Source: a virus (taxonomy: Duplodnaviria > Heunggongvirae > Uroviricota > Caudoviricetes). From it: DNA of 64,000 bases. Position 1 is the stretch's first letter, and the number at the start of each line of letters is the position of its first letter. The notes under the pieces were generated by a model, which saw nothing but the letters and a program-made list of their open reading frames with translations, ran no database searches and had not been told where the DNA came from. The position numbers and the translations under genes are program-made. Shown piece by piece: positions 1 through 64,000 of the stretch. The stretch spans positions 82,564-146,563 of IMG/VR virus record IMGVR_UViG_3300044712_002337. One strand, 5' to 3'.

Positions 1-7
1 AGCAAAG

Positions 8-523
8 ATGTCAGGATTGCAACCCGGAGGGGAAACAGTGAGTGAAGCGAACATCGACAATCTCTATGCGAACAAAGCGAGCGCCCTCTATTTAATGCAC
101 GCCGAGATGCCCGAGCCGGACGACGACGACCGCATCTACGTGACCGGTTCGTTCGTCGTGTCCGCGTTCCGGGGCGAGGACGCGAAGGAGCGGCTGGCCG
201 ACCGACTGGTCGACATTCTCATCGACAAGTGGAACGGGTGGGTGTGCGGCCGGCAACGGTCGCTGTGCGTGGTGGACGGCGTCGACGGGTTGGGCGAGTT
301 AACCGGGGGTGACGACCTGGTGGAATCCGGCATACGCAGCATCCGGGTGGGGTTCGGGCCGGAGCGAAAGAAGGAGGCGGCGGAACTGGAGGAGTGGCTG
401 GTTCAGCGGGTGCTGGAGGCCGAAAAGACCCGCCGGAAGGAACTCCGAGAAAAGGAAGAAGCGAACGAGCGGGCGGAGTTCGAGAGGCTGCGACAAAAAT
501 ATGGCGGCGAAGCCGCCACCTAA
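8..523 (+). CDS. hypothetical protein (acidic/coiled-coil C-terminus)
   Basis: ORF track 171 aa; plausible composition; followed by GTG-start gene with conserved leader. Confidence 0.5.
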   Translation: MSGLQPGGETVSEANIDNLYANKASALYLMHAEMPEPDDDDRIYVTGSFVVSAFRGEDAKERLADRLVDILIDKWNGWVCGRQRSLCVVDGVDGLGELTGGDDLVESGIRSIRVGFGPERKKEAAELEEWLVQRVLEAEKTRRKELREKEEANERAEFERLRQKYGGEAAT

Positions 524-549
524 AACTTTCTGTGAGTGGAGCGAACGAA

Positions 550-1119
550 GTGAGCAAAACGAACCAGCAAATCGTAGACGACTGCAACAAGCTGGCCCAG
601 ACGTTTTACGCGATGTGCGGGTACGAGGTGCCGGACGACTACAAGATGTATGAAGCGACGCACCCCCAAGAGACCAGCATGTGGACCATGGCGGTGTACG
701 CCTACGACCACATCGAGGGGACGGACGTGGAGTGCGCCCTGGCGGAGATGGAAGGAGATGAGAGCGATTTGAAAGAAGTGCGAGAACACTTCCAGAAGAA
801 CAAACCCGGCCTGGACGAGGCCCTGAAGGCCGCCGGGCAGAGCGAGCCGAAGTCGCTCGGAAAGGTTTTGGAGGAAGCCACCAAGAAGAAGTTGTTAAAG
901 ACGACATACACCGTCTGGAACCGGCCGAAGCGGACGAGCGACCCCGCCCACCACGAGAAGATGGACGCGTACGAAGACCTGGAGACGGCGAAGGAGTTCG
1001 CGACGGCGAACGTCGAGGACGGGCGGGCTTACGAGTCGTACGTGCTCGGCCCGACCGGGGTGTGCGTGTTCGAGGCGCGGAAGTCGGGCGTCCGCCCCGT
1101 TCCGAAGAGGAAGAAATGA
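550..1119 (+). CDS. hypothetical protein
   Basis: GTG at 550 in frame of ORF 394..1119, preceded by leader TGTGAGTGGAGCGAACGAA resembling conserved GTGAGCGGAGCGAAC; upstream part of long ORF overlaps previous gene. Confidence 0.5.
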   Translation: MSKTNQQIVDDCNKLAQTFYAMCGYEVPDDYKMYEATHPQETSMWTMAVYAYDHIEGTDVECALAEMEGDESDLKEVREHFQKNKPGLDEALKAAGQSEPKSLGKVLEEATKKKLLKTTYTVWNRPKRTSDPAHHEKMDAYEDLETAKEFATANVEDGRAYESYVLGPTGVCVFEARKSGVRPVPKRKK

Positions 1120-1379
1120 TTTTCACCCTGGGCAAACGCTCCATCTACGAGCCGCTCTTCGGCGGGCCCGAGCCCCCCTGTATGGCTAGACATAGCAGCG
1201 TGTGGGAGACCGCGGAGGCCGCCGCCGCCCACATCGCCGGCTTCGACTATGAGCCCGAGTTCGCCGTGTACGGGGTGCTGGCCGACTGGGACGACGACAC
1301 CTACGAGGGGGACTACCCGGACTGCGAGTGGCGGTGCCTCGGGCAGTCGATGCCGCTCGTCAAATTGGACGGGGGGTGA
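1115..1379 (+). CDS. hypothetical protein
   Basis: ATG overlapping upstream TGA (ATGA coupling); acidic protein. Confidence 0.4.
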
Positions 1380-1382
1380 CAC

Positions 1383-1682
1383 GTGCGACTACGAAAAGTG
1401 CGGGCCCACCTCCTCCCCTGCCCCTTCTGCGGGCTGTCCGAGCTCGACGTCGGGGTCCAATCTTGCGATTCGTACGGGGTCCGATGTCCCCAGTGTCGAG
1501 TCGGGATGAGCACCGGCCTGCCGGGGAGGTGGCCCCGGGGCGTGTGGCGGAAGGGGCTGACGGCGAACGCCAACATGAAGCGGCTGGCCGAGTGGTGTCT
1601 GAAACAGGCGGTGCTCCGCTGGAACGCCAGGTCGGCCGCGGCGGACCACGGGGTGAAGTACGAGTGCGTGGGATACCTCTAG
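1383..1682 (+). CDS. small zinc-ribbon protein, Lar-like (CPFCG...CPQC)
   Basis: CPFCG and CPQC cysteine pairs typical of Lar-family restriction-alleviation zinc ribbons; GTG start. Confidence 0.4.
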   Translation: MRLRKVRAHLLPCPFCGLSELDVGVQSCDSYGVRCPQCRVGMSTGLPGRWPRGVWRKGLTANANMKRLAEWCLKQAVLRWNARSAAADHGVKYECVGYL

Positions 1683-1740
1683 TGGGGGCAAGCCCCCACG
1701 CCCCGCGGCCCGAAGGGCCGCATGTTAAAAGGAGAAAACC
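1683..1740. repeat. intergenic punctuation cassette: two hairpins + ATGTTAAAAGGAGAAAACC directly before ATG
   Basis: TGGGGGcaagCCCCCA, GCGGCCCgaaGGGCCGC, core. Confidence 0.6.
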
Positions 1741-2226
1741 ATGGGGTCATGGAACGAAACCGACACGGTCACACACGCCCCCGTGTTCCCGGGCGACGAG
1801 GTGGTGATGCTGGTGTACGCCCCCGACCGCGGGCGGGGGACGGAGTTCTTCTCCCGGGACTTCGAGCTCATCGCCAAGGGGAAGTACAACGATTACGGTT
1901 GGCTGGAGAAGACGCCGGGCCAGTGGTCGGACGGGATGAAGTTACGCGCGAAAGGGTTGGACGAGCCGTACGAACGAGCCCTCTTCGTCCACAAGAAGAC
2001 CTGGGACACCATCCTCATCGCCAGCCCGAAGAAGCTCCGCAAGCTGGCCGACCAGGCCGAGTTCGTGCTCAACTTCTGTTCGCGCAACCGTATCAACCCG
2101 GAGGCCGCCCTCGCCTTCAAGGGGATGCAGCACGCGAACCTGAAGGAGTACAAGGCGCTCATCGCCCTGATGGACGCGCGGGCGGCAGCGTGGGAACTCC
2201 GCGAGAGCGAGGAAAGAGATGAGTAA
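1741..2226 (+). CDS. hypothetical protein
   Basis: ATG preceded by AAAAGGAGAAAACC (SD-like) inside conserved ATGTTAAAAGG cassette; non-low-complexity 161 aa. Confidence 0.55.
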   Translation: MGSWNETDTVTHAPVFPGDEVVMLVYAPDRGRGTEFFSRDFELIAKGKYNDYGWLEKTPGQWSDGMKLRAKGLDEPYERALFVHKKTWDTILIASPKKLRKLADQAEFVLNFCSRNRINPEAALAFKGMQHANLKEYKALIALMDARAAAWELRESEERDE

Positions 2227-2812
2227 TCCTGAAACAGGGGCGGCAGACGGGCTCGGCGGGAGCGGAGCCCCTGCCCGCCTGTGGAGCCGCCCCTTCTCCG
2301 CGGACCAGGTAGACAAGTTGAAAGAACTCTTCCCGGACCGATTCCCCAAACCTGCGAGGGAACCGAGTGTGACAAGCTGGACAGAGGCGAACAACTACGG
2401 GAAGGAGCCCGACGACCACGAAGACTTGTTACCGCCGACCGTCCCGGAGAAGCCGGTGAGGGGGGAGCGGTACATGCGGCGACTCGCGTTCGGGTGGACG
2501 GTGTTCGGCTGGTGGAACCCGTCGTGCGAGGCGTGCTGCGAACTCGGCCCGGCGGAGCGGAAGGCGTGTCCGGCCTGCCGGGGGACGGGGGACGGCCCGC
2601 CCGAGCCGGACGCCCTGGCCCGCGAGTTGACCGAGGAGGACGCGCGGCTCCTGGCGTTCGGGCGACAGGCCGTTGCCGCCCTGGCCGCCGCCCCCATCCC
2701 CCGCCTGGGCGAGACGCTCGACGAGTTCCGCGGGCGGTACTCCAAGTGGTACCGGGAGGCCCGCCACCCGGCGATGCGGGCCTTCCCGGGGGTCGACCCG
2801 TTCGTCGGGTGA
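2219..2812 (+). CDS. hypothetical Cys-rich protein
   Basis: ATGA overlap with upstream gene; CxxC..CxxC motifs; stop TGA immediately followed by inverted cassette. Confidence 0.5.
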   Translation: MSNPETGAADGLGGSGAPARLWSRPFSADQVDKLKELFPDRFPKPAREPSVTSWTEANNYGKEPDDHEDLLPPTVPEKPVRGERYMRRLAFGWTVFGWWNPSCEACCELGPAERKACPACRGTGDGPPEPDALARELTEEDARLLAFGRQAVAALAAAPIPRLGETLDEFRGRYSKWYREARHPAMRAFPGVDPFVG

Positions 2813-2889
2813 ATTTCCCTTTTAAAATCGCTGGCGTAGCCCGCGGGGGTCTGGGGTTCACCCCAGATGGGTCTGGGGCGCAGCCCCAG
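2813..2889. repeat. cassette (inverted): TGA-ATTTCCCTTTTAAAATC then GC hairpins
   Basis: CTGGGGttcaCCCCAG, CTGGGGCgcaGCCCCAG. Confidence 0.6.
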
Positions 2890-2939
2890 CCTGAGCACAT
2901 AAATCCAAACAACCTCTTCGAAGTGAGGCGTAGCCGAAC

Positions 2940-3404
2940 GTGAAGAAAGGGACACCGACCGTGAGCGTCCGGGCGGCCGCCGCCCGCGACGTGGCGAACA
3001 TCGCCGAGCTGGAGGCGGACGTCGGCTCGGACTGGACGGCCGAGCGGGTGGCGGCGGCGGTCAAGGCCGTCCGCTCGGCCTCGTACGTGGCGTACGCCGA
3101 CGGGGTGTGCGTCGGGCACGCCCTGGGGGTGCGGGAGCCGGCCCGCATCCGCCTGCTCCGCTGCTGGGCGGAGACGCCGGACGTGTACGCCCGGCTGGCC
3201 CGGCGGGTGGCCGAGCGGGTGGCCCGGGGGCCGGAGCGGCGGGCGGGGGTCGCCCTCCCGGCCGGCCCCGAGCGGTCCGACCTGTACGCCGGGTTCCTGG
3301 CCGCCGACTGGACGTACCAGGCGGCGGACGCCGCCGTGGACCAGGGCGGGCGGGAGTTCCGGTCGGAGGACCGGATGGTGTTCATGGTTTCGAAACCGGC
3401 CTGA
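2940..3404 (+). CDS. hypothetical protein, possibly GNAT-like acetyltransferase
   Basis: ORF track 154 aa; weak GNAT-like pattern; GTG start. Confidence 0.35.
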   Translation: MKKGTPTVSVRAAAARDVANIAELEADVGSDWTAERVAAAVKAVRSASYVAYADGVCVGHALGVREPARIRLLRCWAETPDVYARLARRVAERVARGPERRAGVALPAGPERSDLYAGFLAADWTYQAADAAVDQGGREFRSEDRMVFMVSKPA

Positions 3405-3419
3405 CCGAGGGGGTGACCC

Positions 3420-3626
3420 ATGTGGCGGGAGGACGAGGACGACCGGTCCACCCGGGCGTCCAGCCCGTTCGTGTTCCGCCGGGCGAAGGCCCGGCGGATG
3501 CGCTTCGACGACGACACGGTGGCGTTCTGCCAGCACCTGGTCGAGCACCAGGTGGACCTGTGGAAGGCGATGGACTTCATCAACCTGAAACTGAGCGAAG
3601 TGAGGGCGGGACATGATGTTCGCTGA
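3420..3626 (+). CDS. hypothetical small protein
   Basis: 68-aa ORF, ATG start. Confidence 0.35.
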   Translation: MWREDEDDRSTRASSPFVFRRAKARRMRFDDDTVAFCQHLVEHQVDLWKAMDFINLKLSEVRAGHDVR

Positions 3627-3749
3627 CTACGTGGGCACCCCGGCCGACTACGACCTGCTGGGGTGGGTCATCATGGCCGGGCTGCTGGCCGACACGCTGT
3701 ACAAGTACTGGCGCGGCTCCGCCCGCTAAACCCCTTCGGAGAGTGCGCG

Positions 3750-4190
3750 ATGACCAAAGCGGAGCTAGTGGCCCGCCTGCCCGAATTGGCTGACATTCGG
3801 GCCCGCCTGGCCGCCAACGAGGCTGAGAGGAACGCTCTTCGCGACGAGTGGGAAGAGCTACGCCAGGTTGAGTGGCGGCTGGGCGAGGTGGACGAGGTGT
3901 TCGAAGGGGTTCCCATCCGGGCGTACGGGTCGACCAACCTGCAGTTCCACGAACTCGGGGACGACGGCGAACACCGGTCGGCCTACGTGAACCCCTACTA
4001 CCGGGACGAGGACGAGGGGTGGGACGAGCCGGACGGGTACCTGCTCAGCCTGAGCGGGGCCGAGCGGGGGAGCGTGGAGCGGGAGTGGCGGAGGTACAAG
4101 GACCGCGGGACGGCGGTGGCCGCCGCCAAGCGGTTCGTGGCGCACGGGGTCGTCCCCCTGCCCGACGTCATCGTGGGGGCGAAGGAGTAA
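3750..4190 (+). CDS. hypothetical protein
   Basis: internal ATG (MTKAELVARL...) of ORF 3663..4190. Confidence 0.45.
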   Translation: MTKAELVARLPELADIRARLAANEAERNALRDEWEELRQVEWRLGEVDEVFEGVPIRAYGSTNLQFHELGDDGEHRSAYVNPYYRDEDEGWDEPDGYLLSLSGAERGSVEREWRRYKDRGTAVAAAKRFVAHGVVPLPDVIVGAKE

Positions 4191-4193
4191 GAC

Positions 4194-4496
4194 ATGGCAA
4201 AGGTAGCACCCGTGTTGGAATCGGCCGCGGTGGTCGCTCGGACGGTGAGCGGCCTCCTCCGCCGGGCCGGTCTGAAGGTGGGCCAGACCGTCCGGGGCAA
4301 GCGGACCGAGGGGTTCTGGGTATACCGCGTCGGGTACTCGGGGAGGGTGTCGGTGACGTACTGGTTGCCCGGCTACCGCCCGACCCCGGACGAGCGGGAG
4401 CGGCGGACGAAAGCTTGCCGGGAGGCGTTCGAGGTCCTGCGGGCGAGGGGCTACCCGGTGGACGACCGGGGGTACATCGAGTGCGGGGGCGAGTGA
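4194..4496 (+). CDS. hypothetical protein
   Basis: 100-aa ORF directly after previous stop. Confidence 0.45.
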   Translation: MAKVAPVLESAAVVARTVSGLLRRAGLKVGQTVRGKRTEGFWVYRVGYSGRVSVTYWLPGYRPTPDERERRTKACREAFEVLRARGYPVDDRGYIECGGE

Positions 4497-4537
4497 CTGG
4501 GCTTGTCAACGCGGCTAAAATTCACTATCTTATAAAA

Positions 4538-4948
4538 ATGCAAGACCTCGCCGGCCCGCCCCGCGTCCGCGTGTACCTGGACTCCACCCGGAAAGTCTGG
4601 TCCGTGACCCGCCGGGGGCGGGTGGCGGACAAGCCGCACCGCCTGCTCCTGGGGGACGTGCGGTTCGTGGTGAGCGAGCGGGCCAGGGCCCGCGCCCGGA
4701 AGACCGGGCGGAAGACCCCCCACGCGTACGTCGAGGGCGTGGTGCTCGGGCGGGACTGGTCGGCCCTGCGGCCCCGGGGCGGGCGGCGGTTCGGGTACAA
4801 CCCGTTCGTCCACCGGGGGTTCACCGACGGGGGCGGGCGAGTTCTGGAGGCCGCGAAGGCGGTCTACCTGGAAGTCGGCACGGGCGGGGTGACCTGTGTC
4901 GCGTTCCAGCCTAAAGGCCGGAAGCCGGCCGCCTGGAAGGCGCCCTGA
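4538..4948 (+). CDS. hypothetical protein
   Basis: ATG immediately abutted by CTATCTTATAAAAATG box; in frame of long ORF 3872..4948 whose upstream part is antisense junk. Confidence 0.45.
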   Translation: MQDLAGPPRVRVYLDSTRKVWSVTRRGRVADKPHRLLLGDVRFVVSERARARARKTGRKTPHAYVEGVVLGRDWSALRPRGGRRFGYNPFVHRGFTDGGGRVLEAAKAVYLEVGTGGVTCVAFQPKGRKPAAWKAP

Positions 4949-5000
4949 ACGAGGTGGAGCGGCTGCGGGCTCAGTTGAAAGCCCGAAGGGAGTTTAACTG

Positions 5001-5402
5001 ATGGATTCACAGAAAATGACGGTCGGCGGGCGGGAGATGTATGCCAAGCTGGCCAAGGTGACGGACGCCTGGTGCGGGCTGAACGAGCGGGGCTTCTTCG
5101 ACTGCTGGGTGTTCCTGGACTACGGCGGCTCCGCCCAGGGGTTCGGCGGGTACTGCCTGTCGCGGTACGACAAGGCGAAGGACCGGCAGGTCGGCACGGC
5201 GTGCGGCTTGGACTACGTGCTCGGCATCCTCCGGGCGTTCGGAGCGAGTAAGGTGGAGGACCTGAAGGGGCGGTTCGCGTACGCCCTGTTCGAGGACGAC
5301 AGCTGGAACTCGATGGTGAAGGGGCTGATGACCACCCCGCAGGAGGGCGGCAAGCACTTCCTCACCAGCGAGTGGCGGGAGGAGTGGAATCTGACCTCTT
5401 GA
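5001..5402 (+). CDS. hypothetical protein
   Basis: 133-aa ORF with balanced composition. Confidence 0.5.
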   Translation: MDSQKMTVGGREMYAKLAKVTDAWCGLNERGFFDCWVFLDYGGSAQGFGGYCLSRYDKAKDRQVGTACGLDYVLGILRAFGASKVEDLKGRFAYALFEDDSWNSMVKGLMTTPQEGGKHFLTSEWREEWNLTS

Positions 5403-5412
5403 GGGGGCGACC

Positions 5413-5967
5413 ATGGCGGAAGAAGACAAGCCGGAAGCCCTCCGCCTGGGCGAAGCCCTGCTCGCCCTGGAGCGGTGGGGCCGCAAGCACTACCGCTACG
5501 AAATCCACGGCGGGCCGGGCGTGATGCCGGGCGACGAGGGGTGGGTGCGGCTGTCCGCCGCGGGGCGGACGGTGACCGTCTCCCACTGCGAGATGGACCG
5601 GGGCGGGGAGGACGAGAACGGTGATGACACCACCACCCACTACGGCGACGTCGCCGACTCCATCCGCGAAGCCCTCCGCCTGTGGCACGCCGACACGACC
5701 CCGAAGCGGTTTAGTGTGACCGTGTACACGCCCGGCGGGCACCACCTTCTACCCGCGCCCGAACGGGTGAAGTATTGGGTCCACCCCGAGCAGGTCACCG
5801 TCTGGCTCGTCGCTGGAACCGAGGCCGAAGCGGTCGAGACGGCGAAAGCTCTGGTGCTGCCCAAGCTGGAAATCATCCCCCGGACGTCGGCGACCGAGAA
5901 GTGGGAGGCCGACTCCGACATGGAGCGGTATGTGCCGACCAACGTGTCGGCTACGCCGACATTTTAA
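5413..5967 (+). CDS. hypothetical protein
   Basis: 184-aa ORF; TAA stop lies inside an ACATTTTAAAAG motif. Confidence 0.5.
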   Translation: MAEEDKPEALRLGEALLALERWGRKHYRYEIHGGPGVMPGDEGWVRLSAAGRTVTVSHCEMDRGGEDENGDDTTTHYGDVADSIREALRLWHADTTPKRFSVTVYTPGGHHLLPAPERVKYWVHPEQVTVWLVAGTEAEAVETAKALVLPKLEIIPRTSATEKWEADSDMERYVPTNVSATPTF

Positions 5968-7200
5968 AAGATGTGAAGTCCACATAATTGGGTGTTTGAC
6001 GTGTACTTAACGGTTGATATCAGACTCATCGCAACGTCCGCCCAGGCGGAGTCGCTGGCCCGCACGGCGGTCGCCTTCGCCGCCGCCTGCGACCACGTGA
6101 GCGGGTACGCGTTCGAACACAAGCTATTCGGCCGGTTCGCCCTCCAGAAGGCGGTGTACCGCGACGTCCGGGAGAAGTTCGGCCTGTCCGCCCAGACGGC
6201 CTGCCTGGTCGTCGCCCGGGTGGCCGCCGCGTACAAGCGGGAGCGGGGCGTCCGCCACGAGTTCCGCCGGCCGACCGCCACCTACGACGACCGCGTCCTC
6301 GCCGTCGACCTCCCCGCCCGGACGGTCTCCGTCTGGACGGTGGACGGCCGCCTGAAGGGGGTACCGTTCGTCTGCGGGGCGCGGCAGGCCCGCCAACTGG
6401 AGGGCGAGCGGGGCGAGGCCGACCTGGTGTGCCGGGACGGGCGGTGGTACCTGCTGGTGACGGTGACCGCCCCGGAAAAGCCGCTCCGCCCGGCGACGGA
6501 CTACCTGGGGGTGGACCTCGGGGTGTACACCCTAGCGGCGGACAGCGATGGCGTCCGACACTCGGGCAAAGCGGTCAAGAGCGTCCGCCACCGCCACCGG
6601 CGGCTTCGCCGCAAACTCCAGAAGAAGAACACCAAGTCGGCCCTGCGGCGACTTCGCTTGCTGGCCGGGAAAGAAGGAAGGTTCGCTACCCATGTAAACC
6701 ACGTGTTGTCGAAAAAGTTGGTCTCGGTCGCCGAACGCACCGGCCGCGGGATTGCCCTGGAGGACCTCCGGGGTATTCGCGGGCGGATCAGGGCTAGCAG
6801 GGCGACGCGGGCTCAGCTCCACTCCTGGGCGTTCGCCCAGCTCCGGTCGTTCATCGCCTACAAGGCCGCCCTGGCGGGCGTCCCAGTGGCGGTGGTGGAC
6901 CCGGCGAACACCTCTCGCGCGTGCGCCGCTTGCGGGCACTGCGAGAAGGCCAACCGCCGCGGACGAGAGTTTCTTTGTCGCTCGTGCGGTTTTACCGCCG
7001 ACCCCGACACCAACGCGGCGGAGAACATCCGTCGGGCCGCAGTAAACCGGCCGAACGCCTGGAACGGCTCCGCCGTGGCCGGGTAAAGCTCATGACAAAA
7101 ACCTTGGGCGTTTACGTGGCCCGACTTGTCAACGCAGGGCTTATGAGTGACGGAGTAATAGTCACTCCAAGGCTACCACTTGAGAAGAGGATTAGGGGTC
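5968..7200 (+). mobile_element. IS200/IS605-family (IS1341-like, TnpA-less) element carrying tnpB copy 1; boundaries approximate
   Basis: TnpB ORF with subterminal hairpins (ATGTGaagtcCACAT upstream; GAGTGACggagtaatagTCACTC downstream, candidate omega-RNA region). Confidence 0.5.
5992..7086 (+). CDS. tnpB: TnpB (OrfB) RNA-guided nuclease, IS200/IS605 family
   Basis: RuvC-I GVDLG, RuvC-II ALEDL, C-terminal CxxC..CxxC zinc finger and RuvC-III DPDTNAAENI. Confidence 0.85.
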   Translation: MFDVYLTVDIRLIATSAQAESLARTAVAFAAACDHVSGYAFEHKLFGRFALQKAVYRDVREKFGLSAQTACLVVARVAAAYKRERGVRHEFRRPTATYDDRVLAVDLPARTVSVWTVDGRLKGVPFVCGARQARQLEGERGEADLVCRDGRWYLLVTVTAPEKPLRPATDYLGVDLGVYTLAADSDGVRHSGKAVKSVRHRHRRLRRKLQKKNTKSALRRLRLLAGKEGRFATHVNHVLSKKLVSVAERTGRGIALEDLRGIRGRIRASRATRAQLHSWAFAQLRSFIAYKAALAGVPVAVVDPANTSRACAACGHCEKANRRGREFLCRSCGFTADPDTNAAENIRRAAVNRPNAWNGSAVAG

Positions 7201-7205
7201 TAATT

Positions 7206-7535
7206 ATGAAAATCGAAACAGACTTGACCGTTAAGTGGCCCGACCTGTTCACCGGCGGGCCGGCGTCCAAGGTGTACACGCTCGAATTCCTGGCCGACTG
7301 CGTGCACCGCGCCTTCCAGGGCACCCGGTACAAGGTGCTGCTCCAGCAGGGCGGGGCGGTGAAGACGCCCCACCTGCAACTGGACGCGGACGGGACCGTG
7401 TACGGGTCGGCCAGGCTGAAGGCCGGGGCCGAGTTCCTCCACTCCCTGCCCGACGCCGTCCGGGCCGACCTGAAGGCCCTGCTCGACCCGGTCCGGCTGT
7501 TCGTCGGGGACGGGGCGGACCTGCGGGTTCGGTGA
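7206..7535 (+). CDS. hypothetical protein
   Basis: internal ATG (MKIETDL...) of ORF 6921..7535; TGA followed directly by CTTTCCCTTTTAACAT. Confidence 0.45.
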   Translation: MKIETDLTVKWPDLFTGGPASKVYTLEFLADCVHRAFQGTRYKVLLQQGGAVKTPHLQLDADGTVYGSARLKAGAEFLHSLPDAVRADLKALLDPVRLFVGDGADLRVR

Positions 7536-7570
7536 CTTTCCCTTTTAACATGTGTGGGGCTCCGTCCCAC
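7536..7570. repeat. cassette (inverted): TGA-CTTTCCCTTTTAACATG + hairpin
   Basis: seen directly after stop of 7206..7535. Confidence 0.55.
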
Positions 7571-7591
7571 GACCCCCGAAAGAGAGTAAGC

Positions 7592-7948
7592 GTGAAACTG
7601 CAGGGATTCATGCGGGCGTTGAGCGACGTCGTCGCCCGCCGCAAGTCGAAGGCGACTCATTCGCCCGCCGGCGAGGGGTCCGCCCTCCGCCTCTCGCTCC
7701 GCGTGGACGGCCACGTCTGCGAGCTCTGCCCGGTGACCGCCGTCGTGTGCGACCGGACCGGGTACGTGTACCACCCCGAGCACTACCGCGAGGCGGCCGG
7801 CCACATCCCCCTGGACCAGGACGACGCGGACGCCGTCGCCCGGGCGGCGGACGCGCTGGAGGGGCACGACCCGAAGCTGCGGGCCCGGCTGCTGCGGACT
7901 CTGCAACCGCCCGCGAAGCCGGCGGCGAAGAAGGGGGCAAAAAAGTGA
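7592..7948 (+). CDS. hypothetical protein
   Basis: GTG in frame of ORF 7235..7948 after hairpin; Cys-containing. Confidence 0.4.
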   Translation: MKLQGFMRALSDVVARRKSKATHSPAGEGSALRLSLRVDGHVCELCPVTAVVCDRTGYVYHPEHYREAAGHIPLDQDDADAVARAADALEGHDPKLRARLLRTLQPPAKPAAKKGAKK

Positions 7949-8244
7949 GCCACTCCGAGTCGCCCGCGGCGTTCCAGTCGCCCGCCCCCTTCGTCGACTG
8001 GGGCGTCGAGTACGTCACCCTGGACGGGCTCCGGCTGGAGGACGGCGAGCCGGTGCGGGTGCTCTGGCCGGACGGCTCCGAGACGGACGACGTGGTCCGC
8101 GTGCGGGAGGTGGACGCCCCGTTCTACGACCGCGGGCACCGCTGCCCGGGGAGCAACTTCGTGGCGACCATCCCCCGCGTCATGCGGGGCGCCCCGGTCG
8201 AGGTGCCGGTGCGCATGGTAAAACTGAAACGGAGGACCAGGTGA
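7945..8244 (+). CDS. hypothetical protein
   Basis: GTGA overlap with upstream stop. Confidence 0.4.
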   Translation: MSHSESPAAFQSPAPFVDWGVEYVTLDGLRLEDGEPVRVLWPDGSETDDVVRVREVDAPFYDRGHRCPGSNFVATIPRVMRGAPVEVPVRMVKLKRRTR

Positions 8245-8534
8245 CACGAACCGAACTACTATTGGTGAAGCTCTGGGAAGAGTGTGACGAGGTCGGCCAG
8301 CGGGTGGCGAAGGCCCTCCGCTTCGGGCTGGACGAGGTGCAGCCCGGCCAGGGGTTGACGAACGCGGAGCGGTTGAAGGACGAGTTCCTGGACCTGTGGG
8401 GCGCCTGGGGCCTGCTCTGTCGGGCGGGGGCGGTCCTGCCCATCGCCCCGATGGACGACCCCCTCATCCTGGCGAAACAGGAGAAGTTCGAGGAGACACT
8501 GGACTACTCCCGCGAGTGCAAAACTCTGAACTAA
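8241..8534 (+). CDS. MazG-like nucleotide pyrophosphohydrolase (small)
   Basis: EECDEV (ExxE) metal-binding motif and size typical of small MazG/NTP-PPase. Confidence 0.4.
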   Translation: MTRTELLLVKLWEECDEVGQRVAKALRFGLDEVQPGQGLTNAERLKDEFLDLWGAWGLLCRAGAVLPIAPMDDPLILAKQEKFEETLDYSRECKTLN

Positions 8535-8552
8535 CCACGGCCGGAGGGGGCG

Positions 8553-9560
8553 ATGGGTGAACGAGACGCCTTCCTGGCGGCCATCCGGGCGGCGCCGGAA
8601 AACGACTTACCCCGCCTCGTCTTCGCGGACTGGCTGGACGAGCACGGGGAGCCCGAGCGGGCCCGGTTTATCCGCGTCGGGGTGGAACTGGCGAAATACA
8701 CCCCGCCCCGCAAGGTGGTCGGGGTGCCGCGGAACGAGCGGATTGTCGGCAGCCGGGGCGAGGAGCGGGGCGGGGTGACGACACTCCGCACGGGGAAATA
8801 CGAACGTCCCGAGATGGACTTGGTCTGCTCTTACCACTGGTCCGAAGGCCTGGTGATGGGCGACCTGGTCCGGGTCGAGAGGGCCACGTCCCGGCTGACC
8901 GGGGAGGACCTGGGCGACTGGGTCGTGGTGGGTCGGGCGATGAACCCGGACGACCCGGCCGGGGTGGTGGAACTGACCCTCCGGCGGACCGACTGGCCGC
9001 CCCGCGAGGGCTATGACGCCCTCCTGCGGGAGCAGTACGCCGTCCTGGTGCGACACCTGGAGGAGACGGCCGACCGGCCGCAAGACTGCTGGGCGTTCCG
9101 GGTGGCCGAGTGCGCCATGTGGCACGAGGGGGTGCCCCGTTCGACCGTGACGCCCGCCCCCGGCGACCAGTTCCCCCGCGTCCTCCTGCCCGGCACCCGC
9201 GTGTTCCAGACGTTCCGCCGGGGGTTCGTCGAGCGGGCCGAATGCCCCGTCGACGAGTGGGAGGGGTTGCGCGGCGTGGTGAGGGACAACCCGGTGCGGC
9301 GGGTCGAGTTCGCCCTCGCCCAGCCGGCCCAGATGATTCGCCGGCGCGGAAACGGTGACGACTGGGCGCCCGCCTGGGCGTGGCTGAAAGACTCGCCGGC
9401 CGGGCACGACCCGGCCGAGCTGCCGGCCGAGCTGTTCGACGCCCTGCCGGGGCAGCCGCGACTGACCGACGAGGGGGAACTCCCCTGGATGAAGTTGTTC
9501 CCGTCCGAGGGGTCCGCCCGGACCGCCTTGTCCGACACCGCCCTCCGGCTGGTTTCCTGA
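8553..9560 (+). CDS. TIGR02996-type repeat-companion domain protein (paralog 1)
   Basis: N-terminus MGERDAFLAAIRAAPENDLPRLVFADWLDEHGEPERARFIRV, the signature of the TIGR02996 family abundant in Gemmata and myxobacteria. Confidence 0.6.
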   Translation: MGERDAFLAAIRAAPENDLPRLVFADWLDEHGEPERARFIRVGVELAKYTPPRKVVGVPRNERIVGSRGEERGGVTTLRTGKYERPEMDLVCSYHWSEGLVMGDLVRVERATSRLTGEDLGDWVVVGRAMNPDDPAGVVELTLRRTDWPPREGYDALLREQYAVLVRHLEETADRPQDCWAFRVAECAMWHEGVPRSTVTPAPGDQFPRVLLPGTRVFQTFRRGFVERAECPVDEWEGLRGVVRDNPVRRVEFALAQPAQMIRRRGNGDDWAPAWAWLKDSPAGHDPAELPAELFDALPGQPRLTDEGELPWMKLFPSEGSARTALSDTALRLVS

Positions 9561-9657
9561 TTTGACGGCCCAGCCCCCCTGCCGTTTCTCACCTGGGGGC
9601 GCAGCCCCCTGGAAAATCCCGTTTCCTTAAAGTAGGATAGACGGCGGAGGTGCGGCT

Positions 9658-9894
9658 ATGGGCACAGTCAAATGGCAGCGTGCGGAATACCGCGTGCTCG
9701 GGCACGGGTGGTACGCCCGGAAGAGCGTGCGGGACGGGCGGTGGCGGCTGTACTACGGCCCCAACGCCAAGGGGTCGGACGTGCCCGGCGTCCTCAAAGT
9801 GTTCGCCGGCGAGAAGGCGGGAGAACCCCTGTCGTTCCCGACCCTGGAGGCGTGCCGCCAGCACCTCGACACCCGAACTGGAGGAGGGATTTGA
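9658..9894 (+). CDS. hypothetical protein, tandem paralog A
   Basis: TVKWQRAEYRVLGHGWYAR...RLYYGPNAKGSDVPG; near-duplicate of next gene. Confidence 0.45.
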   Translation: MGTVKWQRAEYRVLGHGWYARKSVRDGRWRLYYGPNAKGSDVPGVLKVFAGEKAGEPLSFPTLEACRQHLDTRTGGGI

Positions 9895-10130
9895 AAACCG
9901 TTAAATGGCACACGCAGGAGTACCACGTGCTCGGGCACAACTGGTACGCCCGGCACGTCGAGCGGACCGGCACCTGGCGGCTGTACTACGGGACGAACGC
10001 CAAGGGGTCGGACGTGCCCGGGTACCTGAAGGCGTTCCGCGAGGGGGGCGAACTGGTCGCCCTGCCCACCCTGGCCGCCTGCCGCGAGTACGTCCAACTG
10101 CGGGCCCGGCCCGCGAAGGCGGGCCGATGA
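9891..10130 (+). CDS. hypothetical protein, tandem paralog B
   Basis: TTG start overlapping TGA of paralog A; TVKWHTQEYHVLGHNWYAR...RLYYGTNAKGSDVPG. Confidence 0.4.
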   Translation: MKTVKWHTQEYHVLGHNWYARHVERTGTWRLYYGTNAKGSDVPGYLKAFREGGELVALPTLAACREYVQLRARPAKAGR

Positions 10131-10393
10131 CCGACACCCAGACGGAGTACTACCTGTACCTGCTCAAGCACGTCGAGGACCACGGGTACCAGCCGAGCTA
10201 CAAGGAGATGGCCGAGGTGTTCGGGGTCACCCCCAAGTCGGTGAAGGACATCTTCCTCAACCTGGAGGCCCAGGGCGTCCTGGAACTCGGGGACTATCGA
10301 CAGGAGCGGTCGATTCGGCTAAAAGGGGTGAAGTTCTGGGCGTACGACGCCCGCCTGTCCCGCCCCCCGTGCCCGAAGTGCGAGAACGCATGA
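10127..10393 (+). CDS. LexA-like winged-helix DNA-binding protein (no peptidase domain)
   Basis: ATGA overlap; YLYLLKHVEDHGYQPSYKEMAEVFGVTPKSVKDIFLNLEAQGVLEL matches LexA N-terminal wHTH pattern. Confidence 0.45.
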   Translation: MTDTQTEYYLYLLKHVEDHGYQPSYKEMAEVFGVTPKSVKDIFLNLEAQGVLELGDYRQERSIRLKGVKFWAYDARLSRPPCPKCENA

Positions 10394-10788
10394 CCCCGCC
10401 CAAGCCGAAGTCCAAGAAGGAGTTGGTGCTCCAGGCCCTGGCCGCCCTCGGGGCGGACGCCGGCCTGCGGGAGGCCCAGGAGTGGGCCAAGAAGACGTAC
10501 AAAGAGAGCTTTCCCCCCACCGCCTATTTCGAGGTGAAAGAGGAAATGAGCAAACGCCTGGCGGCCGTGGCCGCGTCGAAGCCGGCGGCCGTGATGTCAC
10601 CAACCGTTCCCCCGGTCCCGCCGACAGCACCCCCCTCGCCGCCGGCGCCCCCGACCGTCCCGCCGTCGCCGGCGGGCGGCCCCTTCCTGGCCCAGTTGCA
10701 GGAGGTGATGGACGCCGCCCGCACGCTGGTGCGGGTGTGCGGGTCGAAGGAGGAGGCGGTGAAGGCGGTGCACCTGTTCGGCGGCTGA
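10390..10788 (+). CDS. hypothetical Pro/Thr-rich protein
   Basis: ATGA overlap; PTVPPVPPTAPPSPPAPP low-complexity linker; followed by terminator. Confidence 0.4.
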   Translation: MTPPKPKSKKELVLQALAALGADAGLREAQEWAKKTYKESFPPTAYFEVKEEMSKRLAAVAASKPAAVMSPTVPPVPPTAPPSPPAPPTVPPSPAGGPFLAQLQEVMDAARTLVRVCGSKEEAVKAVHLFGG

Positions 10789-10816
10789 CCCGCCGGGCGG
10801 GGAGGCCTGGTCTTCC

Positions 10817-10846
10817 GGGGGGCGAAAGCCCCCTTGTTTTTTACCG
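10817..10846 (+). terminator. intrinsic terminator
   Basis: GGGGGCgaaaGCCCCC followed by TTGTTTTTT. Confidence 0.6.
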
Positions 10847-10854
10847 CCACACAC

Positions 10855-10951
10855 CTATCTTATAAAAATGTGGGGACACCCCACAGCCCCCGCGGGCCGG
10901 TGGCCCGCATGTTAAAAGGGGAAACACACTTCCCGCGAGCGGAGCGAGCCC
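10855..10951. repeat. full-length cassette: CTATCTTATAAAAATG + 2 hairpins + ATGTTAAAAGGGGAAACAC + CGCGAGCGGAGCGAGCCC + ATG
   Basis: hairpins near-identical to copy at 1683. Confidence 0.65.
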
Positions 10952-11350
10952 ATGGCGGTGAGTCCGAAAGAACTGAACCAGAAGCGGGCCGAGGCGGTCG
11001 CGAAGGCCGCCGCCGAGAAGGCCGCCCGCGTCAAGGCGGAAGCCGACGGAATCGAGAGGCACGTCGACCAGGTGTTGCGGGAAAGGTACGCCGGCGGGGA
11101 GGTGGTCGTGCCGTACGCGGACCCCGTCCCCCCGGACGTGTTGGGCGAGGTGGGCCGGCGGTACGGCGCGGCCGGCTGGAAGGTGGCGTACGGCAAGGAG
11201 GGGTTCTCCCTCACGCCGAAGGAGGAGTCGCCCCCGTCCCTCCTGGACCTGCTGAAGGACACCCTGGACGCCCAGAAGGCCGGGTCGCGGGACGGGCAAC
11301 ACCGGACGCCCCCGTACCGGCGAATCTACTGCCTCGTTCCCGGGGAGTGA
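10952..11350 (+). CDS. hypothetical protein
   Basis: ATG preceded by full cassette plus leader CGCGAGCGGAGCGAGCCC. Confidence 0.45.
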   Translation: MAVSPKELNQKRAEAVAKAAAEKAARVKAEADGIERHVDQVLRERYAGGEVVVPYADPVPPDVLGEVGRRYGAAGWKVAYGKEGFSLTPKEESPPSLLDLLKDTLDAQKAGSRDGQHRTPPYRRIYCLVPGE

Positions 11351-11353
11351 GCC

Positions 11354-12247
11354 GTGACCAAGGTGCTGTTCGTGTACGGCGGCCGGCGGGTGGAACTGGC
11401 GAACGAGTTCATCCGTCACCACTGTGTGGTGACAGGTTATGAAGCGTCCGAGCGAGTGCCGCTCGCGTCGATCGCCGAAGTGGGCGTCGGCCTACCCTGG
11501 GACCACCCCGAGTTCGCCGACGACGTGGCCGGGACCGCCGAGGAAATCGGCGCCGACCTGATTGTCCCGCTCGGGTGCGGCGCGGCGGCCGTGCTGGCCG
11601 GGGCCGACGTGCCGTGTCCCGTCGTGGCCCACCCGCCCGGCACGGCGAAAGTCTGCCACGACAAGCTCGCCTTCGCCGAGGCGATGAAAGCCCTGCCCGA
11701 CCTGTACCCGTTCCCCCGCCAGGGGAAGCCGTGCGTCAAGAAGCCGCGGCTGGGCTTCGGGGGGAACGGGGTCGTTTACGAAACCGAATACGACCCGGTC
11801 TTCGCTGACAAGGCGTCGGTCTACCAGGCCCGCTTGCGCGGGCCGGAATATTCGGTCGATGCCTACTTCAACCGGGACGGCAGCCTGGCCGCCGCCACCG
11901 TCCGGGAGCGGCTGCGGGTGGCGGGCGGCGAGGTGATTGAGAGCGTGACGGTCGAAAAACCGGAGCTCGCGCAAGCACTCGCTCGTGTTGGAAACATCCT
12001 CCCCTTCCACGGCCCGGTTTGCGCCCAGTTCATGTGCGGTCCTGACGGACCACAGGTGTTGGAGGTGAACGCGCGGTTCGGCGGCGGCTGCACCCTGAGC
12101 GTCGCGGCCGGGATGGACCTGGTCGGGGCGACGCTGGCCGACTTCGTCCGCGGGGAGTCGGTCGACCTCAAACCGGGCGTGCCCGGGGTGTACCTGACGC
12201 GGTCGTACCGCGACCATGTGTTCCAGCCTGAGATGGCCTCTGCGTGA
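11354..12247 (+). CDS. ATP-grasp family ligase
   Basis: VKKPRLGFGGNGV and LEVNARFGGG motifs of the ATP-grasp fold; GTG start. Confidence 0.6.
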   Translation: MTKVLFVYGGRRVELANEFIRHHCVVTGYEASERVPLASIAEVGVGLPWDHPEFADDVAGTAEEIGADLIVPLGCGAAAVLAGADVPCPVVAHPPGTAKVCHDKLAFAEAMKALPDLYPFPRQGKPCVKKPRLGFGGNGVVYETEYDPVFADKASVYQARLRGPEYSVDAYFNRDGSLAAATVRERLRVAGGEVIESVTVEKPELAQALARVGNILPFHGPVCAQFMCGPDGPQVLEVNARFGGGCTLSVAAGMDLVGATLADFVRGESVDLKPGVPGVYLTRSYRDHVFQPEMASA

Positions 12248-12282
12248 TATTTTACCCTTTTAAAATCACGGGGGCACCCCGT
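12248..12282. repeat. cassette (inverted): TGA-TATTTTACCCTTTTAAAATC + hairpin CACGGGGgcaCCCCGTG
   Basis: after stop of ATP-grasp gene. Confidence 0.55.
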
Positions 12283-12309
12283 GGGCCCCGAAGACAAGGA
12301 GTCATCAAC

Positions 12310-12591
12310 ATGACCGTTTCCGAACTCATCAATAAACTCCAGACCTTCCCGCCGAACGCGGATGTGATTTACCAGTACCACTCCGACTGGAGCCCACTAG
12401 AGGAAGACGAGATTACACTCATCACGGCCGAGGAATCAAAGCGGCGAGTGGACGCCAGCAGCAGCAATTACATCGTGGAACGAGCTATTTGCTTCCGTGG
12501 CGGGCGGTACTGCGAGGCGTACTCGCGCGCCAACTACCCGCCGAGCGAGACACCGGTCTACCGAGACGTGGTCACCTTCCCGGGGAACTAA
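12310..12591 (+). CDS. hypothetical protein
   Basis: ATG after AAGGAG SD; 93 aa. Confidence 0.4.
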   Translation: MTVSELINKLQTFPPNADVIYQYHSDWSPLEEDEITLITAEESKRRVDASSSNYIVERAICFRGGRYCEAYSRANYPPSETPVYRDVVTFPGN

Positions 12592-12638
12592 TCCGGGGCT
12601 CCGCCCCCGACCCCGCAACCCGTGAGCGAAGCGAACTC

Positions 12639-13298
12639 ATGACCGTTATCGACCGGCTGAAAGCCCTCCCCCACCAGCACCCCGACTTCTCGGTGTGGCT
12701 GGAGAACGAAGACCATTACTCTTTCTATTATAAAATTTTCCAGGCCCTGAACCCGGACTCCGTCCTGGAGCTGGGCACCTGCCTGGGGTTCTCGCTGGCC
12801 GCCGCGGCGATGGCCCTGCCGGCCAAGGACCTGCACCTGTCCTGGGTGGACGACGAGTCCTACCTGCCGGGGTCGAACGAACTCGCCTGGGAGAACATCT
12901 GGGGCGTGTTCAAGGGGCGGTTCGAGGGGGAGAGCCCGTTCCACCCCCTGCGGTACTGGACCTCGCCCCCGCCGGCCGGGCGGGTGCGGGGCCTCTACCA
13001 GTTGGTCCACGTGGACGGGGACCATTCTTATGACGGGTGTCTGAAAGACCTGGAGTACGCCGAAGCCGTCCGGCCGCAAATCATCCTCGGGCACGACTAC
13101 CACCTGGAAGAGGGCGTCCGGCGGGCCGTTTCCGGGTTCTGTGCGAAGCACTCCTACGCGCACTTCGTCCTCGACCGGTTCAAGCACGGCCTGTTTTGCG
13201 TCGACCGCACCGCCCGCGCCCCGGACACCCTGTGGCGGCTGGCGGCGGCGGACGTGGGCGGGGTGCGGGTGGTCGTCCCGGGGGCCGTGGGGGCGTAG
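12639..13298 (+). CDS. class I SAM-dependent methyltransferase-like protein
   Basis: VLELGTCLGFS (motif I-like) and VHVDGDHSYD; ATG preceded by CGTGAGCGAAGCGAACTC leader. Confidence 0.5.
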   Translation: MTVIDRLKALPHQHPDFSVWLENEDHYSFYYKIFQALNPDSVLELGTCLGFSLAAAAMALPAKDLHLSWVDDESYLPGSNELAWENIWGVFKGRFEGESPFHPLRYWTSPPPAGRVRGLYQLVHVDGDHSYDGCLKDLEYAEAVRPQIILGHDYHLEEGVRRAVSGFCAKHSYAHFVLDRFKHGLFCVDRTARAPDTLWRLAAADVGGVRVVVPGAVGA

Positions 13299-13321
13299 CC
13301 CCCACATGTTAAAAGGGGAAA
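13281..13321. repeat. cassette: hairpin GTGGGGGcgtagCCCCCAC (contains upstream TAG) + ATGTTAAAAGGGGAAAGTC
   Basis: before HAD-like gene. Confidence 0.55.
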
Positions 13322-13630
13322 GTCATCAAGCGAATCGCGTTCGACATCGACGGGGTGTTGCGGCCCGAGGGCCCGGCCGGCGACCGCTACCTGCAGCGGC
13401 CGGACGTGCGGGTGCGGGAGGCGATGCGGCGGGCCAAGGCGGCCGGTCATTTCGTGATGGCGTTCACGGCCGCCCCCTGGGGGGACTACCGGCTGACGAA
13501 ACTCTGGCTGGACGAGCACGGGTTCCCCGTGGACGTCCTGATTTGCGGAAAACCTAACTACGACTGCTTCTACGACGACCGGACGGTCAACTCGCTCTCC
13601 GCCTTCGAGGAGTTCCTGGATGCCCATTAA
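13322..13630 (+). CDS. HAD-superfamily hydrolase-like protein (start codon unresolved)
   Basis: in-frame VIKRIAFDIDGVL (HAD motif I DxDGV) lies upstream of first canonical start (GTG 13355); frame opens after TAA inside ATGTTAAAAGG. Confidence 0.4.
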   Translation, partial: VIKRIAFDIDGVLRPEGPAGDRYLQRPDVRVREAMRRAKAAGHFVMAFTAAPWGDYRLTKLWLDEHGFPVDVLICGKPNYDCFYDDRTVNSLSAFEEFLDAH

Positions 13631-14375
13631 GGTCGCGGTCTGCTCGTCCTTTCGGGATTCCATGGTCTGGCACGGGCGAAAAATCAACCAGGTCGGAAGG
13701 TACTTCCGACAGACGGAAGCGAACGCGGCGGCGGCCGGCGTGACCCCCTCGTACTACCTGGTCGAGGGGAACAGCGCCGACAGGACCTCCGGCTGGCTGA
13801 AGCGGCATCAGCGGCGACTGTTCCCGCGCGAGATTCGCCTGTTCCACCACCACGTGACGGGCTCGGGCGTCGCCTCGGTGGTGAGCGACACCCGGTTCCG
13901 CAACCTGTCCGCCGTCGGGAACACGGTCCTGCGGCCGGCCCGGGACTCGGGGGCGGACTTCGTCCTCTGGATTGAGTCCGACTTCATCATCTCCGACGAC
14001 CTCCTGAAAACACTCCTCGAAGCGACCGAGCGGCCGGACTGGAAGGACACCCTGGGCGTGTGCCCGGTCCCCCTGGCGGGGGACCAGTTTTATGACACGT
14101 GGGCGTTCCAGGGGTTAGACGGGCGTTGGTGGTCGGGCGGGGAAGCCGAATTCTTCAAGACCTATCCGGACCGGTACCTACCCCTGGCGACCGCGGGGAG
14201 TTGCATCCTTTTTAATGGGTCCGCCCTCCGGGCTCACGATTTAGACTTCGGCGAGGCCGGGTGCCTTCCTGGTTTGTGTGGAGGAGGCCAGGCCGCAGGC
14301 CTGAAACTCCTCTGCGACACGTCTATCGTCATCCAACACCCGAACACCGAGAACGTCGGAGGCCGCCTCATATGA
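13620..14375 (+). CDS. putative glycosyltransferase-like protein
   Basis: 251-aa ORF with acidic WIESDFII DXD-like motif; weak. Confidence 0.35.
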   Translation: MPIKVAVCSSFRDSMVWHGRKINQVGRYFRQTEANAAAAGVTPSYYLVEGNSADRTSGWLKRHQRRLFPREIRLFHHHVTGSGVASVVSDTRFRNLSAVGNTVLRPARDSGADFVLWIESDFIISDDLLKTLLEATERPDWKDTLGVCPVPLAGDQFYDTWAFQGLDGRWWSGGEAEFFKTYPDRYLPLATAGSCILFNGSALRAHDLDFGEAGCLPGLCGGGQAAGLKLLCDTSIVIQHPNTENVGGRLI

Positions 14376-15445
14376 TTCGCCAATATACCCCCTGGGTGGC
14401 GACCAACCAGAAGAAGTATGTCAACGACTGCCTGGACGAGAACTACCTGAGTCACCGCGGGAAGTACGGGAAGCTCTTCGAGGCCGGCCTCGCGGCCGCC
14501 GCCAAGAGGAAGCACGCCGCCCTCACCGGCAGCGGCACGGCCGCCCTGTTCGCCATGTACTACGCCGAAGGGCTGGTGGGGAAACGGGTCCTGGCCCCGA
14601 CGCTCACGTACGCGGCCACGATAAATCAGCTGATTTTAATAGGTGCGACGCCGGTGCTCGTGGACTGCGACGAGCGGCACCAGATGGAGATTAACCAAGT
14701 GCGGGAGGGGCTCGCCCGGGGGTTGGCGGACGCGGTGGTGGTCGCCCCGCTCTACGGCGACGCCCCCAACATGCTCGCGTTCGAACTCGCCTGCCACGAC
14801 TTCGGCGTGCCCCTGCTCGTCGACGGGGCCCAGGCGTTCGGAGCCGACTGGAACGGACGTCCGGTGCTCAGTTATGGCCGCTCGGCCACCCTGTCCTTCT
14901 TTGCCGGGAAAACGCTCGGGACGGGGGAAGGCGGGTGCGTGTTCACTGACGACGAGGAGGTCGACCGCCGCGCCCGCGACGCGGTCAACCACAACACCTA
15001 CACGAATTACCGGCACGGCAGCCCGTACTGCACCAACTCGCGGATGACCAACCTGCAGGCGGCGGTCGGGCTGGCCCAGTTGGAGGACGCCCCCGCCATC
15101 CTGCAGAACAAGCGGCGGGTTCATACCGAGTACGCCCGCCTGCTCCCGGCCGCGGTCCTCCGCCCCCGCACGGGTCTGGCCTGGGTGAACGTCGTCCGGG
15201 TGAAGCCGGGACTCACGTACGCGGAGGTCGAGGCGGTCGCAAGAGCGGCCGGCGTGGAACTCCGCCCGATGTTCGCCCCCCTGCACACCCTGCCCGGGTA
15301 CGCCTCGCGGGTGGACACCCCGTTCCCCCTCCGGGCGAGTGAGGTGGCGGCCGCCACGCACGTCAGCCTGCCGAGCGGGCCGACCCTGACCGCGGAAGAA
15401 ATCGGCCGGGTGGCGGACGCGGTACGGCCGTTCCTGGTTGACTAA
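14372..15445 (+). CDS. DegT/DnrJ/EryC1/StrS-family PLP-dependent sugar aminotransferase
   Basis: SGTAAL and SFFAGKTLGTGEGG (PLP lysine region) motifs; ATGA overlap start. Confidence 0.75.
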   Translation: MIRQYTPWVATNQKKYVNDCLDENYLSHRGKYGKLFEAGLAAAAKRKHAALTGSGTAALFAMYYAEGLVGKRVLAPTLTYAATINQLILIGATPVLVDCDERHQMEINQVREGLARGLADAVVVAPLYGDAPNMLAFELACHDFGVPLLVDGAQAFGADWNGRPVLSYGRSATLSFFAGKTLGTGEGGCVFTDDEEVDRRARDAVNHNTYTNYRHGSPYCTNSRMTNLQAAVGLAQLEDAPAILQNKRRVHTEYARLLPAAVLRPRTGLAWVNVVRVKPGLTYAEVEAVARAAGVELRPMFAPLHTLPGYASRVDTPFPLRASEVAAATHVSLPSGPTLTAEEIGRVADAVRPFLVD

Positions 15446-15494
15446 AACTTGTCTATCTTATAAAATAACCGGACACCCCGCGAGCGGAGCGAAC

Positions 15495-15755
15495 ATGAGC
15501 ATCGCCGCCGACTGCCTGGACCTGGACCACAGCTTCGCCGACTGGCTGGTCCCCAGGCTCCGCCACCTGGCCTGTGACACCGACTGCTACCCGGAGGAGG
15601 TGGGCTCGCTGGAGAACTGGCAGCGCCTCCTGCACCGGATGGCCGACGGGTTCGCGCCGGTCGCCGTCGGGCACGAGCTGTCGCTCGCCGAGGGCGTCGC
15701 CCTGGACGAGGCCCTCGACCTGTTCCGGAAGCACTTCCGGGACTTGTGGCTGTAG
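15495..15755 (+). CDS. hypothetical protein
   Basis: ATG preceded by CTATCTTATAAAATAAC box and GCGAGCGGAGCGAAC leader. Confidence 0.4.
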   Translation: MSIAADCLDLDHSFADWLVPRLRHLACDTDCYPEEVGSLENWQRLLHRMADGFAPVAVGHELSLAEGVALDEALDLFRKHFRDLWL

Positions 15756-15822
15756 GTTTTCCCCTTTTAAAATCCGGGGCTCCCGCCCTCCCCGACACCC
15801 GACCCCGCGAGCGAGCCGAACC
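15756..15822. repeat. cassette (inverted): TAG-GTTTTCCCCTTTTAAAATC + GC-rich region + CCCGCGAGCGAGCCGAACC leader
   Basis: before sigma-like gene. Confidence 0.55.
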
Positions 15823-16632
15823 GTGCCGAACCGTAGCAACCCGACCACCGACCCGACCCGCCCGCCCCGGCACGGGCCGTGGGCGGACCGCGAGTGGAAG
15901 CCGGACGAGGGCCGCTGGCGGGTGTTCCTGAACGCCGCCGGGCTGGCCGAGTTCGACCGGGTGGTCGCCCGGTTCGGCGGGCGGCCGCTCGCCTGCCTGA
16001 AGAACACCCGGCACCACGGCCTGTACGTTCGGGCCACCCGCCCGGGCCGGGCGGAGGAGGCCGGGCAGGCGGCGCTGGTCGGGGTGCTGCACCACGTCCG
16101 CCTGTACGACCCCGCCCGCAGCCCGTGCCCGACCGCCTGCCTGCGGCAGTGGGTGCGGACCGAGGTGGCCACCGCCCTGTACGGCCGCACCCGCCGGGAC
16201 GCGACCGGCCGGTGGACCCGGACGGCCCGCCCGACCGAGCGGCTGGCGGCGGACCCGCCGGCGGCCGGCGGGTGGGAGGCCGAGGTCGACGGCCGCCTGG
16301 ACGCGGCCGCCCTGCTGGCCGCCCTCCCGCCCGGCCGGGCGGCCGCCGTGCGGCTGGCCTTCCTGGAGGGCCGGACGTACGCCGAGGCCGGCAAGAACCG
16401 CGTGAAGAACGGCGTCGCCCAGCTGAAGAAGCTGGTCGGCTCGACCGCCCCGAACCCGCGGTCCCGCCGGGTGTTCGCCCGCGACCTCCGCACCGGCGAG
16501 GTCCGCTGCTACGCCACCATCGCGGACGTGGAGGCGGACGGCTTCCTGCGGAGCTCGGTGAGCGACGCCTGCCGGGGCGCCAAGAAGTCCCACCGCGATT
16601 TCCAGTTCTGGTACGAACAATCCTCCCACTGA
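15823..16632 (+). CDS. sigma-70 family (ECF-like) sigma factor; N-terminal boundary uncertain
   Basis: region-4 HTH AVRLAFLEGRTYAEAGKNRVKNGVAQLKKL; in-frame GTG at 15823. Confidence 0.5.
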   Translation: MPNRSNPTTDPTRPPRHGPWADREWKPDEGRWRVFLNAAGLAEFDRVVARFGGRPLACLKNTRHHGLYVRATRPGRAEEAGQAALVGVLHHVRLYDPARSPCPTACLRQWVRTEVATALYGRTRRDATGRWTRTARPTERLAADPPAAGGWEAEVDGRLDAAALLAALPPGRAAAVRLAFLEGRTYAEAGKNRVKNGVAQLKKLVGSTAPNPRSRRVFARDLRTGEVRCYATIADVEADGFLRSSVSDACRGAKKSHRDFQFWYEQSSH

Positions 16633-16965
16633 CGGAGACCCCCGTGTCCCAACCACCCGACGGCAAGTGCTACTTCTGTCAGGACGACTCCGAGCCGATT
16701 GCTTTTTCGGTCGAGTTCGACACCCACGTGCACGAGGCCTGCCTGGCCGCCCAGTCGCCGGACGACGAGACGGCTGCTGCCATGCGGCGGGAGCTGTACG
16801 GAGAGCCGAACTAAAGGTGGCGTGGATGCACCTCCGCCCCGAGCTGGAGGCCCTGAAGGCGGCCGTCGTGGCCGTGTTCGTGCGGGACGCGTGCAACACC
16901 TGGTAGTGGGGGCTGGGCCCCCACACCCCCCGTGGGCCCGCGGCCCACATCACGAGGAGAAATCA

Positions 16966-17186
16966 TGCCGTTCGACAAAGAGGAGTGGGTCCAGGGGGAC
17001 TACGACGACTTCCTGGGGATGGGACCGGACGAGGTGGCCGTCGTCGAGGCCCGGGGGTTCGCCGACGAGCACGGCCCGGTGATGAGCCGGCGGGGGTGGA
17101 CCAACGCCCAGGTGAAGGCGTTCTTCCGCGAGGCCTTGCCCCGATTTCTAGATGAGTACCACCGCGGGCTACGCCCGCGATGTTAA
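16966..17186 (+). CDS. hypothetical protein
   Basis: ATG after GAGGAG SD and two GC hairpins; TAA stop inside ATGTTAAAAGG. Confidence 0.4.
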
Positions 17187-17198
17187 AAGGTGAAAATC
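17164..17198. repeat. cassette: hairpin CGCGGGCtacGCCCGCG + ATGTTAAAAGGTGAAAATC
   Basis: contains stop TAA of 16966..17186. Confidence 0.55.
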
Positions 17199-17225
17199 AA
17201 CCTACCCCCGCGAGGGCCCCGAGCC

Positions 17226-17495
17226 GTGTCACCCGACCTGAAGCGCCGCCTGTCCGCCGCCGTCGGCGGCGTCATCGAGGCGAACGAGGCGGCCCGCGCC
17301 GCCCACAACCGGGCGGCCGACGCCCGGGCCTGGCTGGAGCAGACGTTCGGCGACTGGACGGGGAAGGTGGTGCTGGAGCACAACGGGAAGCAGATTCTGG
17401 TCACCCGCACGAGGGACGAGGCCCGCCTCGCCCGCTGGTCTTGGGAGGAGATAGAGTCAACCACCCCACGGCTAAAGCCGGGGGCTTGCGGCTGA
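17226..17495 (+). CDS. hypothetical protein (3' end overlaps tnpB copy 2 terminus)
   Basis: GTG preceded by CCCGCGAGGGCCCCGAGCC leader variant; last ~24 nt overlap convergent tnpB. Confidence 0.35.
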   Translation: MSPDLKRRLSAAVGGVIEANEAARAAHNRAADARAWLEQTFGDWTGKVVLEHNGKQILVTRTRDEARLARWSWEEIESTTPRLKPGACG

Positions 17496-18590
17496 CGGGG
17501 CGGACCCCGTCGCCACCATAGGCCGGTTGGCGGCGGCCCGATGAGCGATGTTGAGGGCGGCGTTGTGGTCGGCATTGGCCGTGCGGGAGCACGACTTACA
17601 CCGAAACCGAACGCCCTTGCGGTTGGTTTTGGCGACGTGCCCGCAGGCGGCACACGTCTGCGAGGTGTAGGCGGGCTCGACCGCCCACACCGGCACCCCG
17701 GCGTGAATAGCCTTGTAGGTCACGAACGCCCGCAGTCGAGCGAACGACCAGGAGGAAAAAGCGTGGCGAACCGTTTTCTGAACCCGCCGCCCCCGCCGCC
17801 GAATCCCGGTCAGGTGTTCGAGGGCGATGGCGTGGTTCAGTGCCTTGGCCTTGCTCACAATCTGCGAACTGACGACGTGGTCGACGCCCTTGCGGAAGCG
17901 GGCCTCCCGCCCGCCGTTCTTCTTCAACCGCCGCTTGGCCGACTTCGTGCCGACCGCCTGGAGGGCCGCCCGGCGGCGGGCGTACCGCCCGACGACGGTT
18001 TTGTACTGGTCGTGCCCGAGGGCGGTGCCGTCCGACAGGGTGGCGAGGGTGCGGACGCCGAGGTCCACCCCGAGAACGCCGGTCGTCGGCCGCTCCGGTC
18101 CCGCGGGAACGTCGACGGCCACCGCCAGCCACCAGGACGGGCCTTCCCGGATGAGTTTCGCCTCCCGCCAGCCGTGGGCGAGCAGGGCCGCCTGGTAGTC
18201 GCCGCAGGCGAACGGGAGTTTAATCCGGCCGGCGGTCGCTGTGGTGATTCCGACCTCGCCGGACTTGCGGTCGTCGGCCGGTTTCAGCTTGAACAACCGG
18301 CAGTCCACCGGGACGGCCCCGCCCGGCTTGAACACCGGGCACCGGCGGCGGTCCCGGGCGAACACAGCGGCCGCCTTGGCCACCGCCTTGACGGCCCACT
18401 GGGCGGGCAGGCCGAACCGGTCTCGCAGGGGCCGGTAGACGAGCTTCTGCAGGCGGAACCCGTTGAACTCCTTCTCCCGGAACCCGACCGCGGCCGCCTC
18501 CGACGCGGCGGCGTTCACCGCGGCGAGGGTGGCCGTCAGCAGGGCGGCCTGCTCGGGCGTCGGTCGGAGGTGGAGGCGGACGGTTTTCAC
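17472..18590 (-). CDS. tnpB: TnpB (OrfB) RNA-guided nuclease, IS200/IS605 family, copy 2
   Basis: GTG start after AGGAG; GVDLGVRT, ALEHL, CAACGH...CKSCS zinc finger, NADHNAALNI; long ORF extension upstream rejected. Confidence 0.85.
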   Translation of the reverse strand: MKTVRLHLRPTPEQAALLTATLAAVNAAASEAAAVGFREKEFNGFRLQKLVYRPLRDRFGLPAQWAVKAVAKAAAVFARDRRRCPVFKPGGAVPVDCRLFKLKPADDRKSGEVGITTATAGRIKLPFACGDYQAALLAHGWREAKLIREGPSWWLAVAVDVPAGPERPTTGVLGVDLGVRTLATLSDGTALGHDQYKTVVGRYARRRAALQAVGTKSAKRRLKKNGGREARFRKGVDHVVSSQIVSKAKALNHAIALEHLTGIRRRGRRVQKTVRHAFSSWSFARLRAFVTYKAIHAGVPVWAVEPAYTSQTCAACGHVAKTNRKGVRFRCKSCSRTANADHNAALNIAHRAAANRPMVATGSAPSAASPRL

Positions 18591-18707
18591 TCCTAGTGAG
18601 TACCCCGAACGCCGCCGCGGGCGGTGGGGATTTTTTAAAATCGTCCGGCCGGCTCCGCCGGCACCCCGGGGCTGAAGCCCGGGGCCTCCGGACGAGGAGG
18701 AATTTCG

Positions 18708-19265
18708 GTGACCGAAATCTACGTGTCGACCGACGTCGAGACCGACGGGCCCATCCCGGGGCCGCACTCGATGCTCAGCTTCGGGTCCGCCGCGTTCACC
18801 GCCGAAGGCCGGATGCTGTCCACCTTCGAGGCCAACCTGGAGACCCTGCCGGGCGCGTCCGGGCACCCGGACACCATGCGGTGGTGGGAGACCCAGCCCG
18901 AGGCGTGGGCGGCCCACCGGACGGACTTGCGGACGCCCCTCGAAGCCATGACGAGGTACTCGGCCTGGCTGAAGGGGCTGCCCGGGCTGCCGGTGTTCGT
19001 GGGCTACCCGGCCGGGTTCGACTTCACCTGGATATATCATTATCTAATTATGTTTACGAATCACTCCCCGTTCTCCTTCTCGGCGGTGGACATCAAGACG
19101 TTCGCCATGTGCTTGTTGAAGAAGGACTACCGCCAGTCGACCAAGAAGAACATGCCGAAGCGGTGGTTCGGGGGCGTGAAACACTCCCACAAGGCACTGG
19201 AAGACGCCGTCGGCCAGGGGGAGCTGTTCATCAACATGCTGAAGGAAAGCCGAGGCGAGAAGTGA
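18708..19265 (+). CDS. DnaQ-like (DEDDh) 3'-5' exonuclease
   Basis: Exo [10 protein letters not shown] and Exo III H-x4-D (HKALEDA) motifs. Confidence 0.6.
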
Positions 19266-19528
19266 CCCTCTTGGATTTCGTCAGTCACATCCCCTTCCCC
19301 GACGGGGGCTTCTCCCCCAGTACCAGGGAAGAGGTACTCCAAGCCCTGAAGACGTTCTACTGCCGGTTCTTCGCGGAGGACGGGCGGGAGGGGAGCGTGT
19401 TCGACGGCGAGGTGCTGGACGCCCTGGACGCGGTCGGGCGGGCCAAGCCGGACTGCCCGGACCGGCACGCCGCCGGGCCGTGCGCCTTCTCCGAGGGGCG
19501 GTGCGTGTACTGCTGGCGGCCGAAGTGA
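19262..19528 (+). CDS. hypothetical Cys-containing protein
   Basis: GTGA overlap; 88 aa. Confidence 0.35.
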
Positions 19529-19633
19529 TTTGTCCCTTTCAACATGTGGGCCGCAGGCCCACGAGGCCGTGGGGGTGAGCCCCCACCATGTTAAAAGGAA
19601 AAATCCAACTACCCCCTGTGAGCGGAGCGAACA
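19529..19633. repeat. complete palindromic unit: TGA-TTTGTCCCTTTCAACATG + 2 hairpins + CATGTTAAAAGGAAAAATC + TGTGAGCGGAGCGAACA + GTG
   Basis: left and right arms are reverse complements. Confidence 0.65.
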
Positions 19634-20233
19634 GTGACGGAGCGAGACGCCTTCTTGGCCGCCATCCGGGCGACGCCCGACGACGACCTGCCCCGTCTTG
19701 TGTTCGCCGACTGGTTGGACGAGAACGGGCAGCCGGACCACGCAAGAGCCATCCGACACTACATCCACCGCCGCACGGTCCACACGAGTGCGGCGGGGTA
19801 CCCCGCCGAGTTGTGGTTGTTGGAGGGGGAAGACGGGTGGGCCAAGGAGATTGCTCCGGCTGTCCCGGGGGTGGCGTACACCGTCCGCCGCGGGTTCGTC
19901 AGCGGCGTCGAATGCCGGTGGGCTGACTGGTTCGGCTGGCCATGCTCATGCGAGGCTCGCGACCGGCGGTGCGATGGCGGGTGTACGGGCGGACGCATCG
20001 GCCGCGGTCCCGAATTGGTGAGGACCCACCCGATTGAGCGGGTCCGTTTTAGTGATGTCACCCCGCTCTCCGTTCACAACCCCACCGGCCCTCCGTACTG
20101 GACCCAGGGGCTGTACCCGCATTTAGTCCCGTGGGGGTACGCCCCGCTCACCTTCGAGAGTCCCGAGGCGGCGGAGGAGGCCACCTCCCGGCAGGCGCTG
20201 GCCTGGGCGCGGGGGCACCCCCCTTGTACTTAA
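19634..20233 (+). CDS. TIGR02996-type repeat-companion domain protein (paralog 2)
   Basis: MTERDAFLAAIRATPDDDLPRLVFADWLDENGQPDHARAIR; GTG preceded by TGTGAGCGGAGCGAACA. Confidence 0.55.
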   Translation: MTERDAFLAAIRATPDDDLPRLVFADWLDENGQPDHARAIRHYIHRRTVHTSAAGYPAELWLLEGEDGWAKEIAPAVPGVAYTVRRGFVSGVECRWADWFGWPCSCEARDRRCDGGCTGGRIGRGPELVRTHPIERVRFSDVTPLSVHNPTGPPYWTQGLYPHLVPWGYAPLTFESPEAAEEATSRQALAWARGHPPCT

Positions 20234-20251
20234 TATTTTTAGCAGTATAAT
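20224..20251 (+). promoter_or_regulatory. sigma-70-like promoter for excisionase gene (near-leaderless)
   Basis: TTGTAC -N16- TATAAT; start codon about 9 nt downstream of -10. Confidence 0.5.
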
Positions 20252-20259
20252 TACGGCTA

Positions 20260-20544
20260 GTGACATCCCACTGCCTAGACCTGTTGGCCGAGACGGTCCT
20301 CACCCTGCCCCAGGCGGCGGCGGTGCTGGCGGTCGACGCCGCCACCGTCGGGCGGTACGTGCGGGCGGGCCGGCTGGAGGGGGTGCGGGTGGGCGGGCGG
20401 TGGAAGACCAGCCGGGAGGCGGTCGCCCGGTTCCTGGCCGGCACCCAGCCGCGGGCGAAAGCCGACCCGCCCGCCCGGACGCCCGCCGGCCGCCGCGGGG
20501 AGAAGGCCCTCGCCCGGCTGCGGGCGATGGGGGTGAAGGTCTAG
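20260..20544 (+). CDS. excisionase-like / AlpA-type HTH DNA-binding protein
   Basis: LTLPQAAAVLAVDAATVGRYVRAGRLEGVRVGGRWKTSREAV winged-helix pattern; divergent from integrase. Confidence 0.5.
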   Translation: MTSHCLDLLAETVLTLPQAAAVLAVDAATVGRYVRAGRLEGVRVGGRWKTSREAVARFLAGTQPRAKADPPARTPAGRRGEKALARLRAMGVKV

Positions 20545-21758
20545 CCCGACTTCTTGGCGGCGTCGACCGCGTCCTTGTCCACCGGCCGCGAATACCGCTC
20601 GGTCGTCCGGGCGTTCTTGTGCCCGAGCAGCTTCTGGGCGACGTCCAGCCCGTGCTCGCCCCGGAACTCCACCCCGGCGGCGTGCCGCAGCTGGTTGCTG
20701 GTCCACTTCGCCACCCCCGCCCGCCCGCACGCCCGCTCGATGGCCTGGTTGTACGTCGCCGTCGTGTACCACAGCCCGACCCGGGCGGACGGCCCCTTCT
20801 CCGCCTGCTGCCGCTCCTTCACCTGGGACGGGTACCTCGGCCGCCGCTCGGCCCGCCGCCGGGCGAGCTGCTCGCGGGCGGAGGTGCGGGGGCGGAACAC
20901 CGGCAGGTCGGGCTCGGCCCAGTCCAGGTACGGGGCGAGCACCGCCTGGGCGGCGGGGCCGACGTACACCTCCCGCGTCTCCCCGGCGTGCGCCCGCTTG
21001 TGCCGGTCCGGCCGGAACACCCACACCGCGGCCCCGCGGTCAATCAGGCCGGGCGTCAGCCCGCACACGTCCTGCGGGCGGCACCCGGTCAGCCGGTGGA
21101 ACCGCACCATGGCGGCGACGGTCGGGGTGAGGTGCGGGAGGGTGGCCTCCACGTCCGCGTCGCCCACCGCCTCGACCGTCCGCTGCTCGGGGGCCCTCGT
21201 CTTCCCCTTCTTCAGCCCGTCCACGCTCCGCAGCTGGAACCACTTGCCGGCGGGCACCAGCTCCATCTTCTCCCCCCACCGGAACACCGCCCGCACCCGC
21301 CGCGCCTGGGCGTTCACGTGCTCGCGGGTCCACCCCTTGGCCACCATCGCGTCCCGCACGCGGATGAGCGCCCGCGGCCCGAACTCGGCGGCCGGGTCGA
21401 GCGGGCAGACGGTGCACAGCACCCCGACGGCCGCCTTGTAGTACTTCGTCTCCGACGCCGAGTACCCGACCAGCTCGGCCGCCAGGAACGCCTCGGCCAG
21501 TTCGGCCACGCACACCCCGCCCTTGGGCGGCCGCGCCGGCCCGGGCGGGGCGGGGGGCGGGGCGGGCGGGGCGTCGGGGTGCCCGGCCCGCCACTCGGCC
21601 AGGAACGCCTGGTACGCCGCCTTCGACTCCTCGCTCCCGTACCGGCCCAGGTACACCCGCACCCGGTCCCCCTTCTGTTCGTCGTACACGAAAACGAACG
21701 CCCGGTCGGTGGCGCGGTGGCGGCGGTAGGTGGGGACGACGTTGCGGGGTCGGGACAC
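20541..21758 (-). CDS. int: tyrosine recombinase / phage integrase
   Basis: C-terminal catalytic region LRHAAGVEFRGEHGLDVAQKLLGHKNARTTERYS (R..H-x-x-R..Y). Confidence 0.85.
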   Translation of the reverse strand: MSRPRNVVPTYRRHRATDRAFVFVYDEQKGDRVRVYLGRYGSEESKAAYQAFLAEWRAGHPDAPPAPPPAPPGPARPPKGGVCVAELAEAFLAAELVGYSASETKYYKAAVGVLCTVCPLDPAAEFGPRALIRVRDAMVAKGWTREHVNAQARRVRAVFRWGEKMELVPAGKWFQLRSVDGLKKGKTRAPEQRTVEAVGDADVEATLPHLTPTVAAMVRFHRLTGCRPQDVCGLTPGLIDRGAAVWVFRPDRHKRAHAGETREVYVGPAAQAVLAPYLDWAEPDLPVFRPRTSAREQLARRRAERRPRYPSQVKERQQAEKGPSARVGLWYTTATYNQAIERACGRAGVAKWTSNQLRHAAGVEFRGEHGLDVAQKLLGHKNARTTERYSRPVDKDAVDAAKKSG

Positions 21759-21759
21759 G

Positions 21760-21811
21760 GGGTTTTGGGGTCAGGTTTTCGGGGTCGGGGGGTTTTGGGG
21801 TCAGAAGTGTA
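21760..21811. repeat. arm-type direct repeats GGTTTTGGGGTCAG (x2) between int and tRNA fragment
   Basis: same 13-14-mer recurs at 22083-22130. Confidence 0.55.
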
Positions 21812-21864
21812 CCGCGGATATGCCTGCGTTTCCAGCCTTTTTTCGGTTTTCCCCTCGCGAAGCG

Positions 21865-21907
21865 AGTCGCTTATGAAGCGATTGCTCTAACCACTGAGCT
21901 ACCCCGC
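21865..21907 (-). pseudogene. truncated tRNA-Met(CAT) 5' fragment (positions ~1-43), candidate att core
   Basis: GGCGGGGTAGCTCAGTGGTTAGAGCAATCGCTTCATAAGCGAC: acceptor 5' strand, U8, D-arm, anticodon arm with CAT; no T-arm or 3' acceptor follows. Confidence 0.45.
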
Positions 21908-22082
21908 CTGATACCCTCATCTTAGGCCCCCGCGGCGGGCCGGCAAGGGGAATCGCCCCGCGACTTTTCCCTGGGATTTCAGGCTTCTTTTCCTGGGGCC
22001 CGGCGGGCGGGCGGGCCGCCGGGGCGGGCCGGCGGCGGGGGACGGGCCGGGCGGCAGACCGGGCGAACCGGGCGGTGTTTTG

Positions 22083-22135
22083 GGGTCAGCGGCGGGGGTT
22101 TTGGGGTCAATTGGGGTCAGCTTGACCCCAAAAGG
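22083..22135. repeat. arm-type repeats GTTTTGGGGTCAG (x2) plus 21-nt palindrome TTGGGGTCAGCTTGACCCCAA
   Basis: direct copies of the 21760 repeats; near-perfect inverted repeat. Confidence 0.55.
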
Positions 22136-22156
22136 AACGGGGCGGGTTTTACCCGC
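22127..22156 (-). terminator. intrinsic terminator for gene 22184..23072
   Basis: GGGGCGGGtaaaaCCCGCCCC then GTTCCTTTTGGGG on minus strand. Confidence 0.55.
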
Positions 22157-22183
22157 CCCGGAGGGAATGGTCTGACTTTGTCT

Positions 22184-23072
22184 TCACGGGCGAGCGGAGC
22201 GAGCCCAAGAAAGGAGCCCCTCCGAAACCCAAGACGTCGCCTCGGCGGCGGTCGCGGCGCCGACGTAACGACTGGTGAACGAGTGTTCCCTGGAAGATGA
22301 GTCCGCCAGGCCGGCCCTCAGAACGCACTCGAACACGTCGGCCGGCAGGACGGCCGACTCCGGTACGCCGTCGCTCGGCCGGGGCCGGTCTGCCGAATAG
22401 AAGCAGTAGTACCGCCCGTTCCAGTGCGGGGCCCGGTCGGTCGCCCGCACCGACTCGACCGGGTGGGCCCGCGCGACCCCCGGTCCGAGGCCGGGGGTGA
22501 ACAGGGTGGGCACCCGCCGGGTGCCGGGGCGGTCCATCCGGGACACCTCCGCCGTCTCCCACGTCCCGTACCAGTCGGCGAACCGGCACACCGCCGCGCG
22601 GACGAACCCGCGGCGCCAGAACAGTCCCTCCCCGCTCTCGTCCCGGCCCTGTCCAATTCTCTGCGGGACACCTCTGGTCTCCACCCAGGTGTGGTCCAGC
22701 AGGTGCCGCAGGGCCCGGTCGTCCAGGCCGAACGCACAGTTCGGGTCCGGGCAGTCCCGCCGGGACCAGGCGGAGCACTCCCGGCACGGCGTACACCGGG
22801 CGGCGTGGACTTGGGTTCGGATGAAGTCCGCCCTCGCGGCGTTCGCGTTCGGGGCAACCGCCTTGCCGCGGCAAACCCCGCACTCGTGCCCCCAAACCGG
22901 CTGGGTCACCCCGAGCCGCCGGGACAAGTCACAGACGCCCGTCCCGCCGCACTTCTCGCACCGCGTCGCGGCGGCGTTCTCGTCCAACCAGTCCGCGTAC
23001 ACCAGGCGTTCGAGGTCCGACGCCGGGTTGGCCCGGATGGCGGCGAGCAGGGCTTCTTCCTCGGTCATGCGT
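22184..23072 (-). CDS. TIGR02996-type repeat-companion domain protein (paralog 3), Cys-rich
   Basis: MTEEEALLAAIRANPASDLERLVYADWLDE; ATG preceded by GTGAGCGGAGCGAACGC; longer ORF start rejected. Confidence 0.55.
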
Positions 23073-23175
23073 TCGCTCCGCTCACGTTTCGGGTCTGGGG
23101 CGCAACCCCAGGGGGTGTGGGGTGCAACCCCAGGGGGTGTGGGGCAAAGCCCCACATGTTAAAAGGAGGAAGTCA
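23073..23175. repeat. cassette on minus-gene strand: TGA-CTTCCTCCTTTTAACA + 3 hairpins (22-nt tandem) + GTGAGCGGAGCGAACGC + ATG
   Basis: between TIGR02996 paralogs 4 and 3. Confidence 0.6.
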
Positions 23176-23893
23176 TCCGGGCCTCCGCCAGCAGCTCGGC
23201 GCTCAAGGCCGCCCGCGCCGCCCCGGGGGACTCGAACGACTCGGTGAGGCACCTCGGGCTGGTTGCCCCGGCCATGAAAATCCTCCCAATCCCCCGCGGG
23301 GCGTTCTCGCGGACAGGCACCAGGAAGACTCGGTCTCCCATCCGGTGGGTGGCGATATCGGTGACGTCCACTTTGGTGGCAAGCGGGTAGGACGGGAGAT
23401 TTTTCCGCAGCCAATCCAGCCGCCCCTTCACCCGGTCGACGAACCCGCGGGCGAACGTCACGCCGGCCGCCCCGTCGTGACCGAAGTTGCCGCAGTACGT
23501 CGCCACCCGCCCCGACCAGTCGTGCCAGTTCCGTTCGAGCAGGTCTCGCTCGCGGGAGAGCAACGCCCGCACCTCCCCGCCGAGCGGCCGGATGTTCGGG
23601 CCCGTCATCGGGGCGTTGTCGCAGCACTGTTCGCACTCCGCCGAACAGAGCGACCACCCCTTGTCCTCCGGCCACTCCACCCAGAGGGCGCCGCACGCCG
23701 CGCACGAGTGGGTGGGTGCGGGGGCTCCGTACGGTAGCACGACGCCGCGGCGGTGGAGCTCGACCTGGACGCGGGCGAAGTCCGCCCTTTCCCCCTCCCC
23801 GGTCTCGTCCAAAAAGTCGGCGTACACCAGGCGGGGCAAATCGTCGTGCGGACGTGCCACAATGGCGGCCAGGAGGGCGTCGGAGTCCGTCAT
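23159..23893 (-). CDS. TIGR02996-type repeat-companion domain protein (paralog 4), Cys-rich
   Basis: MTDSDALLAAIVARPHDDLPRLVYADFLDETGEGERADFARV; internal ATG chosen. Confidence 0.55.
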   Translation of the reverse strand: MTDSDALLAAIVARPHDDLPRLVYADFLDETGEGERADFARVQVELHRRGVVLPYGAPAPTHSCAACGALWVEWPEDKGWSLCSAECEQCCDNAPMTGPNIRPLGGEVRALLSRERDLLERNWHDWSGRVATYCGNFGHDGAAGVTFARGFVDRVKGRLDWLRKNLPSYPLATKVDVTDIATHRMGDRVFLVPVRENAPRGIGRIFMAGATSPRCLTESFESPGAARAALSAELLAEARMTSSF

Positions 23894-24037
23894 GGTTCCC
23901 TTTACCACACGGCCGGCGTTCCGCCCGGCCCGGAAGTTTTCGCCCGGCTAAAAAGCACCTTAAAAAACCGACTCCAGCCGCTTTTTTAAGATACCGCACC
24001 GGCCCGGTGTTGGTTAGTATGGGAGCGTGAACTCCCG

Positions 24038-24066
24038 TTGACGCCACCCGCGGTTCCCATTATTAT
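24038..24066 (+). promoter_or_regulatory. sigma-70 promoter
   Basis: TTGACG -N17- TATTAT in AT-rich islet. Confidence 0.55.
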
Positions 24067-24103
24067 TAATACTGGAATTAATACTAAGAAGGCCCGCCGA
24101 AAA

Positions 24104-24526
24104 ATGCAAGTCCGGAAGTTAGACCCTCACGACCTGCCCGCCCTCGCCCACGCCACCCGCGACGCCGCCCCGCTGGCCGACGCCGACCTGCCGCCCCTGC
24201 TGGCCGGCGGCGGCCGGCTGCTGGTGGCCGAGGAGGGGGCCGGGAACGCGGTCGGGTTCGTGCACTTCGTGGCCGGGGACGGCGGGACGCAAATCCGCCG
24301 GGTGACGGTGGACCCGGACTACCGCCGGGCCGGGGTGGGCACCGCCCTGGTGAAGAAGGTGCTGAAGGGGGCGGCGAGGGCGGGGGCGGGGGTGACCGCC
24401 CTGGTGCACGAGGAGGACGCCGACGCCCTGGAGTTCTACAAGGAGGGGTTCGGGGCGTCGTCGCGGCACGTCCGCGGGGCGTTCGGCGACCGGGACGGGG
24501 TGGAATTCACCCTCCCCACCTCTTGA
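24104..24526 (+). CDS. GNAT-family N-acetyltransferase
   Basis: RRVTVDPDYRRAGVGTALVKKVL acetyl-CoA binding motif; AAGAAGG SD. Confidence 0.6.
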   Translation: MQVRKLDPHDLPALAHATRDAAPLADADLPPLLAGGGRLLVAEEGAGNAVGFVHFVAGDGGTQIRRVTVDPDYRRAGVGTALVKKVLKGAARAGAGVTALVHEEDADALEFYKEGFGASSRHVRGAFGDRDGVEFTLPTS

Positions 24527-24591
24527 CGTCTGTACACCGCCCACGTTATCATCCCATACCCGTCCGACGGACCCTACTCAGGAATGCTCGC

Positions 24592-24786
24592 ATGTCGAAT
24601 GCCGACCGTGCCGTGATTTTGGCCCAGGTGGCGGTGGCCGACCTGGCGGTGGTGTGCGACCCGCTGGAGGCGCTGGACCTGTTCCTCACCCGCCTGGCGG
24701 CCGAGCCGCCGCCGGCCGGGCCGCTCGCCCGGTGGGTGCGGGAGGGGCTGGCGGCGGCGGGGCTGGAGCTGGCCGAGGCCGAGTGA
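24592..24786 (+). CDS. hypothetical small protein
   Basis: internal ATG of ORF 24523..24786. Confidence 0.3.
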   Translation: MSNADRAVILAQVAVADLAVVCDPLEALDLFLTRLAAEPPPAGPLARWVREGLAAAGLELAEAE

Positions 24787-24801
24787 ATTCGGCGAATCGG
24801 G

Positions 24802-24831
24802 TTGACAGTTGGGCACGGGGAATCCTATTAT
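24802..24831 (+). promoter_or_regulatory. sigma-70 promoter
   Basis: TTGACA -N18- TATTAT, then hairpin CTGGAGTataaaACTCCAG. Confidence 0.55.
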
Positions 24832-24865
24832 CGACACTGGAGTATAAACTCCAGTACCGAAAGGG

Positions 24866-25252
24866 GTGCCACCCGTGGCCAAGAACGAGGTCCTGACGAA
24901 CGAGCAGTTCGTGGTGATTTGGGAGAAGCACGACAACCTGGAGGCGATCGAGCGGGAGATGGCGGCGGTGTACAAGGCGGCCGGGCTCCGCCCGCCGGGC
25001 CGCCCGACCATCGCCGCCCGGGCCGGGCAGCTGCGGGCCAAGGGGGTGCAAATCTCCCGCAAGAAGGCCGGGCCGAAGGCGAAGACCGACCTGGCCCGGC
25101 TGAACGAGCTGGCCGAGACGGTGCGGGCGGCGGTGGCCGCCGGGAAGGCGCCCGCCTCCCCCGTCGTCCCGCCCGTCCCCCGCCCGCCCGAGCCGCCCGA
25201 CCAGTCGGACGTCATCCGGCGGATGCTCGACGAGCTGCACGCGGCCGGGTGA
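24866..25252 (+). CDS. hypothetical protein
   Basis: 128-aa ORF after promoter and AAAGGGG SD. Confidence 0.45.
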   Translation: MPPVAKNEVLTNEQFVVIWEKHDNLEAIEREMAAVYKAAGLRPPGRPTIAARAGQLRAKGVQISRKKAGPKAKTDLARLNELAETVRAAVAAGKAPASPVVPPVPRPPEPPDQSDVIRRMLDELHAAG

Positions 25253-25262
25253 GCGCGGGAAG

Positions 25263-25286
25263 GGGGCCTTGACGGGGCCCTTTTTT
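25263..25286 (+). terminator. intrinsic terminator
   Basis: GGGGCCttgacGGGGCCC followed by TTTTTT. Confidence 0.65.
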
Positions 25287-25297
25287 CGTGGTTAAAT

Positions 25298-25306
25298 TGA
25301 TATAAT
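25298..25306 (+). promoter_or_regulatory. extended -10 promoter (TGaTATAAT)
   Basis: TGATATAAT about 29 nt upstream of the methylase TTG start at 25335. Confidence 0.45.
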
Positions 25307-25334
25307 TAACAGTACAAATACCGGGGGCGGGAAG

Positions 25335-26186
25335 TTGGTCAAATCACCGTTAAAATTCCCCGGGGCGAAGAGCTACCTCGCCGACTGGCTCGTCTCCCTC
25401 CTCCCCGAGCGGGGCGGGTACACGACCTTCGTCGACCTCTTCGGGGGCGGGGGCTCGGTCTTGCTCGCCCACGACCCGGCCGGCAAGAGCGAGGTGTACA
25501 ACGACCTCGACGAGGGGCTGGTGAACCTGTGGCGGGTGCTCCGGGACCCGGCCCTGTTCGCCGGGTTCGTCCGCCTGTGCCAGGCCACCCCGTTCTCCAA
25601 GCCGGACTGGGAGTACGCCGACCAGTTGGAGTCGCTCATGGGGGTGGACGCGGGGACGGACAAGGCGGTGTCCGACGAGTTCCGCGTCCGCTGGGCGTGG
25701 GCGTACTTCGTCACCGTCCGCCAGTCGATGATGGGGCTGGGGAAGACCTTCGCCCCGCTGTCCACCGGCCGGGTGCGGGCCGGGATGAACGAGCAGGCGA
25801 GCGCCTGGCTGTCGGCCGTCGACCACCTGCCGGCCGTCCACGCCCGCCTCAAGCGGGTGGTGGTGCTGAACGAGGACGCCACCGGGCTGGTCGCCAAGTA
25901 CGACAAGCCGGGGGTGGTGCTCTTCGCCGACCCGCCGTACGCCCCGGACGCCCGCACCCCGGACCTGTACCGGTGCGAGATGGGCGTGGACGAGCACCGG
26001 GCGTTCGTCCGCGCCTGTCTGGGGGTGAGGCACGCCCGGGTGCTGGTGTGCGGGTACGACTCCCCCCTGTACACCGCCCCGCTCGAAGGGGCGGGGTGGA
26101 CGCGGCACGCCAAGGAGGTGGCGTCGGCGATGACCAAGGGGAAGGTGAAGCCGAAGCGGGAGGAGATTTGTTGGACGTCGTATTAG
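25335..26186 (+). CDS. DNA adenine methyltransferase (Dam/D12 class, N6-adenine)
   Basis: N-terminal LKFPGAK, DLFGGGGSV (FxGxG SAM site), catalytic DPPY. Confidence 0.8.
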   Translation: MVKSPLKFPGAKSYLADWLVSLLPERGGYTTFVDLFGGGGSVLLAHDPAGKSEVYNDLDEGLVNLWRVLRDPALFAGFVRLCQATPFSKPDWEYADQLESLMGVDAGTDKAVSDEFRVRWAWAYFVTVRQSMMGLGKTFAPLSTGRVRAGMNEQASAWLSAVDHLPAVHARLKRVVVLNEDATGLVAKYDKPGVVLFADPPYAPDARTPDLYRCEMGVDEHRAFVRACLGVRHARVLVCGYDSPLYTAPLEGAGWTRHAKEVASAMTKGKVKPKREEICWTSY

Positions 26187-26395
26187 AAGAGGTGCTGGCC
26201 GCCGCGGTCGGGCTGGCGACGCTCGCCGGCCTGGGGGCGGCGGCCGCCCCGGTCGCCCTCGCCCTGGTCGAGCCGCGGGTGTTCACCCCCCGGCGGGCGG
26301 CCGCCCTGGCGGCCGGCGGCCTGGCGGTGGCGGCGGCGGCCCTGGCCGCCGGGTACGCGGGCGGGCTGCGGTGGTCCCCCCTGGGGCCGCAGTAA
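26171..26395 (+). CDS. hypothetical Ala-rich small membrane protein
   Basis: TTG start overlapping methylase end; hydrophobic Ala/Leu-rich. Confidence 0.25.
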   Translation: MDVVLEEVLAAAVGLATLAGLGAAAAPVALALVEPRVFTPRRAAALAAGGLAVAAAALAAGYAGGLRWSPLGPQ

Positions 26396-27640
26396 ACGAC
26401 CGCCGGCTTCAGCCGGCGGCTTTGTGCCTCAGCGGTCTGGGCACTGATATGGGTGGTTTACGGCACCCCTAGCCGCGATGTTGCGCGCGGCGTTCTGGTC
26501 GGCGTGGGCGGCGTGCCCGCACGACGTACAGGAGAAGCGGTCTTGGGACTTCCGGCTCGCCTTGTCGATGTGCCCGCAGGCGAAGCACGTCCGCGACGTG
26601 TTGCGGGGGTCCACCGCCACCAGCGGCACCCCGGCCAACTTCGCCTTGTAGGTGAGGCAGTGCCGGAGGTGGTGGAACGCCCAGTTGGACAGCCGGGAGC
26701 GGTGCCGCGTGCGAACCGTTTTCTCCGTCCTGGTGCGGACGCCGTTGAGGTCTTCGACGGCGATACCCACGCCCAGACGGAGTGCCTTGGCGACAACCGT
26801 TTTGGAGATGCGGTGGTTCTCCCCCTTTTGGTAACGGGACTGCTTACCGGCGAGCGCCTTCAGCCGCCGCTTGGCGGACTTGGTTCCCCGGCGTTGGAAG
26901 CTTTGACGGGCCTTCAGGTGCCGCTTGCGGTGGCGTTCCACGTCCGCCCCGGTGTGCCGCTCGCCCTCGGAATCGGTGAGGACGTTGGCGATGCCCAAAT
27001 CCACCCCGAGGAAGGCCGACACCTCGGCGGCGGGCGGTTCGGGCACGTCGGCGGTGCAGTACAGGAAGAACTTCCCCCCGCGGTACACCAAGTCGGCCTG
27101 CCCCTTGAGGGCGTGCAGCGTGCCCGTGAAGTAGTCGCCGGCCACGTAGGGCACCAAAATCCGCCCGCCCATCGTGAGCAGGCTCACCCGGTCGACGCCC
27201 TTGAAGGAGAACGTCCGCTGGTCGTAGGTGACAGCCCCCAGGGGTTTGAACACCGGGCACTGGGTCTTGTCGCGGGCGAAGCACTCGACCGCCTTGCCGA
27301 TGGCGCGGACGGCGGTCTGCGAGGACACGCCGAACGTGTCCCGGAGGGCGCGGTAGCAGAGCTTGTGGATGGACGGCTGGGAGAACACCCGGTTCTCAAA
27401 CCCCACCCGCGCCGCTTCGGTGGCGGCGGCGTTGAAGGCCCGCATGTACGCGAGCAGGGCTGGCGCTTGCCCGGCGTCCGGCAGCAGTTTGATTTGCACG
27501 ACGAGTTTCACGACGGCATTTTAGGATGCCGTTTGTCCGTAATCAACCCCGGAGAGCGGCTTACCTCTGTCGCCTGAAGGCGACAGTCTCACGCCGCGAA
27601 TTTATGAGAGCGGGCTGTCGCCCGCATGTTAAAAAGGAAA
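26396..27640 (-). mobile_element. IS200/IS605-family element carrying tnpB copy 3; boundaries approximate
   Basis: 5' subterminal hairpins CTGTCGCCttcaGGCGACAG and GGCATcctaaaATGCC; 3' hairpin GCCGCCGGCTgaaGCCGGCGG. Confidence 0.5.
26429..27511 (-). CDS. tnpB: TnpB (OrfB) RNA-guided nuclease, IS200/IS605 family, copy 3
   Basis: GVDLGIANV, AVEDL, CFACGH...CTSCG zinc finger, HADQNAARNI. Confidence 0.85.
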   Translation of the reverse strand: MKLVVQIKLLPDAGQAPALLAYMRAFNAAATEAARVGFENRVFSQPSIHKLCYRALRDTFGVSSQTAVRAIGKAVECFARDKTQCPVFKPLGAVTYDQRTFSFKGVDRVSLLTMGGRILVPYVAGDYFTGTLHALKGQADLVYRGGKFFLYCTADVPEPPAAEVSAFLGVDLGIANVLTDSEGERHTGADVERHRKRHLKARQSFQRRGTKSAKRRLKALAGKQSRYQKGENHRISKTVVAKALRLGVGIAVEDLNGVRTRTEKTVRTRHRSRLSNWAFHHLRHCLTYKAKLAGVPLVAVDPRNTSRTCFACGHIDKASRKSQDRFSCTSCGHAAHADQNAARNIAARGAVNHPYQCPDR

Positions 27641-27645
27641 AACCA
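27610..27645. repeat. cassette: hairpin GCGGGCtgtcGCCCGC + ATGTTAAAAAGGAAAAACC + ATG
   Basis: abuts 5' end of IS copy 3. Confidence 0.55.
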
Positions 27646-27809
27646 TGACCGTGACGCTGATTGCCGCCGCCGTCCTGTGCGGCATCGTCGGGGTGGGCGG
27701 GGCGATGGAGTTGACGCTCGACGCCCCCTCCCGGTCCGCCTGGGTGCGGTTCGGGGTGGGCGCCACCGGACTCCTCCTCTGCGGCGGACTATTTTCCCTT
27801 TTAAAATAG
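27646..27809 (+). CDS. hypothetical small membrane protein
   Basis: 54-aa hydrophobic ORF between two cassette copies; TAG stop lies inside TTTTCCCTTTTAAAATAG. Confidence 0.3.
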
Positions 27810-27827
27810 CTTTCGCGGAGTCGCCCC

Positions 27828-28238
27828 GTGATACGAGCGTGCGAACTGTGCGGCCGGCCGGCGGTGAGCTGGTACGCCGCCCGCCGGGCGGCCCGGGCCG
27901 CCCCGCCCTTCCGCCGGCGGATGCGGGCCCCCAAGGTGCGGAAGGACCACCCCCTGTGCCCGGGGTGCCACAGCCGGACGAACCAGCCCAACTACCTGTG
28001 GGAGAGAAGACCGATGTACGGGGTGGGAGAGTACGTGTACGCGGCCGAGTTCAACCCCGCCCGGGTGTACTGCGGGCGGGTGGTGTCGGCCGACCGGGTG
28101 GGGGTGTGCCTGCTCGGGCCGGACGACCGGGTGGCGTTCGTCCCGGCCGACCGGGTGTTCCGCACGGCCGAGGCGGCCACCGCCGAGGCGGCCCGGCTGG
28201 CGGCCGAGTGGGAGGCGGTGCGAGGCCGGGCGGGGTAG
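27828..28238 (+). CDS. hypothetical zinc-ribbon protein
   Basis: CELCG...CPGCH; GTG preceded by CGCGGAGTCGCCCC leader variant. Confidence 0.45.
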   Translation: MIRACELCGRPAVSWYAARRAARAAPPFRRRMRAPKVRKDHPLCPGCHSRTNQPNYLWERRPMYGVGEYVYAAEFNPARVYCGRVVSADRVGVCLLGPDDRVAFVPADRVFRTAEAATAEAARLAAEWEAVRGRAG

Positions 28239-28279
28239 AAGCGGTCGCCCCCTTCGGACCCCGCGAGGCGCAGCCGAGC

Positions 28280-28477
28280 ATGAAGTACTCCGTCACCGTG
28301 TTCGACAAGCACACCAACGACGAGTTCGTCGCCCCCCAGGCGGGCAAGAACCCGGACGCCGCCCTGTCCGCCCTGCGGGCCGCCCTGGCGGCCGACTACG
28401 GGCTGGACGAGGAGGGGTACGACGCCCGTTTCTACGTGCGGCGAATCGTCCCGGCCAAGCCGTCGGGCGCGAAGTAG
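28280..28477 (+). CDS. hypothetical small protein
   Basis: ATG preceded by CCGCGAGGCGCAGCCGAGC leader variant. Confidence 0.35.
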   Translation: MKYSVTVFDKHTNDEFVAPQAGKNPDAALSALRAALAADYGLDEEGYDARFYVRRIVPAKPSGAK

Positions 28478-28536
28478 GCTTCCCCTTTTCGGGCAATTCC
28501 CCTCCCGCCCCGGCCCCCGCCGGGGTATCCCCTTTC

Positions 28537-28941
28537 ATGGACACGCCACGCTTCGACTCGACCGGTGCCGTCTCGGCCGTAGGCGGCGGGGCGCTCGGCG
28601 CCATCGCCGCGCTCGCCATCCGCCAGCCGGCCACCGTCCGGGAGGCGGCGTGGCGGGCGTTCGCCGGCGTCTCCCTGGCCTTCGCGTTCACCGGCCTGGT
28701 GTGCGAGTGGGTCGGGCTGCCGCCGGACAACTACCACCGGGTGCTGGCCGTCGGGTTCGGCCTCGGGTTCGGCGGGTGGGTGCTGCTGTCCATCGCCATG
28801 ACCGCCCTGGACGCCGCCCAGGAGTACTGCCGGAAGAACGGGCTGCTCGGCGGGTTCGACTACATCCTGAAGATGGTGACGTTCATCCGGGGCGGCGGCC
28901 AGCCCCCGGCCCCCCCGGCGGACTCCGGAGAGAAGAAATGA
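28537..28941 (+). CDS. hypothetical membrane protein
   Basis: multiple hydrophobic segments. Confidence 0.45.
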   Translation: MDTPRFDSTGAVSAVGGGALGAIAALAIRQPATVREAAWRAFAGVSLAFAFTGLVCEWVGLPPDNYHRVLAVGFGLGFGGWVLLSIAMTALDAAQEYCRKNGLLGGFDYILKMVTFIRGGGQPPAPPADSGEKK

Positions 28942-29285
28942 CCGTCGAGCAGACCCTGACGTCGGCCACCTTCGTCCTGTCCGCCGGCCTCGCCGGGGCG
29001 GGCGCGGTCGGCATGTTCTCCGTCTTCCGGCGGTTCCGGTACTGGGTGCGGCTGGGGTGCGGGCTGGTGACGCTCTCAGCCGCACTCAACGGGCTGTGCA
29101 TTTACCTGGCGGCCAAGACCGGGGTGGATTTGGGGGAAATTCTCAAGTATAAAAACACGGAAGTGACCGAGCTCGCCCTGGTCACCTCGTGCGCCGTGCT
29201 GATGGGCGCCCTGCTGGCCGGGGCGTACAACGGGCGGGTGCTCGAAGCCCGCCCGGACGAGCCGGTCGAGGTGACGGTCCGCTAA
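28938..29285 (+). CDS. hypothetical membrane protein
   Basis: ATGA overlap; 3 predicted TM segments. Confidence 0.45.
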   Translation: MTVEQTLTSATFVLSAGLAGAGAVGMFSVFRRFRYWVRLGCGLVTLSAALNGLCIYLAAKTGVDLGEILKYKNTEVTELALVTSCAVLMGALLAGAYNGRVLEARPDEPVEVTVR

Positions 29286-29950
29286 CGCGACCGGTTCAGG
29301 TTTCGGAGATACGCCTCGATTAGCGGCTTGTACTTGGGCGGCAGTTCGCGGGTGTACTCCTGCACCACTTTCGCCCGCTCGGCGGGCGGGAGCGTCCCCC
29401 ACACCTCGGCCATCTGCTTGAGCTTCTTCTCGTCCAGCTTCCCCTCCCCGCCCTCGGGCGGGGCGGACGGCCGGTCGTTCGGGCCGATGGGCCGGCCCGG
29501 GGCCTGGGCCTGGGCCTGGGCGTCCGCCCTCTTCCGGTCGGCGTCTTCGAGGTCCCGGATGTTCCGGTCGAGGTCGTCGAGGATTCGCTTCTGCCGGGCC
29601 TGCGTCCCGGCTCCCCCCTTGGCCACGCCCAGCCGCCCGACCACCTCCTTCATCCGGCGGCCGGTGGCCGCCAGGCCCTTCTCCTCCCAGGACGACAGGT
29701 CGTCCAATATCATCTGGCACACGACCCGGTGCCGCTTCTGCGGCGGGCGGAAGGCGTCCACCACGTCCCGGGCGGCCTCCTCGGCCACTTTGCGGTCCAA
29801 AGTGTGGTACGCGGCGACGGCCCGCATGAAGTTCGCCCGCTCGACCCGGGCCGGCGGGCAGTCCGCCTTCAGCAGGGTGAGGGCGGCCTCGTAATCCCCG
29901 GCCGAGAAGGCGGCCGAGGCGGCGGCGAAGAGGGACGTCTTGATGAACAA
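29282..29950 (-). CDS. hypothetical TPR-like helical protein
   Basis: TTG start after AGGAGG SD and ATTTTAAAAAG box; helical repeats. Confidence 0.45.
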   Translation of the reverse strand: MFIKTSLFAAASAAFSAGDYEAALTLLKADCPPARVERANFMRAVAAYHTLDRKVAEEAARDVVDAFRPPQKRHRVVCQMILDDLSSWEEKGLAATGRRMKEVVGRLGVAKGGAGTQARQKRILDDLDRNIRDLEDADRKRADAQAQAQAPGRPIGPNDRPSAPPEGGEGKLDEKKLKQMAEVWGTLPPAERAKVVQEYTRELPPKYKPLIEAYLRNLNRSR

Positions 29951-30141
29951 AAGGGTGGCCTCCTACCTTTACTTTTTAAAATAGGTGTTTTAATACGAGA
30001 CCGTAAGGCCGCCCGCACTTCCCGCACGCCCACAGGCGGAACGCGAACTCCGGCCCGGCCGGGAGGACCTTGTCCACGCCGCCGCCGGCCGGCTTCATCG
30101 CCCCGCCACAGCGGGGAGTGCGGCACGCCTTGGGCGGGGCC

Positions 30142-30178
30142 GCGGGGTGGGACCCCGCGATGTTAAAAGGGGAAGTCA
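30142..30178. repeat. cassette: hairpin + GATGTTAAAAGGGGAAGTCA (TGA of minus gene inside) Confidence 0.55.
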
Positions 30179-30925
30179 TCGCACCTCCGGGTGGGCCTCG
30201 TAGAACGCTCGGACGGCGTCCACCACTTGGGCTCCGCCCAACACCCGATTCACCCCGGTTCCACGCATCCCGGGCGCCACGTTGAAGTCGACGGCGTACA
30301 GGCCGGCCCGGCCGGGGGCGAAGTCGACCGCCCAGAGCGGCTTCTTGACGACCGGGTGGAATCCCGCGTTCAGCCGGTAGTCCACCAGGTCGACGTCCCC
30401 TTCCCCGTCGTTGGACATCCAACTCGCTTCGCTCGTGTACAGAAGGTAGAAGGTGTGGGGGCCGACCTGGAGGAGCCGCAGGCTCTCGGCCTTCTCGACG
30501 GGGACACCCCGGTACCCCTTCGGGTGGACGTACGCCGAGCAGTACAGTTGCTTCTCCCGCCAGTACCGGTCGCCGCCGGGCATCCCCATGTGCGGGTTCG
30601 AGGTGATTTGGCACTTGCGGAGCAGCCGCTTCCCTTCCGCGCAGTGGGCCGTCTCGTCGTCGTAGACGACCACCAGGTTGATGGGCGCCCAGGACGGGCC
30701 GCCGACTGAGTCCTGGTACTCCTCCGGCCAGGACCGGTTCATCACGTCGCCGACTAAGCCGTGCGGCGGAGTCTGGAACCCGGCCTCCTCCAGCAGGCGG
30801 AACTGGTCCCGCTTGGGCGGCCCGGTGTGGCCGCCGGTCCGGTCGAACACGACGGCGTCGTCCGACGGCGGGTCGAAGTAGTTGTCGTAGTACTCCCGCC
30901 ACGTGGAGCGGAGCGAAACCTTCAT
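30176..30925 (-). CDS. hypothetical protein
   Basis: internal ATG preceded by GCGAGCGGAGCGAGCA leader, cassette and hairpin. Confidence 0.5.
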   Translation of the reverse strand: MKVSLRSTWREYYDNYFDPPSDDAVVFDRTGGHTGPPKRDQFRLLEEAGFQTPPHGLVGDVMNRSWPEEYQDSVGGPSWAPINLVVVYDDETAHCAEGKRLLRKCQITSNPHMGMPGGDRYWREKQLYCSAYVHPKGYRGVPVEKAESLRLLQVGPHTFYLLYTSEASWMSNDGEGDVDLVDYRLNAGFHPVVKKPLWAVDFAPGRAGLYAVDFNVAPGMRGTGVNRVLGGAQVVDAVRAFYEAHPEVR

Positions 30926-30995
30926 TGCTCGCTCCGCTCGCAAGAAGAGTACGGTTTTCACCTTTTCAAAATTCGGCCCGCAGGGCCAAGAGGCG
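30926..30995. repeat. cassette (minus strand): hairpin GGCCCtgcGGGCC + GAATTTTGAAAAGGTGAAAACC + GCGAGCGGAGCGAGCA + ATG Confidence 0.55.
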
Positions 30996-31271
30996 ACCGC
31001 CCGAATCGAACGGGCCGGACGGAGAGGGGTTGCGCGCGACAACCGGGTTCCCCAGCCGTCACCCACATCTCAACCCGCCACCCCAGTGGGGTCGCCATGA
31101 CGAGGCCCGCGGGGCCCCGACCGGTTCACCCCGGGGAGGTTTTCCGGGGGCCGGCTGCCGCTGATGTCGGCGAGCTCAGTCGGCTCGCTCACGACTGCCC
31201 GGCCGGGTTGCGACCCCGCGGTCGCCAGTCAGCGGTCGGTCTCGCCCCGTCGCCGGGCGTTCTCTGGGGGC

Positions 31272-31490
31272 TTATGGGGCTACGCCCCCACCACAGCACC
31301 CGTCAGCCACCTTGCACATCTGTTTGGTGTTCATGGTGACGAGCGGCTTGTACGCCCCGCCCAGCGGCTCGTCGATGACCTCGACGGTCACGTTGCAGGC
31401 CTCCTCGCCCGGGCAGACGGCGGTCACCCGGCAGCGGACGACCACCTCGTCCCCGACCTTGATTTCGCGGTTGTTCTTGTCGTGCGGCAC
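31272..31490 (-). CDS. hypothetical small protein
   Basis: 72-aa ORF. Confidence 0.35.
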   Translation of the reverse strand: MPHDKNNREIKVGDEVVVRCRVTAVCPGEEACNVTVEVIDEPLGGAYKPLVTMNTKQMCKVADGCCGGGVAP

Positions 31491-31534
31491 CGCTCGGTCT
31501 CCTCGCGGAAAGATTCAGGTGGCGGCTACGCCGC

Positions 31535-32404
31535 TCACTTTTTGGGTTCAGCCGTTTTGAACACCGGCATGCCGTCGGGGCCGGTCGGAATGTAGATGGT
31601 CGCGTTGTTGTGCTTCGCACTCTCCTTCAACGCCTCGATCCACAAGTATTTGAGGTAGTTCTCGTCCAGGTCCTTCTTGATAATTTGCTGGGCGTCGGCG
31701 ATACCCTTGGCCTCAATCACCTTCGCCTCCGCCTCCAGTTCCTTCTGCCGCTTGTTCGCCATCGCCTCCTGCTCCCGCTGCTTGAACACGCTCTGCATGC
31801 GGAGGGCGTCCTGCTCGGCGGCCACCTTCGCCTCCACCCGCCCGGTCACCACGGCCGGCAGAATCGGGTCCTGGAGCATGACCGACTCGCACACGAACCC
31901 GCGGTCGCCGAGTTCTTTCCCCACCCGTGCCAGAATCTGATTCTCCACCGTCTGCCGGTCGACCGTGTACAGGGCCTCCGGGGCGAACTCGGCGCACACG
32001 TCGCGGACGGCGTTCTTGAAGTACAGGTCGATGATTTTCTCCTCGTACTTCTCGCCGAACTCCTTAATCACCCGCGGGGCTTCGGCCGGGTTCAGCCGGT
32101 ACAGCAGGTACGCCTTCACCTGGACGGACAACCCGCCCTTCGTCGGCACCGTGGCCGGCTCCTCGTTCTTCTCCGTCTGGACGCTCAGCCGATTGACCGA
32201 CGCCCACGGGCGGACCAGGTACGGGCCGCCGGCCGACAGCGGGGTCGGGCTCACGTCGCCGAACGAGGTGATGACACCTACGTGCCCCGGCGGGACAGAC
32301 CATACAACCGAGAGGAGGAGGGTGAAGAGGGCCGTCACCCCCAAAACCAGGGCGACAATCCCGAGGACAGCTTTTGCATCCCGACTCATGTGAAAATTTT
32401 CCAT
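31535..32404 (-). CDS. SPFH/band-7 (prohibitin/HflC-like) membrane protein
   Basis: N-terminal TM then SPFH-like core and coiled-coil tail; ATG inside AATTTTAAAATGG cassette. Confidence 0.7.
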   Translation of the reverse strand: MENFHMSRDAKAVLGIVALVLGVTALFTLLLSVVWSVPPGHVGVITSFGDVSPTPLSAGGPYLVRPWASVNRLSVQTEKNEEPATVPTKGGLSVQVKAYLLYRLNPAEAPRVIKEFGEKYEEKIIDLYFKNAVRDVCAEFAPEALYTVDRQTVENQILARVGKELGDRGFVCESVMLQDPILPAVVTGRVEAKVAAEQDALRMQSVFKQREQEAMANKRQKELEAEAKVIEAKGIADAQQIIKKDLDENYLKYLWIEALKESAKHNNATIYIPTGPDGMPVFKTAEPKK

Positions 32405-32451
32405 TTTAAAATTGGCGGCTACACCGCCCGGAGGCTGTGAAGTGTCTCCAC

Positions 32452-32781
32452 TCAGCCGATTACGTTATCCGGCGGCCAGGCGAACTTGACCACGGTGATG
32501 GGCTGCTCGTCGGCGAAGCCGGGGTGCCACTCCTTCTGGCGGGCCCGCATGCCGGCGGCCGACCCGAACCCGTACGACCGGGCCTCCTCGTCGCTCACGT
32601 CCGCCAGGCGGGTGTGGACCACCTCGCGGACGGTCACCACCACCGCGTTCAGCGGGTCGGCCGGGTCCTCCAGCAGGAGCTGGCCGGCGGCCACCGGCGG
32701 GTTGTCCGCCCGCACGGTCGCCCTCTTCTTGCCGGCGCGAATCAGGTCCAACTGGTCCGGCCGGAGTTTCAACGTCTGCAT
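32452..32781 (-). CDS. ASCH-domain protein
   Basis: MQTLKLRPDQLDLIRAGKKRATVRAD N-terminal ASCH/PUA-like pattern; ATG after hairpin plus ATGTTAAAAGGGCGAAGCCC. Confidence 0.5.
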   Translation of the reverse strand: MQTLKLRPDQLDLIRAGKKRATVRADNPPVAAGQLLLEDPADPLNAVVVTVREVVHTRLADVSDEEARSYGFGSAAGMRARQKEWHPGFADEQPITVVKFAWPPDNVIG

Positions 32782-32828
32782 GGGCTTCGCCCTTTTAACA
32801 TGGGGCGGCGAACGCCGCCCGCGGGGGA
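32782..32828. repeat. cassette (minus strand): hairpin GGGCGGCGttcGCCGCCC + ATGTTAAAAGGGCGAAGCCC + ATG Confidence 0.55.
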
Positions 32829-33230
32829 CTAACGGTCGGCGGGGGAGGACGGGTGGTTCTTGTCCAGCTCGCACAGCTTGTCGAGCACCACCGCGTTCGG
32901 GGCGACGGCCACCTTCACCGCCCGCTGGGCGTGCGGGTAGGCGAGGAACACGAAGAAGGCCACGGCCGCGGACTGCATGACCGTGCCGTACACGTTCACG
33001 AACCGGCGGGCGGCGGTCCCAAGGGCGGGGAACCCGCCCCGCACCAGCTGGGTGCCGACGGCGAACACCACCGCCGCGTACGCGGTGTACAGGAGGAAAG
33101 TCGCCACGGAGTCGACCAGGGCGAACCGCAGGTACTGGTCAATCGTCGTCATCGCCTGGTCGGGGGCGGCGGCCGCCAGGGGCCGGGCGCCGGCGTCGAG
33201 CACGTCGCGGTAGGACACGGGAATCCTCAC
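32829..33230 (-). CDS. hypothetical membrane protein
   Basis: hydrophobic segments. Confidence 0.45.
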   Translation of the reverse strand: MRIPVSYRDVLDAGARPLAAAAPDQAMTTIDQYLRFALVDSVATFLLYTAYAAVVFAVGTQLVRGGFPALGTAARRFVNVYGTVMQSAAVAFFVFLAYPHAQRAVKVAVAPNAVVLDKLCELDKNHPSSPADR

Positions 33231-33571
33231 GGGGTGGCGGGTTCGAACCGGACGACGGTGATGAAGTCGTTCCGGTCGAACTCGGGGTGGCGGTCGGACT
33301 GAATCTCGCTAATCCGGTCGGCCGAGCGGAACCCGAGGCGGCGGGCCTGCTCGTCCGTCATGCCGTTCAGCAGGGTGTAGGTGACCTCGGTGACGCGGAC
33401 CCGGCGGCCCTCGACCAGCCCGTTCGGGACGGCCCCCGAAGGGGACCGGTTGGGGAGGAACAGGAGCGGCCCGGGGGACACGTCCAGCTTGCCCCAGCGG
33501 GCGGTGGTGCGTTTCGTCCCCTGGTCAATCAGGGGGAACTGGTCGGCGTCGAGGTAGAGGGTCTGGCTCAC
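33227..33571 (-). CDS. ASCH-like protein (second copy)
   Basis: similar size and pattern to 32452..32781. Confidence 0.4.
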   Translation of the reverse strand: MSQTLYLDADQFPLIDQGTKRTTARWGKLDVSPGPLLFLPNRSPSGAVPNGLVEGRRVRVTEVTYTLLNGMTDEQARRLGFRSADRISEIQSDRHPEFDRNDFITVVRFEPATP

Positions 33572-33572
33572 G

Positions 33573-33911
33573 TCAGGCTCCGGCGGGCGACAGGGGAATG
33601 ATGGCTCCTACGACCTGGTCGGCGGCCCGCGTCTGCGTGTCCAGGTCCACGAGGGCGTCCCCCAGGTCACACTTTTCGGCCGCGTGCACGCCGTCCACGA
33701 CGCCCCTCGCCATGCCCGCGGCCATAGACATCTTGGCGTACGCCGCCCACAGCTTCTCCCGCCCGGCCGCTTCGGCCGCACACTCCCCCAACGCCGCCTC
33801 GAACCGGGCCTTGTAATCGTCCGGGTCGACCTGCCCGCTCGCCCGGTAGTCGGCGGCGACGGCCCCGAGGAGTTCGCCGAACAGGCCGGCCAGCTTGATG
33901 ACGGCGGTCAT
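33573..33911 (-). CDS. hypothetical protein
   Basis: internal ATG (MTAVIKLAG) after GGGGAAAACC. Confidence 0.4.
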   Translation of the reverse strand: MTAVIKLAGLFGELLGAVAADYRASGQVDPDDYKARFEAALGECAAEAAGREKLWAAYAKMSMAAGMARGVVDGVHAAEKCDLGDALVDLDTQTRAADQVVGAIIPLSPAGA

Positions 33912-34219
33912 TTGGTTTTCCCCAGGAGGGACTTCTCCACCCACCCGTACCCGACCCCGTCCAGGTGGGCCCAGGCGAAGTTCGGGCCGGGGGCGGTGCC
34001 GACGGGCGTGGCCCCCAGGGCGGACTTCGGCGGGGCGAAGGTGGCGGCCAACCGCTGAACCGGCCGCGGGGCGACCGCGCCGAACTGGACCGACCCGCCG
34101 AGCGGGCCGGACAGGGTCACCCCGAACCCGGGCCGGCACTGGCCGCCGGGGCACTGGGCCTGAGCGGCCGCCACTCCGAGGGCCGACGTGAACAAGGCGA
34201 GTGCCGTCTTCGTGACCAT
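33908..34219 (-). CDS. hypothetical small secreted Cys-containing protein
   Basis: signal-peptide-like N-terminus MVTKTALALFTSALGVAAAQA. Confidence 0.4.
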   Translation of the reverse strand: MVTKTALALFTSALGVAAAQAQCPGGQCRPGFGVTLSGPLGGSVQFGAVAPRPVQRLAATFAPPKSALGATPVGTAPGPNFAWAHLDGVGYGWVEKSLLGKTK

Positions 34220-34244
34220 GAACTTCGTCCTTTTTGAAGGGAAC

Positions 34245-34431
34245 GACCCCGAGGGGTCAGTGCGGCGGGATGGGGTCGAACCACCGCGCCCGGCTTGCTT
34301 AGGGCCGTTGCTCTTGCGGCACACTTTCTCGGAAGCGGTATGGCGCCATTCTCGCTCCCGTTCCGGTGAACCGCCCCGGTCCCGCCCGTCTGCAAAACGG
34401 TCAAGGTAACCGGCCTGCTGAGCTACCGCCG
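34245..34431 (-). ncRNA. tRNA-like structured RNA (perfect 7-bp acceptor GCGGCGG/CCGCCGC, T-arm GGTGG-TTCGACC-CCATC, TGC anticodon-like hairpin) with ~100-nt extra region
   Basis: acceptor/T-arm/U8-A9-GCTC elements found by eye; not a canonical tRNA. Confidence 0.3.
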
Positions 34432-34486
34432 CATGGAGGCCCGGGCGTGAGAACCACCGACGGGGGCCGAAGCCCCGCCCAGGCCA

Positions 34487-34553
34487 GTCGGAGGTAAGGG
34501 AGTCGAACACCTTCCACCCGGGTTATGAGCCCGGGGCGAGCACCGGCCCACCT
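34487..34553 (-). ncRNA. tRNA-like element with CAT anticodon stem-loop (CCGGG-CTCATAA-CCCGG), non-canonical D/T arms
   Basis: acceptor GGAGGTG/TACCTCC with G-U; anticodon loop canonical; T-arm fails. Confidence 0.25.
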
Positions 34554-34575
34554 CCGCCGTCACGTCAACACCCGC

Positions 34576-34603
34576 ATATTAACTGTTTTTATAAAGTAGT
34601 CAA
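34576..34603 (-). promoter_or_regulatory. sigma-70-like promoter driving the tRNA-like RNAs / downstream operon
   Basis: minus strand TTGACT -N16- TAATAT. Confidence 0.5.
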
Positions 34604-34690
34604 CACGACTTCGTCGTGATTTTAAAAGGGGTGACTCACACGGGCGATTTTCCTCTTTTAACAGGCGGGCCCCGCCCGCGGGGTGTCCCC
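34604..34690. repeat. composite cassette: GATTTTAAAAGGGGTGACTCA ... GATTTTCCTCTTTTAACAG + hairpins GCGGGCcccGCCCGC / GCGGGGtgtCCCCGC after dnaE-C stop Confidence 0.5.
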
Positions 34691-34691
34691 G

Positions 34692-37190
34692 CTAAATCTG
34701 CCAAAACTCCGTCGCCACGAACCCGTCCCCCCGCCGGGACGGCTCCAGCGCCACCTGCAGCACGTTGCCGTCCCGCAGGAGGGCGCGGTGTTTCTCATAA
34801 TCGTCAGGAAAACAGACGATTTCGTTGAGCGAGCCCGACTCGTCGCCCAGGGTGAGCCAGGCCATGTCCCGCCCCTTCTTGGTGCGGAACGCCCGCGAGC
34901 TTTTCAGGACGGCGCACACGCGGACCTTCTCCTTGCGGCCGTCGAGCAGGTCCTTGATGGGGGCGGTGCGGCCGGACACGTCGGCCCCGGCCAGCTTGGT
35001 GTAGGTGACGGGCACCCCCAGGGCCTTCTCCTCCAGCTCGGCAATCACCCGGGGCGTGTCCGCCTCGCTCGTGGGCGGGTGGTCCAGGAGGTAGGCTTCG
35101 TCCAGGAGGTCCTGAGTCGTGTTTTTGTTGGCGGCGGCGCCGCCCTCCTTCTTCGGCCTGGCAGCCGAACGAATTAGCTCCGCCAGGCTATCGGCTTCAC
35201 CCGCGTGGCTGACCAGCCACGCATGGACGGTCTTCTTGGACTTCAGCCGCGCCACGCACTTGGCCTCGTTCGCCTGACGTAACCGCGGCACCGAAAAGTG
35301 GGCGAACGCCCCCGCGTAGGCGAGCCCCTCCATCACTTTAACGGGCACGGTCGTGCCGACCTTCAGCAGGAAGTGGGTCCAGGTCCAGTCGGACAAAGGC
35401 TTTCCGCTCGACTCCTCTTCGGCTTGGATGGCCTCGACCATCTTTTCCACGTGCCCGTCCCCCACCCCGCTCACGTCGCACAGCCCGAACACGGCCGCGT
35501 CCCCGTCCAGGTCCACGCGGGCCGAGCGGGTGCGGACGTCGGGCGACCGAACCTTAATGTTCGCGGAGCGGGCGTCGTTCACCAGGAGGGACGCCTCCTC
35601 CTCGCACCCCTTCTTCTTCCCCTTGAGGAAGGCCAGGGCGAGCCAGTTGGCGTAGAAGGCGAGGGGGAAGTGGGCCTTCAGGTAGGCGGTCTTCACCGCC
35701 TTACACCCGTACGAATAAGCGTGGCTGTTGCAGACCACCAGCCCGTCGTTCACCACGAAGTTGTGGTTCGGGGCGTCCATAGTCACATCGTACGTCTCGC
35801 ACTCGCCGTCCGGCTCCACCGACACCACCCGCGTTTCCACCCGCGGGGCTCCCTTCTCCCCCCGCTTCACCCGCCCGCAGGCGTACTCCTTCTTCTTGTG
35901 GCAGGAGACGCACAGGAGTTGCAGGTTCTCGGGCTCATTGTTCGAGCGGTCGCCGTCGATGTGGTCCATCTCCAGGCGGCCCTCGGTCTTGCCGCACAGT
36001 TCGCACACCTTCGCCTTGGTCGCCTTCACCGCCTTAAACGAGGTGAACCCGCCGCCGGTGTACGCGTAGTTGTTCTCGCCGAACGCCCCGTTCACGAACC
36101 GGCCTTCCACGTACGGTCGGGTCTCGTTCGTGTACTTGCTGAAGTTGTACCGCTTCCCGTTCCCCTTCTCGTACTCCCCGCGGCGGAACACGACGACCTC
36201 CATCCCGAGCAACACCCGCCGGGCGATTTCAGCCACCGTCAGTTCGCCATCGGTGGTCGGCACCTTATGGTTGCCCGTCAGGCGGACTGACTGACCATCG
36301 GAGGTCGTGAGCCGGAACACCGGGCGGTAGCCGGCCGGCTGGATGTCGCGGATGAGGTTCGGGCGGACCCGCCCGTCCTCGCACATGGACAGCCCCTGGC
36401 CGTAGTGGCCAAGCCGCATCCACTTCCGGCGGAGCACGTCGTGCCCGTGTTTTTGGGCGTACCGGATGTCGTTCCGGATGCGGTACATGTGGCCGACCGT
36501 GTAGCCCACCCCCTTCACCTGCCCGCCCGTGCCGTACCGGACAATAATCGTATCCTCTGACGCGCACTTATTAAATGAGTACCGTGCCGACTCCTGAATC
36601 CAGTCGAACAACTGGACGGCGAGTTCGTAGGGGACGGCCCCGTACTCTTTGGCCCGCTCCAGGAACTTAAGTCGAGTGTCTGCCATGAGCTGCGCATCCT
36701 TCTTCCCGGCTGCCTTCCGTAGGAGCTGCGCCTCGGCTTTAGAAAAACCCGCAACCACTTCCGACAACTTGCAAATCTGTTCTTGAAAGACGACGACGTT
36801 GTAAGTCTTTGCCAGTACTTCATCTACGACGGGGTGTAGAGACTCCGTCTGCTCGTCCCCGTTCTTGCGGAGGACGTAGTGCTCCGTCATCGACACTCCA
36901 TTACTATCACGAGCTTTTAAACAACCGGGCCGGAGCAGACTAACGAGCGCACAGATGTGTTCCTCGTTCTCCGGCTTCAACATCTTGGACCACTTCTGGC
37001 CGAGGTACTCCTCCAGCTGGAACACCCCCTTGGTCTGCCCGTGCGCGAACAGGTTCGCCACCGCCGAGCAGAACGGGGCCTTGCGGATGTCCACGTCCAG
37101 GGCCGGCAGCCCGCCCGGGTAGGCCGGCGGCCCCACGACCGGCCAGGAGCACCCGCATTTTTTAAAGTGGTAAATTTCGTTCGTAGGCAC
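34692..37190 (-). CDS. dnaE: DNA polymerase III alpha (DnaE) C-terminal half with inserted HNH intein
   Basis: GVFQLE, VVFQEQ, FNK|C...intein...N|SHAYSYGCKAVKTAYLKAHFP; GTG start. Confidence 0.8.
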   Translation of the reverse strand: MPTNEIYHFKKCGCSWPVVGPPAYPGGLPALDVDIRKAPFCSAVANLFAHGQTKGVFQLEEYLGQKWSKMLKPENEEHICALVSLLRPGCLKARDSNGVSMTEHYVLRKNGDEQTESLHPVVDEVLAKTYNVVVFQEQICKLSEVVAGFSKAEAQLLRKAAGKKDAQLMADTRLKFLERAKEYGAVPYELAVQLFDWIQESARYSFNKCASEDTIIVRYGTGGQVKGVGYTVGHMYRIRNDIRYAQKHGHDVLRRKWMRLGHYGQGLSMCEDGRVRPNLIRDIQPAGYRPVFRLTTSDGQSVRLTGNHKVPTTDGELTVAEIARRVLLGMEVVVFRRGEYEKGNGKRYNFSKYTNETRPYVEGRFVNGAFGENNYAYTGGGFTSFKAVKATKAKVCELCGKTEGRLEMDHIDGDRSNNEPENLQLLCVSCHKKKEYACGRVKRGEKGAPRVETRVVSVEPDGECETYDVTMDAPNHNFVVNDGLVVCNSHAYSYGCKAVKTAYLKAHFPLAFYANWLALAFLKGKKKGCEEEASLLVNDARSANIKVRSPDVRTRSARVDLDGDAAVFGLCDVSGVGDGHVEKMVEAIQAEEESSGKPLSDWTWTHFLLKVGTTVPVKVMEGLAYAGAFAHFSVPRLRQANEAKCVARLKSKKTVHAWLVSHAGEADSLAELIRSAARPKKEGGAAANKNTTQDLLDEAYLLDHPPTSEADTPRVIAELEEKALGVPVTYTKLAGADVSGRTAPIKDLLDGRKEKVRVCAVLKSSRAFRTKKGRDMAWLTLGDESGSLNEIVCFPDDYEKHRALLRDGNVLQVALEPSRRGDGFVATEFWQI
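35727..36566 (-). mobile_element. intein (Hint + HNH endonuclease) in DnaE at the FNK/SHA site
   Basis: block A CASEDTIIV, block B TGNH, HNH HIDGDRSNNEPENLQLLCVSCH, C-terminal NHNFVVNDGLVVCN followed by Ser. Confidence 0.7.
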
Positions 37191-37191
37191 G

Positions 37192-37569
37192 TCAGCGGCC
37201 CTCCCCCGGCGGGGCCGCCGGCATCCGCCGGGGCACCGGGCGGGTGGCCAGCTGCAGCACGTGCTGCATGTCCTCGTCCCGCCCGCCGCACAGGTGCGGG
37301 GTCATGTGCACCCACTCCCACGAGTCCTTGTGCTTGTCGAACCGGCCGGACGCGTCGATGACCCGGCACACCACCCGGGGCAGGCTGTGCCGGGCGTACA
37401 GCCGGGACCAGGCGGTGTGACACCGCTCGGCCACCTCCGGGGACGGGCTTTGCATCCCGTCCCACAACAGAGGGGCGGCCAGCCAGCCGGCCCGTTCGAG
37501 CCGGGCCTGGTGGGCGTCCCGCACCCGGTACTCGCGGTCGCCCAGGGGGTCACACCCCCCAAGTGCCAT
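37192..37569 (-). CDS. hypothetical protein
   Basis: internal ATG; stop adjacent to dnaE-C GTG. Confidence 0.35.
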   Translation of the reverse strand: MALGGCDPLGDREYRVRDAHQARLERAGWLAAPLLWDGMQSPSPEVAERCHTAWSRLYARHSLPRVVCRVIDASGRFDKHKDSWEWVHMTPHLCGGRDEDMQHVLQLATRPVPRRMPAAPPGEGR

Positions 37570-38209
37570 AGTCAGAAAAATCCACATGCTGGCCGGACTC
37601 CCTGAATTTCGGCGCCATCTGCACGGCGAGCCGCCGGTAGAAGTTCATGAATTTGCACAACACCCACGCCGTGTGCCGCACGTCCGTCATCCCCCGGTGG
37701 GCCCCGTCCTTCGGGATGCCGAAGTAGTCGCGGACGGCGTCCATCCCGATGCTGTCCGTCTGGTTGGTCTGGCCGAACCAGCGGAACAGGTCGTCCAGGG
37801 TGTCCAGCACCACCCGCTTGTTGAACAGGGTGGACTCCCCGGCCTCGTTCACGTACCCAAACCGCTCGGCGTACCGGTCGAGGATGGGCAGGTCAAATCC
37901 CCGAACGTTCTGACCGGCCGGAAAGGGCGCCGTGGAGGGGGACGCGGTCTTGCCGCCGAACCGGCGGACGTGCTCGTAGAACCGCGGGAACACCGTTTTG
38001 ATGGACGGGGCTTTTTCCAAATCCGCAATCGCAATCTTGTTCTTCGCCATCGCCCCGGCTTCCAGGGCGGAGAAGTCCTCCGGCCGGACCAGGGTCTCGA
38101 ACTCGCTCCCCGGAATCGGCGCCCACTTCTTCGGGTCGATGACGAGGGCGGCAATCTCTAAAATCTGGGTGGTCTCCTGCTTCGCGCTGGAGGTCTCCAA
38201 GTCGACCAC
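37550..38209 (-). CDS. DnaQ-like (DEDDh) 3'-5' exonuclease
   Basis: Exo I LEIAALVID, Exo III HRGMTDVRHTAWV. Confidence 0.7.
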   Translation of the reverse strand: MVDLETSSAKQETTQILEIAALVIDPKKWAPIPGSEFETLVRPEDFSALEAGAMAKNKIAIADLEKAPSIKTVFPRFYEHVRRFGGKTASPSTAPFPAGQNVRGFDLPILDRYAERFGYVNEAGESTLFNKRVVLDTLDDLFRWFGQTNQTDSIGMDAVRDYFGIPKDGAHRGMTDVRHTAWVLCKFMNFYRRLAVQMAPKFRESGQHVDFSDYGTWGV

Positions 38210-38284
38210 GATGACGTAGTTGAGGTTGATAACTTCACCCTTTCGAAATGCGGGCGGAGCCCGGGGGGCCGTGGGGCGCCCCCG

Positions 38285-38557
38285 CTAGTCGGCCAGGGCC
38301 AGCACCACCGTGCCGTCGTCCAGCACCTCGGCGGTGAACCCCTCCCCGTCGGCCGCGTCGAGCAGCTCGGGCTCCAGGTCGAGCGGCCCCACCTTGAGCA
38401 GGATGGCGACGAGCAGCCGGCGGGAGTGGCGGGTGCGGTCGGCGTTCGCCGCCGCCTGGTCGGCCACCACCCGGCGGAGGGCGGCCGCCTCGGCGGCCGG
38501 GTCGGCGGGGGCGGGCGGGGCTTCCCGGGCGAACAGCGTCTTGAGTCTGGCGAGCAT
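38285..38557 (-). CDS. hypothetical protein
   Basis: 90-aa ORF after cassette. Confidence 0.4.
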   Translation of the reverse strand: MLARLKTLFAREAPPAPADPAAEAAALRRVVADQAAANADRTRHSRRLLVAILLKVGPLDLEPELLDAADGEGFTAEVLDDGTVVLALAD

Positions 38558-38585
38558 GGGAGGCTGGCTCGGGGGTTCGGGGCCG

Positions 38586-38622
38586 CGGGGGCGGGCCCCC
38601 GCATGTTAAAAGGGGAAAGTCA
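38586..38622. repeat. cassette: hairpin GCGGGGGCggGCCCCCGC + CATGTTAAAAGGGGAAAGTCA Confidence 0.55.
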
Positions 38623-39177
38623 GGCGGGCAGGTACCGCTTCACCTCCGCCAGCACGTCGACGACGCAGAACGTGCCGTCCGGGCGGAGGTCTCCCCGCCG
38701 ACAATTCCAGGGACGTGGAACCAACACCGCACACCCGCCCCGCTTGCGGAAGGCGTCCACGTTGTCGTCGTGGTCGTCGACCAGGATGTTGTCCGGGCCG
38801 GCGGCGGCCGCCTTGCCCCCGCCCAGGAGGGCCCGGCGGGCGAACTGCGGCCCGACCTCCCGGCGGAGCCAGTCCCGCTTACCGGCTTCACACCCGTCGG
38901 TGGCGCACGGGCTGGACAGGGCGGTGACGTTCTCCTCCCCGACCAGATGGACCAGCCCGTGGAAGAGGGCCTTCCCCTCCCGGGTCCAGGGCAGGTTCGC
39001 CCAGAACTCCCGCCCCATCGGGGCCCAGAAGTCGGCCTGCCGGCCCTGGAACCCGATTTGCTCGAAGAAGTCCCAGCGGACGTCGAGGTACGGGACGGAC
39101 GCCCCGTGCAGGGCGAAGGCCGCCTCGGTGAACGAACACTTGACCCCGTCCATGTCGAGCAGGATGTGCTTGTGCAT
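38620..39177 (-). CDS. HAD-family 5'(3')-deoxyribonucleotidase-like
   Basis: motif I LLDMDGV, motif IV ILVDDHDDNV. Confidence 0.6.
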   Translation of the reverse strand: MHKHILLDMDGVKCSFTEAAFALHGASVPYLDVRWDFFEQIGFQGRQADFWAPMGREFWANLPWTREGKALFHGLVHLVGEENVTALSSPCATDGCEAGKRDWLRREVGPQFARRALLGGGKAAAAGPDNILVDDHDDNVDAFRKRGGCAVLVPRPWNCRRGDLRPDGTFCVVDVLAEVKRYLPA

Positions 39178-39215
39178 GGGGGTATTCTAGCCGAGGATTA
39201 GTTTTTGTAAAGTAG

Positions 39216-39602
39216 TCATTTCTGATGGGAAACCCACTCCCACATCGCGTCCCGGGCGGCCTGGTAATAGTCTTTCTTCACCCGCTCGTACCGCCCGCAC
39301 GCCGGCCACGACTCCAGCATGGCGTCGACCATCCGCAGCCACGTCGAAACCTGCCCCACGGTCAAGTCGTGGGCGAACTCCAGCTTGTGCAGGCGGCTGT
39401 CCAGCCAGCCGTCGTACCCGCCGTCGCACTCGAACCAGGAAACGCCCGCGCCGAGCAGCCGGTCGACGGACTCCAGGTACGAATGACGATTCACCCCGTC
39501 GGCCTGCCACTCCGCCCACGGCCGGGTCAGCACCCGCGGGTCGATATCTTCTCGCCCCGGCCACCAACACCCCGTCGGGGCCGGGACGCGGATGTCAATC
39601 AT
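39216..39602 (-). CDS. hypothetical protein
   Basis: 128-aa Trp-rich ORF. Confidence 0.45.
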   Translation of the reverse strand: MIDIRVPAPTGCWWPGREDIDPRVLTRPWAEWQADGVNRHSYLESVDRLLGAGVSWFECDGGYDGWLDSRLHKLEFAHDLTVGQVSTWLRMVDAMLESWPACGRYERVKKDYYQAARDAMWEWVSHQK

Positions 39603-41682
39603 CTTCGTCCTCCTGGGTCTCTTCGAGCCCTTTCATCCAGCGGTAGTCGGGCACCCGGTGCGTCCGGATGGTCTCCAGACAGCCGACCAGCTTGTCCTCG
39701 ACCGCCACCCCGAGAAAGTCTAATTTAGGCACACCTAATTGTTCTAACTCAGGATAATCCATTCCGGCGATGAGTTCGCCCGCCTTGGCGTCCCACACCA
39801 GCGGGCACATCTCGGCCAGCGGGCGGGCGGAAATGACGATGCCGCTGGCGTGGGTGCCCCGCCCCCGCTTGCACCCCTCCAGCCGGGAGGCCTGGGCGAA
39901 GAGCGGGCCGAGCGGCCCCTCGAACGCCCCGTCCGGGGTGAGCTTGACGAACTCCTGGAAGTCCTCCGGGTGGTGCGTGAGCACGTACTTGATGATGCTC
40001 GCCTCGCCCGTCTCCTCCCGCATCTCCTGCAGCTTGTCGGCAATCTGGTCCTTGCCGGGGAGCCGCTTGGTGATTTCCTTCCGCTCCTTGTAGTCCCCCC
40101 ACCCGTGGGCCGAGAACACGGCGGTCAGGGCGCTCGCCCCGTGCAGGCTCTGGAAGGTGGCGATGTGGGCCACCCGGTCGCTCCCGTACTTCTTGCGGAC
40201 GTACCGGATGACCGCCTCCCGCCGGCCGACCGGGAAGTCCATGTCGATGTCCGGCAGCATGGCCGGCTTCCCGGGCTGGTTACGGGAGTCGTCGTAGAAC
40301 CGCTCGAACGACAGGTCGGCCTTGATGGGGTCGGTGTCGTGGATGTCGAGCAAGTACCCAACAATCGTACCGGCGGCCGAGCCACGCCCTTCGACGGCCC
40401 TCGCCCCGATGGAGATGGCGTACCGGCAGACGTCGGCGGCGATGAGGAAGTAGCCGTGCAGGTTCGCCTTGTCGTACACGGCGTACTCGTGTTCGAGCTG
40501 GGCGCGGTACCTGTCCTGCTCGTGAGCGGGGACCACCCCCGCCACCTTCCGCTCCCACCCCTCCTTGCACAGCGCCCGCAGGTGCTCGCCCTCGGCCTCG
40601 CCGCCCGGCGTGGGGAAGCCCGGCAGTTCGGGCGGGCCGGACAGGCTGTAGCTCTCGCACATGTCCGCGAAGTGGAGGGAGGCCTCCAGCTCGCCCGGCT
40701 CGTGGCGGGCGGCCATGTGTTCGACGGACGGGATGTGGAACTGGCTCGACCGGAAGAAGCCGCCGAGCGTCACGTCTTCGCCGTTGTCGGCCTGCTGTTG
40801 GACCTTGGCCAAAGTCGTCTTGAACGCGTTGCAGAGGAGCACCCGCTGGTCCGGCGCGTCCTCCGGGCGGGCCATGTGGGCGTCCGGGGTGGCCACCACC
40901 CGCGTCCCCGTCTCCTTCCCCGCCCACCGCATGATGTTGGCCAGCACCTGGGCGGCGGGCGAGTTCAGCCTCCCCTCGTCGTCCACGTCGTACAGTTGGA
41001 CTTCGAGCCCGACGTTCTCCTTGCCGAACAGGTCGTGGTACCGGCCAATCTCGCGGACCAAATCGACCTTCAAGGCCGACCAGTCCTTCACGTAAGACTT
41101 GGCCCGCTCGTACGTGGCCGCCTTGTAAGCCGCCTTCGGGTCGGCGAAGACGAAGTCGGCCAGGGTGCTGCCGATGTGCCCGGTGAGGGCAATCAGGTTG
41201 CCGCCCGCGAAGCCGCCCAGTCTTTCTAAATCAAGCCTTGGCTTGTAGTAGAAGTGGTCCGGGTGGTTCGAGGCCGAGGTGGCCTTCAGGAGAGACTGCC
41301 ACCCGGCGCGGTTCTTGGCGAGGATGACCAGGTGGGACAGGCCGCGGTCGTCCTTGTCCTTGACGGTCGCGTCCTTGCGACAGACGTAAAACTCATTTCC
41401 CAGGATGAGCTTCTTCTTCGACGGCTCGTACGCCGGGCACGCCTCCCCGGCAATCAGACACCGCCCCTTCCCCCCGTCCGCGTGCGAGCTCTTCGGCCGC
41501 CCGCACACGCCGCACGCGTCCGCCATCGCCCGCTGGTACGCCGGGGCCCCGCTGACGCTGCCGTGCTCCGTAATCGCCGCGCCGGGCAGGCCGCACTTCA
41601 CCACCCGGGCGGCCATGTCCTGGGGTGATGTAAGTCCGTCTAATAAACTATGTTGACCGTGACAATGAAGAGGATAATACAT
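39595..41682 (-). CDS. dnaE: DNA polymerase III alpha (DnaE) N-terminal half (PHP + palm)
   Basis: PHP LHCHGQHSLLDG...ITEHG, GRGSAAGTIVGYLLDI, catalytic PDIDMDF, HASGIVIS, KLDFLGV; ends with acidic tail and stop before fingers domain. Confidence 0.85.
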   Translation of the reverse strand: MYYPLHCHGQHSLLDGLTSPQDMAARVVKCGLPGAAITEHGSVSGAPAYQRAMADACGVCGRPKSSHADGGKGRCLIAGEACPAYEPSKKKLILGNEFYVCRKDATVKDKDDRGLSHLVILAKNRAGWQSLLKATSASNHPDHFYYKPRLDLERLGGFAGGNLIALTGHIGSTLADFVFADPKAAYKAATYERAKSYVKDWSALKVDLVREIGRYHDLFGKENVGLEVQLYDVDDEGRLNSPAAQVLANIMRWAGKETGTRVVATPDAHMARPEDAPDQRVLLCNAFKTTLAKVQQQADNGEDVTLGGFFRSSQFHIPSVEHMAARHEPGELEASLHFADMCESYSLSGPPELPGFPTPGGEAEGEHLRALCKEGWERKVAGVVPAHEQDRYRAQLEHEYAVYDKANLHGYFLIAADVCRYAISIGARAVEGRGSAAGTIVGYLLDIHDTDPIKADLSFERFYDDSRNQPGKPAMLPDIDMDFPVGRREAVIRYVRKKYGSDRVAHIATFQSLHGASALTAVFSAHGWGDYKERKEITKRLPGKDQIADKLQEMREETGEASIIKYVLTHHPEDFQEFVKLTPDGAFEGPLGPLFAQASRLEGCKRGRGTHASGIVISARPLAEMCPLVWDAKAGELIAGMDYPELEQLGVPKLDFLGVAVEDKLVGCLETIRTHRVPDYRWMKGLEETQEDEDD

Positions 41683-41694
41683 CGTCAGAATGAC

Positions 41695-42009
41695 TCACGA
41701 GTAGACGGTGACGGCCGGGGCGTACGCCGGGGCGGAAACGGTCAGCGCCGCCGGCGGCCGCTCGACCACCGGGGCAGGGTCCACCCACAGGGCGTTCGAC
41801 TCGGCCGGGATGGTGAGGAGGGTCCCGCGCTGGCGGGTTAGCGAGCCCAGGACGGAAGCGGGAAGCCCGCCGAAACCCGGCGCTATCGCGGCCGGGACGA
41901 AATCGCCCGCCACCCGCAAGCGCCCGGCCGAGACGGCCGGGGCCGACGGCTTCAGCCCGCAGGCGGCCGCCGCCGCCCCGACCGCCGAGAAGAACTTCCG
42001 CCGAATCAT
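41695..42009 (-). CDS. hypothetical small secreted protein
   Basis: MIRRKFFSAVGAAAAACGL signal/lipobox-like. Confidence 0.35.
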   Translation of the reverse strand: MIRRKFFSAVGAAAAACGLKPSAPAVSAGRLRVAGDFVPAAIAPGFGGLPASVLGSLTRQRGTLLTIPAESNALWVDPAPVVERPPAALTVSAPAYAPAVTVYS

Positions 42010-42020
42010 GCTCGCTCCGC

Positions 42021-42542
42021 TCACGAGGGGAGAACGGGAGCGTCGACCTCCCGCGTGTCGCCGGCGCCCGAGATGGTGTTCGTCTTCTTCCGCGCGGTCA
42101 GCTTGTCCAGGTTCCCCTGGGCGACGTCGGCGGCGTTCAGCCCCATGTCCCCCATCACCTTGTTGGCGTACCACATTTGGCCGTCCCCGATTTCTTTGGA
42201 GATGGGGGTGATGTCCATCCCGAAGAGGAGGCCGCGGAACTTGCTGCACCACGCCTTGTCCGCCTCGCCGAACCCGCCCTGGTCGCGGACCCGCTTCTTC
42301 TCGGCCTCGGCCAGTTTCCCGACGCGGGTGAACCCCTCCAAGGCGCCCTTGAACATGATGGCGGTGAGCGACCCCCCGTCCGGGATTTGGGCCGCGACGG
42401 CGAGCAGCTTTTCGCACAGTTCGCCCGTCTCGCCCATGAGGCCGAGCATGGGGTACACCACCGCCGCCTCGGTCGGGTACATGGCGAAGGCCGCCGCCTG
42501 GGTCTGGTAGTCGGTGAAGGTCAGGTCGTTCGCTTCGTTCAC
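42021..42542 (-). CDS. MazG-family nucleoside triphosphate pyrophosphohydrolase
   Basis: LGLMGETGELCEKL EExxE-type motif. Confidence 0.6.
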   Translation of the reverse strand: MNEANDLTFTDYQTQAAAFAMYPTEAAVVYPMLGLMGETGELCEKLLAVAAQIPDGGSLTAIMFKGALEGFTRVGKLAEAEKKRVRDQGGFGEADKAWCSKFRGLLFGMDITPISKEIGDGQMWYANKVMGDMGLNAADVAQGNLDKLTARKKTNTISGAGDTREVDAPVLPS

Positions 42543-42615
42543 AGGGGTCTCCGGGCGGGCACGGCCCGCGGGGGTTAGGGGGCAGAGCCCCCGGATGTTA
42601 AAAGGGGGAAGTCCG

Positions 42616-42924
42616 CTACCGCGATTTCGTTCCGACGGTCAGGGCCCACCCCAGCGGGCGGAGGACCCAGAACCAGACGGCGACGCCGGCCAGCCACACG
42701 GGCCACGTGACCACCACCATCCCGCCGAAGAACATCACCTCGTCGTCGTCCGGTCCGCCGCCGTAACACCCGCCGCTGAGCGGCCCCCACCGCCGGCTCA
42801 CGAAGAGCCGGCCCGTCAGGACGCCGCCCAGCAGGTAGGCGAAAACGCCCAGGGCCCACCACACCGCCGGCGGGACGCCGGTCCAGAAGTCGGGGATTTC
42901 AATGACCACGTGCGCTGCGCTCAC
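42616..42924 (-). CDS. hypothetical membrane protein
   Basis: 3 hydrophobic segments, Trp-rich. Confidence 0.45.
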   Translation of the reverse strand: MSAAHVVIEIPDFWTGVPPAVWWALGVFAYLLGGVLTGRLFVSRRWGPLSGGCYGGGPDDDEVMFFGGMVVVTWPVWLAGVAVWFWVLRPLGWALTVGTKSR

Positions 42925-42994
42925 GAAAAGGGGAATTTTTCACCTTTCAACATCCGGGCCGCAGGCCCGCGGGGCACTGGGGGCGGAGCCCCGG

Positions 42995-43315
42995 TCACTC
43001 CATCAGCCGCCGAATCCCGTCCGTCAGCCCGACCGCCTCGAAGTCGGACCTGTGCCGGTCGAAGAACGCGGCCGCCACCCCGGCCAGCCGCTCCGCCTGC
43101 TCGTGCGAGCGGTGGGCCATGGGGGAGGCGGACGCGAGGGACTTGCCGTCCGAAGACAGGACCGCCTCCCCGCCCCGGAGGGACGCCAGGACGGCGTCCA
43201 CGACGTCGCCGGCGGGCACCCCCACGTAGGCCATCAGCCGCTGGTAGGCGGCCAGCGACACCGGGGACGGGTGCCCGCGGAGGAGGTCGGACAGGGTGGC
43301 TCGGGGGTCGACCAT
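42995..43315 (-). CDS. hypothetical protein
   Basis: 106-aa ORF. Confidence 0.45.
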   Translation of the reverse strand: MVDPRATLSDLLRGHPSPVSLAAYQRLMAYVGVPAGDVVDAVLASLRGGEAVLSSDGKSLASASPMAHRSHEQAERLAGVAAAFFDRHRSDFEAVGLTDGIRRLME

Positions 43316-43357
43316 GTTTTTATAAGATAGGTGTTATTCGGGCGGGCGTCAAGGGGG

Positions 43358-44359
43358 CTAGGCGGCCGGCTTGGTGTCCCGGTCGGTCTGGCCGCCGCCG
43401 CTGCCGTAATTCTTATAAGCGTTAGGCTTTCCAAACTTGGCCACCACCCGGTCGGTGCCGAGCCCCACCATCTGCCCGTACAGGTGGTCGCACACGCTCT
43501 GCCCGGAGTCCTTCCACTGCGTCTTCCCCCAGTAGCAGAACGTCTCGCACGGGCGGTCTTTCCCCCGCCACCGGTCGTCCTCCTTAATCCGCTTGGGAAG
43601 GACCGTGTCCCGCACCCCCTCGAAGTACTTCCGCAGCACGCTCTCGGCCTCGACCAGGTCCGAGTCGTCGAACGGGATGGTGATGGGGCCGACCGCCTTG
43701 GCGAAGAAGATGGTGAGGGCGACCACGTCATCCGGATAAAGCGTGCGGAGGGCCAGGTAGTAGAGCAGCAGCTGGTGGTCTTTCCGGAGGGTCGTCGGCG
43801 ACTTGGCACTCCCGTTCGGGCAGGACCAGTCCCGCATCGACCCGGACTTCCAGTCGGTGTATGCAATCACCCCTGGCTCCGGGCGGAGCACCAGGTCCAT
43901 CGCCCCGCGGATGCGGTACCGGCCGGCCACCCGCTCGCCCGTGTGCGGGTCGGGGAAATCGTACGTCGCCCAGTCGTACGGCAGTTCCAGGTCAAAAAAT
44001 TGTTCGGGGTACAGGACGTCCGCGGTGAGCGGGGAGTACGGGCCGGCCAGCACCCCGTCCACCAGCCGCCGCATCTCCCGCTTGTCCGCCGGGCGGAACT
44101 TCGGGTGGCCGTCGACGTACGCGTCCCAGCCGATGTCGCAGGCCCGGTCGACCGTCATCTCCGCCGCGACGTACTCGCCACCCGACTCGTCGTCCTTGAA
44201 CGACGGCGTGCCGGACGTTTCGGCCAGCCGCTTCTTGGCAAGGAGTTCGAGGGCCTTGTGGACCATGGACCCGAGGAGCGTCGCCTTGTTCGGTTTACTC
44301 TCAAGGCCCAGGACGTAGCTCAGTGCATAATCCATCTGACATAATTTAAACGTTCCCAT
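43358..44359 (-). CDS. PD-(D/E)XK nuclease, Cas4/RecB-exonuclease-like with C-terminal Cys cluster
   Basis: DLVL..YTDWKSG motifs; CETFCYWGKTQWKDSGQSVC; internal ATG start. Confidence 0.6.
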   Translation of the reverse strand: MGTFKLCQMDYALSYVLGLESKPNKATLLGSMVHKALELLAKKRLAETSGTPSFKDDESGGEYVAAEMTVDRACDIGWDAYVDGHPKFRPADKREMRRLVDGVLAGPYSPLTADVLYPEQFFDLELPYDWATYDFPDPHTGERVAGRYRIRGAMDLVLRPEPGVIAYTDWKSGSMRDWSCPNGSAKSPTTLRKDHQLLLYYLALRTLYPDDVVALTIFFAKAVGPITIPFDDSDLVEAESVLRKYFEGVRDTVLPKRIKEDDRWRGKDRPCETFCYWGKTQWKDSGQSVCDHLYGQMVGLGTDRVVAKFGKPNAYKNYGSGGGQTDRDTKPAA

Positions 44360-44379
44360 GGCCGAGGAACGGGCGAAGG

Positions 44380-44889
44380 TCACTTGCACGGGGCCCCCTT
44401 CAGGAGTCCGGCGAAGGCGGCCAGCCGGTCCAGCTTGCGGTAGAAGTCGGCGAGCGAGCCGTGGTTCTCGATAATCACGTCGCAGACTTCGGGCCCGAAC
44501 TTGATGGTCGGGTCCCAGGCGACCCGGCCGTTCGCCACCCACACGTACAGGTCGAACAGCCCCTCGGCCTGGCACGCCTTCACCTCGGCGTCGTCCCGCA
44601 GCCCGCCCGTGATGGGGCCGACTTCGAGGGCGCGGCGGGCGAGGGTGGACGGCCCGGCCAGTCGCAGTTCGTTCCCGCCGTTGTACCAGGCCGTCCGCAT
44701 CTCGTTCGACTCGTGGCGGCGGCGGTAGGCTTCCTCGGCGGATAAACCGAGCTTCTCGCCCATGTGCCTGGCCAGGTACAGGCTGGTGGTCCCGGCGAAC
44801 TTGAGCCCGGTGACGAGCTCCAGGTACTCGCCGGCGGTGTCTTTTCCGCTTCGACCAGCGCCTAATAGACAGATTGTTTTAGTCTTCAA
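44380..44889 (-). CDS. P-loop nucleotide/nucleoside kinase (dNMP kinase-like)
   Basis: Walker A ICLLGAGRSGKDT. Confidence 0.55.
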   Translation of the reverse strand: MKTKTICLLGAGRSGKDTAGEYLELVTGLKFAGTTSLYLARHMGEKLGLSAEEAYRRRHESNEMRTAWYNGGNELRLAGPSTLARRALEVGPITGGLRDDAEVKACQAEGLFDLYVWVANGRVAWDPTIKFGPEVCDVIIENHGSLADFYRKLDRLAAFAGLLKGAPCK

Positions 44890-45100
44890 TCGGCACTTCC
44901 TTTAAGAGCTTGGGGAGGCGACCGCCGCTGTAGGCCAGGTCGTCGGAGTACTCTTGGGAGGGGTAGACGTTCTTCAGGTAAGAGCCGAGGGCGGCCGCCA
45001 CGTCGTCGGGCGTGATGCGGTGCCCCTGGGTGGCCAACTCCCCGTTCAGGTACAGCCCCTCCCAGTCCTCCAGGCTCACCACCACCAGTTCGGGTTTCAT
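44879..45100 (-). CDS. hypothetical small protein
   Basis: 73-aa ORF. Confidence 0.4.
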   Translation of the reverse strand: MKPELVVVSLEDWEGLYLNGELATQGHRITPDDVAAALGSYLKNVYPSQEYSDDLAYSGGRLPKLLKEVPIED

Positions 45101-45162
45101 GCTCGGCTTCGCCTCACTCCCGGGGTTGTGGGGCGGAGCCCCACATTTTAAAAGGGTGAAAA

Positions 45163-45629
45163 CTACGTTCGGGAGGACGCCCCGTTCAACTCGAACGTCA
45201 GTTCGAGGTGGTTCCGCCGCCCGCAGAAGTGCGAGCCGACGAACCCGGCGGCGAGCAGGTTCTTGAGCGACGCGAAGTTGTCCAGGTCGACGGCGGTCAC
45301 CAGCCGGGCCACCTTCTTCTTGCGGGCGTACGCGACGCGCGCCTCTAACAGGCGAAGCTGAAGGCCCCGCCCGCGGAACTGCGGCAGGACATAGGTGGGC
45401 CCGGCCCAGGCGATGCCGCCCGCCGGCGCCGGGTCCATGCCGCCGTACCCGGCCAACCTCCCGTCGACCACGGCCCGCCAGTAGTGCCGCTCTTGCGGCA
45501 CGGACAACCCCGCGTCCACCATGTCATGCAGAACCAGCGGGGACAACTGCTCCCACTTGTGCGGGCCGTCCACGTGGACCCCGGGTGGGAACCCGTTGAC
45601 CAGCAGGGAAATCCGTTCGCGAAGCGTCA
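45163..45629 (-). CDS. GNAT-family acetyltransferase (start approximate)
   Basis: LPQFRGRGLQLRLLEARVAYAR motif; TTG start overlapping primase stop. Confidence 0.45.
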
Positions 45630-46661
45630 AAGGCCCAACCTCCTCTTGATGTCGTCCGGCGGCGTCGCCGCCCAGTCCTTCTCCGGCGGCCGGCACCGCC
45701 GCACGTTGAACAGCCGGGACAGCCGGCTCAGCACGGTGGCGTACCCCTTCTCCCCGGCCTCGTCGTTGTCGGTGGCCACCACCACCTCCAGGGCCCCGCT
45801 CTGTTCGAGCAGGAACTGCTGGCCGTCCTTGAGGGTCTGGCCGAACAGGCCGACCACGTCCGGAACCCCGGCCGCCCGGCACGCCCACACGTCCCCGGGG
45901 CCTTCCACCAGGACCACCCGCTGCGTCGCCCGAATGCCGGGCTGGGCTCGTCCCAGCCCGTACAAGTGGCGGCCGCTGTGGAACCCGTGGTGCCGCCACT
46001 TCGGGGTGGCGTCGTCCCACTCCCGCTCCCCCGTCACCCGCCCGGAGAAGCCCACCACCCGGGTGCCCTCGCCGTTGAGGACGGGGGCCAGGGCCCGCCC
46101 CCGCAACGCCCGCGCCTTCGGCTCCGCCCGGGGCTCGCCGACCAGGAACTCCTCTAGCACGGCGGGGGCGAAGCCCCGGCCGAGGAAGTACGGGCTGGGG
46201 GTCACCAGCCACCGCCGCACCTCCTCGACCGGTATCCCGTCCTCCTCTCTCGGGGGCGTCAGCCGCCCCATCGCCTTCACGAACGCCGCGCCCGGGGCCG
46301 CCGGCGGGAGGGGGGCGACCTGGCCCCCCAGGAACCCCTCGGCCCACCGGGCCGCCTCGACGGCCCCGACCTCCCGGCCCTCCCGGGCCGACAGGACCGC
46401 CCGGACGAGACCCAGGCAGTTGTCCGGGGCGTGCCCGTGGCAGCCGTTCGTCCAGCACCGCCAGCGGTCGTTCGGGTACAGGGTGAACGCCGTCGGGTTG
46501 TCCCCGCAGTGCACCGGGCACGGGCCGTTCAGGTACCCGGGGCCCGGGCTGACGGCGGCCCCCAGGGCGGCCAGCAGGTCCTCGGACCGGGCCACCAGGG
46601 CGGCCGACACCGCCTTAAAATCGTACGGCTTCGTCGGCGCCGCCGGCCTTCGAGTACTCAT
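45627..46661 (-). CDS. DNA primase (DnaG-like zinc-binding + TOPRIM)
   Basis: CPVHCGD...CWTNGCHGH and TOPRIM VVLVEGPGDVWA...ATDNDEAGEKG. Confidence 0.75.
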   Translation of the reverse strand: MSTRRPAAPTKPYDFKAVSAALVARSEDLLAALGAAVSPGPGYLNGPCPVHCGDNPTAFTLYPNDRWRCWTNGCHGHAPDNCLGLVRAVLSAREGREVGAVEAARWAEGFLGGQVAPLPPAAPGAAFVKAMGRLTPPREEDGIPVEEVRRWLVTPSPYFLGRGFAPAVLEEFLVGEPRAEPKARALRGRALAPVLNGEGTRVVGFSGRVTGEREWDDATPKWRHHGFHSGRHLYGLGRAQPGIRATQRVVLVEGPGDVWACRAAGVPDVVGLFGQTLKDGQQFLLEQSGALEVVVATDNDEAGEKGYATVLSRLSRLFNVRRCRPPEKDWAATPPDDIKRRLGL

Positions 46662-48009
46662 GCAGCGTCGGCCCCTCGGACAGCCGACACGTGCCGGGGT
46701 CCATTTTCATGTAGATGAAATCGCCCGCCCGCCACTTGCCCCCGTGCCGGGTGTCCTGCGGGGTGAGGGCGTGGGTGAACTCGCGGTCCTTCAGCTGGGC
46801 CACCTCCTCCTCTTCCAGCCACCGCAGGTCGGACAGCGACGTGCAGAACCACCGCAGCCGGTCGCTCTGGGACACGTCCAGCTGGCGGTTCAGCTGGACG
46901 AACGCCACGCACCGCCCGGAGTACTTGGCCATCAGGTCCTTGACCGCGGTGGCCAGGAACCCCATGGCCTGGAACTCGGCCATCTCCCCCAGGTCCTTGG
47001 ACGAGGTGAGCTTGAAGTAGTCGAGGAAGATGACGCACGGCTTCACCTGCGACTCGGGGGTGAGGCCCACCTTGGTGAGCATCCACCGCCGCATGGCGGA
47101 CACGATTTCGTCCATCGTCCTGCCGGCCACGCACTCGTGGTAGAACGGCAGCCGCTCCAGCCCGTCGTACACCGCCCGCAGGGAGTCCAGCAGGGCCGGG
47201 TCGCCGGCCACCTGCCCGTCCCGGATGAGCCGCTCCCGCACCCCCGAGGCGTTCGCCGCCATCCGGCGAATCTGCTCCTCCAGGGTCATCTCCGTGTCCA
47301 CGTACAGGACCGGGTACCCGTTGCGGGCGACGTTCATCGCAATCGACAACGCGCAGACGCTCTTGCCCGTCTTGGGGCGAGCCGCGATGATGTCGAGCGA
47401 GTTCGGCAGGAGCCCCCCGCCCAGGGCCTCGTCCCACCGCGGGAACCCGGTCGGGATGCCCATCGGCCGGGCCGTCCCGAGCAGCGCCTCCAGGTACCCC
47501 CGCACCCGCTCGCCCACCCGGACGAGGCCGTCGTGCTCGTCGGCCCGGCGGCCGAAGTCGAGCACCCGCCCCTCCACCCTGGCCATCAGCTCGGCGATGG
47601 GGTCGGCCGGGTCGTACCCGGCCACGTCCGCCTTGGCCGCCTCCAGCTCGCCGGCGAAGTCCCGCACCAGGTGCAGCTTCCGCACCCGCTGAGCCAGCTT
47701 GCGGGCGTTCCCCAGGTCGGCCGGGAAGTTGGTGATGGCCCGCAGGTAGTCGACGTGCTCGGCCCTGTCGGCGAACTCCCTGAACCCGAGCTCCTCGGCC
47801 TTGGACAGGACGGTGGCCAGGTCGGGCCTGGCCTGGGGGTCGTCGTCCAGGAGCCGCGTCAGCACGCGGTACAGGACGGCGGCCACCGGGATGGTGAAGC
47901 TCGTCGGGGAGAGGAGGCCGCCGACGTCGGCGTACACCCCGTTCCCGCCGCGGAACAGGCAGGCGATCACCCCCCGCTCGGCGGCCGGGTCGCAGTGGCT
48001 CGTCATCAC
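46615..48009 (-). CDS. dnaB: replicative DNA helicase DnaB
   Basis: N-terminal ERGVIACL, Walker A IIAARPKTGKS, RecA-like core. Confidence 0.85.
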   Translation of the reverse strand: MMTSHCDPAAERGVIACLFRGGNGVYADVGGLLSPTSFTIPVAAVLYRVLTRLLDDDPQARPDLATVLSKAEELGFREFADRAEHVDYLRAITNFPADLGNARKLAQRVRKLHLVRDFAGELEAAKADVAGYDPADPIAELMARVEGRVLDFGRRADEHDGLVRVGERVRGYLEALLGTARPMGIPTGFPRWDEALGGGLLPNSLDIIAARPKTGKSVCALSIAMNVARNGYPVLYVDTEMTLEEQIRRMAANASGVRERLIRDGQVAGDPALLDSLRAVYDGLERLPFYHECVAGRTMDEIVSAMRRWMLTKVGLTPESQVKPCVIFLDYFKLTSSKDLGEMAEFQAMGFLATAVKDLMAKYSGRCVAFVQLNRQLDVSQSDRLRWFCTSLSDLRWLEEEEVAQLKDREFTHALTPQDTRHGGKWRAGDFIYMKMDPGTCRLSEGPTLHEYSKAGGADEAVRF

Positions 48010-48030
48010 ACCCTCGTGTTCGATTTCGGG

Positions 48031-48078
48031 ACCCGCGGGGTACCCCCGCGGATTTTAAAAGGGTGAAATCACACTCAG
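48031..48078. repeat. cassette: hairpin CCGCGGGGtacCCCCGCGG + GATTTTAAAAGGGTGAAATCACACTCA Confidence 0.55.
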
Positions 48079-48530
48079 CACGACGGCCGGGGCACGCGCC
48101 CCCCGGCGGCCGGCGACGCCGCCTCCATCGCGTCCGTCTTCGGCCCCACGGGCGGCAGGTCGGCCTCGTTGTTGTCGTACACCCGCGGGCCGGAGGCCGC
48201 GCACCGGGCGAGGCCGCCGGTCGGCCAGGCGGACGGGGTGTACGGGAACGGGGAGGGCGGTGGCGACACGGGGCCGCACACGACGCGGGGGAGCTTGAGC
48301 CCCGGCGTCACCCCCGGCGGCGTGTCCTGCCAGTACGGGTAGTACGGCACCGTGAGGGGGTTTACACTCGGGGCCGGGGTCTGGGGCGGAGCCCCGGTGA
48401 CCTTGTTGAACACCAGCGCCAGGTGCTCCCGGACCATGTCCGTTTGCTCGGCGGTGAGGGCCTGGCCGGGTTTGACGCCCTGGAGTTCGAACAACCCCCA
48501 CAGCCAGAAACAGAAATTTTGTTCCGACAC
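48075..48530 (-). CDS. hypothetical Pro-rich protein
   Basis: GTG start after hairpin and cassette. Confidence 0.4.
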   Translation of the reverse strand: MSEQNFCFWLWGLFELQGVKPGQALTAEQTDMVREHLALVFNKVTGAPPQTPAPSVNPLTVPYYPYWQDTPPGVTPGLKLPRVVCGPVSPPPSPFPYTPSAWPTGGLARCAASGPRVYDNNEADLPPVGPKTDAMEAASPAAGGRVPRPSC

Positions 48531-48563
48531 CGCTCACCTCGTTCGCAGAAAGAGTATGGACTT

Positions 48564-48594
48564 CGTCCTTTTAAAATGAGCGGCTTCGCCGCTC
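48564..48594. repeat. cassette (inverted): CGTCCTTTTAAAAT + hairpin GAGCGGCttcGCCGCTC Confidence 0.5.
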
Positions 48595-48605
48595 TGTCCC
48601 CCACA

Positions 48606-48941
48606 TCACCGCTCCCGCCGCCGCTTACTGTGCGCCAGCCCCTCGAACGACTTCGCCACCTCCCAGACGCCGTTCGCCAGCTCGCGGAGCCGAACCAGTT
48701 TCAACTCCACGCCCAGCCGGGCCTTGTCCAGTTCCAACGCGTCCGGGTTGTTCATCACCGCCTTCCACGCCCGCTCCTCGCGGGAGTACCCCTGGTAGTC
48801 GTCCACCCGGCTCACAATCAGGCGGTCCCGCTGGTACACCAGGAAGCGGAGGTGCCCCTCCTCCTCGGCCAGAATGCGGGCGACGTAGCCGGCGTACGCC
48901 TTGAGCGAGATGGCCGCGTCGTCGCAGTTCTCCGCGCTCAT
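48606..48941 (-). CDS. hypothetical protein
   Basis: internal ATG chosen to avoid overlap with 48958..49473. Confidence 0.3.
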   Translation of the reverse strand: MSAENCDDAAISLKAYAGYVARILAEEEGHLRFLVYQRDRLIVSRVDDYQGYSREERAWKAVMNNPDALELDKARLGVELKLVRLRELANGVWEVAKSFEGLAHSKRRRER

Positions 48942-48957
48942 CAGCCGGCGGTCGGCC

Positions 48958-49473
48958 TCATCCGAGTCGAGCAGCTCCAGGGCCTTCTCCGTCGCCCTCG
49001 GCCGCTTCGGCGGGGGGAGCCCCTTCTGCTCCTCCCAGAGGGCGAGGTTCGCCCTCACCCGCTCCCAGGAGGAGGGCGCGCCAGGTTTCGGGCTTGTCGT
49101 CATCGAGGGTGACGAATCGCCATCCGTTCCGCTCGCAATACTGTCGCTTCCCGGCGTCTCGCTTTCGCTGCTCACGGAATTTCTCCTCGGTGCCGTGCAA
49201 AAAAGGGGAAAACCGGCGGTGCTGGGCCCCTTGCACCTCAACGGCGAGGGGCGTGAGCAGGGTCGGGACGAACAGGTCGAGGTACAGCGGCCACCTCGCC
49301 CCGGGCAAAAACACCTCCTCGAACACGCGGTCGTGCGGGTAGAGCGTGGCGAGCATCGCCCTCGCCGCCCGGTGCCCGGCGGACCGCGTCCGGTCGTCCG
49401 TGTAATCGTTCCGGGCGACACTGGCGTGCAACGCCAGCTTGTACTCGCGGCCGTTCGGGGCGGTGACTCTCAT
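48958..49473 (-). CDS. DUF559/Vsr-like endonuclease-domain protein
   Basis: YLDLFVP..LAVEVQGAQH pattern; ATGA overlap with upstream stop. Confidence 0.45.
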   Translation of the reverse strand: MRVTAPNGREYKLALHASVARNDYTDDRTRSAGHRAARAMLATLYPHDRVFEEVFLPGARWPLYLDLFVPTLLTPLAVEVQGAQHRRFSPFLHGTEEKFREQRKRDAGKRQYCERNGWRFVTLDDDKPETWRALLLGAGEGEPRPLGGAEGAPPAEAAEGDGEGPGAARLG

Positions 49474-50545
49474 GCCGCGGTCGCCTTGCGGATTTCGTCG
49501 TGCAGCCGGTCGGCCAGTTTCGGGTTCTCGGTGAGCAGGTCGTACATCTTCTGCATGCCGTGCGCCTTCACCCCGTCCGCCCACGGCAGGTTGTACCACG
49601 CCCCGGACTGCACCACCTTCCCCAGCTCAGTGCCGAGCTGGATGAGCTCCCACACCTTGTCCACCCCCACCCCGAACCGCATGTGCAGGGTGAACTCCCC
49701 GCCCGGCGGACCGAGGGCCGACGTGTTCACGAACAACTCGGGGATGAGGCCGATTTGCGGCCCAGTGTCGTTGTTCCCCAGTCGCCACCGCTCCATCTTC
49801 TTGATGGTTAGCTTGGTGGTCGCCTGGTACTCGAACGAGCTGGGAATCTTATCCTTCTTGCCCGCCCCGTACCCGCTGGTGTTCGCGTACTGGTGGGCGA
49901 CGGCGATGACGATGGCCCGGTTGGCCGGGACGACGCTCTCCATCATCGAGCAGAACTGGGCGGCCAGCTTGTACCCGCTCGACCGGTCGCCCCCCTCGTT
50001 CACCCCCTTCTCCATCGTGCTCGGCGCGCACATGGCGCTCACGCTGTCGAACACGACCACCGCCCCGGGCACCGTCTTGATGATGCGCTCGGCAATCTTG
50101 TAGTGGTCCTCGCTGGTGAGCGGCCTTCCCTCCTGCGAGCGGAGGAAGTGGAAGTGCGGCTGGTCCAGCTTCAGCCCCTTGATGCCGTGCAGGTCTCTCT
50201 GTTCGACCCGGCACTCGACGTCGAGGTAGAACACCGGCCGCTCGCCGTTCTCCGGCTTCTGGGCTTCGGCGCAAATCTGGAGGGCGAGCAGCGACTTCCC
50301 ATGCTTGGGCGGACCCACTAGCAAGTTCCATGAACCTTCTGGGATGCCGCCCACCGCCATGTCGAACGCCGGGCTCACTTTGATGACGTGCCGCGGGCGG
50401 TCGGCGTGCTCGGCGCCGCTGCGGGCGATGCCGCCGTACGCCTTGTTCAGTTCGGCCAACAGCTTGTCGGTGGCCGCGGACAGGCCAGCCCCCGTGGTCA
50501 CCTCTTCGCCGCCCTCGACCGCGTCGGTCGCCTTCTTCTTCGCCA
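49470..50545 (-). CDS. RecA-like recombinase/ATPase (UvsX/Sak4/RecA family)
   Basis: Walker A LLVGPPKHGKSLLAL, VVFDSVSAM; GTG after AATTTTAAAAAGGGAAGAATCC. Confidence 0.6.
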
Positions 50546-50584
50546 CGGATTCTTCCCTTTTTAAAATTGCGGCCGACAGGCCGC

Positions 50585-51037
50585 CTAGTCGAGGTCGTGG
50601 AACACGGACGCCTTGCGGGCCGACGGCGGCGGGGCCTGGGGGCCGCATTTCGGCGGGTCGGGAGCAGGCGCCGGCGGAGGCGGTAACGGGGTCGTCGGCT
50701 CCGCCTCCCAGTTCCCTCGGGCTTTCAACAGGGTGGCCCGCTTGGCGACCGCCTTCATCAGCGGGGGCGAGCCGAGGGAGTACCCCCAGTTGAACTCTTT
50801 GTCTTTTAAGAGGGATATTAACGGCTCATGCCCGTAGTCCTTGACCATCCCGTTCGCGTACGTCACCTGCTGGCGGAAGAACTTGAGCCACCTGGCCTGC
50901 TTCCAGAACTGCGGGGGGAGCGGGCCGAGCCCCTCGGCGGCGGCCCGCCGCTCGCACATCCGCTCGGCCGCCCACTGGGCGGCGGTCACCTTCTTGTCGG
51001 TGTACTTGCTGTCGAAGCGGGGGGACTTGGTGGCCAT
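50585..51037 (-). CDS. hypothetical protein
   Basis: 150-aa ORF. Confidence 0.45.
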   Translation of the reverse strand: MATKSPRFDSKYTDKKVTAAQWAAERMCERRAAAEGLGPLPPQFWKQARWLKFFRQQVTYANGMVKDYGHEPLISLLKDKEFNWGYSLGSPPLMKAVAKRATLLKARGNWEAEPTTPLPPPPAPAPDPPKCGPQAPPPSARKASVFHDLD

Positions 51038-51096
51038 GGGGGCATGTTACCACGCCCCGCCGGGAAATCAATACTCGTAATTATACTAATTACGTT

Positions 51097-51480
51097 TTAG
51101 ACGGCGAAGGCGGAGACTTCGCCCCACGGCCGCTCGAACTCCTGGACGTGCCCGGTGAACGGGCGGGGGAAGCGGGTGCACCGGGCGACGGGGCCGGACC
51201 GGACGGCGACGGTGGTCGAGTTCCCCTTGTCCCCGGCGGACGAGGCGAACACGGAGTTGTACACGGCGACCCCCCGGGCCGCCTCGAAGGTGGCCAGGTG
51301 CACCTGGCCGAGCCACATGGAGAGCGTCCTCACCCCCAGCCGGTTCGCCCGGCAGTGGGCCTGCAGGCGGGCCCAGGCGGACGGCCGGCCCGGCTCCTCC
51401 ACCTGGACCGCCACGCCGCCGTCGGACAGCGCGGCCGTCCAGTACACCGGCGGGTCGGCCTGGTCCGGGGGCAGGGTCAC
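51097..51480 (-). CDS. hypothetical protein
   Basis: 127-aa ORF. Confidence 0.4.
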   Translation of the reverse strand: MTLPPDQADPPVYWTAALSDGGVAVQVEEPGRPSAWARLQAHCRANRLGVRTLSMWLGQVHLATFEAARGVAVYNSVFASSAGDKGNSTTVAVRSGPVARCTRFPRPFTGHVQEFERPWGEVSAFAV

Positions 51481-52010
51481 AGGGCCGCCTCGGCCAGGGA
51501 GAGGTGGAGGGGCAGGCCGGTCTCCAGGAACGTGACGTAGTTCCAGTAGGCCGGCTCGGCCGCCGGCCGCATCTCGGGCGTGGCGGCCGCCCCGAACGGG
51601 TCGTACAGCCCGTCGGCCACGAACGGGAGCTCCTTCACGACGCCCTGCCTCAGCAGGGCTTCCAGCATGCTGTCAGCCGACAAGTTCGACCTCCACGGTC
51701 ATCCGGTCGCCCGCCTTCCGCGGGGTGGTCACCAGGCGGGTCACCGCCGCCCAGTCGTCCGGGCACACCACCGACACGAACACCCCGTCGTCCGTCTCGA
51801 CCGGGCGTTCGGCCGCCACGTCCACCGTCACCGGGGCGACCGCCGGGGACACGACCGCCCGGCAGGCCACCCACTCGGGCAGGCCGGCGTCCCCGCACGC
51901 CGGGCACGGGCACACCACCCCGTACGGGGGCTCGGGCTTGGCCGGGTCGAGCAGCAGCTCGCACAGCGGCTGGCCGCACGCCAGGCAGGACAGCTTCTGG
52001 ATGGTACCGG

Positions 52011-52352
52011 TCACGCGACGTCCTTCCCCTTGAGCACCTCTTTGAGCGCCCCGCGGTCCACCCGCCGGGTGCTCGTCTTCCGGTTCGCCGGGCCGGCCGC
52101 CGCCCGCCGCCGCTTCAGCTCGTCCGGGTTGTCCCGCTGCAGCCTGCGGCGGTTCCGCTCGGCCAGCTGGCCGATGGTCTTCGGGTCGTCGTCGGCGTAG
52201 TTTATCCCGTTGGGAACGCTGAACTTGCGGCGGCACGGCTGGCCGGTCTCGGGGTGGGCGGTGAGCGACTCGTCCCGCATGCGTTGGACCCAGTCGAACG
52301 TCCCCGCCGCCTCCCCGTCCGGGCCGATGAGCTCGTACTCGTACACTGGCAC
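52011..52352 (-). CDS. FmdB-like small protein (degenerate zinc ribbon)
   Basis: N-terminus MPVYEYELIGPDGE resembles FmdB MPIYEY but lacks Cys. Confidence 0.35.
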   Translation of the reverse strand: MPVYEYELIGPDGEAAGTFDWVQRMRDESLTAHPETGQPCRRKFSVPNGINYADDDPKTIGQLAERNRRRLQRDNPDELKRRRAAAGPANRKTSTRRVDRGALKEVLKGKDVA

Positions 52353-52448
52353 CGCTACCGCCCCCGGGGCCGCGGGGCTGCGCCCCGCATTTTAAAAGGG
52401 TGAAATGTCACCTCTCACCCCCTCATACCCGCCCGGGGCCCCGCGCGG

Positions 52449-53381
52449 TCAGCCCACCCGCAGGTCGTCCTCCTGGCGGCTCGCCAGGTACGCCCGGACG
52501 GCGTCCCGGAACCCCGGCTTGAGCTCGGTCAGCTTGAGCAGCCCCTCGTCGTCCGGGAACACGTCGGCGGCCGGGTCGTACTGGTGGTCGCGGAGGATTT
52601 TCCACCGCCAGTTGTACCCCCGCGAGTTCCGGCTGCCGTGGAACTGGTGGGTGAGGGCGCAGTTGACGAAGCCGACGTTCCGGTTCACCTTCCGGTGGGC
52701 CCGCTCCTGCCAGATTTTGATGTACTTCTTGTACGCGTCCCCGCACTCCCGGGTGTCGTACGTCAGCTCCTTCGACCCGATGAGGCCCATCGCCATGTGC
52801 AGGTCGGCCGACCCGAGCACGCACCGGTCCATCAGGCTGCCGCACGCCTCGAACGCCTCCCGGCGGAACGCCCACGCGAACCCCGGCGACCCGAGCCGCC
52901 AGTACTCGCTCTCCCCGTCCTTGGGCGGCGCGTCCCCGGTCACCTGGGCCTCCACCCCCTTCTGGTACAGGTAGGCCATGCCGTACCGCGTCTTCAGCAC
53001 CTCGTGGTTCGGCCCCAGGTCGGTGTGCGAGCTGAACGGCTGCACCCAGTCGTACACGGCCAGCTGGTGGATGGTCTCCAGGGCCCAGTCCTGGCGGTTG
53101 AACATGACGTCGCCGTCGCACCAGCAGCCGAACTCCCAGGACTTGTCGAACCGCCAGATGACCTGGTTGAGGACGTTCTCCTTGTGCCACAGGAGGTCCC
53201 GCGTGCGGAACTGGAAGTCGTCCGGGTTGCTCGCCGAGGTGACCTCCCAGTTCCGGTCGCCCACCGCCACCTCACCGACGTAAAGCCTTACGTTCGGCAT
53301 GGTTGCGATGTACCGGCGGAAGTTGTTGAACAGGTGGAGGCGGGACTTGTACCGCAGCGGGTTGCTGTACATGACGGCCAT
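52449..53381 (-). CDS. putative glycosyltransferase-like protein (DXD)
   Basis: FGCWCDGDVMF; internal ATG chosen, start uncertain. Confidence 0.35.
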   Translation of the reverse strand: MAVMYSNPLRYKSRLHLFNNFRRYIATMPNVRLYVGEVAVGDRNWEVTSASNPDDFQFRTRDLLWHKENVLNQVIWRFDKSWEFGCWCDGDVMFNRQDWALETIHQLAVYDWVQPFSSHTDLGPNHEVLKTRYGMAYLYQKGVEAQVTGDAPPKDGESEYWRLGSPGFAWAFRREAFEACGSLMDRCVLGSADLHMAMGLIGSKELTYDTRECGDAYKKYIKIWQERAHRKVNRNVGFVNCALTHQFHGSRNSRGYNWRWKILRDHQYDPAADVFPDDEGLLKLTELKPGFRDAVRAYLASRQEDDLRVG

Positions 53382-53558
53382 GTGCAGCGTCTGGGACTGT
53401 GCCCAGTCAGCGTGGGCGGCCGTCCCGTTCGGGTGGGCCACGTCGTGCCGGACGGCGGTGCAACTGCGGGCGGCCTCGCTGGCCGAATGTCGGAACGTGG
53501 ACACAGGACGACTCCGGCGGCGGGGCGGGCGAGCGGGGGACACCGCTCATACCCCGGT

Positions 53559-53603
53559 GGGGCCCGCCGAAGTCAATTTTTTAAAAGGGTGAATTAACCT
53601 TCA
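53559..53603. repeat. cassette: CCCCaccGGGG + CAATTTTTTAAAAGGGTGAATTAACC abutting RNR stop Confidence 0.5.
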
Positions 53604-55865
53604 CACCTCGCACGCCCCGCCGGCGCACGCCACCTCCCCGCCCAGGTTCACCCCGCTCCGCTCCTCCACCATCCCGGCGTAGTCCACCTCCACGTACTCG
53701 GCCTTCAGCCGCTGGTGCAGGTAGTAGCAGTACACGTCTTTCAGACAGTAGGAGGTGAGTTTGACGTCCGAAGCGAAGAGGGCGGCGGCCAGGTCCTTCA
53801 CCTGGTCCAGCCACCACGCCGCCTGCTCCGTCCGCCCCCGCAGGCCGAGCAGCATGTCGCACCACTGCCACAGGGTGACGCTGTCGCCCGCCGGCAGGGC
53901 GTTGAGGAGGGCCGACGCGCGGGCGACCGCCGGGTGCCCGTACCGGGCGAGCATTTCCTCGGCCGTGGGCACGGCGGTGAACGGCGCCTGCACGTAGTCC
54001 TTGTCCCCGCTCTGGGAGATGAGGGACACGCCGGCGTAGTCGGCCTGGTGGGTGAAAATCTGCTCGGCCACCTCCGCCCACTCGTGCTCCCGCACCTTCA
54101 CCGTGTTCGACGTGTTGTGGCACAGGCCGGGCACCACGCACCGGGCCGGGACCGTCCCCGGCCGCACCCAGTTGTTCTGCACCGTCCGCACGTGCCCGAG
54201 GAACTCGACCGCCGTCATGTCGTCCTCCAGCAGCCCCTCGTACTCGACGCAGAAGCGGATGACGTCGTCCGTCCCCTCCCGCGACCAGGCCGACGGCTCG
54301 CACGCCGCCTCGTTCCGGCTCTTGAAGTGCCGGTACGGGGCCTCCTGCCGGTTCGCCTGGACGGTGCGGAACCCGCGGCGGATTTTGCCCGGGTGGCACC
54401 CCGAGTACGAGCCGAGGAGCGACGCCAGGTTGCCGTCCGGCTTCACGCACGTGGTGCGGGCGGCCGGGTTGATGCCGATGCGGGCGGCCACCCGCTCGTT
54501 CCGGGCGACCACCCGCGCCGCGCCCTCCCGCAGGGCGGCCGGGTCCAGGAATATCTCCGGGTGGTGCATCATCCCGCACACGGACACCCCGATGAGCGAT
54601 TCGGCGCGGAAGATGTCCTCGCTCACCGGGCCGACGAACGGCATCTTCGTCATGCCGGCCTGCCAGGTGCCGATTTCCGCCGCCGCCTCCGCCCGCTCGA
54701 AGAAGTCGTCTTTGTCCCGGACGGTCTTACCGTTGACAGAGGACAGGTTGCACCCCTGGAAACCGGACAGCCGGACCTTGCCCGGGGTGTGCGCCCGGTC
54801 CACCGGGCCGTCGTACGCGGCGAAGTACCGGCCCAGTCGGGCCGAGTCGGCCTCGTCCACGAGTAGGTACGGGTACATCCCAATCTCGACACACGGGTTA
54901 TAGCAAAAATCCAGGTCGTCCAACCAGATGAACCCCGGTTCGCCGAACTGCCGGGTGCACTCGAACAGGGCGAAGAACTCCTCCCAGGTGACCTTCCCGC
55001 GGGGCAGCGCGGCCGACATGTTCGCCCGCCCCCGCTGCGGGTTGGCCTCGAACCAGTTGCCCGTCTTGTACGCCCGCATCCGCGGGGAGTCGCGGTCGAA
55101 CACCCCCAGGTTGGCGCTCCGCCGCACCCCGCCGGACACCACCGCGTCCGACCCGTTCAGGTGGTAGTCGGACGCCTGCTCGTCGGTCAGCCGGGTGTGC
55201 CCCTCCCCAATCGCCCGGGCGAGCAGCCGCTTGTTCCGGGCGAGCGCCTGGGCGAGGGGTTTGGGGCCGGGGGCGGTGCCCACCCCGTAGGACAGGGGCG
55301 AGCCGGCCGGGCGGACGTCGTCGAACTCGAACTCCACCTCGCAATCGAAATACTCCTCGTACCCGGGCACCGGCCGGTCGAAGTGGCTGGACAGCTGGAC
55401 GTGGGCGCAGGACGCCCACCCCTCGATGGAGTCGGGCACGCGGTACGGCTTCTTCGGCAGCTTCCGCCCGGCCAGCCGGGCCTTGCTGAACCCGGGCAGG
55501 TGGCGGATGTGCCGCTCCTGCACGCTGTACCCGACCCCGGACCCGGCCAGGAGGAGGTACATGGCCTGGCCGAAGAAGCTGAGGCGGTCGACGTTGGAGC
55601 TGCAGCAGTTGTAGGTGCGAGCCTCGTGTTTGAGCAGCGGCGGGCCGCCGAACTGCAGGCTCCGCATGCTCGGCAGAACGTCCATCGGCCGGACGTAGCG
55701 GTCGGCCAGGTGGCGAATCCGGCCGGCCTCGCCCGGGTACTTGGTGGCGAACCCGTCCGCCCACCGCTCGACCGTCTCCGGCCACACCTCGCGGCGGTTG
55801 AGCTCCTGGATGTGGCGGGCGTATTTGGAGACGGACGTGTACTTCTGGAGTTCGGCGACGGACAT
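53601..55865 (-). CDS. ribonucleotide reductase catalytic protein (class II-like)
   Basis: CYNPCVEIGM (NPC(G/V)EI) catalytic motif, C-terminal Cys pair CAGGACEV; internal ATG start. Confidence 0.8.
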   Translation of the reverse strand: MSVAELQKYTSVSKYARHIQELNRREVWPETVERWADGFATKYPGEAGRIRHLADRYVRPMDVLPSMRSLQFGGPPLLKHEARTYNCCSSNVDRLSFFGQAMYLLLAGSGVGYSVQERHIRHLPGFSKARLAGRKLPKKPYRVPDSIEGWASCAHVQLSSHFDRPVPGYEEYFDCEVEFEFDDVRPAGSPLSYGVGTAPGPKPLAQALARNKRLLARAIGEGHTRLTDEQASDYHLNGSDAVVSGGVRRSANLGVFDRDSPRMRAYKTGNWFEANPQRGRANMSAALPRGKVTWEEFFALFECTRQFGEPGFIWLDDLDFCYNPCVEIGMYPYLLVDEADSARLGRYFAAYDGPVDRAHTPGKVRLSGFQGCNLSSVNGKTVRDKDDFFERAEAAAEIGTWQAGMTKMPFVGPVSEDIFRAESLIGVSVCGMMHHPEIFLDPAALREGAARVVARNERVAARIGINPAARTTCVKPDGNLASLLGSYSGCHPGKIRRGFRTVQANRQEAPYRHFKSRNEAACEPSAWSREGTDDVIRFCVEYEGLLEDDMTAVEFLGHVRTVQNNWVRPGTVPARCVVPGLCHNTSNTVKVREHEWAEVAEQIFTHQADYAGVSLISQSGDKDYVQAPFTAVPTAEEMLARYGHPAVARASALLNALPAGDSVTLWQWCDMLLGLRGRTEQAAWWLDQVKDLAAALFASDVKLTSYCLKDVYCYYLHQRLKAEYVEVDYAGMVEERSGVNLGGEVACAGGACEV

Positions 55866-56016
55866 CACTGTTCCTTGGCTCGGGGCGGCGGACCGGAATC
55901 GGCGAGGTGCTAGTACCCCCGGCGGAGACGGGTATTGTACAGGTTTTTGTAAAATAGAAAAGGCCACCCGGAGGCGGCCCCGTCCCCTTTTCCTCGCCCC
56001 GCCCGTAGGCCGGGCG

Positions 56017-56415
56017 TCACCGCCGCCCGCGGAACTCCCGCCACAGCTTGAAGAGCTCGACGGCCAGCCCGGCGATGGTGACCAGGTCCGTCAGGCCGAA
56101 CTTGGCGGCTTCCGCCCGCAGCTCGTCGGCCGCCGCCGTCAACTCCCGCACCGCCAGGGCGACCGACGGGTCCGCCAGGGCGGCCGCGACGTCGGCCCGG
56201 AGGGCCGCCATAACGGGAGCGGCGGCAACGCCTTCGGGAACGGCCCGCGGGGCCGGCGAGAGCCGGTCGGCGACCGGGGCGACGGCGACGAGCACCCGCC
56301 CGCCGGACCGGCACGCGTCGCCGTACCGCTGGCCCCGCACGGCCTCGGTCAGCTCCTTCATCTCGGCCGTCACGTTCCGCACGGCGGCCAGGTAGTCTTG
56401 GATGGTGTCGAACAT
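56017..56415 (-). CDS. hypothetical protein
   Basis: internal ATG preceded by TTTGCGAGCGTCGCGAACAA leader, hairpins and cassette. Confidence 0.4.
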   Translation of the reverse strand: MFDTIQDYLAAVRNVTAEMKELTEAVRGQRYGDACRSGGRVLVAVAPVADRLSPAPRAVPEGVAAAPVMAALRADVAAALADPSVALAVRELTAAADELRAEAAKFGLTDLVTIAGLAVELFKLWREFRGRR

Positions 56416-56429
56416 TTGTTCGCGACGCT

Positions 56430-56528
56430 CGCAAAGAGTGGGTGGAATGTTTCCTTTTACCGTCACGCGGGGGGCGGAGCCCCCGAAGCCCCGTCGGCCC
56501 GCGGCCGACATTTTAAAAGGGGAAATTA
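56430..56528. repeat. cassette: leader + hairpins + ACATTTTAAAAGGGGAAATTA Confidence 0.5.
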
Positions 56529-56724
56529 CACGTCCGGGCAGACCGGCCGGACCGCCTTGTCGCCCAGCGGGTGCTTCGCCACCTCCACCCGGAACGGGCG
56601 GGGCCGGGCGTCCGGGCCGGACACGGCGTTCAGCCGGGCCCACAGGTCGCCGGCATACACGTCGTATTCCAAAGAATAACTCCGTAGGGGGTGAACGAAC
56701 CGCTCACCGGCACCCGGCCGGGGT

Positions 56725-57102
56725 TCAGGTCCCGCCCAGCTGGGCGGCGTAGCTCGGGAAGGCGGGGGCCGCCGCCGGGGCGGGCCGGAAGACGACGGCG
56801 GGGGCGGCCGCCCGCTCGACCGTCGGCACCCCGTTGCGGAGGGCGCACACCACCGCGTCCCCGGCCCGGGTGACCGACCCGTCGCTCAGGGTGATCCCGA
56901 CCAGGGGGTCGCCGGCCGGGTCGGCGCCCAGGCGGACGGCGACGGCCTCGCCGCCCGCCACGCGGGCCACCAGCCGCTCGTACGGCGACGGCCCGGGGGG
57001 CGGGGCGGCTTCCGGGGGGAAGGCGGGCGGCGGGTCGGCCGGGGCGGGCTCGACCATCGCCGGGGCGTCGAAGAACTTCGGCTCGGGAACGTCTGCGTCC
57101 AC
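56725..57102 (-). CDS. hypothetical Pro/Ala-rich protein
   Basis: GTG after GGAG; low complexity. Confidence 0.25.
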   Translation of the reverse strand: MDADVPEPKFFDAPAMVEPAPADPPPAFPPEAAPPPGPSPYERLVARVAGGEAVAVRLGADPAGDPLVGITLSDGSVTRAGDAVVCALRNGVPTVERAAAPAVVFRPAPAAAPAFPSYAAQLGGT

Positions 57103-57105
57103 GGG

Positions 57106-57978
57106 TCACTCCGCGAAGTTGGGGGTCGGGACGTCCAGGTCGTCGTTGAGGAGGTACACCGTCCGCAGGGCCCAGCACCCGTACAGGGGGGCGCCCCGCT
57201 CCACCCGCTCGACCGGCACCACCCCGAACCCGTCGTCCCCCCACACGGGGAACTTCAGCTGGCGGCCCCGCTCGTCGCGGAACGCCGGCGTGTGCGAGTC
57301 GCCGTGGTGGTTGTTGAACAGGATGCCGACGCCGGACGGGCTGAGGGCGTACCCCATCACCACCCCGCAGGCGAGCACCGAGTGCCCGCCCTTCCCGCCC
57401 CGCCCGGCCACCGGCAAATGGCCGGTCGGCCCGGGGTTGGCGTCCGAGTCCCACCAGTCGATGCCGATGTTCACCGGGTCGTTGTTCAGCAGGGCGGACA
57501 CCACGTCCTCCCGCGTCACGCACTGCTCCCACTCGTCGGCGCGGAACAGGGCCCGCCGCCGCTGGGCGTCCTCCGGGAACCGCCGCGGGCGGTCGTACCA
57601 CTCGGGCAGGTCCGGGGTGACCGGGAACAGACCCCGCTCGGCGATGGCCCGGATGCTCTCCAGCGGCATGGTGCCGACGTTGAAGTCGTTGCCCGTGTCC
57701 TCGGCGAACCCGGCCACGTAGCTCACCTCCGGGTACTTGCCCGGGGTGCCGGCCATGAACGCGTACTTCGTCTGGTACGCCTTGCCGGTGGTGTGCCAGT
57801 TGCACGAGGGGACGTGCCTCTGACACTTACCCCTTGGCACATAAGGCTTGAGAGCGTCCGACGACCGCCACTCGCCCGGGGGGATTCGCGCCCCCGTGTA
57901 CGGGGCGCAACATTTGCCCACCCGCGTGTCCATGGGCTGCGGCAGGCAGCCGGTCGCCATCTTGATGGTGTCGTCCAC
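57106..57978 (-). CDS. hypothetical protein (Cys/His-rich)
   Basis: 290-aa ORF. Confidence 0.45.
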   Translation of the reverse strand: MDDTIKMATGCLPQPMDTRVGKCCAPYTGARIPPGEWRSSDALKPYVPRGKCQRHVPSCNWHTTGKAYQTKYAFMAGTPGKYPEVSYVAGFAEDTGNDFNVGTMPLESIRAIAERGLFPVTPDLPEWYDRPRRFPEDAQRRRALFRADEWEQCVTREDVVSALLNNDPVNIGIDWWDSDANPGPTGHLPVAGRGGKGGHSVLACGVVMGYALSPSGVGILFNNHHGDSHTPAFRDERGRQLKFPVWGDDGFGVVPVERVERGAPLYGCWALRTVYLLNDDLDVPTPNFAE

Positions 57979-57979
57979 G

Positions 57980-58768
57980 TCAGCCCCCGATGCGGTCGAG
58001 GATGGAAATGAGTTCGGCGGGGGTGGCCGGGGCCGGCCCCTCGTACAGCACGGCGTTGGTGGCCAGGTCGACCAGGTACAGTTGCGGGAGCGTCTTCCCC
58101 TTCGCCCGGTCGACGTACGGCTTCAGCTTGTCCGGCGTCGTCTTCGTCACCGGGTCCTTGACGTTCTGGTCGACCACGACGGGGGCCGCGTGCCCCTTCG
58201 CCTTCCACCGCTCGGCCAACGCTTTGTCGGTGAAGAACTCGGCCCGCTTGGCGGTGGCGTCGGCCGTCTCCTCCACCACCACCGCCTTCAGCTTGACCGC
58301 CCGGGGGGCGGGCTTCGGGTCGACCACCGGCGGCTTCCCCTTGCCGTCGTCCGGGGGCGGCTCGCCGGCGTCGGCGTACAGCGTCCGCCGCACCACCTCC
58401 GCCTCCCCCTTCAGCCCGACCGGGGCGACCAGGAGTTCCACCCGCCCGGTGGCCGCCGCCTCCACCGAGTAGACGAACTTCCCCTTGTACTCCCGCGTCT
58501 CCGTCTTCCCGCCGCCGTCCACGAACCGCCCGCGGACGCGGAGCGGCCCCGGCTCGGCCGTCACCCGCACCAGCCCCTTCGGGCTGGACAGGACCACCAG
58601 CTCGACGTCCGAGTCGAGCATGTACAGCCGGTCGGGGGCCAGCTTGGGCACCACCGCCGGGGCGGCCGGCTCGGCCGGGCAGTCGGCCGGCAGGCGGACC
58701 GGCGGGTCGGCGGCGGCCGCCGCCCCCACGGCCAGGACGAGGGCCAGCGGCCCGAACCAGTTACGCAT
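57980..58768 (-). CDS. hypothetical secreted protein
   Basis: signal peptide MRNWFGPLALVLAVGAAAAA. Confidence 0.45.
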   Translation of the reverse strand: MRNWFGPLALVLAVGAAAAADPPVRLPADCPAEPAAPAVVPKLAPDRLYMLDSDVELVVLSSPKGLVRVTAEPGPLRVRGRFVDGGGKTETREYKGKFVYSVEAAATGRVELLVAPVGLKGEAEVVRRTLYADAGEPPPDDGKGKPPVVDPKPAPRAVKLKAVVVEETADATAKRAEFFTDKALAERWKAKGHAAPVVVDQNVKDPVTKTTPDKLKPYVDRAKGKTLPQLYLVDLATNAVLYEGPAPATPAELISILDRIGG

Positions 58769-59297
58769 GAGTCTCGGTCTCCTCGGTATGGAGCTCCGCC
58801 ACTTCGCGGAGCTTGGCCAGCCCCTGGCGGAGCAGGCGGGCGAACACGTTCTTCCCCACCCCCAGCTCGGCCGCCGCCTCCCGGCGGGTCTTCCCCTCCA
58901 GGAACACCTTGGTGACCGCCGCCCGCTGGGCGGCCGGCAGGCACCCCCGCACCCACCCGGCCACCCGCCCGACGGCCGCCGCGTGGGCGGGGGCGGGGGG
59001 CGGGGGCGGCTCGGCCGGGCGGTCGAGCAGCAGCCCGGCCGGCACCGGGGCGCGGGCGTACGCCTTGGCCAGGGAGGCGAGCCGCTTCTTCAGGAAGAAG
59101 CGGACGGTGCTGGTGAACTTCTGCCCGCCGTCCCGGTGCCCCTTCACCGCCCGCCGCACCGCCTCGTACCCGGCGCTCTCCACGTCGTCCGGGTCGGCCC
59201 AGGCGGTGGCCCGGTGGTAGTACCGCAGCAGCCGGGCCACCGCCGGGCGGGCCAGGGCGGCCTCCACCGACCGCGGGTTGGTCAGTTCCTCATCCAC
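58761..59297 (-). CDS. ECF-type sigma-70 family sigma factor
   Basis: region 4 VTKVFLEGKTRREAAAELGVGKNVFARLLRQGLAKLRE. Confidence 0.6.
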   Translation of the reverse strand: MDEELTNPRSVEAALARPAVARLLRYYHRATAWADPDDVESAGYEAVRRAVKGHRDGGQKFTSTVRFFLKKRLASLAKAYARAPVPAGLLLDRPAEPPPPPAPAHAAAVGRVAGWVRGCLPAAQRAAVTKVFLEGKTRREAAAELGVGKNVFARLLRQGLAKLREVAELHTEETETHA

Positions 59298-59847
59298 GCG
59301 CCGCCACCCCCCACAGCCCGCCGGCGGCGGCCACCGCCCGCTCCACCTCGCCCCCGGTCCGCCGGCCGACGCACCGGTAGGTGGGCTCGTCCCGGTCGGG
59401 GTTGCTCGGCGGCCCTTCGAGCACCGCCCAGTGGCGGTGCCGGGCCAACCCCCGGCACAGCTTTTCGAGCCGGGACCGCCGCCGCGGGCCGCACAGGGCC
59501 TCCTCGATGCGGCCGCGGACCTCCTCGTCCTCGAACTGGGTGCCGATCCCGACCAGGAACCGGTAGCGGGTGAGCGGCTCCAGGATTTCCACCCCGCGGA
59601 CCGCCTCCACCCGGCCGAGGTCGGCCTCGGTCACGTCGAACGGGGCGGCGGCCACCCACATGGCGCAGTGGCGGGTGAGCAGGTTGCGGCGGTCGTTGCA
59701 CACCAGCCCCAGGTTGGTGGCCGCGACGGGCGGGTCGACGAAGGTGATTCTCCCCCGCACCTCGTCCGCCAGGTCCTCCCACGGGGCCCCGCCGGGCGGC
59801 TCGGGGCGGGCGAGGGGGTCGACCCACGGGAGCCATCGGATGGTCAT
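59290..59847 (-). CDS. hypothetical protein
   Basis: 185-aa ORF. Confidence 0.45.
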   Translation of the reverse strand: MTIRWLPWVDPLARPEPPGGAPWEDLADEVRGRITFVDPPVAATNLGLVCNDRRNLLTRHCAMWVAAAPFDVTEADLGRVEAVRGVEILEPLTRYRFLVGIGTQFEDEEVRGRIEEALCGPRRRSRLEKLCRGLARHRHWAVLEGPPSNPDRDEPTYRCVGRRTGGEVERAVAAAGGLWGVAARG

Positions 59848-60650
59848 ACTTTCCGGAACTCCGTGGTCAGTTCGAACGTGCCGTCCGGGAGTGGGACTTT
59901 TTGATAATCACCGAACAAATTAGGTGAGTCCGAAACCAAGACGTCCAACATCGCGGCCGCCAGCTTGCGGATTTCCGGCTCGGCGTGGCGGCTCCCCCGC
60001 TGCTCCAGGAAGTGCCGGGCGGCGCGGGCGTTCAGCGTGCAGGTGATTTTCGTCTCGGTCGCGTTCGGCAGGACGGAGCGGGCGGCCTGGCGGGCGGCCT
60101 TGCGGATGTCCGTTTTAGAAGCGTCCGCCGGGAGCATGGCCGCCGCCCGCGAATCCGGGTCGGCCAGTTTTGCGGCCAGTTTGTTGGACAGCGACACGTA
60201 CATGTTGTGAGCGTTGACCATCGCCACCCCCCACATCGCCCGCAGTTCCGGGTCTGCCGCGATGACGTCCGGGCACACGTACTCGGCCACCGACTCGTCC
60301 ACGTACCGCTGGCTCAACTGGCTGTACGCCCAGCCGGCCCGATGCCGGACTAGTTCATGGGAGAGCGAGCGGGAGATGCCGGTGATGATAAAAGTCCAGA
60401 CGGCGTGCTCGGCGACTGAGCCATGCCCCGTCTCCAGAATGTGTCCGAGGTACGCCTTATTCCCGCCGGGGCGAGGTTTGGCGTAGCTCATGTAACAAAT
60501 CCGGCCGGCCGTCTCGGTGACCACCTCGGCGGCCACCTCGCTGTCGCTCTCCCAGGTCACCTCGTGGTCCGCCAGGAAGCGGTCCAGTTCGCCCTGGACG
60601 AGGGTCTGCTTGCTCAGCAGGTAGACCGACGGCTCGGTGATGAGTTTCAT
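59844..60650 (-). CDS. thyX: flavin-dependent thymidylate synthase ThyX
   Basis: ThyX signature ELVRHRAGWAYSQLSQRY (RHRxxxxxxxSxR). Confidence 0.8.
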   Translation of the reverse strand: MKLITEPSVYLLSKQTLVQGELDRFLADHEVTWESDSEVAAEVVTETAGRICYMSYAKPRPGGNKAYLGHILETGHGSVAEHAVWTFIITGISRSLSHELVRHRAGWAYSQLSQRYVDESVAEYVCPDVIAADPELRAMWGVAMVNAHNMYVSLSNKLAAKLADPDSRAAAMLPADASKTDIRKAARQAARSVLPNATETKITCTLNARAARHFLEQRGSRHAEPEIRKLAAAMLDVLVSDSPNLFGDYQKVPLPDGTFELTTEFRKV

Positions 60651-60706
60651 TTCACCCTTTTAACATTGCGGGCGGGGCCCGCGGGGGTGTGGGGGCGTCC
60701 CCCACG

Positions 60707-61003
60707 TCAGAGGCGGACGGCCCGCGGCCCGACCGCCGGCCCCGACTCCCGGGCGTGCCCGGCCACGCCCCACAGGTGGTCGACGCTGTCGGCCAGCCGC
60801 CCGTCCCCGAATTTCTCCCCGACGGCCGCCAGCAGGCGGGCCAGCTTCGGGTTCCAGTCGGCCAGGCTCTCCATCAGCCGGCCGAGGTCGCGGGCCGACC
60901 CGCCGGGCGGGAGCACCAGGCGGGCCGTGTACCCGTCCGCGTCGGCCTCGAACACGACCGCCGGCTTGGCGGGCTCGGACGGGGGGCGGGGGAAGGGCCA
61001 CAT
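60707..61003 (-). CDS. hypothetical protein (leaderless candidate)
   Basis: ATG 6 nt downstream of TAAAAT. Confidence 0.4.
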   Translation of the reverse strand: MWPFPRPPSEPAKPAVVFEADADGYTARLVLPPGGSARDLGRLMESLADWNPKLARLLAAVGEKFGDGRLADSVDHLWGVAGHARESGPAVGPRAVRL

Positions 61004-61009
61004 GTTACT

Positions 61010-61038
61010 ATTTTACAGAAACCAGGCCGAAGAGTCAA
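61010..61038 (-). promoter_or_regulatory. sigma-70-like promoter, leaderless arrangement
   Basis: minus strand TTGACT -N17- TAAAAT -agtaac- ATG. Confidence 0.5.
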
Positions 61039-61040
61039 CC

Positions 61041-61072
61041 CCTCCCCGGGCCCGCGGGGCGTCCGATTTATT
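61041..61072. repeat. cassette: CCCGCGGG + GATTTATTTTAAAAGGGTAAAATATCA abutting minus-gene stop Confidence 0.5.
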
Positions 61073-61654
61073 TTAAAAGGGTAAAATATCATCTGGGGCT
61101 CCGCCCCAGCCCCCAGACGGCGGCGGGCCCCCGCCCCCGCCGAACAGGTCGAGCAGCAGCAGCCCGAGCGGCAGCTCGTGCAGGTGGTCGACGCGGGTGA
61201 ACACCGGGCCGAGCAGGTCCGCCCCGCGGTACAGCCGGCAGGCGGCGTTCCCGCTCGGGGAGGTGACCTCCCGCACGCCCTCGGTCCGCTCGAAGAACGC
61301 CTTGAACCGGCCCGTCGGGCACACCCACACCTCGTCCCCGAGCACGTAGCACCACAGGTCGGAGGTGGACGCCGCCAGGCCGGTCGGGACACCTTTCTTG
61401 GGGTTACTATGTTCGACCGCGAGATTACCCGTCGACTGGAACCTCACATCGAACTTGATTTCCGCCTTCCGCCACACGCCCCCGACCTGGAACAGGACGT
61501 CGTTCGTGCGGCACTCGGACACCCGCACCGGGACGGCCCGCTGGAGCACCTGCAGGAGCCGCTGCTCGCCTAGCTTGCCGTAGGCGAGGTCGCGGACGAA
61601 CCCGCCTTTGGATTCCGAGCGAACTCGCGGAGTTCGGACGCCGTTTTTAGCCAC
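61073..61654 (-). CDS. hypothetical protein
   Basis: 193-aa ORF; start uncertain. Confidence 0.4.
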   Translation of the reverse strand: MAKNGVRTPRVRSESKGGFVRDLAYGKLGEQRLLQVLQRAVPVRVSECRTNDVLFQVGGVWRKAEIKFDVRFQSTGNLAVEHSNPKKGVPTGLAASTSDLWCYVLGDEVWVCPTGRFKAFFERTEGVREVTSPSGNAACRLYRGADLLGPVFTRVDHLHELPLGLLLLDLFGGGGGPPPSGGWGGAPDDILPF

Positions 61655-62724
61655 GTGTGCTTCCTGGCGAACAGGGGGCCGAGGGGATTGGGGGTGTACG
61701 AAGAAGGAGAAGTCCGGTACCGCTCGTACTCGCCGCGGAGGGCGGCCGCGGCGGCGTCCAGCTCGTCATCCGCGCATTCGTACCAGCCGGCTTCCCCGGT
61801 GTACGGGATGAACGGCGGCTCCCGCATCGGGGCGTGCCGCGACGCCTTCAGCATGAACGCCCCGGCCTCGGGCCCGTACTCGTGCCCCGAGTTGTCGCTC
61901 ATGAAAACGCGGCCGCCCACGGCGGCCACTTCGGCCGCCTCCAGGTTCCACCCCTCCGCCCGGGCGGGGAACAGGCCGACCTGGGCCCGCCTCATGAGCG
62001 AGGCGAGTTCGCCCTGCGTTTGGAACCGGGTCGCGGACACGTGGACCTTTCCGGCCCGGCCCATCGGCGACCGCGTCGCCCACTTCCCCCACTGCCGCGA
62101 GACGTCCGGGCCGTCGAACCCGGGGGCCTTGAGCCAGTTGTGCGAGTGCATCACCAGCAAGGCGTCGTCGTCCGGCCGGAACGCCCGGTTGAAAATGTCG
62201 ACCACCTGGTCGCACCCCTTGCGGACCTCCCACTTGCCGGCAAACAGGACGACGAAAGTGGAGTCCGCGACCCCGGGGAGAGCGGCCGGGGTGACGCCGG
62301 GGTGAAAGATGGCTGTGTCTACACCGGGCCGGACCACGGCGACCGGGACGGTCACCCCGCTGTCCCGCAGCACCTTCTCCGCCCACCGGGTGGGGACCGC
62401 CACCCCGTCCAGCGTGTTGAGACCGCGGGCGCGGTCCCCGGGGAGTCGGTCGAGTTCGAAGAAGGTGTAGAGGACCCGGGGCCCGTTGAGGCCCCGGAGG
62501 GGGCTCAGGTCGAAGTCGTGCCACACCAGCAGGGTGGGGTCTTCGGGGTCCGGCTCCGGCAATTGCCCCAGCAGGTGTTCGAACTCGTCCGCGTACTCCC
62601 CCGACAGGTCCGGCTCGTGGACGCACCGGAACGCGAAGGGTTCCCCGAGCTGGGCGAGGCCGCGGAGGACGCCCTTCCCCGTCTGGCCGAATCCTGTGGA
62701 ATTTAAACAGGTCACCAAATTCAC
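61570..62724 (-). CDS. glycosyltransferase family 1 (GT4-like)
   Basis: EGWNLEAAEVAAVGGRV; GTGA overlap with upstream stop. Confidence 0.6.
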   Translation of the reverse strand: MNLVTCLNSTGFGQTGKGVLRGLAQLGEPFAFRCVHEPDLSGEYADEFEHLLGQLPEPDPEDPTLLVWHDFDLSPLRGLNGPRVLYTFFELDRLPGDRARGLNTLDGVAVPTRWAEKVLRDSGVTVPVAVVRPGVDTAIFHPGVTPAALPGVADSTFVVLFAGKWEVRKGCDQVVDIFNRAFRPDDDALLVMHSHNWLKAPGFDGPDVSRQWGKWATRSPMGRAGKVHVSATRFQTQGELASLMRRAQVGLFPARAEGWNLEAAEVAAVGGRVFMSDNSGHEYGPEAGAFMLKASRHAPMREPPFIPYTGEAGWYECADDELDAAAAALRGEYERYRTSPSSYTPNPLGPLFARKHTWLKTASELREFARNPKAGSSATSPTAS

Positions 62725-63797
62725 TGGAGATAACCCTCCAGAAATCGTTCCGCGACGTCCCATTTTCGCCTCAGACGATGTGGGACCGTTGCTTTGTGAT
62801 TATGCAGGGGGAAAAGAAAACCACGAGCTTTGTTATGAGTAGCAGACATTTTGAATGTAAGGCCATCTTTACAATCACTACGTCTACAAATTGAGTATTT
62901 TTGACCGCTCACGAGAGACATCCATTCAAGCATCGGACGCGTGCCAGTTATCGAGACCACTGGGTACTCATATCCGGTCTTCTTGTTCCGGGCGAACGAT
63001 ATGGTGCCGTCACCGTCAATAAAACCGGTGATAAAAGAAAGCGAGCAGTCACGGTCAAGGTGTTTCGGTGGCCGGAGCGTGAGACTTTTGGCTGGCGTTA
63101 TAAAGTAGTTATTTTTTAGGTCATCAACCATTTGCTGCGATGCGAATGAGATGGAGTTCTCAATCGTGAACCCGCGGTCGCGATTCAAGATTTTGCACGT
63201 GTGACCGATTTCAGCACGGAGCTTTTCCAGCGGCTCAATTTCACGCTGATAGAAAGTGACGTTATTCTTATAAATACTGCCATCGGCAGCTAGAAAACCG
63301 GCCCAGTAGCTGTTAACCGAATTCGGAATTGAAAAGTAGGCCTCGTTGAACGGAGTGAGTCTACGGTTCGTGACGTGACGATTAGCCTTCAAACCTCGCA
63401 TAGCGGCTTGGTAGGCGATGGCGTAAGGCGTCCTAGCTGGTAGTAGTTTGACGAGTTCTTGCTTCTTGACTTTACCGTAATAAGCATCGAGTGTATTCAA
63501 CTCTTCTACTGTCCAAACCCCCAATCGTGAGCACCCACAGGATAGCCACTTACAGTTGTCAGCGCGAATACCACTTAAGCACGGATTACATACGTTTCCG
63601 CAGTCACAAACACACTTCCATCGGAAGTTCGTTGTACCGGGGATACTCTCACGTCCACCCGGAAGACAAGTAAGTTTTCCGTACCGCTTATTCGAGTGGT
63701 CGACTGGTTTACGGGCCATGGTGATGAGCTTGCCGAGCGAACCGGCGAATTGCCGAATCGTCTCTCGAACGCTACTACCCCAGCCAGAGTAGTTCAT
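62721..63797 (-). CDS. LAGLIDADG homing endonuclease (two-motif) with N-terminal Cys-rich zinc-binding region
   Basis: YWAGFLAADGSIY and FITGFIDGDGTISF; CVCDCGNVCNPC; GC content drops sharply across this gene. Confidence 0.7.
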   Translation of the reverse strand: MNYSGWGSSVRETIRQFAGSLGKLITMARKPVDHSNKRYGKLTCLPGGRESIPGTTNFRWKCVCDCGNVCNPCLSGIRADNCKWLSCGCSRLGVWTVEELNTLDAYYGKVKKQELVKLLPARTPYAIAYQAAMRGLKANRHVTNRRLTPFNEAYFSIPNSVNSYWAGFLAADGSIYKNNVTFYQREIEPLEKLRAEIGHTCKILNRDRGFTIENSISFASQQMVDDLKNNYFITPAKSLTLRPPKHLDRDCSLSFITGFIDGDGTISFARNKKTGYEYPVVSITGTRPMLEWMSLVSGQKYSICRRSDCKDGLTFKMSATHNKARGFLFPLHNHKATVPHRLRRKWDVAERFLEGYLQ

Positions 63798-63821
63798 AGG
63801 GCTTATAAAGTAGAAATTATT

Positions 63822-64000
63822 CAGCACGGCTTGGGGGGCTCCACCCGGATTTGGACGTGGGTGCCGGCCGGGCCACCCGTCACCTGGTCGTACTCCCACG
63901 TCAGCCGCGGGTCGCCGTCGTCCAGGTCCAGCTTCTCGGCGAGCCGGTCGCGGACGGCCTTGAACCCGCCCGCTAAATTGTCACTATCAAGCGAACGTCC
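63822..64000 (-). CDS. hypothetical protein (5' partial, continues beyond window)
   Basis: open frame to window edge, TGA at 63822. Confidence 0.3.

Follow-up and report, generated by a model that had tools for sequence, protein, structure and literature searches.

The analysed window, a 64,000-nt stretch (positions 82,564 to 146,563 of the viral record IMGVR_UViG_3300044712_002337), belongs to a ~176-kb phage of Gemmataceae (Gemmata-like planctomycetes) that looks temperate: a tyrosine integrase gene (20541-21758(-)) adjoins an attP-like gap with a Gemmataceae tRNA-Met fragment. Strong sigma-70 promoters cluster next to the integrase region (24038-25298), and the phage carries a tRNA-Met of its own with an initiator-like anticodon stem. 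A short repeated element marks ~20 mostly small accessory genes, mutually unrelated and of unknown function, most of which come first after a promoter or after a GC-rich hairpin in the intergenic space.

A repeated element at start codons

Searching for GAGCGGAGCGAAC with at most two mismatches, we obtained 20 matches versus 4.16 ± 2.06 in shuffled sequence, with none of 100 shuffles reaching 20, an enrichment whose significance such controls overstate because the copies are related by descent. A position-weight scan yielded 13 copies of at least 17.6 bits within the window, and a further strong copy 649 nt upstream of it on the same contig brought the known strong total to 14 (Table 1). An earlier note had described a 15-18-nt box abutting the starts of unrelated genes; the element is real, but its conserved unit is longer, a block from -8 to +13 that comprises a pyrimidine-rich tract and G-Y-GAGCGNAGCGA-R-C, with G-2, G1, A2, G5, G8-G10 and C13 invariant. 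All eight start-adjacent examples given there were present in place, except that the ATG assigned to 23072 lies at 23068. Its weaker variants at 17226 (GCGAGGGCCCCGAGC-c-GTG) and 28280 (GCGAGGCGCAGCCGAGC-ATG) stood, while that at 27828 is open to doubt, since the motif-like stretch there is found downstream of the called GTG. Copies that had escaped that description precede 42009(-), 42909(-), 42542(-), 38/53(+), 2940(+), 15823(+), 31490(-), 45100(-) and 48530(-), and two further ones are antisense (22190-22204(+) and 30906-30918(+)).

Table 1. Copies of the element in the window, with predicted loops and pairs (offset, nt between element and start codon; CM, covariance model score).
Feature	Position	Strand	Start codon	Remarks
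Hairpin copy GTGAGTGGAGCGAAC	532..546	+	GTG 550, offset 3	Start by independent gene call; CM 29.1 bits
Hairpin copy GCGAGCGGAGCGAGC	10935..10949	+	ATG 10952, offset 2	CM 30.2 bits
Hairpin copy GTGAGCGAAGCGAAC	12622..12636	+	ATG 12639, offset 2	GAA loop, no GGAG
Hairpin copy GCGAGCGGAGCGAAC	15480..15494	+	ATG 15495, offset 0	
Hairpin copy GTGAGCGGAGCGAAC	19618..19632	+	GTG 19634, offset 1	CM 33.1 bits
Hairpin copy GTGAGCGGAGCGAAC	23071..23085	-	ATG 23068, offset 2	
Hairpin copy GCGAGCGGAGCGAGC	30927..30941	-	ATG 30925, offset 1	CM 31.4 bits
Hairpin copy GTGAGCGGAGCGAGC	42010..42024	-	ATG 42009, offset 0	
Copy GTGAACGAAGCGAAC	42528..42542	-	Called start is own GTG 42542	Preceded by GGAG at 6 nt
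Hairpin copy GTGAGCGCAGCGCAC	42910..42924	-	GTG 42909, offset 0	GCA loop
Hairpin copy GCGAGCGTCGCGAAC	56418..56432	-	ATG 56415, offset 2	GTC loop
Copy GTGAGTGAAGCGAAC	38..52	+		At or inside 5' end of ORF 8/38..523; CM 21.8 bits
Orphan copy GCGAGCGGAGCGAGC	22190..22204	+		No start after; CM 22.1 bits
Antisense copy	30906..30918	+		Codons 3-7 of gene 30176-30925
17-nt variant GTGA-GGC[GTA]GCC-GAAC	2923..2939	+	GTG 2940, offset 0	One extra G:C pair
Variant GCGAGCGAGCCGAAC	15807..15821	+	GTG 15823	One inner pair broken
Variant GCGA-GG[GCC]CC-GAGC	17210..17224	+	GTG 17226	Inner pair flipped C:G to G:C; CM 24.7 bits
17-nt variant GCGA-GGC[GCA]GCC-GAGC	28263..28279	+	ATG 28280	
Variant GCGA-GG[AGA]CC-GAGC	31492..31506	-	GTG 31490	CM 27 bits
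17-nt variant GTGA-GGC[GAA]GCC-GAGC	45101..45117	-	ATG 45100	
Variant GCGA-AC[GAG]GT-GAGC	48532..48546	-	GTG 48530	G:C to A:T compensatory change; CM 27.4 bits

We compared the copies with independent gene calls from the public assembly. In 11 of the 14 strong copies a same-strand start codon followed at 0-3 nt (chance ~1e-25 in a simple binomial with ~480 such positions among ~144,000 strand-positions), and eight variant copies showed the same distance and strand relation to a called start. The two copies just inside ORFs (38 and 42542), where the box's own GTG is the start codon, are nonetheless covered by the usual ribosome footprint of about -20 to +15; at 38, a GGAGG 7 nt before the GTG means that the motif may form codons 1-5, and at 42542 it either forms codons 1-5 or, alternatively, the start is CTG 42524. 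The element is oriented with its gene rather than with the genome arm, as the copy before 23068 serves a minus-strand gene within the plus-strand arm. The copy before 42009 overlaps the TGA stop of an upstream MazG-like gene and thus sits at an intra-operon junction without room for a promoter, whereas a near-consensus sigma-70 promoter (TTGACT-17-TAAAAT, 15438-15466) ends 13 nt ahead of the one before 15495, which hence lies inside a ~22-nt 5'UTR. Among the downstream proteins, only 19634 (exact product on record) and 23068 are paralogous, both with a TIGR02996 domain, and the duplicated-paralog origin considered in the earlier note therefore does not explain the repeat.

Several copies form part of larger cassettes. 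A hairpin and ATGTTAAAAGGnGAAA precede seven copies, a GC hairpin and a ATGTTAAAAGGGGAAAC box precede the copy before 10952, a hairpin and box lie upstream of that before 42909, and the copies before 550 and 31490 have GGCGGCGWAGCCGCC-ACCTNAANCTTTCY-motif in common. Promoter/box cassettes also occur without the leader, fused directly to the start (4538, 43315, 32781 and 60650), including the leaderless-type arrangements TTGTCA-17-TATCTT-6 nt-ATG (4538) and TTGACG-17-TATCTT-8 nt-ATG (43315).

The box had been thought to replace a canonical purine-rich Shine-Dalgarno (SD) sequence. This is not supported, as 8 of the 11 start-adjacent strong copies supply a GGAG 5-8 nt before the start, in what would be the loop and 3' stem, so that the box is not simply an SD replacement; only the copies with GAA, GCA and GTC loops miss it. 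The predicted anti-SD pairing was -5.8 kcal/mol, close to the genome median of -6.15.

A covariance model detected 20 copies of at least 21 bits across 72 kb of phage sequence, including one outside the training set, whereas the best match in ~330 kb drawn from related phages and from Gemmataceae reached only 19.2 bits. No copy at up to one mismatch occurred in the host sample, and the element system was absent from the related phages (50-66% protein identity). Within the DNA sampled, the element is phage-specific, in line with the earlier claim.

A predicted mini-hairpin with covarying pairs

New relative to the earlier note is the hairpin nature of the box. The motif is, by prediction and covariation, a 15-nt mini-hairpin, GY·GA·GC[GNA]GC·GA·RC, in which two outer Watson-Crick pairs (G:C and Y:R), a tandem G·A/A·G step and a GC stem of 2-3 bp would carry a G-N-A triloop; motif position 6 is variable because it lies mid-loop. 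RNAalifold returned this fold unprompted, as ((..((...))..)). Paired cells amounted to 93.4% versus 82.6 ± 2.4% in shuffles and the covariation score to 0.405 versus 0.196 (0/500 shuffles in both cases, controls to which the descent caveat again applies), while slid registers paired at most 46%. Compensatory changes occur in three of the four Watson-Crick pairs, with double changes C:G↔U:A in the outer pair and G:C↔A:U and C:G↔G:C in the inner pairs, and the paired insertion GGC[GNA]GCC adds one G:C pair in three variants. In a search with the frame alone (GYGA-N7-GARC), inner pairs formed in 31 of 32 start-adjacent matches versus 29 of 62 others; the Y(-1)/R(12) association was also present in coding-region control matches, where it is a codon-phase artefact. 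As the GA steps are conserved in both arms on the same strand, the signature is that of a single strand and not of a duplex palindrome.

The minimum-free-energy fold of the 42909 copy draws the motif hairpin, and the 56415 copy, with C·A at its outer pair, gains three additional T:A pairs in the flanks. Nevertheless, RNA nearest-neighbour energies were marginal (-0.2 to -4.1 kcal/mol, not more stable than for shuffled sequence). The antisense copies lie only inside two box-carrying mRNAs, and no complementary small RNA, for which a search had been proposed, was visible in 72 kb. The orphan at 22190 runs antisense to the final codons of gene 22184-23068(-), which has the motif in its 5'UTR; the antisense copy at 30906 can pair with the 5'UTR copy in the mRNA, closing an 11-13 bp stem around a loop that holds the AUG, in a region predicted at -25.6 kcal/mol.

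Competing readings of the hairpin

Judging from the sequence, the translation-initiation or regulatory binding site suggested earlier still offers the best explanation for the box. In the version that we favor, at roughly even odds, the translation-initiation regions of an accessory-gene regulon carry an RNA operator hairpin bound by a putative trans-acting factor.

An unlikely alternative is that the element acts only in cis, as a ribosome-binding module consisting of a preferred leader with its SD in a small loop and possibly an S1-binding CU tract, which would have spread, through duplication and recombination, along with intergenic cassettes that combine a GC hairpin, an AT-rich box or promoter and the leader. 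The GGAG at SD spacing with average predicted anti-SD pairing, the cassette subfamilies and the occurrence of the same cassettes without the leader all fit this, as does the absence of the element from relatives; the system is thus young, and cassette spread could have produced it as a side effect. However, flanks and pairing persist in three strong copies and several variants that have no usable SD, the invariant positions have no anti-SD partner, and the compensatory changes and paired insertion indicate selection on a fold too weak to matter alone. The sequence between box and motif, moreover, varies in length and content, and the copies are therefore no recent duplicates.

We assign a low probability to a single-stranded-DNA mini-hairpin, formed by the purine-rich strand on duplex opening and read by a polymerase-associated protein. 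Primase ssi signals are a third model for such a structure, beside two promoter- and leader-borne ones. Phage N4 early promoters are template-strand hairpins with a GCGGAGC or GCGAAGC core (PMC4496689), the vRNAP promoter core that the inner heptamer GCG(G/A)AGC reproduces exactly, and the ops element GGCGGTAGCGTG, of a related GCGNNAGC type, is a non-template-strand hairpin that recruits RfaH and thereby ribosomes to leaders without an SD (PMC5995543), resembling the motif in type, leader location and sense strand, since the motif strand is the coding and thus the non-template strand. Furthermore, GCGNAGC and tandem GA in a 5'-Y-GA-R-3' context, which both arms keep, are unusually stable as a DNA hairpin and much weaker as RNA, with C:G-closed GNA loops exceptionally stable in DNA but not RNA (PMC13037366), and this points to a single-stranded-DNA role. 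Against such a role, DNA-parameter folding of the motif gave ~0 kcal/mol, although these parameters are known to miss this hairpin motif (PMC13037366). The N4 enzyme reads its hairpin on the template strand and starts 11 nt from the loop centre, so with the purine hairpin on the sense strand transcription by an N4-like enzyme would lead away from the gene. The opposite-strand arms would be T·C/C·T, and a fixed leaderless start is not compatible with an offset that varies by 0-3 nt. In N4 the stems consist of 5-7 uninterrupted pairs (PMC4496689), and a transcription bubble exposes 10-11 nt (PMC5995543), too little for the 15 nt spanned by the covarying outer pair. Among the proteins encoded in the window, neither a T7/N4-like RNA polymerase nor a NusG/RfaH paralogue was found, a survey that leaves ~100 kb of the genome uncovered.

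Improbable, too, is an RNA processing site at which an endoribonuclease would recognise the hairpin, cut at its 3' base and release (nearly) leaderless mRNAs from polycistronic transcripts. Leaderless translation would need just such a distance of 0-3 nt, and the leaderless-type arrangements at 4538 and 43315, the intra-operon copy at 42010 and the phage's initiator-like tRNA-Met accord with it, but a 3' cut would remove the start of the copies at 38 and 42542, which begin with it, the GGAG at SD spacing would be pointless if cut away, and no nuclease candidate was identified. The least probable reading, which likens the motif to the 13-bp 'stoperators' of Cluster A mycobacteriophages, is an asymmetric duplex-DNA operator by which a prophage repressor, with the LexA-like 10127-10393 product and the 23159-23893 product among the candidates, would silence lytic or accessory genes: the temperate appearance of the phage, the ~20 asymmetric 13-15 bp sites co-oriented with transcription in short intergenic spaces and the inverted pair flanking the start of gene 30176-30925 speak for it, yet an elongation block needs no fixed start distance, the sigma-70 cluster, where primary operators would be expected, holds no copy, and the two arms (GTGAGC…GCGAAC) relate to each other as in a folded single strand containing G·A steps, rather than as a duplex palindrome or direct repeat.

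A proposed shared translational operator

Returning to the RNA operator, we infer RNA rather than DNA to be the active form. Of the proteins encoded in the window, none was recognised as an RNA-binding regulator; the factor would probably be encoded by the phage, given that the sampled host-lineage DNA lacks the element. A precedent, to which the element is analogous without being a member of the family, is given by the start-associated sequences (SAS) of Cluster K mycobacteriophages, still unexplained (PMC3203893). When the factor is absent, the hairpin would be too weak to stop the ribosome and the GGAG would serve as an ordinary SD; when present, the factor would recognise the folded mRNA hairpin with its SD-like GGAG in the loop and 3' stem and cover the ribosome-binding site, although the direction of the effect may differ from this proposal. 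The ~20 marked genes thus probably share control of translation, and covering of their ribosome-binding sites would switch the whole set together at translation initiation.

A repeat fixed to start codons

The 15-nt box is a genuine repeat that is tied to the start codons of accessory genes. The motif was enriched: upon searching GAGCGGAGCGAAC with up to two mismatches, we obtained 20 matches, compared to 4.16 ± 2.06 in dinucleotide shuffles, none of which reached 20. In a weight-matrix scan, 13 strong copies (≥17.6 bits) stood apart from the chance-level tail, and a 14th lies on the same Logan contig, 649 nt upstream of where the window begins. Starts were taken from the 120 genes annotated over 72 kb of the public assembly rather than from our own ORF picking. 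By these calls, 11 of the 14 strong copies have a start (7 ATG and 4 GTG) on their own strand 0 to 3 nt past the end of the box, and measured against these independent calls, eight looser variants likewise ended 0 to 3 nt before a start. As ~0.3% of strand-positions lie 0 to 3 nt before a start, the probability of 11 in 14 by chance is ~1e-25 by our own arithmetic. The remaining strong copies comprise an orphan and two that themselves begin with GTG, the called or likely start, such that the box forms codons 1 to 5.

All eight examples in the earlier note were correct, and among its three weaker variants, those at 17226 and 28280 held up while that at 27828 did not. Its view that the box also precedes non-paralogous genes was borne out, since only one pair of downstream proteins is related; duplicated 5' ends were therefore rejected as the source of the repeat. 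Sequence inspection led us to reject a coding element (GTG-SGAN...), since 5 of 10 T-variants keep the GTG in frame and the C-variants offer no start. Every copy stands before an accessory or replication-region gene, and the 72 kb covered hold no virion genes.

Antisense copies with at most one mismatch occur twice, whereas our scaling of the shuffle counts predicts ~0.1, and each resides inside an mRNA that carries the motif in its own leader. In one gene, the sense and antisense copies bracket the AUG with a predicted stem of 11-13 bp; in the other, the antisense copy lies in the last codons, 880 nt from the first copy. These two copies could modulate the two genes specifically, or be relics.

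The box as a mini-hairpin

In the aligned strong copies, the conserved block extends from -8 to +13 and consists of a G-free pyrimidine tract with C at -8 in 11 of 13 copies, an invariant G at -2, Y at -1, and then G-A-G-C-G-N-A-G-C-G-A-R-C, with position 6 free. The box consensus is thus G-Y-GAGCGNAGCGA-R-C, with d(GTGAGCGGAGCGAAC) as the DNA form of the 15-mer and r(GUGAGCGGAGCGAAC) as the RNA form of the hairpin. No element further upstream was conserved at a fixed distance in these copies, which rules out a two-element promoter. A hairpin followed by an AT-rich box, AT(G/T)TTAAAAGGnGAAA, precedes only seven copies and does so at a variable 11-18 nt, and a two-box promoter was rejected accordingly.

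The unit reads 5'-G Y / G A / G C [G N A] G C / G A / R C-3', that is, a hairpin of two outer pairs (an invariant G:C and a Y:R), a tandem G·A/A·G step, a 2-bp inner stem, and a GNA triloop, the middle of which is position 6, hence its variability. Given an alignment of nineteen 15-nt copies as its sole input, RNAalifold returned ((..((...))..)), and compensatory changes were present at three of the four pairs. The Y/R pair is C:G in 9 copies, T:A in 8, T·G in 2, and C·A in 3, whereas the inner stem flips from C:G to G:C in three copies, changes once from G:C to A:T, and contains two U·G wobbles. A relaxed pattern (GYGA, 5-9 nt, SGARC) matched 57 places, 17 of which end 0 to 3 nt before a called start; it returned variants with other middles (GGGGGCC, GGGCCCC, GGAGACC, and ACGAGGT) as well as three 17-nt variants (GTGAGGCGTAGCCGAAC, GCGAGGCGCAGCCGAGC, and GTGAGGCGAAGCCGAGC), whose two extra bases make one added G:C pair.

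Quantifying the fold, we found 93.4% of cells paired compared to 82.6 ± 2.4% in shuffles, and a covariation score of 0.405 compared to 0.196 (each reached in 0 of 500 shuffles), where such tests overstate significance because the copies share ancestry; slid registers paired at most 46% of cells. With the frame GYGA-N7-GARC alone, 16 start-adjacent matches form 31 of 32 inner pairs, whereas 31 matches elsewhere form 29 of 62. One of these 16, outside the window and before a 64-aa gene, has both inner pairs changed yet complementary and scored 24.8 bits with a covariance model (CM) of the hairpin, from whose training it was absent. The Y/R association is also found among coding-region matches, as a result of codon phase between positions 12 nt apart; the evidence from the inner stem and the insertions is cleaner.

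Nearest-neighbour energies range from -0.2 to -4.1 kcal/mol as RNA and are ~0 with DNA parameters. As the GA dinucleotide is kept in both arms on the same strand, each time in a 5'-Y-GA-R-3' context, a single-strand fold is indicated rather than a duplex palindrome. We rejected a direct repeat, GCGAGC-N3-GCGAGC, because eight GTGAGC…GCGAAC copies pair but do not repeat, and also sequestration of the Shine-Dalgarno sequence (SD) through pairing of the pyrimidine tract with GGAG, as a manual check showed no covariation of -8 to -5 with 5 to 8 and the MFE folds vary between copies.

Shine-Dalgarno content

Genes of this phage mostly carry ordinary SDs, with a median predicted pairing of -6.15 kcal/mol between the 22 nt upstream of starts and a generic bacterial anti-SD, which may not be the host's own. 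The earlier proposal that the box replaces a purine-rich SD was not supported by our data, since 8 of the 11 start-adjacent copies contain GGAG inside the box; in copies with a GGA loop, it lies 5-8 nt before the start and pairs at -5.8 kcal/mol with the generic anti-SD, which is average. Three copies with GAA, GCA, and GTC loops yielded -2.0 to -2.8 kcal/mol with all other positions kept, so a purine-rich 16S complement 5-9 nt before the start is present with GGAG loops and absent with these. The box includes an SD in most copies, and the SD neither explains nor defines the box. The authors who described the start-associated sequences (SAS) of mycobacteriophages came to the same conclusion for their element (PMC3203893).

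Neighbouring elements

A GC-rich intergenic hairpin precedes most box copies, and several follow the hairpin with its AT-rich box in inverted orientation. One copy lies behind a near-consensus sigma-70 promoter and would therefore occupy ~+9 to +21 of the transcript. Three copies are found at operon junctions, one of which overlaps the upstream stop codon, and one variant lies inside the end of the upstream ORF. As promoter/box cassettes fused straight to the start codon also occur without the leader, the pyrimidine tract and hairpin behave as an optional leader module of ~25 nt.

A second, commoner intergenic repeat occurs at 32 places in the window, in both orientations, and consists of a GC-rich hairpin, variable in sequence with pairing kept, followed by AT(G/T)TTAAAAGGnGAAA(n)TCA. 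Its GAAA end always abuts an ORF boundary, which is either a start codon 2-6 nt later, with AAGGnG of its box as the SD, or, where the repeat is inverted, the stop codon of the preceding gene (TCA/TTA/CTA in opposite-strand reading). Host DNA rarely contains the repeat, as only 3 matches to its box were present in the 160-kb sample, and a simple scan found no canonical terminator in it; a promoter, a terminator, and a REP/PATE-like element are candidate identities.

Promoter-like sites numbered 14 overall, compared to ~2.4 expected. Four strong sigma-70-type promoters are clustered just past the integrase block, likely marking the immediate-early region. Two promoters have a leaderless-type arrangement with 6-8 nt to the ATG, and their CTATCTTATAAAA cassette recurs once with the pyrimidine tract and hairpin leader behind it. 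One ORF encodes a HAD-type N-terminal motif, IAFDIDGVL, upstream of its first ATG/GTG/TTG, such that its sole plausible start is an ATC placed after the AT-rich box where other copies have ATG; since ATC or CTG follows the motif or box at three further sites, non-canonical starts are possible at all four. A protein with sigma-70 region 4 only, possibly a phage sigma or anti-sigma-like factor, and a LexA-type winged-helix protein are both candidates for regulating the repeated intergenic elements. As to a trans-acting factor for the box, the window proteins included no recognisable RNA-binding family beyond an ASCH-domain protein, which is at most a tentative candidate.

Specificity and relatives

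The CM retrieved 20 copies at ≥21 bits in 72 kb of phage DNA, compared to a best score of 19.2 bits in ~330 kb from five related phage loci and 24 Gemmataceae loci. The host sample, 160 kb from 24 Gemmataceae genomes that is small and all near one tRNA gene, contained only chance-level two-mismatch matches (5.2 per 64 kb), none adjoining a start, and its best CM match was 18.6 bits; a host-wide translation signal was rejected given this absence from the sample. Relatives at 50-66% protein identity carry 0-2 weak copies in the loci around homologues of DnaE or of the gene with bracketing copies. In one of them (L128, 52% DnaE identity), CTGAGCGTAGCGAAG-cagcgaac-ATG at 18469-18495 of that locus places a copy 8 nt from the start, with the same hairpin design except that C:G replaces the outermost pair; its loop is GTA. 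Another weak copy in this phage, GAGTGGAGCGACC-GTG, stands before DnaB.

A known RNA family was rejected, as no Rfam match in the window reached the gathering score. The idea of a widespread phage motif was rejected as well: IMG/VR contigs of every GC content yielded more than 118 single matches to the exact 15-mer GTGAGCGGAGCGAAC, about the chance number, and an ORF start followed only 9 of 122. Searching viral and metagenome contigs for relatives by box and motif pattern returned only unrelated low-GC sequences. Among low-GC viral contigs (L029, L051, L063, L074, L087, and others; sample 3300045988, ~31% GC), a repeat family ...ggtgcGTGAGCGGAGCGAACctaagccgagc... occurs near the ends, and on L115, T7-like promoters (ccactatagg) are followed by GTGAGCGGAGCGAAC-tt-ATG; these look like separate elements with the same mini-hairpin core.

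Phage and host

The window, part of a phage genome, has a G+C content of 69%. Its products include a split DnaE, DnaB, a Toprim primase, and a RecA-like protein; ThyX and a class II RNR-like protein; a MazG-like pyrophosphatase, a Dam methylase, and sugar-modifying enzymes; and three TnpB proteins. Numerous small ORFs lack a known function. No close phage was found among INPHARED. A DnaE fragment is identical on a 176,391-bp JGI contig, which together with SRR26046407 is a source of the phage sequence, and homologues at 45-58% identity are carried by a family of 165-177-kb contigs, the whole of which shares the DnaE split. A stretch of ~2.4 kb that encodes an exonuclease and UDG-less small ORFs separates the two DnaE genes, and the C-terminal part has an intein containing an HNH endonuclease. 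No TnpA was seen in the window beside the TnpB genes (OrfB_IS605 / Cas12f-like TNB).

The phage looks temperate, as a tyrosine integrase gene adjoins 425 nt of non-coding DNA. Within this gap lies the 5' half of a tRNA-Met(CAT) gene, for which ARAGORN made no call. The gap, which also contains iteron-like repeats (GGGGTTTTGGGGTCA, one inverted), is likely attP. Exact matches to the tRNA fragment came from 24 genomes, the majority of which bear the label of Gemmataceae or of near kin, including the genera Gemmata, Limnoglobus (with L. roseus PX52), Fimbriiglobus, and Isosphaera, and the Gemmata-typical TIGR02996 domain is present in two phage proteins; from these sequence matches, the host is predicted to be a Gemmata-like planctomycete. 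The phage also encodes a tRNA-Met(CAT) with its own promoter and an anticodon stem of three G:C pairs and a CUCAUAA loop, as typical of initiator tRNAs; its paired C1:G72 is not that of a classical bacterial initiator, and an initiator-tRNA link was rejected. The cumulative GC skew peaks at the point past which minus-strand genes, rather than plus-strand ones, predominate, and a replication origin or terminus may lie there.

Coordinates of box copies, neighbouring elements, and genes (window positions or window equivalents)
Feature	Position	Detail
Box beginning with GTG	42542	
Box beginning with GTG	38	GGAGG 7 nt upstream
Orphan strong copy	22190-22204(+)	
Operon-junction copy over stop codon	42010-42024	
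Variant in end of upstream ORF	-223 to -209	
Copy outside the window	67758-67772	GCGA-AG[GAA]CT-GAGC
Gene with bracketing copies	30176-30925(-)	
Gene with antisense copy in last codons	22184-23068	
Near-consensus promoter before a box	15438-15466	
Cassettes fused to start codon	4538, 43315, 32781, 60650	
Leaderless-type arrangements	4503-4540(+), 43352-43313(-)	TTGTCA/TTGACG-17 nt-TATCTT
Cassette with leader	15450-15466	
Second repeat, examples	1725+, 10912+, 13309+, 19542-/19591+, 30163+, 38606+, 45148+, 48055+, 52392+, 60663-	
Promoter cluster	24038-25298(+)	TTGACG/TTGACA-17/18-TATTAT/TATCAT/TAAATT
HAD-motif ORF	13313-13630(+)	ATC at 13325
Other ATC or CTG sites	53(+), ~38209(-), 42524(-)	
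Sigma-70 region 4 protein	58761-59297(-)	178 aa
LexA-type protein	10127-10393(+)	88 aa
ASCH-domain protein	32452-32781	
DnaE genes	34692-37190(-), 39595-41682(-)	
TnpB genes	5992-7086(+), 17472-18590(-), 26429-27511(-)	
Tyrosine integrase	20541-21758(-)	
Non-coding gap	21759-22183	
tRNA-Met fragment	~21846-21912(-)	
Iteron-like repeats	21760-21810, 22078-22135	
Phage tRNA-Met(CAT)	34487-34556(-)	
Promoter of phage tRNA-Met	34603-34576(-)	TTGACT-16-TAATAT
GC-skew peak	near 29-30 kb	

Interpretation

We propose, at about even confidence, that the box is an operator hairpin bound by a putative trans-acting factor, through which ~20 accessory genes would be controlled together. An element that acts on the mRNA at initiation fits the strand rule and the distance of 0-3 nt, the junction copy without a promoter, the two copies that begin at the start codon, and a fold that is conserved yet too weak alone. 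The coat-protein hairpins of MS2, R17, and PP7 at the replicase start and the T4 RegA sites on many early mRNAs are small RNA elements overlapping the SD or start, at which a phage protein represses initiation. RegA controls many unrelated early mRNAs at once through loosely conserved, AU-rich, unstructured sites, while the MS2-type operator is a single-copy, weak hairpin recognised by its shape and a few bases. The box resembles these operators in overlapping the SD/start region, but it is multi-copy and structured; no MS2-type coat-protein or RegA homologue was seen in the window. A leader that acts only in cis and spread along with the regulatory cassettes is, in our estimate, unlikely.

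That the hairpin works as single-stranded DNA we consider improbable, although this rival merits notice. The inner heptamer GCG(G/A)AGC is the exact core, GCGGAGC or GCGAAGC, of the promoter hairpin of the N4 virion RNA polymerase (PMC13037366, PMC4496689), which likewise stands in a phage regulatory setting and has a GNA triloop that contains a sheared G·A and has C:G as its closing pair, and the N4-type heptamer with GNA loop fits the inner 7 nt of 13 of the 14 strong copies. The stability of such "mini-hairpin DNA" is far greater in DNA than in RNA form (PMC13037366), and the ops element, of the sister GCGNNAGC type, lies on the non-template strand (PMC5995543). However, the N4 hairpin has 5-7 uninterrupted pairs on the template strand, transcription begins 11 nt from the centre of its loop, and N4 has no more than three such promoters, whereas the box has a stem of 2+2 (or 2+3) bp split by the tandem G·A, ~20 copies, and a variable distance to the start codon, and its purine hairpin is on the sense strand, from which N4-type transcription would run away from the gene. 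No N4-/T7-like single-subunit RNA polymerase was found among ~100 window proteins. The ops/RfaH system shares with the box a sense-strand (non-template), GC-rich mini-hairpin, GCGGTAGC, which occurs in operon leaders, is orientation-specific, and is tied to ribosome recruitment on SD-less leaders (PMC5995543). Yet ops is 12 nt long, requires only one pair inside the 10-11-nt transcription bubble, and is located far upstream of the first gene, whereas the covarying outer pair of the box spans 15 nt, beyond that bubble limit (PMC5995543), and no NGN/KOW (NusG paralogue) match was found in the window.

We give a small chance to the hairpin being the recognition tag of an undescribed phage-specific gene-expression device. 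In one version, a polymerase- or ribosome-associated phage factor may read the mini-hairpin as single-stranded nucleic acid and may couple accessory-gene transcription to ribosome loading at the adjacent start, which by analogy may be ops/RfaH-like or N4-like logic moved to the start codon; in the other, the hairpin may be a cleavage tag that turns polycistronic RNA into leaderless messages. Either version might work with the phage tRNA-Met and the apparent non-AUG starts. As an account of its own, a processing tag yielding leaderless mRNAs is very unlikely.

The stoperators of temperate Cluster A mycobacteriophages number ~30; each is an asymmetric 13-bp site that occupies a short intergenic space and follows the direction of transcription. 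As duplex-DNA repressor sites, they lie also at the early promoter, are not fixed relative to start codons, and lack an internal fold. The box is likewise asymmetric, intergenic, and oriented with transcription, but it is fixed to starts and has a fold, and neither the strong early promoters beside the integrase region nor the rest of 23.1-28.2 kb contains a copy. We consider a duplex, stoperator-like repressor site very unlikely (stoperators of Cluster A mycobacteriophages are mentioned in PMC3203893).

The closest known system is the SAS of Cluster K mycobacteriophages (Pope et al. 2011, PMC3203893; survey of 188 genomes, PMC12699233). Similar to the box in size and copy number, SAS is a 13-bp asymmetric repeat with 11-19 copies per genome, located in one orientation 3-7 nt upstream of the starts of unrelated non-structural genes. 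It holds an SD core, AGGAG, while its best-conserved positions are unable to pair with 16S rRNA, just as the box (GGAG in 8 of 11; generic anti-SD) is conserved beyond 16S pairing. Both are absent from host DNA (the host genome for SAS, the 160-kb Gemmataceae sample for the box), both have an occasional orphan copy in opposite orientation, and both are carried by temperate phages; about half of the SAS copies are preceded by a second conserved inverted-repeat element, ESAS, the counterpart of which is our GC hairpin with AT-rich box. The SAS ends are complementary (GGG…CCC) around an SD-containing middle, a further likeness.

By contrast, the SAS consensus GGGATAGGAGCCC and the box GYGAGCGNAGCGARC are unrelated, as the box does not fit the 13-bp consensus within two deviations and shows no likeness beyond GGAG. 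The phages are unrelated too (here ~176 kb with a split DnaE, and a host in Planctomycetota rather than Actinomycetota), and the box lies nearer to the start. Furthermore, it has a fold with tandem G·A and GNA triloop backed by compensatory changes, whereas none is claimed for SAS and hairpin formation by ESAS was judged unlikely (PMC3203893), and it is missing from relatives at 50-66% protein identity, while SAS is conserved across its whole cluster. Because sequence, phage, and host phylum all differ, the box is not a member of the SAS family; it is of a similar kind, with the supported fold as added information, and on present evidence it is not a categorically new system.

Although catalogues of SAS have grown since 2011 to cover hundreds of mycobacteriophages, no mechanism has emerged, and as of 2025 their function was untested (PMC3203893, PMC12699233). 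The box adds an independent case from an unrelated phage whose host belongs to another bacterial phylum, and its simple fold makes the SAS question more testable, offering a sharply defined 15-nt object on which RNA-operator and single-stranded-DNA models can be compared. It will be of interest mainly to phage-regulation specialists, and it provides regulatory annotation for a barely studied group, the large temperate phages of Gemmataceae. Overall, an independent case with a supported fold suggests that start-adjacent, SD-carrying mini-hairpins are a recurrent phage strategy for sets of accessory genes.

Follow-up and report, generated by a model that had tools for sequence, protein, structure and literature searches.

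A lineage-specific family of hairpin-linked repeats between the genes of a temperate phage, with a possible role as REP-like intercistronic punctuation

REP, BIME and REPIN elements are short extragenic GC-rich palindromes with a conserved head, which occur in many copies on bacterial chromosomes and are mobilised by RAYT (PMC3116915). The SAS and ESAS repeats of Cluster K mycobacteriophages, whose function is unknown, occur in one phage lineage and are absent from the host (PMC3203893), and phage L5 carries more than 20 asymmetric 13-mers in short STOP-START gaps; such stoperators are strongly co-oriented with transcription, and reversal abolishes their function (PMC9283540). PeSL cassettes of T4-type phages have been proposed as drivers of modular shuffling (PMC2839356).

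The repeat described here is carried by a large GC-rich temperate phage of at least 95 kb, whose temperate markers are an integrase and an HTH_17 gene at 20260-21758; a weak LexA-type DNA-binding ORF lies at 10127-10393, and an identical DnaE protein is recorded also on a 176-kb contig. The original prediction had described a cassette conserved at many junctions of the window (the whole 64,000-nucleotide stretch analysed), with examples at 1683 and 10871 that proved correct; nothing was found in support of the Planctomycete host that it assumed. The 16-mer core, ATKTTAAAAGGGGAAA (ATGTTAAAAGGGGAAA), matches 28 sites at up to 3 mismatches, counting both strands of the window, compared with a mean of 0.07 expected from dinucleotide shuffles, and the outcome named beforehand as fatal, copies no better than shuffled DNA, did not occur; none of 100 shuffles reached 28. 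A PWM scan added weaker copies at 5961, 29967, 30957, 38234, 48562 and 53578; with a covariance model, the total came to 34 copies in the window and four more outside it on the same contig, the 38 together referring to 72 kb of contig. Those four, on which the covariance model (R1) had not been trained, were recovered at 29-39 bits in the search originally proposed.

Cassettes lie in short STOP-START gaps at a density of approximately 1 per 1.9 kb and are present in about half (34/65) of the intergenic gaps of at least 25 nt. The AT centre of the core, UUUUAAAA, is identical on both strands, and nearly all such octamers in this 68% GC genome belong to a cassette; likewise, 18 of the 19 occurrences of the AU island TTTTAAAA in 72 kb fall in cassettes. 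As foreseen, this is one structured intergenic element, tied to gene boundaries, that matches no described motif; an Rfam search at gathering thresholds returned 0 matches. In 56 kb from syntenic relatives (DnaE identity 50-58%) the cassette was absent; the closest of them, L027, carries plain GC hairpins at junctions of the same kinds. Scans of IMG/VR, metagenome contigs and 185,579 species genomes gave isolated matches only, a single one per stretch, scattered over unrelated contigs and taxa. The repeats form a genuine family that is specific to this lineage.

Each cassette spans 35-60 nt and consists of one or two GC stem-loops joined directly to the 16-nt head. A stem of at least 6 bp (up to 1 mismatch) with a 3-4 nt loop ends 0-2 nt short of the core, usually 0-1 nt, in 30 of the 38 copies, compared with 22% of random positions, and in about 80% of copies the stem is a GC helix of 6-8 bp with a 3-4 nt loop. 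When stems were aligned in fixed register, 68.5% of cells paired (51% after shuffling, 38-48% in slid registers), and the covariation score was 0.40 compared with 0.18 for shuffled stems, a value reached in 0/500 shuffles. The comparison of G.U with A.C mismatches, an asymmetry that might reveal selection at the RNA level, had very few mismatches to draw on (2 vs 0). The stems are conserved as structure rather than as sequence. In predicted folds the hairpins stay closed and the AU-rich centre is largely unpaired, with part of the core G-run or C-run pairing with the flanks in some.

A compound layout of hairpin 1, RCCCCC, hairpin 2 and core is common to at least 8 copies of both orientation classes described below, and hairpins with the same loop recur across the classes, for example CGCGGGCtacGCC(C/A)GCG at 17180 (F) and 2813 (R), and GCGG(C/G)CtgtcG(G/C)CCGC at 50552 and 27626. 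Since this layout and these hairpins are common to both classes, the copies descend as a unit; they are homologous units and not convergent motifs. A degenerate composite at 16906..16964 (+), a hairpin-only match running hairpin 1, ACCCCCC, hairpin 2, ATCACGAGGAGAAATC, keeps the two-hairpin scaffold and the SD and has lost the TTAAAA centre.

Relative to transcription the copies divide evenly, 19 F to 19 R. Both arrangements of the original prediction hold when checked against the assembly's own gene calls: STOP, hairpin, core, START (F), and STOP, reverse-complement core, hairpin, START (R). The cassettes come as a pre-START and a post-STOP type.

Six F copies precede a start at 0-7 nt and ten at 24-33 nt, and in most of these ten the start is reached via a separate, sense-locked leader motif, CTGCGAGCGGAGCGAAC. 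The SD or translational-coupling role originally proposed fits 6/19 F copies, by correct spacing, but not the rest. On the plus strand, the copy at 1700..1741 (43.5 bits) has a first hairpin, TGGGGGcaagCCCCCA, from 1683, a second, GCGGCCCgaaGGGCCGC + ATGTTAAAAGGAGAAA, and an ATG 3 nt on; the composite at 10887..10928 has hairpin 1 from 10871 and reaches its start 27 nt on via the leader; the hairpin loop at 13284..13325 contains the upstream TAG and is followed by a HAD-like ORF without a canonical start codon; the core at 17158..17199 contains the upstream gene's TAA; and the ATG of gene 27645-27809 lies 3 nt past the core at 27604..27645. A degenerate plus-strand copy at 5939..5980 (22.5 bits; hairpin GTCGGCtacGCCGAC + ATTTTAAAAG) is followed by a divergent stretch into the TnpB gene (6001-7086). 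On the minus strand, the ATG follows the core by 7 nt at 32393..32434 and by 4 nt at 32782..32823, the GTG of a RecA-like gene by 5 nt at 50548..50589, and the ATG of ThyX directly at the composite 60647..60688; at 30953..30994 the leader is next and the start 31 nt on. The remaining minus-strand F copies lie before gene 42616-42909 (composite, 42934..42975), before gene 48075-48530 (48558..48599), upstream of an RNase T-like gene with the diverged core ATTTCGAAAGGGTGAA (38230..38271) and, weakly (20.4 bits), with an AT-rich poor hairpin at 29963..30004.

A stop codon lies 0-7 nt away in 13 of the 19 R copies. The TGA said to be embedded in TGACTTTCCC is found in approximately four R copies; in the others a TAG, TAA or TGA lies at a distance of 0-7 nt. 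On the minus strand, the TGA of gene 2219-2812 abuts the reverse-complement core at 2809..2850, a composite extended by further hairpins to ~2895, and the copy at 7532..7573 is directly 3' of the TGA of gene 7206-7535; those at 12247..12288 (46.8 bits) and 15754..15795 (weak hairpin) lie 3 and 2 nt past the stops of genes 11354-12247 and 15495-15755. Gene 27645-27809 has a core in its last codons (27788..27829, weak hairpin), with its TAG at 27807, one of three sites (with 5965 and 17184) where the predicted stop inside the core was borne out. On the plus strand, the copy at 23134..23175 serves minus-strand gene 23159-23893 and has three tandem hairpins (23073-23155); at 30138..30179 there is an ATGA stop/start overlap, with the core in the 5' end of gene 29976-30179; the exact core at 38581..38622 is 1 nt past the TGA of gene 38620-39177; and at 52367..52408 (48.1 bits) the copy lies 44 nt past the stop of gene 52449-53504. 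Further plus-strand R copies follow gene 42616-42909 (42573..42614), an acetyltransferase gene, 45163-45630 (45123..45164), gene 48075-48530, upstream of DnaB (48030..48071), and the ribonucleotide reductase gene (53556..53597, without an adjacent hairpin). A TAA abuts the core of the composite at 56488..56529 (48.6 bits), and the copy at 61048..61089, with a poor hairpin, overlaps the end of gene 61073-61549.

Two pairs of copies form inverted doublets that look like REPINs (PMC3116915). In the first (19530/19588), an R copy at 19526..19567 (-) and an F copy at 19566..19607 (+) form reverse-complement core, hairpin, hairpin, core, and 19526-19607 folds at -37 kcal/mol (z = -3.8). In the second (34619/34649), the copies at 34597..34638 (+) and 34645..34686 (-) face each other with cores 14 nt apart; the latter is directly after the DnaE-C stop (34692), and the 472-nt gap also holds tRNA-Met. 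Such doublets speak for a miniature mobile element (MITE, REP or REPIN-like) that is purely selfish: it would do nothing for the phage, would be tolerated only between genes, and would owe its links with stops and starts to tight gene packing. Occurrence in both orientations, extragenic placement, lineage specificity and relatedness by descent agree with this, as do two further observations: ORF ends run into cassettes and borrow their TAA or TGA, and in the replication module 7/7 cassettes abut an ORF without a homologue in the relatives' loci. Random insertion, however, predicts neither the correlation of subtype with orientation nor the tight classes of stop and start distance. Stems vary by compensatory change while the heads are intact, which argues for selection on each copy. 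Target-site duplications, terminal inverted repeats and a transposase were not found, and the 72 kb contains neither a RAYT gene nor the GTAG-type head, 5' of the palindrome, by which REP is defined. We consider a purely selfish element quite unlikely.

The R cores are conserved at least as well as the F cores, with the GGG invariant in 19/19. Such conservation in both orientations is expected for double-stranded recognition, as if the core were an asymmetric DNA-binding site of a phage regulator (immunity repressor or silencer), spread stoperator-like through the junctions; the hairpins would then be ordinary intercistronic stem-loops, or might assist by cruciform extrusion. The density in short STOP-START gaps matches the placement of L5 stoperators (PMC9283540), the phage is temperate (integrase, HTH_17, weak LexA-type ORF), and the motif is lineage-specific, as regulator specificities are. 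Yet stoperators are strongly co-oriented with transcription, and binding alone leaves unexplained the 0-1 nt join to a hairpin variable in sequence and conserved in pairing, the common two-hairpin composite and the flank features that depend on the direction of transcription; no candidate for the binding protein was found. We regard a regulator-binding role as doubtful.

Promoters and terminators can be recognised separately, and the cassettes lie between them, within operons: sigma-70-like promoters of two families occupy gaps without a cassette, and canonical hairpin-plus-T-run terminators stand at operon ends outside cassettes (10789, 21759, 25253, 26396 and 55866). It had been suggested that the cassette could be a phage-specific promoter or a bidirectional terminator, and the reverse-complement core does include a -10-like hexamer, TAAAAT/TAACAT, pointing into the hairpin and, in R copies, at the downstream gene; TAAAAT, from the reverse-complement consensus, agrees with 5/6 positions of the -10 consensus. 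A weak intrinsic terminator might likewise be seen in F copies, where the hairpin is followed by AUUUUAAAA, with up to 4 U. Either version suits half of the copies and turns the other 19 into antisense promoters or terminators. No -35/-10 pair was found beside the core, and no conserved -35 or TG extension upstream of R copies, the better conserved class; no U-tract follows the hairpin on either strand, no cassette passed the terminator scan, and terminator-like sites were not enriched (10 vs 12.2 expected). The two predicted sigma factors do match sigma-70, but in region 4 only and weakly, the match at 15499-16632 falling below the Pfam cut-off. A promoter or terminator role is disfavoured, and we hold a transcription signal of either kind to be highly improbable.

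The two subtypes track transcription direction. Of the 20 copies that could be scored, 16 have a C-run, read on the mRNA strand, as the far hairpin flank (p = 0.012), and class and flank subtype are correlated (Fisher p = 0.02); all direction-aware statistics are post hoc, with p of ~0.01-0.02. A candidate RNA-processing or mRNA-stability role fits these features best, and from the sequence we tentatively favour, as possible rather than probable, a lineage-specific REP-like unit that has multiplied by duplication and punctuates polycistronic mRNAs between their cistrons. The cassette would have been copied whole, perhaps by recombination, template switching or an unseen enzyme, into about half of the intercistronic gaps; its hairpin would form a stable RNA clamp, and the UUUUAAAA centre a single-stranded AU-rich patch beside it, open to a ribonuclease or, in the F type with the G-run serving as SD, to ribosomes. 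The hairpin of F copies begins at the upstream stop or overlaps it, and the purine-rich head stands ahead of the next start; this layout would favour translational coupling and give the upstream cistron a protective 3' hairpin. In the R type, the pyrimidine-rich head would place the hairpin 16-23 nt past the stop, beyond the footprint of the terminating ribosome and on the 5' side of the next cistron.

Two observations count against this punctuation reading. The head is as well conserved in R as in F copies, or better, even though, read as RNA, its two orientations are different sequences; double-stranded DNA recognition or recent copying would explain this more simply. Against REP-like spread, the Pfam matches of called genes in the 72 kb include no RAYT/Y1 transposase or other mobilising enzyme.

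By membership tests the cassette belongs to none of REP/RAYT, SAS/ESAS, stoperators and PeSL, and it resembles each in part. Like REP, BIME and REPIN elements, it is an extragenic unit of 20-60 nt in which an imperfect GC-rich palindrome adjoins a conserved non-palindromic head, and it is lineage-specific, with many copies in both orientations and occasional inverted doublets (PMC3116915). It shares with them a location between co-transcribed genes. REP hairpins end up in mRNA. The cassette differs in its head, which is 16 nt, AT-centred and 3' of the palindrome (a GTAG/GTGG-type tetranucleotide 5' of the palindrome in REP), in being carried by a phage without a RAYT gene in 72 kb, in its density and predominance of singlets, and in orientation subtypes that correlate with transcription direction.

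With Cluster A stoperators (L5 gp71-type) it has in common more than 20 asymmetric sites of 13-16 bp in short STOP-START gaps of a temperate phage (PMC9283540); stoperators, however, are orientation-dependent and lack an adjoining hairpin, whereas the cassette is oriented 19:19 with its hairpin joined at 0-1 nt. PeSLs, too, are repeated between genes, contain a GGGG...CCCC stem-loop, a conserved AT-rich segment and an SD, span stop codon to start codon and concentrate around ORFans, but they include a complete sigma-70 promoter (-35 and -10) and always lie in the sense orientation (PMC2839356); the cassette has no promoter and both orientations. SAS/ESAS, restricted to one phage lineage, also pair a conserved asymmetric short repeat with an SD-like core just upstream of starts, and an inverted repeat with a variable spacer precedes about half of the SAS copies (PMC3203893). 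Virtually all SAS have one orientation and lie 3-8 nt from starts (PMC3203893), whereas half of the cassettes are reversed and abut stops, and SD distance is seen in only 6/19 F copies; the closer analogue of SAS in this phage is the sense-locked leader CTGCGAGCGGAGCGAAC, rather than the cassette.

The window was traced to a 95,375-bp Logan assembly contig from run SRR26046407 (window position equals record position minus 1572), and a gene table together with 72 kb of sequence (window -1447 to 70650) was rebuilt from the assembly's own gene calls. Between the genes of this stretch recurs a cassette in which GC hairpins are joined to a conserved AT-centred 16-mer, the core. Set against shuffled sequence, the comparison on which the original prediction was to stand, the core ATGTTAAAAGGGGAAA gave 28 matches at no more than 3 mismatches where 0.07 were expected; with a position weight matrix, 34 copies were counted inside the window and 38 over the whole 72 kb. 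A covariance model trained on the window copies only, the search that had been proposed with the prediction, recovered the four copies beyond the window, which scored 29-39 bits. Of the 38 copies, 30 adjoin a GC stem that is 6 bp or longer and closes a loop of 3-4 nt, compared with 22% of random positions; in these 30 the stem ends 0-2 nt (mostly 0-1 nt) before the core. The stem sequence varies among copies while pairing is kept (GCGGGCC/GGCCCGC, GTGGGGC/GCCCCAC, CACGAC/GTCGTG, GTCGGC/GCCGAC, GAGCGGC/GCCGCTC and CCGTGC/GCACGG); in a fixed-register alignment the covariation score was 0.40 against 0.18 for shuffled alignments, a value reached by 0 of 500 shuffles, and the signal was destroyed when the register was slid. 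Cassettes occupy 34 of the 65 intergenic gaps of at least 25 nt and contain 18 of the 19 TTTTAAAA octamers in the 72 kb. Because core counts, covariance model, stems, covariation and gap occupancy agree, the predicted conserved hairpin-plus-core element is correctly described, and its family, at 38 copies in 72 kb, is larger than was reported. The prediction had recognised no described motif family, and the window likewise holds 0 Rfam matches at or above the gathering score, so the candidate of a known RNA family was rejected.

The gene content is that of a large temperate phage, with a split DnaE-type polymerase carrying an intein/HNH insert, DnaB, a primase, a RecA-like protein, ribonucleotide reductase, ThyX, several glycosyltransferases, an integrase with an HTH_17 gene, and three TnpB (IS605 OrfB) genes. 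Genes run rightward to ~29 kb, then leftward to ~66.6 kb, and GC content is 63-74% except in the last 2 kb of the window (58%). An identical DnaE protein is also on record for a 176-kb contig (JGI, Logan); the "Planctomycete" label given to the host is unsupported. The two polymerase genes (34692-37190 and 39595-41616, minus strand) lie ~2.4 kb apart, with the insert in the C-terminal part; relatives have the same split without HNH matches. The 472-nt gap after the C-terminal gene (34220-34691) holds two facing cassettes, a promoter-like TTGACT-N16-TAATAT and a tRNA-Met (CAT; 34487-34556, minus strand). In the region 20260-22183, the integrase (20541-21758, minus strand) and HTH_17 gene are followed by a 425-nt gap with a canonical terminator and 3 or 4 direct repeats of TGACCCCAA(A)A, possible arm-type sites of an attP. 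Nucleotide- and sugar-modifying genes (11354-15445, 59844-60650, 61570-62724), encoding ATP-grasp, methyltransferases, a DegT-type aminotransferase, ThyX and several glycosyltransferases, would be compatible with a hypermodified base in the DNA; a dNMP kinase also occurs in relatives (positions 1-1585 of one related phage sequence, L020).

Relative to called genes, 19 cassettes read stop, hairpin, core, start on the mRNA strand (F copies) and 19 read stop, reverse-complement core, hairpin, start (R copies), so that both predicted arrangements are real. The conserved head ATKTTAAAAGGGGAAA lies 3' of the palindrome, and the 5' flank is a variable C-run or G-run. In F copies the first hairpin usually starts at or over the stop codon, and stops embedded in the core itself, which had also been predicted, were seen at 5965 and 17184. 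The distance from core to start in the 19 F copies is either 0-7 nt (six copies) or 24-33 nt (ten copies). AAGGAG/AAGGGG serves as the Shine-Dalgarno sequence in the six close copies, to which the predicted ribosome-binding role is thus confined, falling away for the remaining F copies and for the R copies; the 24-33 nt spacing is mostly filled by a second motif, CTTTCTGCGAGCGGAGCGAAC. A role as Shine-Dalgarno sequence only falls short, as it covers six copies and leaves the best conservation, that of the R cores, unexplained.

R copies place 20-35 nt between hairpin and start; in 13 of the 19 the stop lies 0-7 nt from the core, and the hairpin therefore starts 16-23 nt past the stop. Their cores are more uniform than F cores, with GGG invariant in 19/19. 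At least 8 copies, drawn from both classes, have a compound layout of ~60 nt (hairpin 1, RCCCCC, hairpin 2, core; GTGGGGG...CCCCCAC in hairpin 1, GCGGGCC...GGCCCGC in hairpin 2), and identical hairpin loops recur in both classes. Because layout and loops are common to both, the units have a common origin and were duplicated as complete units. Two inverted doublets occur among the 38 copies: in that at 19530/19588 (19526-19607; reverse-complement core, hairpin, hairpin, core) the fold reaches -37 kcal/mol (z = -3.8), and at 34619/34649 two facing cores are separated by 14 nt. At 16906-16964 a degenerate composite still has its two hairpins and Shine-Dalgarno sequence, with CACG in place of TTAAAA. 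In a HAD-like ORF (13322-13630, plus strand) the catalytic motif (IKRIAFDIDGVL) starts right after a cassette's GTCA, and no ATG, GTG or TTG precedes the GTG inside the motif that the gene caller took as start (13355); either the ORF uses a non-canonical start (ATC) or its original start was overwritten by the cassette.

The original prediction had offered a phage-specific promoter and a bidirectional terminator among possible functions. The cassette has the GC-rich hairpin of an intrinsic, Rho-independent terminator but no U-tract after it in either orientation, for F copies continue with AUKUUAAAA (no more than 4 U) and R copies with GRCCCCG; 0 cassettes passed a terminator scan, in which terminator-like sites were unenriched (10 found, 12.2 expected). 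Canonical hairpin plus T-run terminators lie at 10789, 21759, 25253, 26396 and 55866. None of the three promoter-like sites found in a scan of 30001-50000 was at a cassette. Sigma-70-like promoters form two families, TTGAC-N17-cTATCTTATAAAA (4497-4537, 10860-10880, 15446-15470, 43316-43357, 67970) and TTTACA-N16/17-TA(t/g)AAT (20234-20259, 39178-39215, 51038-51096, 55866 (55900-55940), 66386), and some stand directly 3' of canonical U-tract terminators. Since proper terminators and sigma-70-like promoters occupy other gaps, the cassettes lie inside operons. A promoter or terminator would fit one orientation class at most and turn the other 19 copies into antisense signals, and with the 19:19 orientation and the missing U-tract both proposals fail; we regard such a function as very improbable.

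The motif that fills the longer F spacings belongs to a second repeat, (CTTTCT)GCGAGCGGAGCGAAC, present in 12 copies where 0.67 were expected. Of these, eight stand in intergenic gaps, in sense orientation and directly before the start codon, with or without an upstream cassette; copies lie at 530-546, 10933-10949, 12620-12636, 15478-15494 and 19616-19632 and, on the minus strand, at 23071-23087, 30927-30943 and 56418-56434. A similar leader occurs in a relative (18470-18497 of L026). This second repeat is the true analogue of start-associated sequences.

The 16-mer is equally or better conserved across both orientations, which points to DNA recognition or recent copying, because the RNA of the two orientations differs. 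Cores acting as asymmetric protein-binding sites, in the manner of stoperators, would explain conservation in both orientations, but would account neither for the join to a hairpin nor for the 19:19 split, as stoperators are co-oriented sites whose action depends on orientation (PMC9283540); we hold this to be rather unlikely. If true, the cassettes would form a protein-binding grid, giving a large temperate phage an orientation-independent equivalent of silencing by stoperators. The asymmetry between G.U and A.C mismatches, a measure of RNA- versus DNA-level selection, had only 4 mismatches to draw on.

A second set of observations pulls in another direction than the conservation of the 16-mer: the two classes are direction-aware, with several features that track transcription and not the unit's own orientation. 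Distances to stops and starts are tight and class-specific; of the 20 copies that could be scored, 16 have a C-run in the mRNA strand at the far flank of the hairpin (p = 0.012, post hoc); and flank subtype correlates with class (7:2 versus 2:9, Fisher p = 0.02, post hoc). A purely selfish REP- or MITE-like element is an unlikely explanation of the cassette, and random flipping of one would not yield features that track transcription. Along the genome, strand orientation alternates above chance (25 of 37 steps, p = 0.03). In the left arm (window -1286 to 19603) the first 12 cassettes alternate strictly (- + - +; shuffle p = 0.008 for run length), so that gene blocks there are bracketed by inverted cores; the right arm showed no strand-alternation pattern. 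Cassettes were also considered as candidate markers of accessory-gene boundaries: in the replication module, 7/7 cassettes touch an ORF without a homologue in the relatives' loci, where only one conserved/conserved junction is available for comparison.

We tentatively favour, at somewhat less than even confidence, a REP-like unit that has spread by duplication and acts as intercistronic punctuation in mRNA, every functional step of which we infer. The hairpin would serve as a stable clamp; next to it, the strand-symmetric UUUUAAAA centre would form a rare AU patch that stays single-stranded. An F copy would couple termination of the upstream gene to the next initiation, leaving a 3' hairpin on the upstream cistron; an R copy would place its hairpin just outside the footprint of the terminating ribosome, on the 5' side of the next cistron. 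A more specific and decidedly doubtful proposal is an orientation-coded switch for the stability of mRNA segments. A ribonuclease would cut the UUUUAAAA patch, the same on both strands and almost the sole such site in a 68% GC transcriptome, at the foot of the GC clamp. The upstream cistron of an F copy would then keep the hairpin as a 3' protector while the next gene gains a strong Shine-Dalgarno sequence, and the downstream cistron of an R copy would keep it as a 5' protector; relative expression along long phage operons would then depend on which way a single copyable 40-nt module is turned. If this orientation logic is true, a compact genome could use a single portable 40-nt module to tune individual cistrons and insulate newly acquired genes, which would also make a useful design rule for synthetic operons in GC-rich hosts. 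Whether by orientation logic or as a protein-binding grid, the cassettes would mark gene-module boundaries.

The three TnpB paralogues (OrfB_IS605 plus Cas12f-like TNB; 6001-7086 on the plus strand, 17472-18590 and 26429-27511 on the minus strand) are 42-45% identical to each other, and no TnpA was seen with them. BLASTN between their flanks found no similarity, and the cassette lies outside, 5' of, the putative left end of the insertion sequence; cassettes as IS200/IS605 (or PATE) ends were rejected on both grounds. Upstream of each of the first two TnpB genes, and on the strand of that gene, stand a GC hairpin and ATTTTAAAA(G/A), beyond which the cassette consensus breaks off, suggesting that insertion sequences landed inside cassette cores at a TTTAA-type target/TAM. 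TTTAA sites in the 72 kb fall inside cassettes in 52 of 84 cases, and TnpB-type insertion sequences appear to use cassettes as places to land, AT-rich targets being otherwise absent from the genome. A pre-insertion cassette rebuilt across the first TnpB gene scored top (p ~0.02), an uninformative result given a control mean already at 29.6; the rebuild across the second failed.

Three relatives recovered through DnaE (L024, L026 and L027; 50-58% identity) keep the gene order RecA, DnaB, primase, PDDEXK, DnaE-N, RNase T, DnaE-C, and in 56 kb of these syntenic sequences weight matrix and covariance model found 0 copies of core or cassette. L027, the closest and equally GC-rich, has junctions with plain GC hairpins followed by TTGACC-N17-TACTAT promoters. 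Because these hairpins stand without a core, stem-loops between genes are apparently the ancestral state in this phage group, to which this lineage seems to have added the AT-centred head, judging from the sequences compared. BLAST searches, including protein BLAST, found no close relative among GenBank phages. A search of IMG/VR for the exact core yielded 19 isolated matches, each on a contig of its own, and a degenerate pattern of hairpin end plus core gave 89 single matches in metagenome contigs and 83 in species genomes (one genome per species, 185,579 species); none of the high-GC matches inspected had an adjacent hairpin. As these scans gave isolated single matches only, no host genome or other phage was found with the family.

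Short intergenic repeats are known in a few phage groups, as stoperators, SAS/ESAS and PeSL, and the stoperators of Cluster A are bound by the phage immunity repressor. Several other counterparts were considered on their general features and set aside: integron attC sites (GTTRRRY; GTT is missing from the T variants, and half-sites make up most copies), lambda or rrn boxA (UUUAACA) with boxB (one orientation only fits), N4-type hairpin promoters and T3/T7-like initiation boxes (half the copies in the wrong orientation, upstream region variable), and parS, IHF and shufflon sfx sites. The cassette resembles REP/BIME/REPIN elements, Cluster K SAS/ESAS, Cluster A stoperators and T4-type PeSL, and is a member of none, because at least one defining feature of each fails. 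Like REP/REPIN (PMC3116915), it is a short extragenic unit with an imperfect palindromic core and many copies (38 in 72 kb); however, the REP head is GTAG/GTGG-type, lies 5' of the palindrome and is recognised by a RAYT, whereas the cassette head ATKTTAAAAGGGGAAA lies 3', and called genes from window -1447 to 70650 gave 0 Y1_Tnp matches that would mark a RAYT (Y1 HUH transposase). The replicative unit of REPINs is an inverted doublet forming a long hairpin, in contrast to the cassettes, which are mostly singlets (2 doublets among 38). SAS/ESAS, whose function is not established (PMC3203893), have one orientation, lie a few nt before starts and contain the ribosome-binding site, whereas 19 of 38 cassettes are reversed and adjoin stops, and among the 19 forward copies a start is no more than 7 nt away in only 6. 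Stoperators are asymmetric sites co-oriented with transcription and orientation-dependent (PMC9283540), unlike the 19 F to 19 R of the cassettes, and PeSL combine a sigma-70-like -35/-10 promoter with a stem-loop (PMC2839356), whereas the cassette has no promoter. We therefore file the cassette as a variant in the general class of short structured intergenic repeats of phage genomes, an unusually dense case, filling half of the gaps, in which a structure-conserved hairpin is combined with a sequence-conserved head in two differentiated orientations inside operons.
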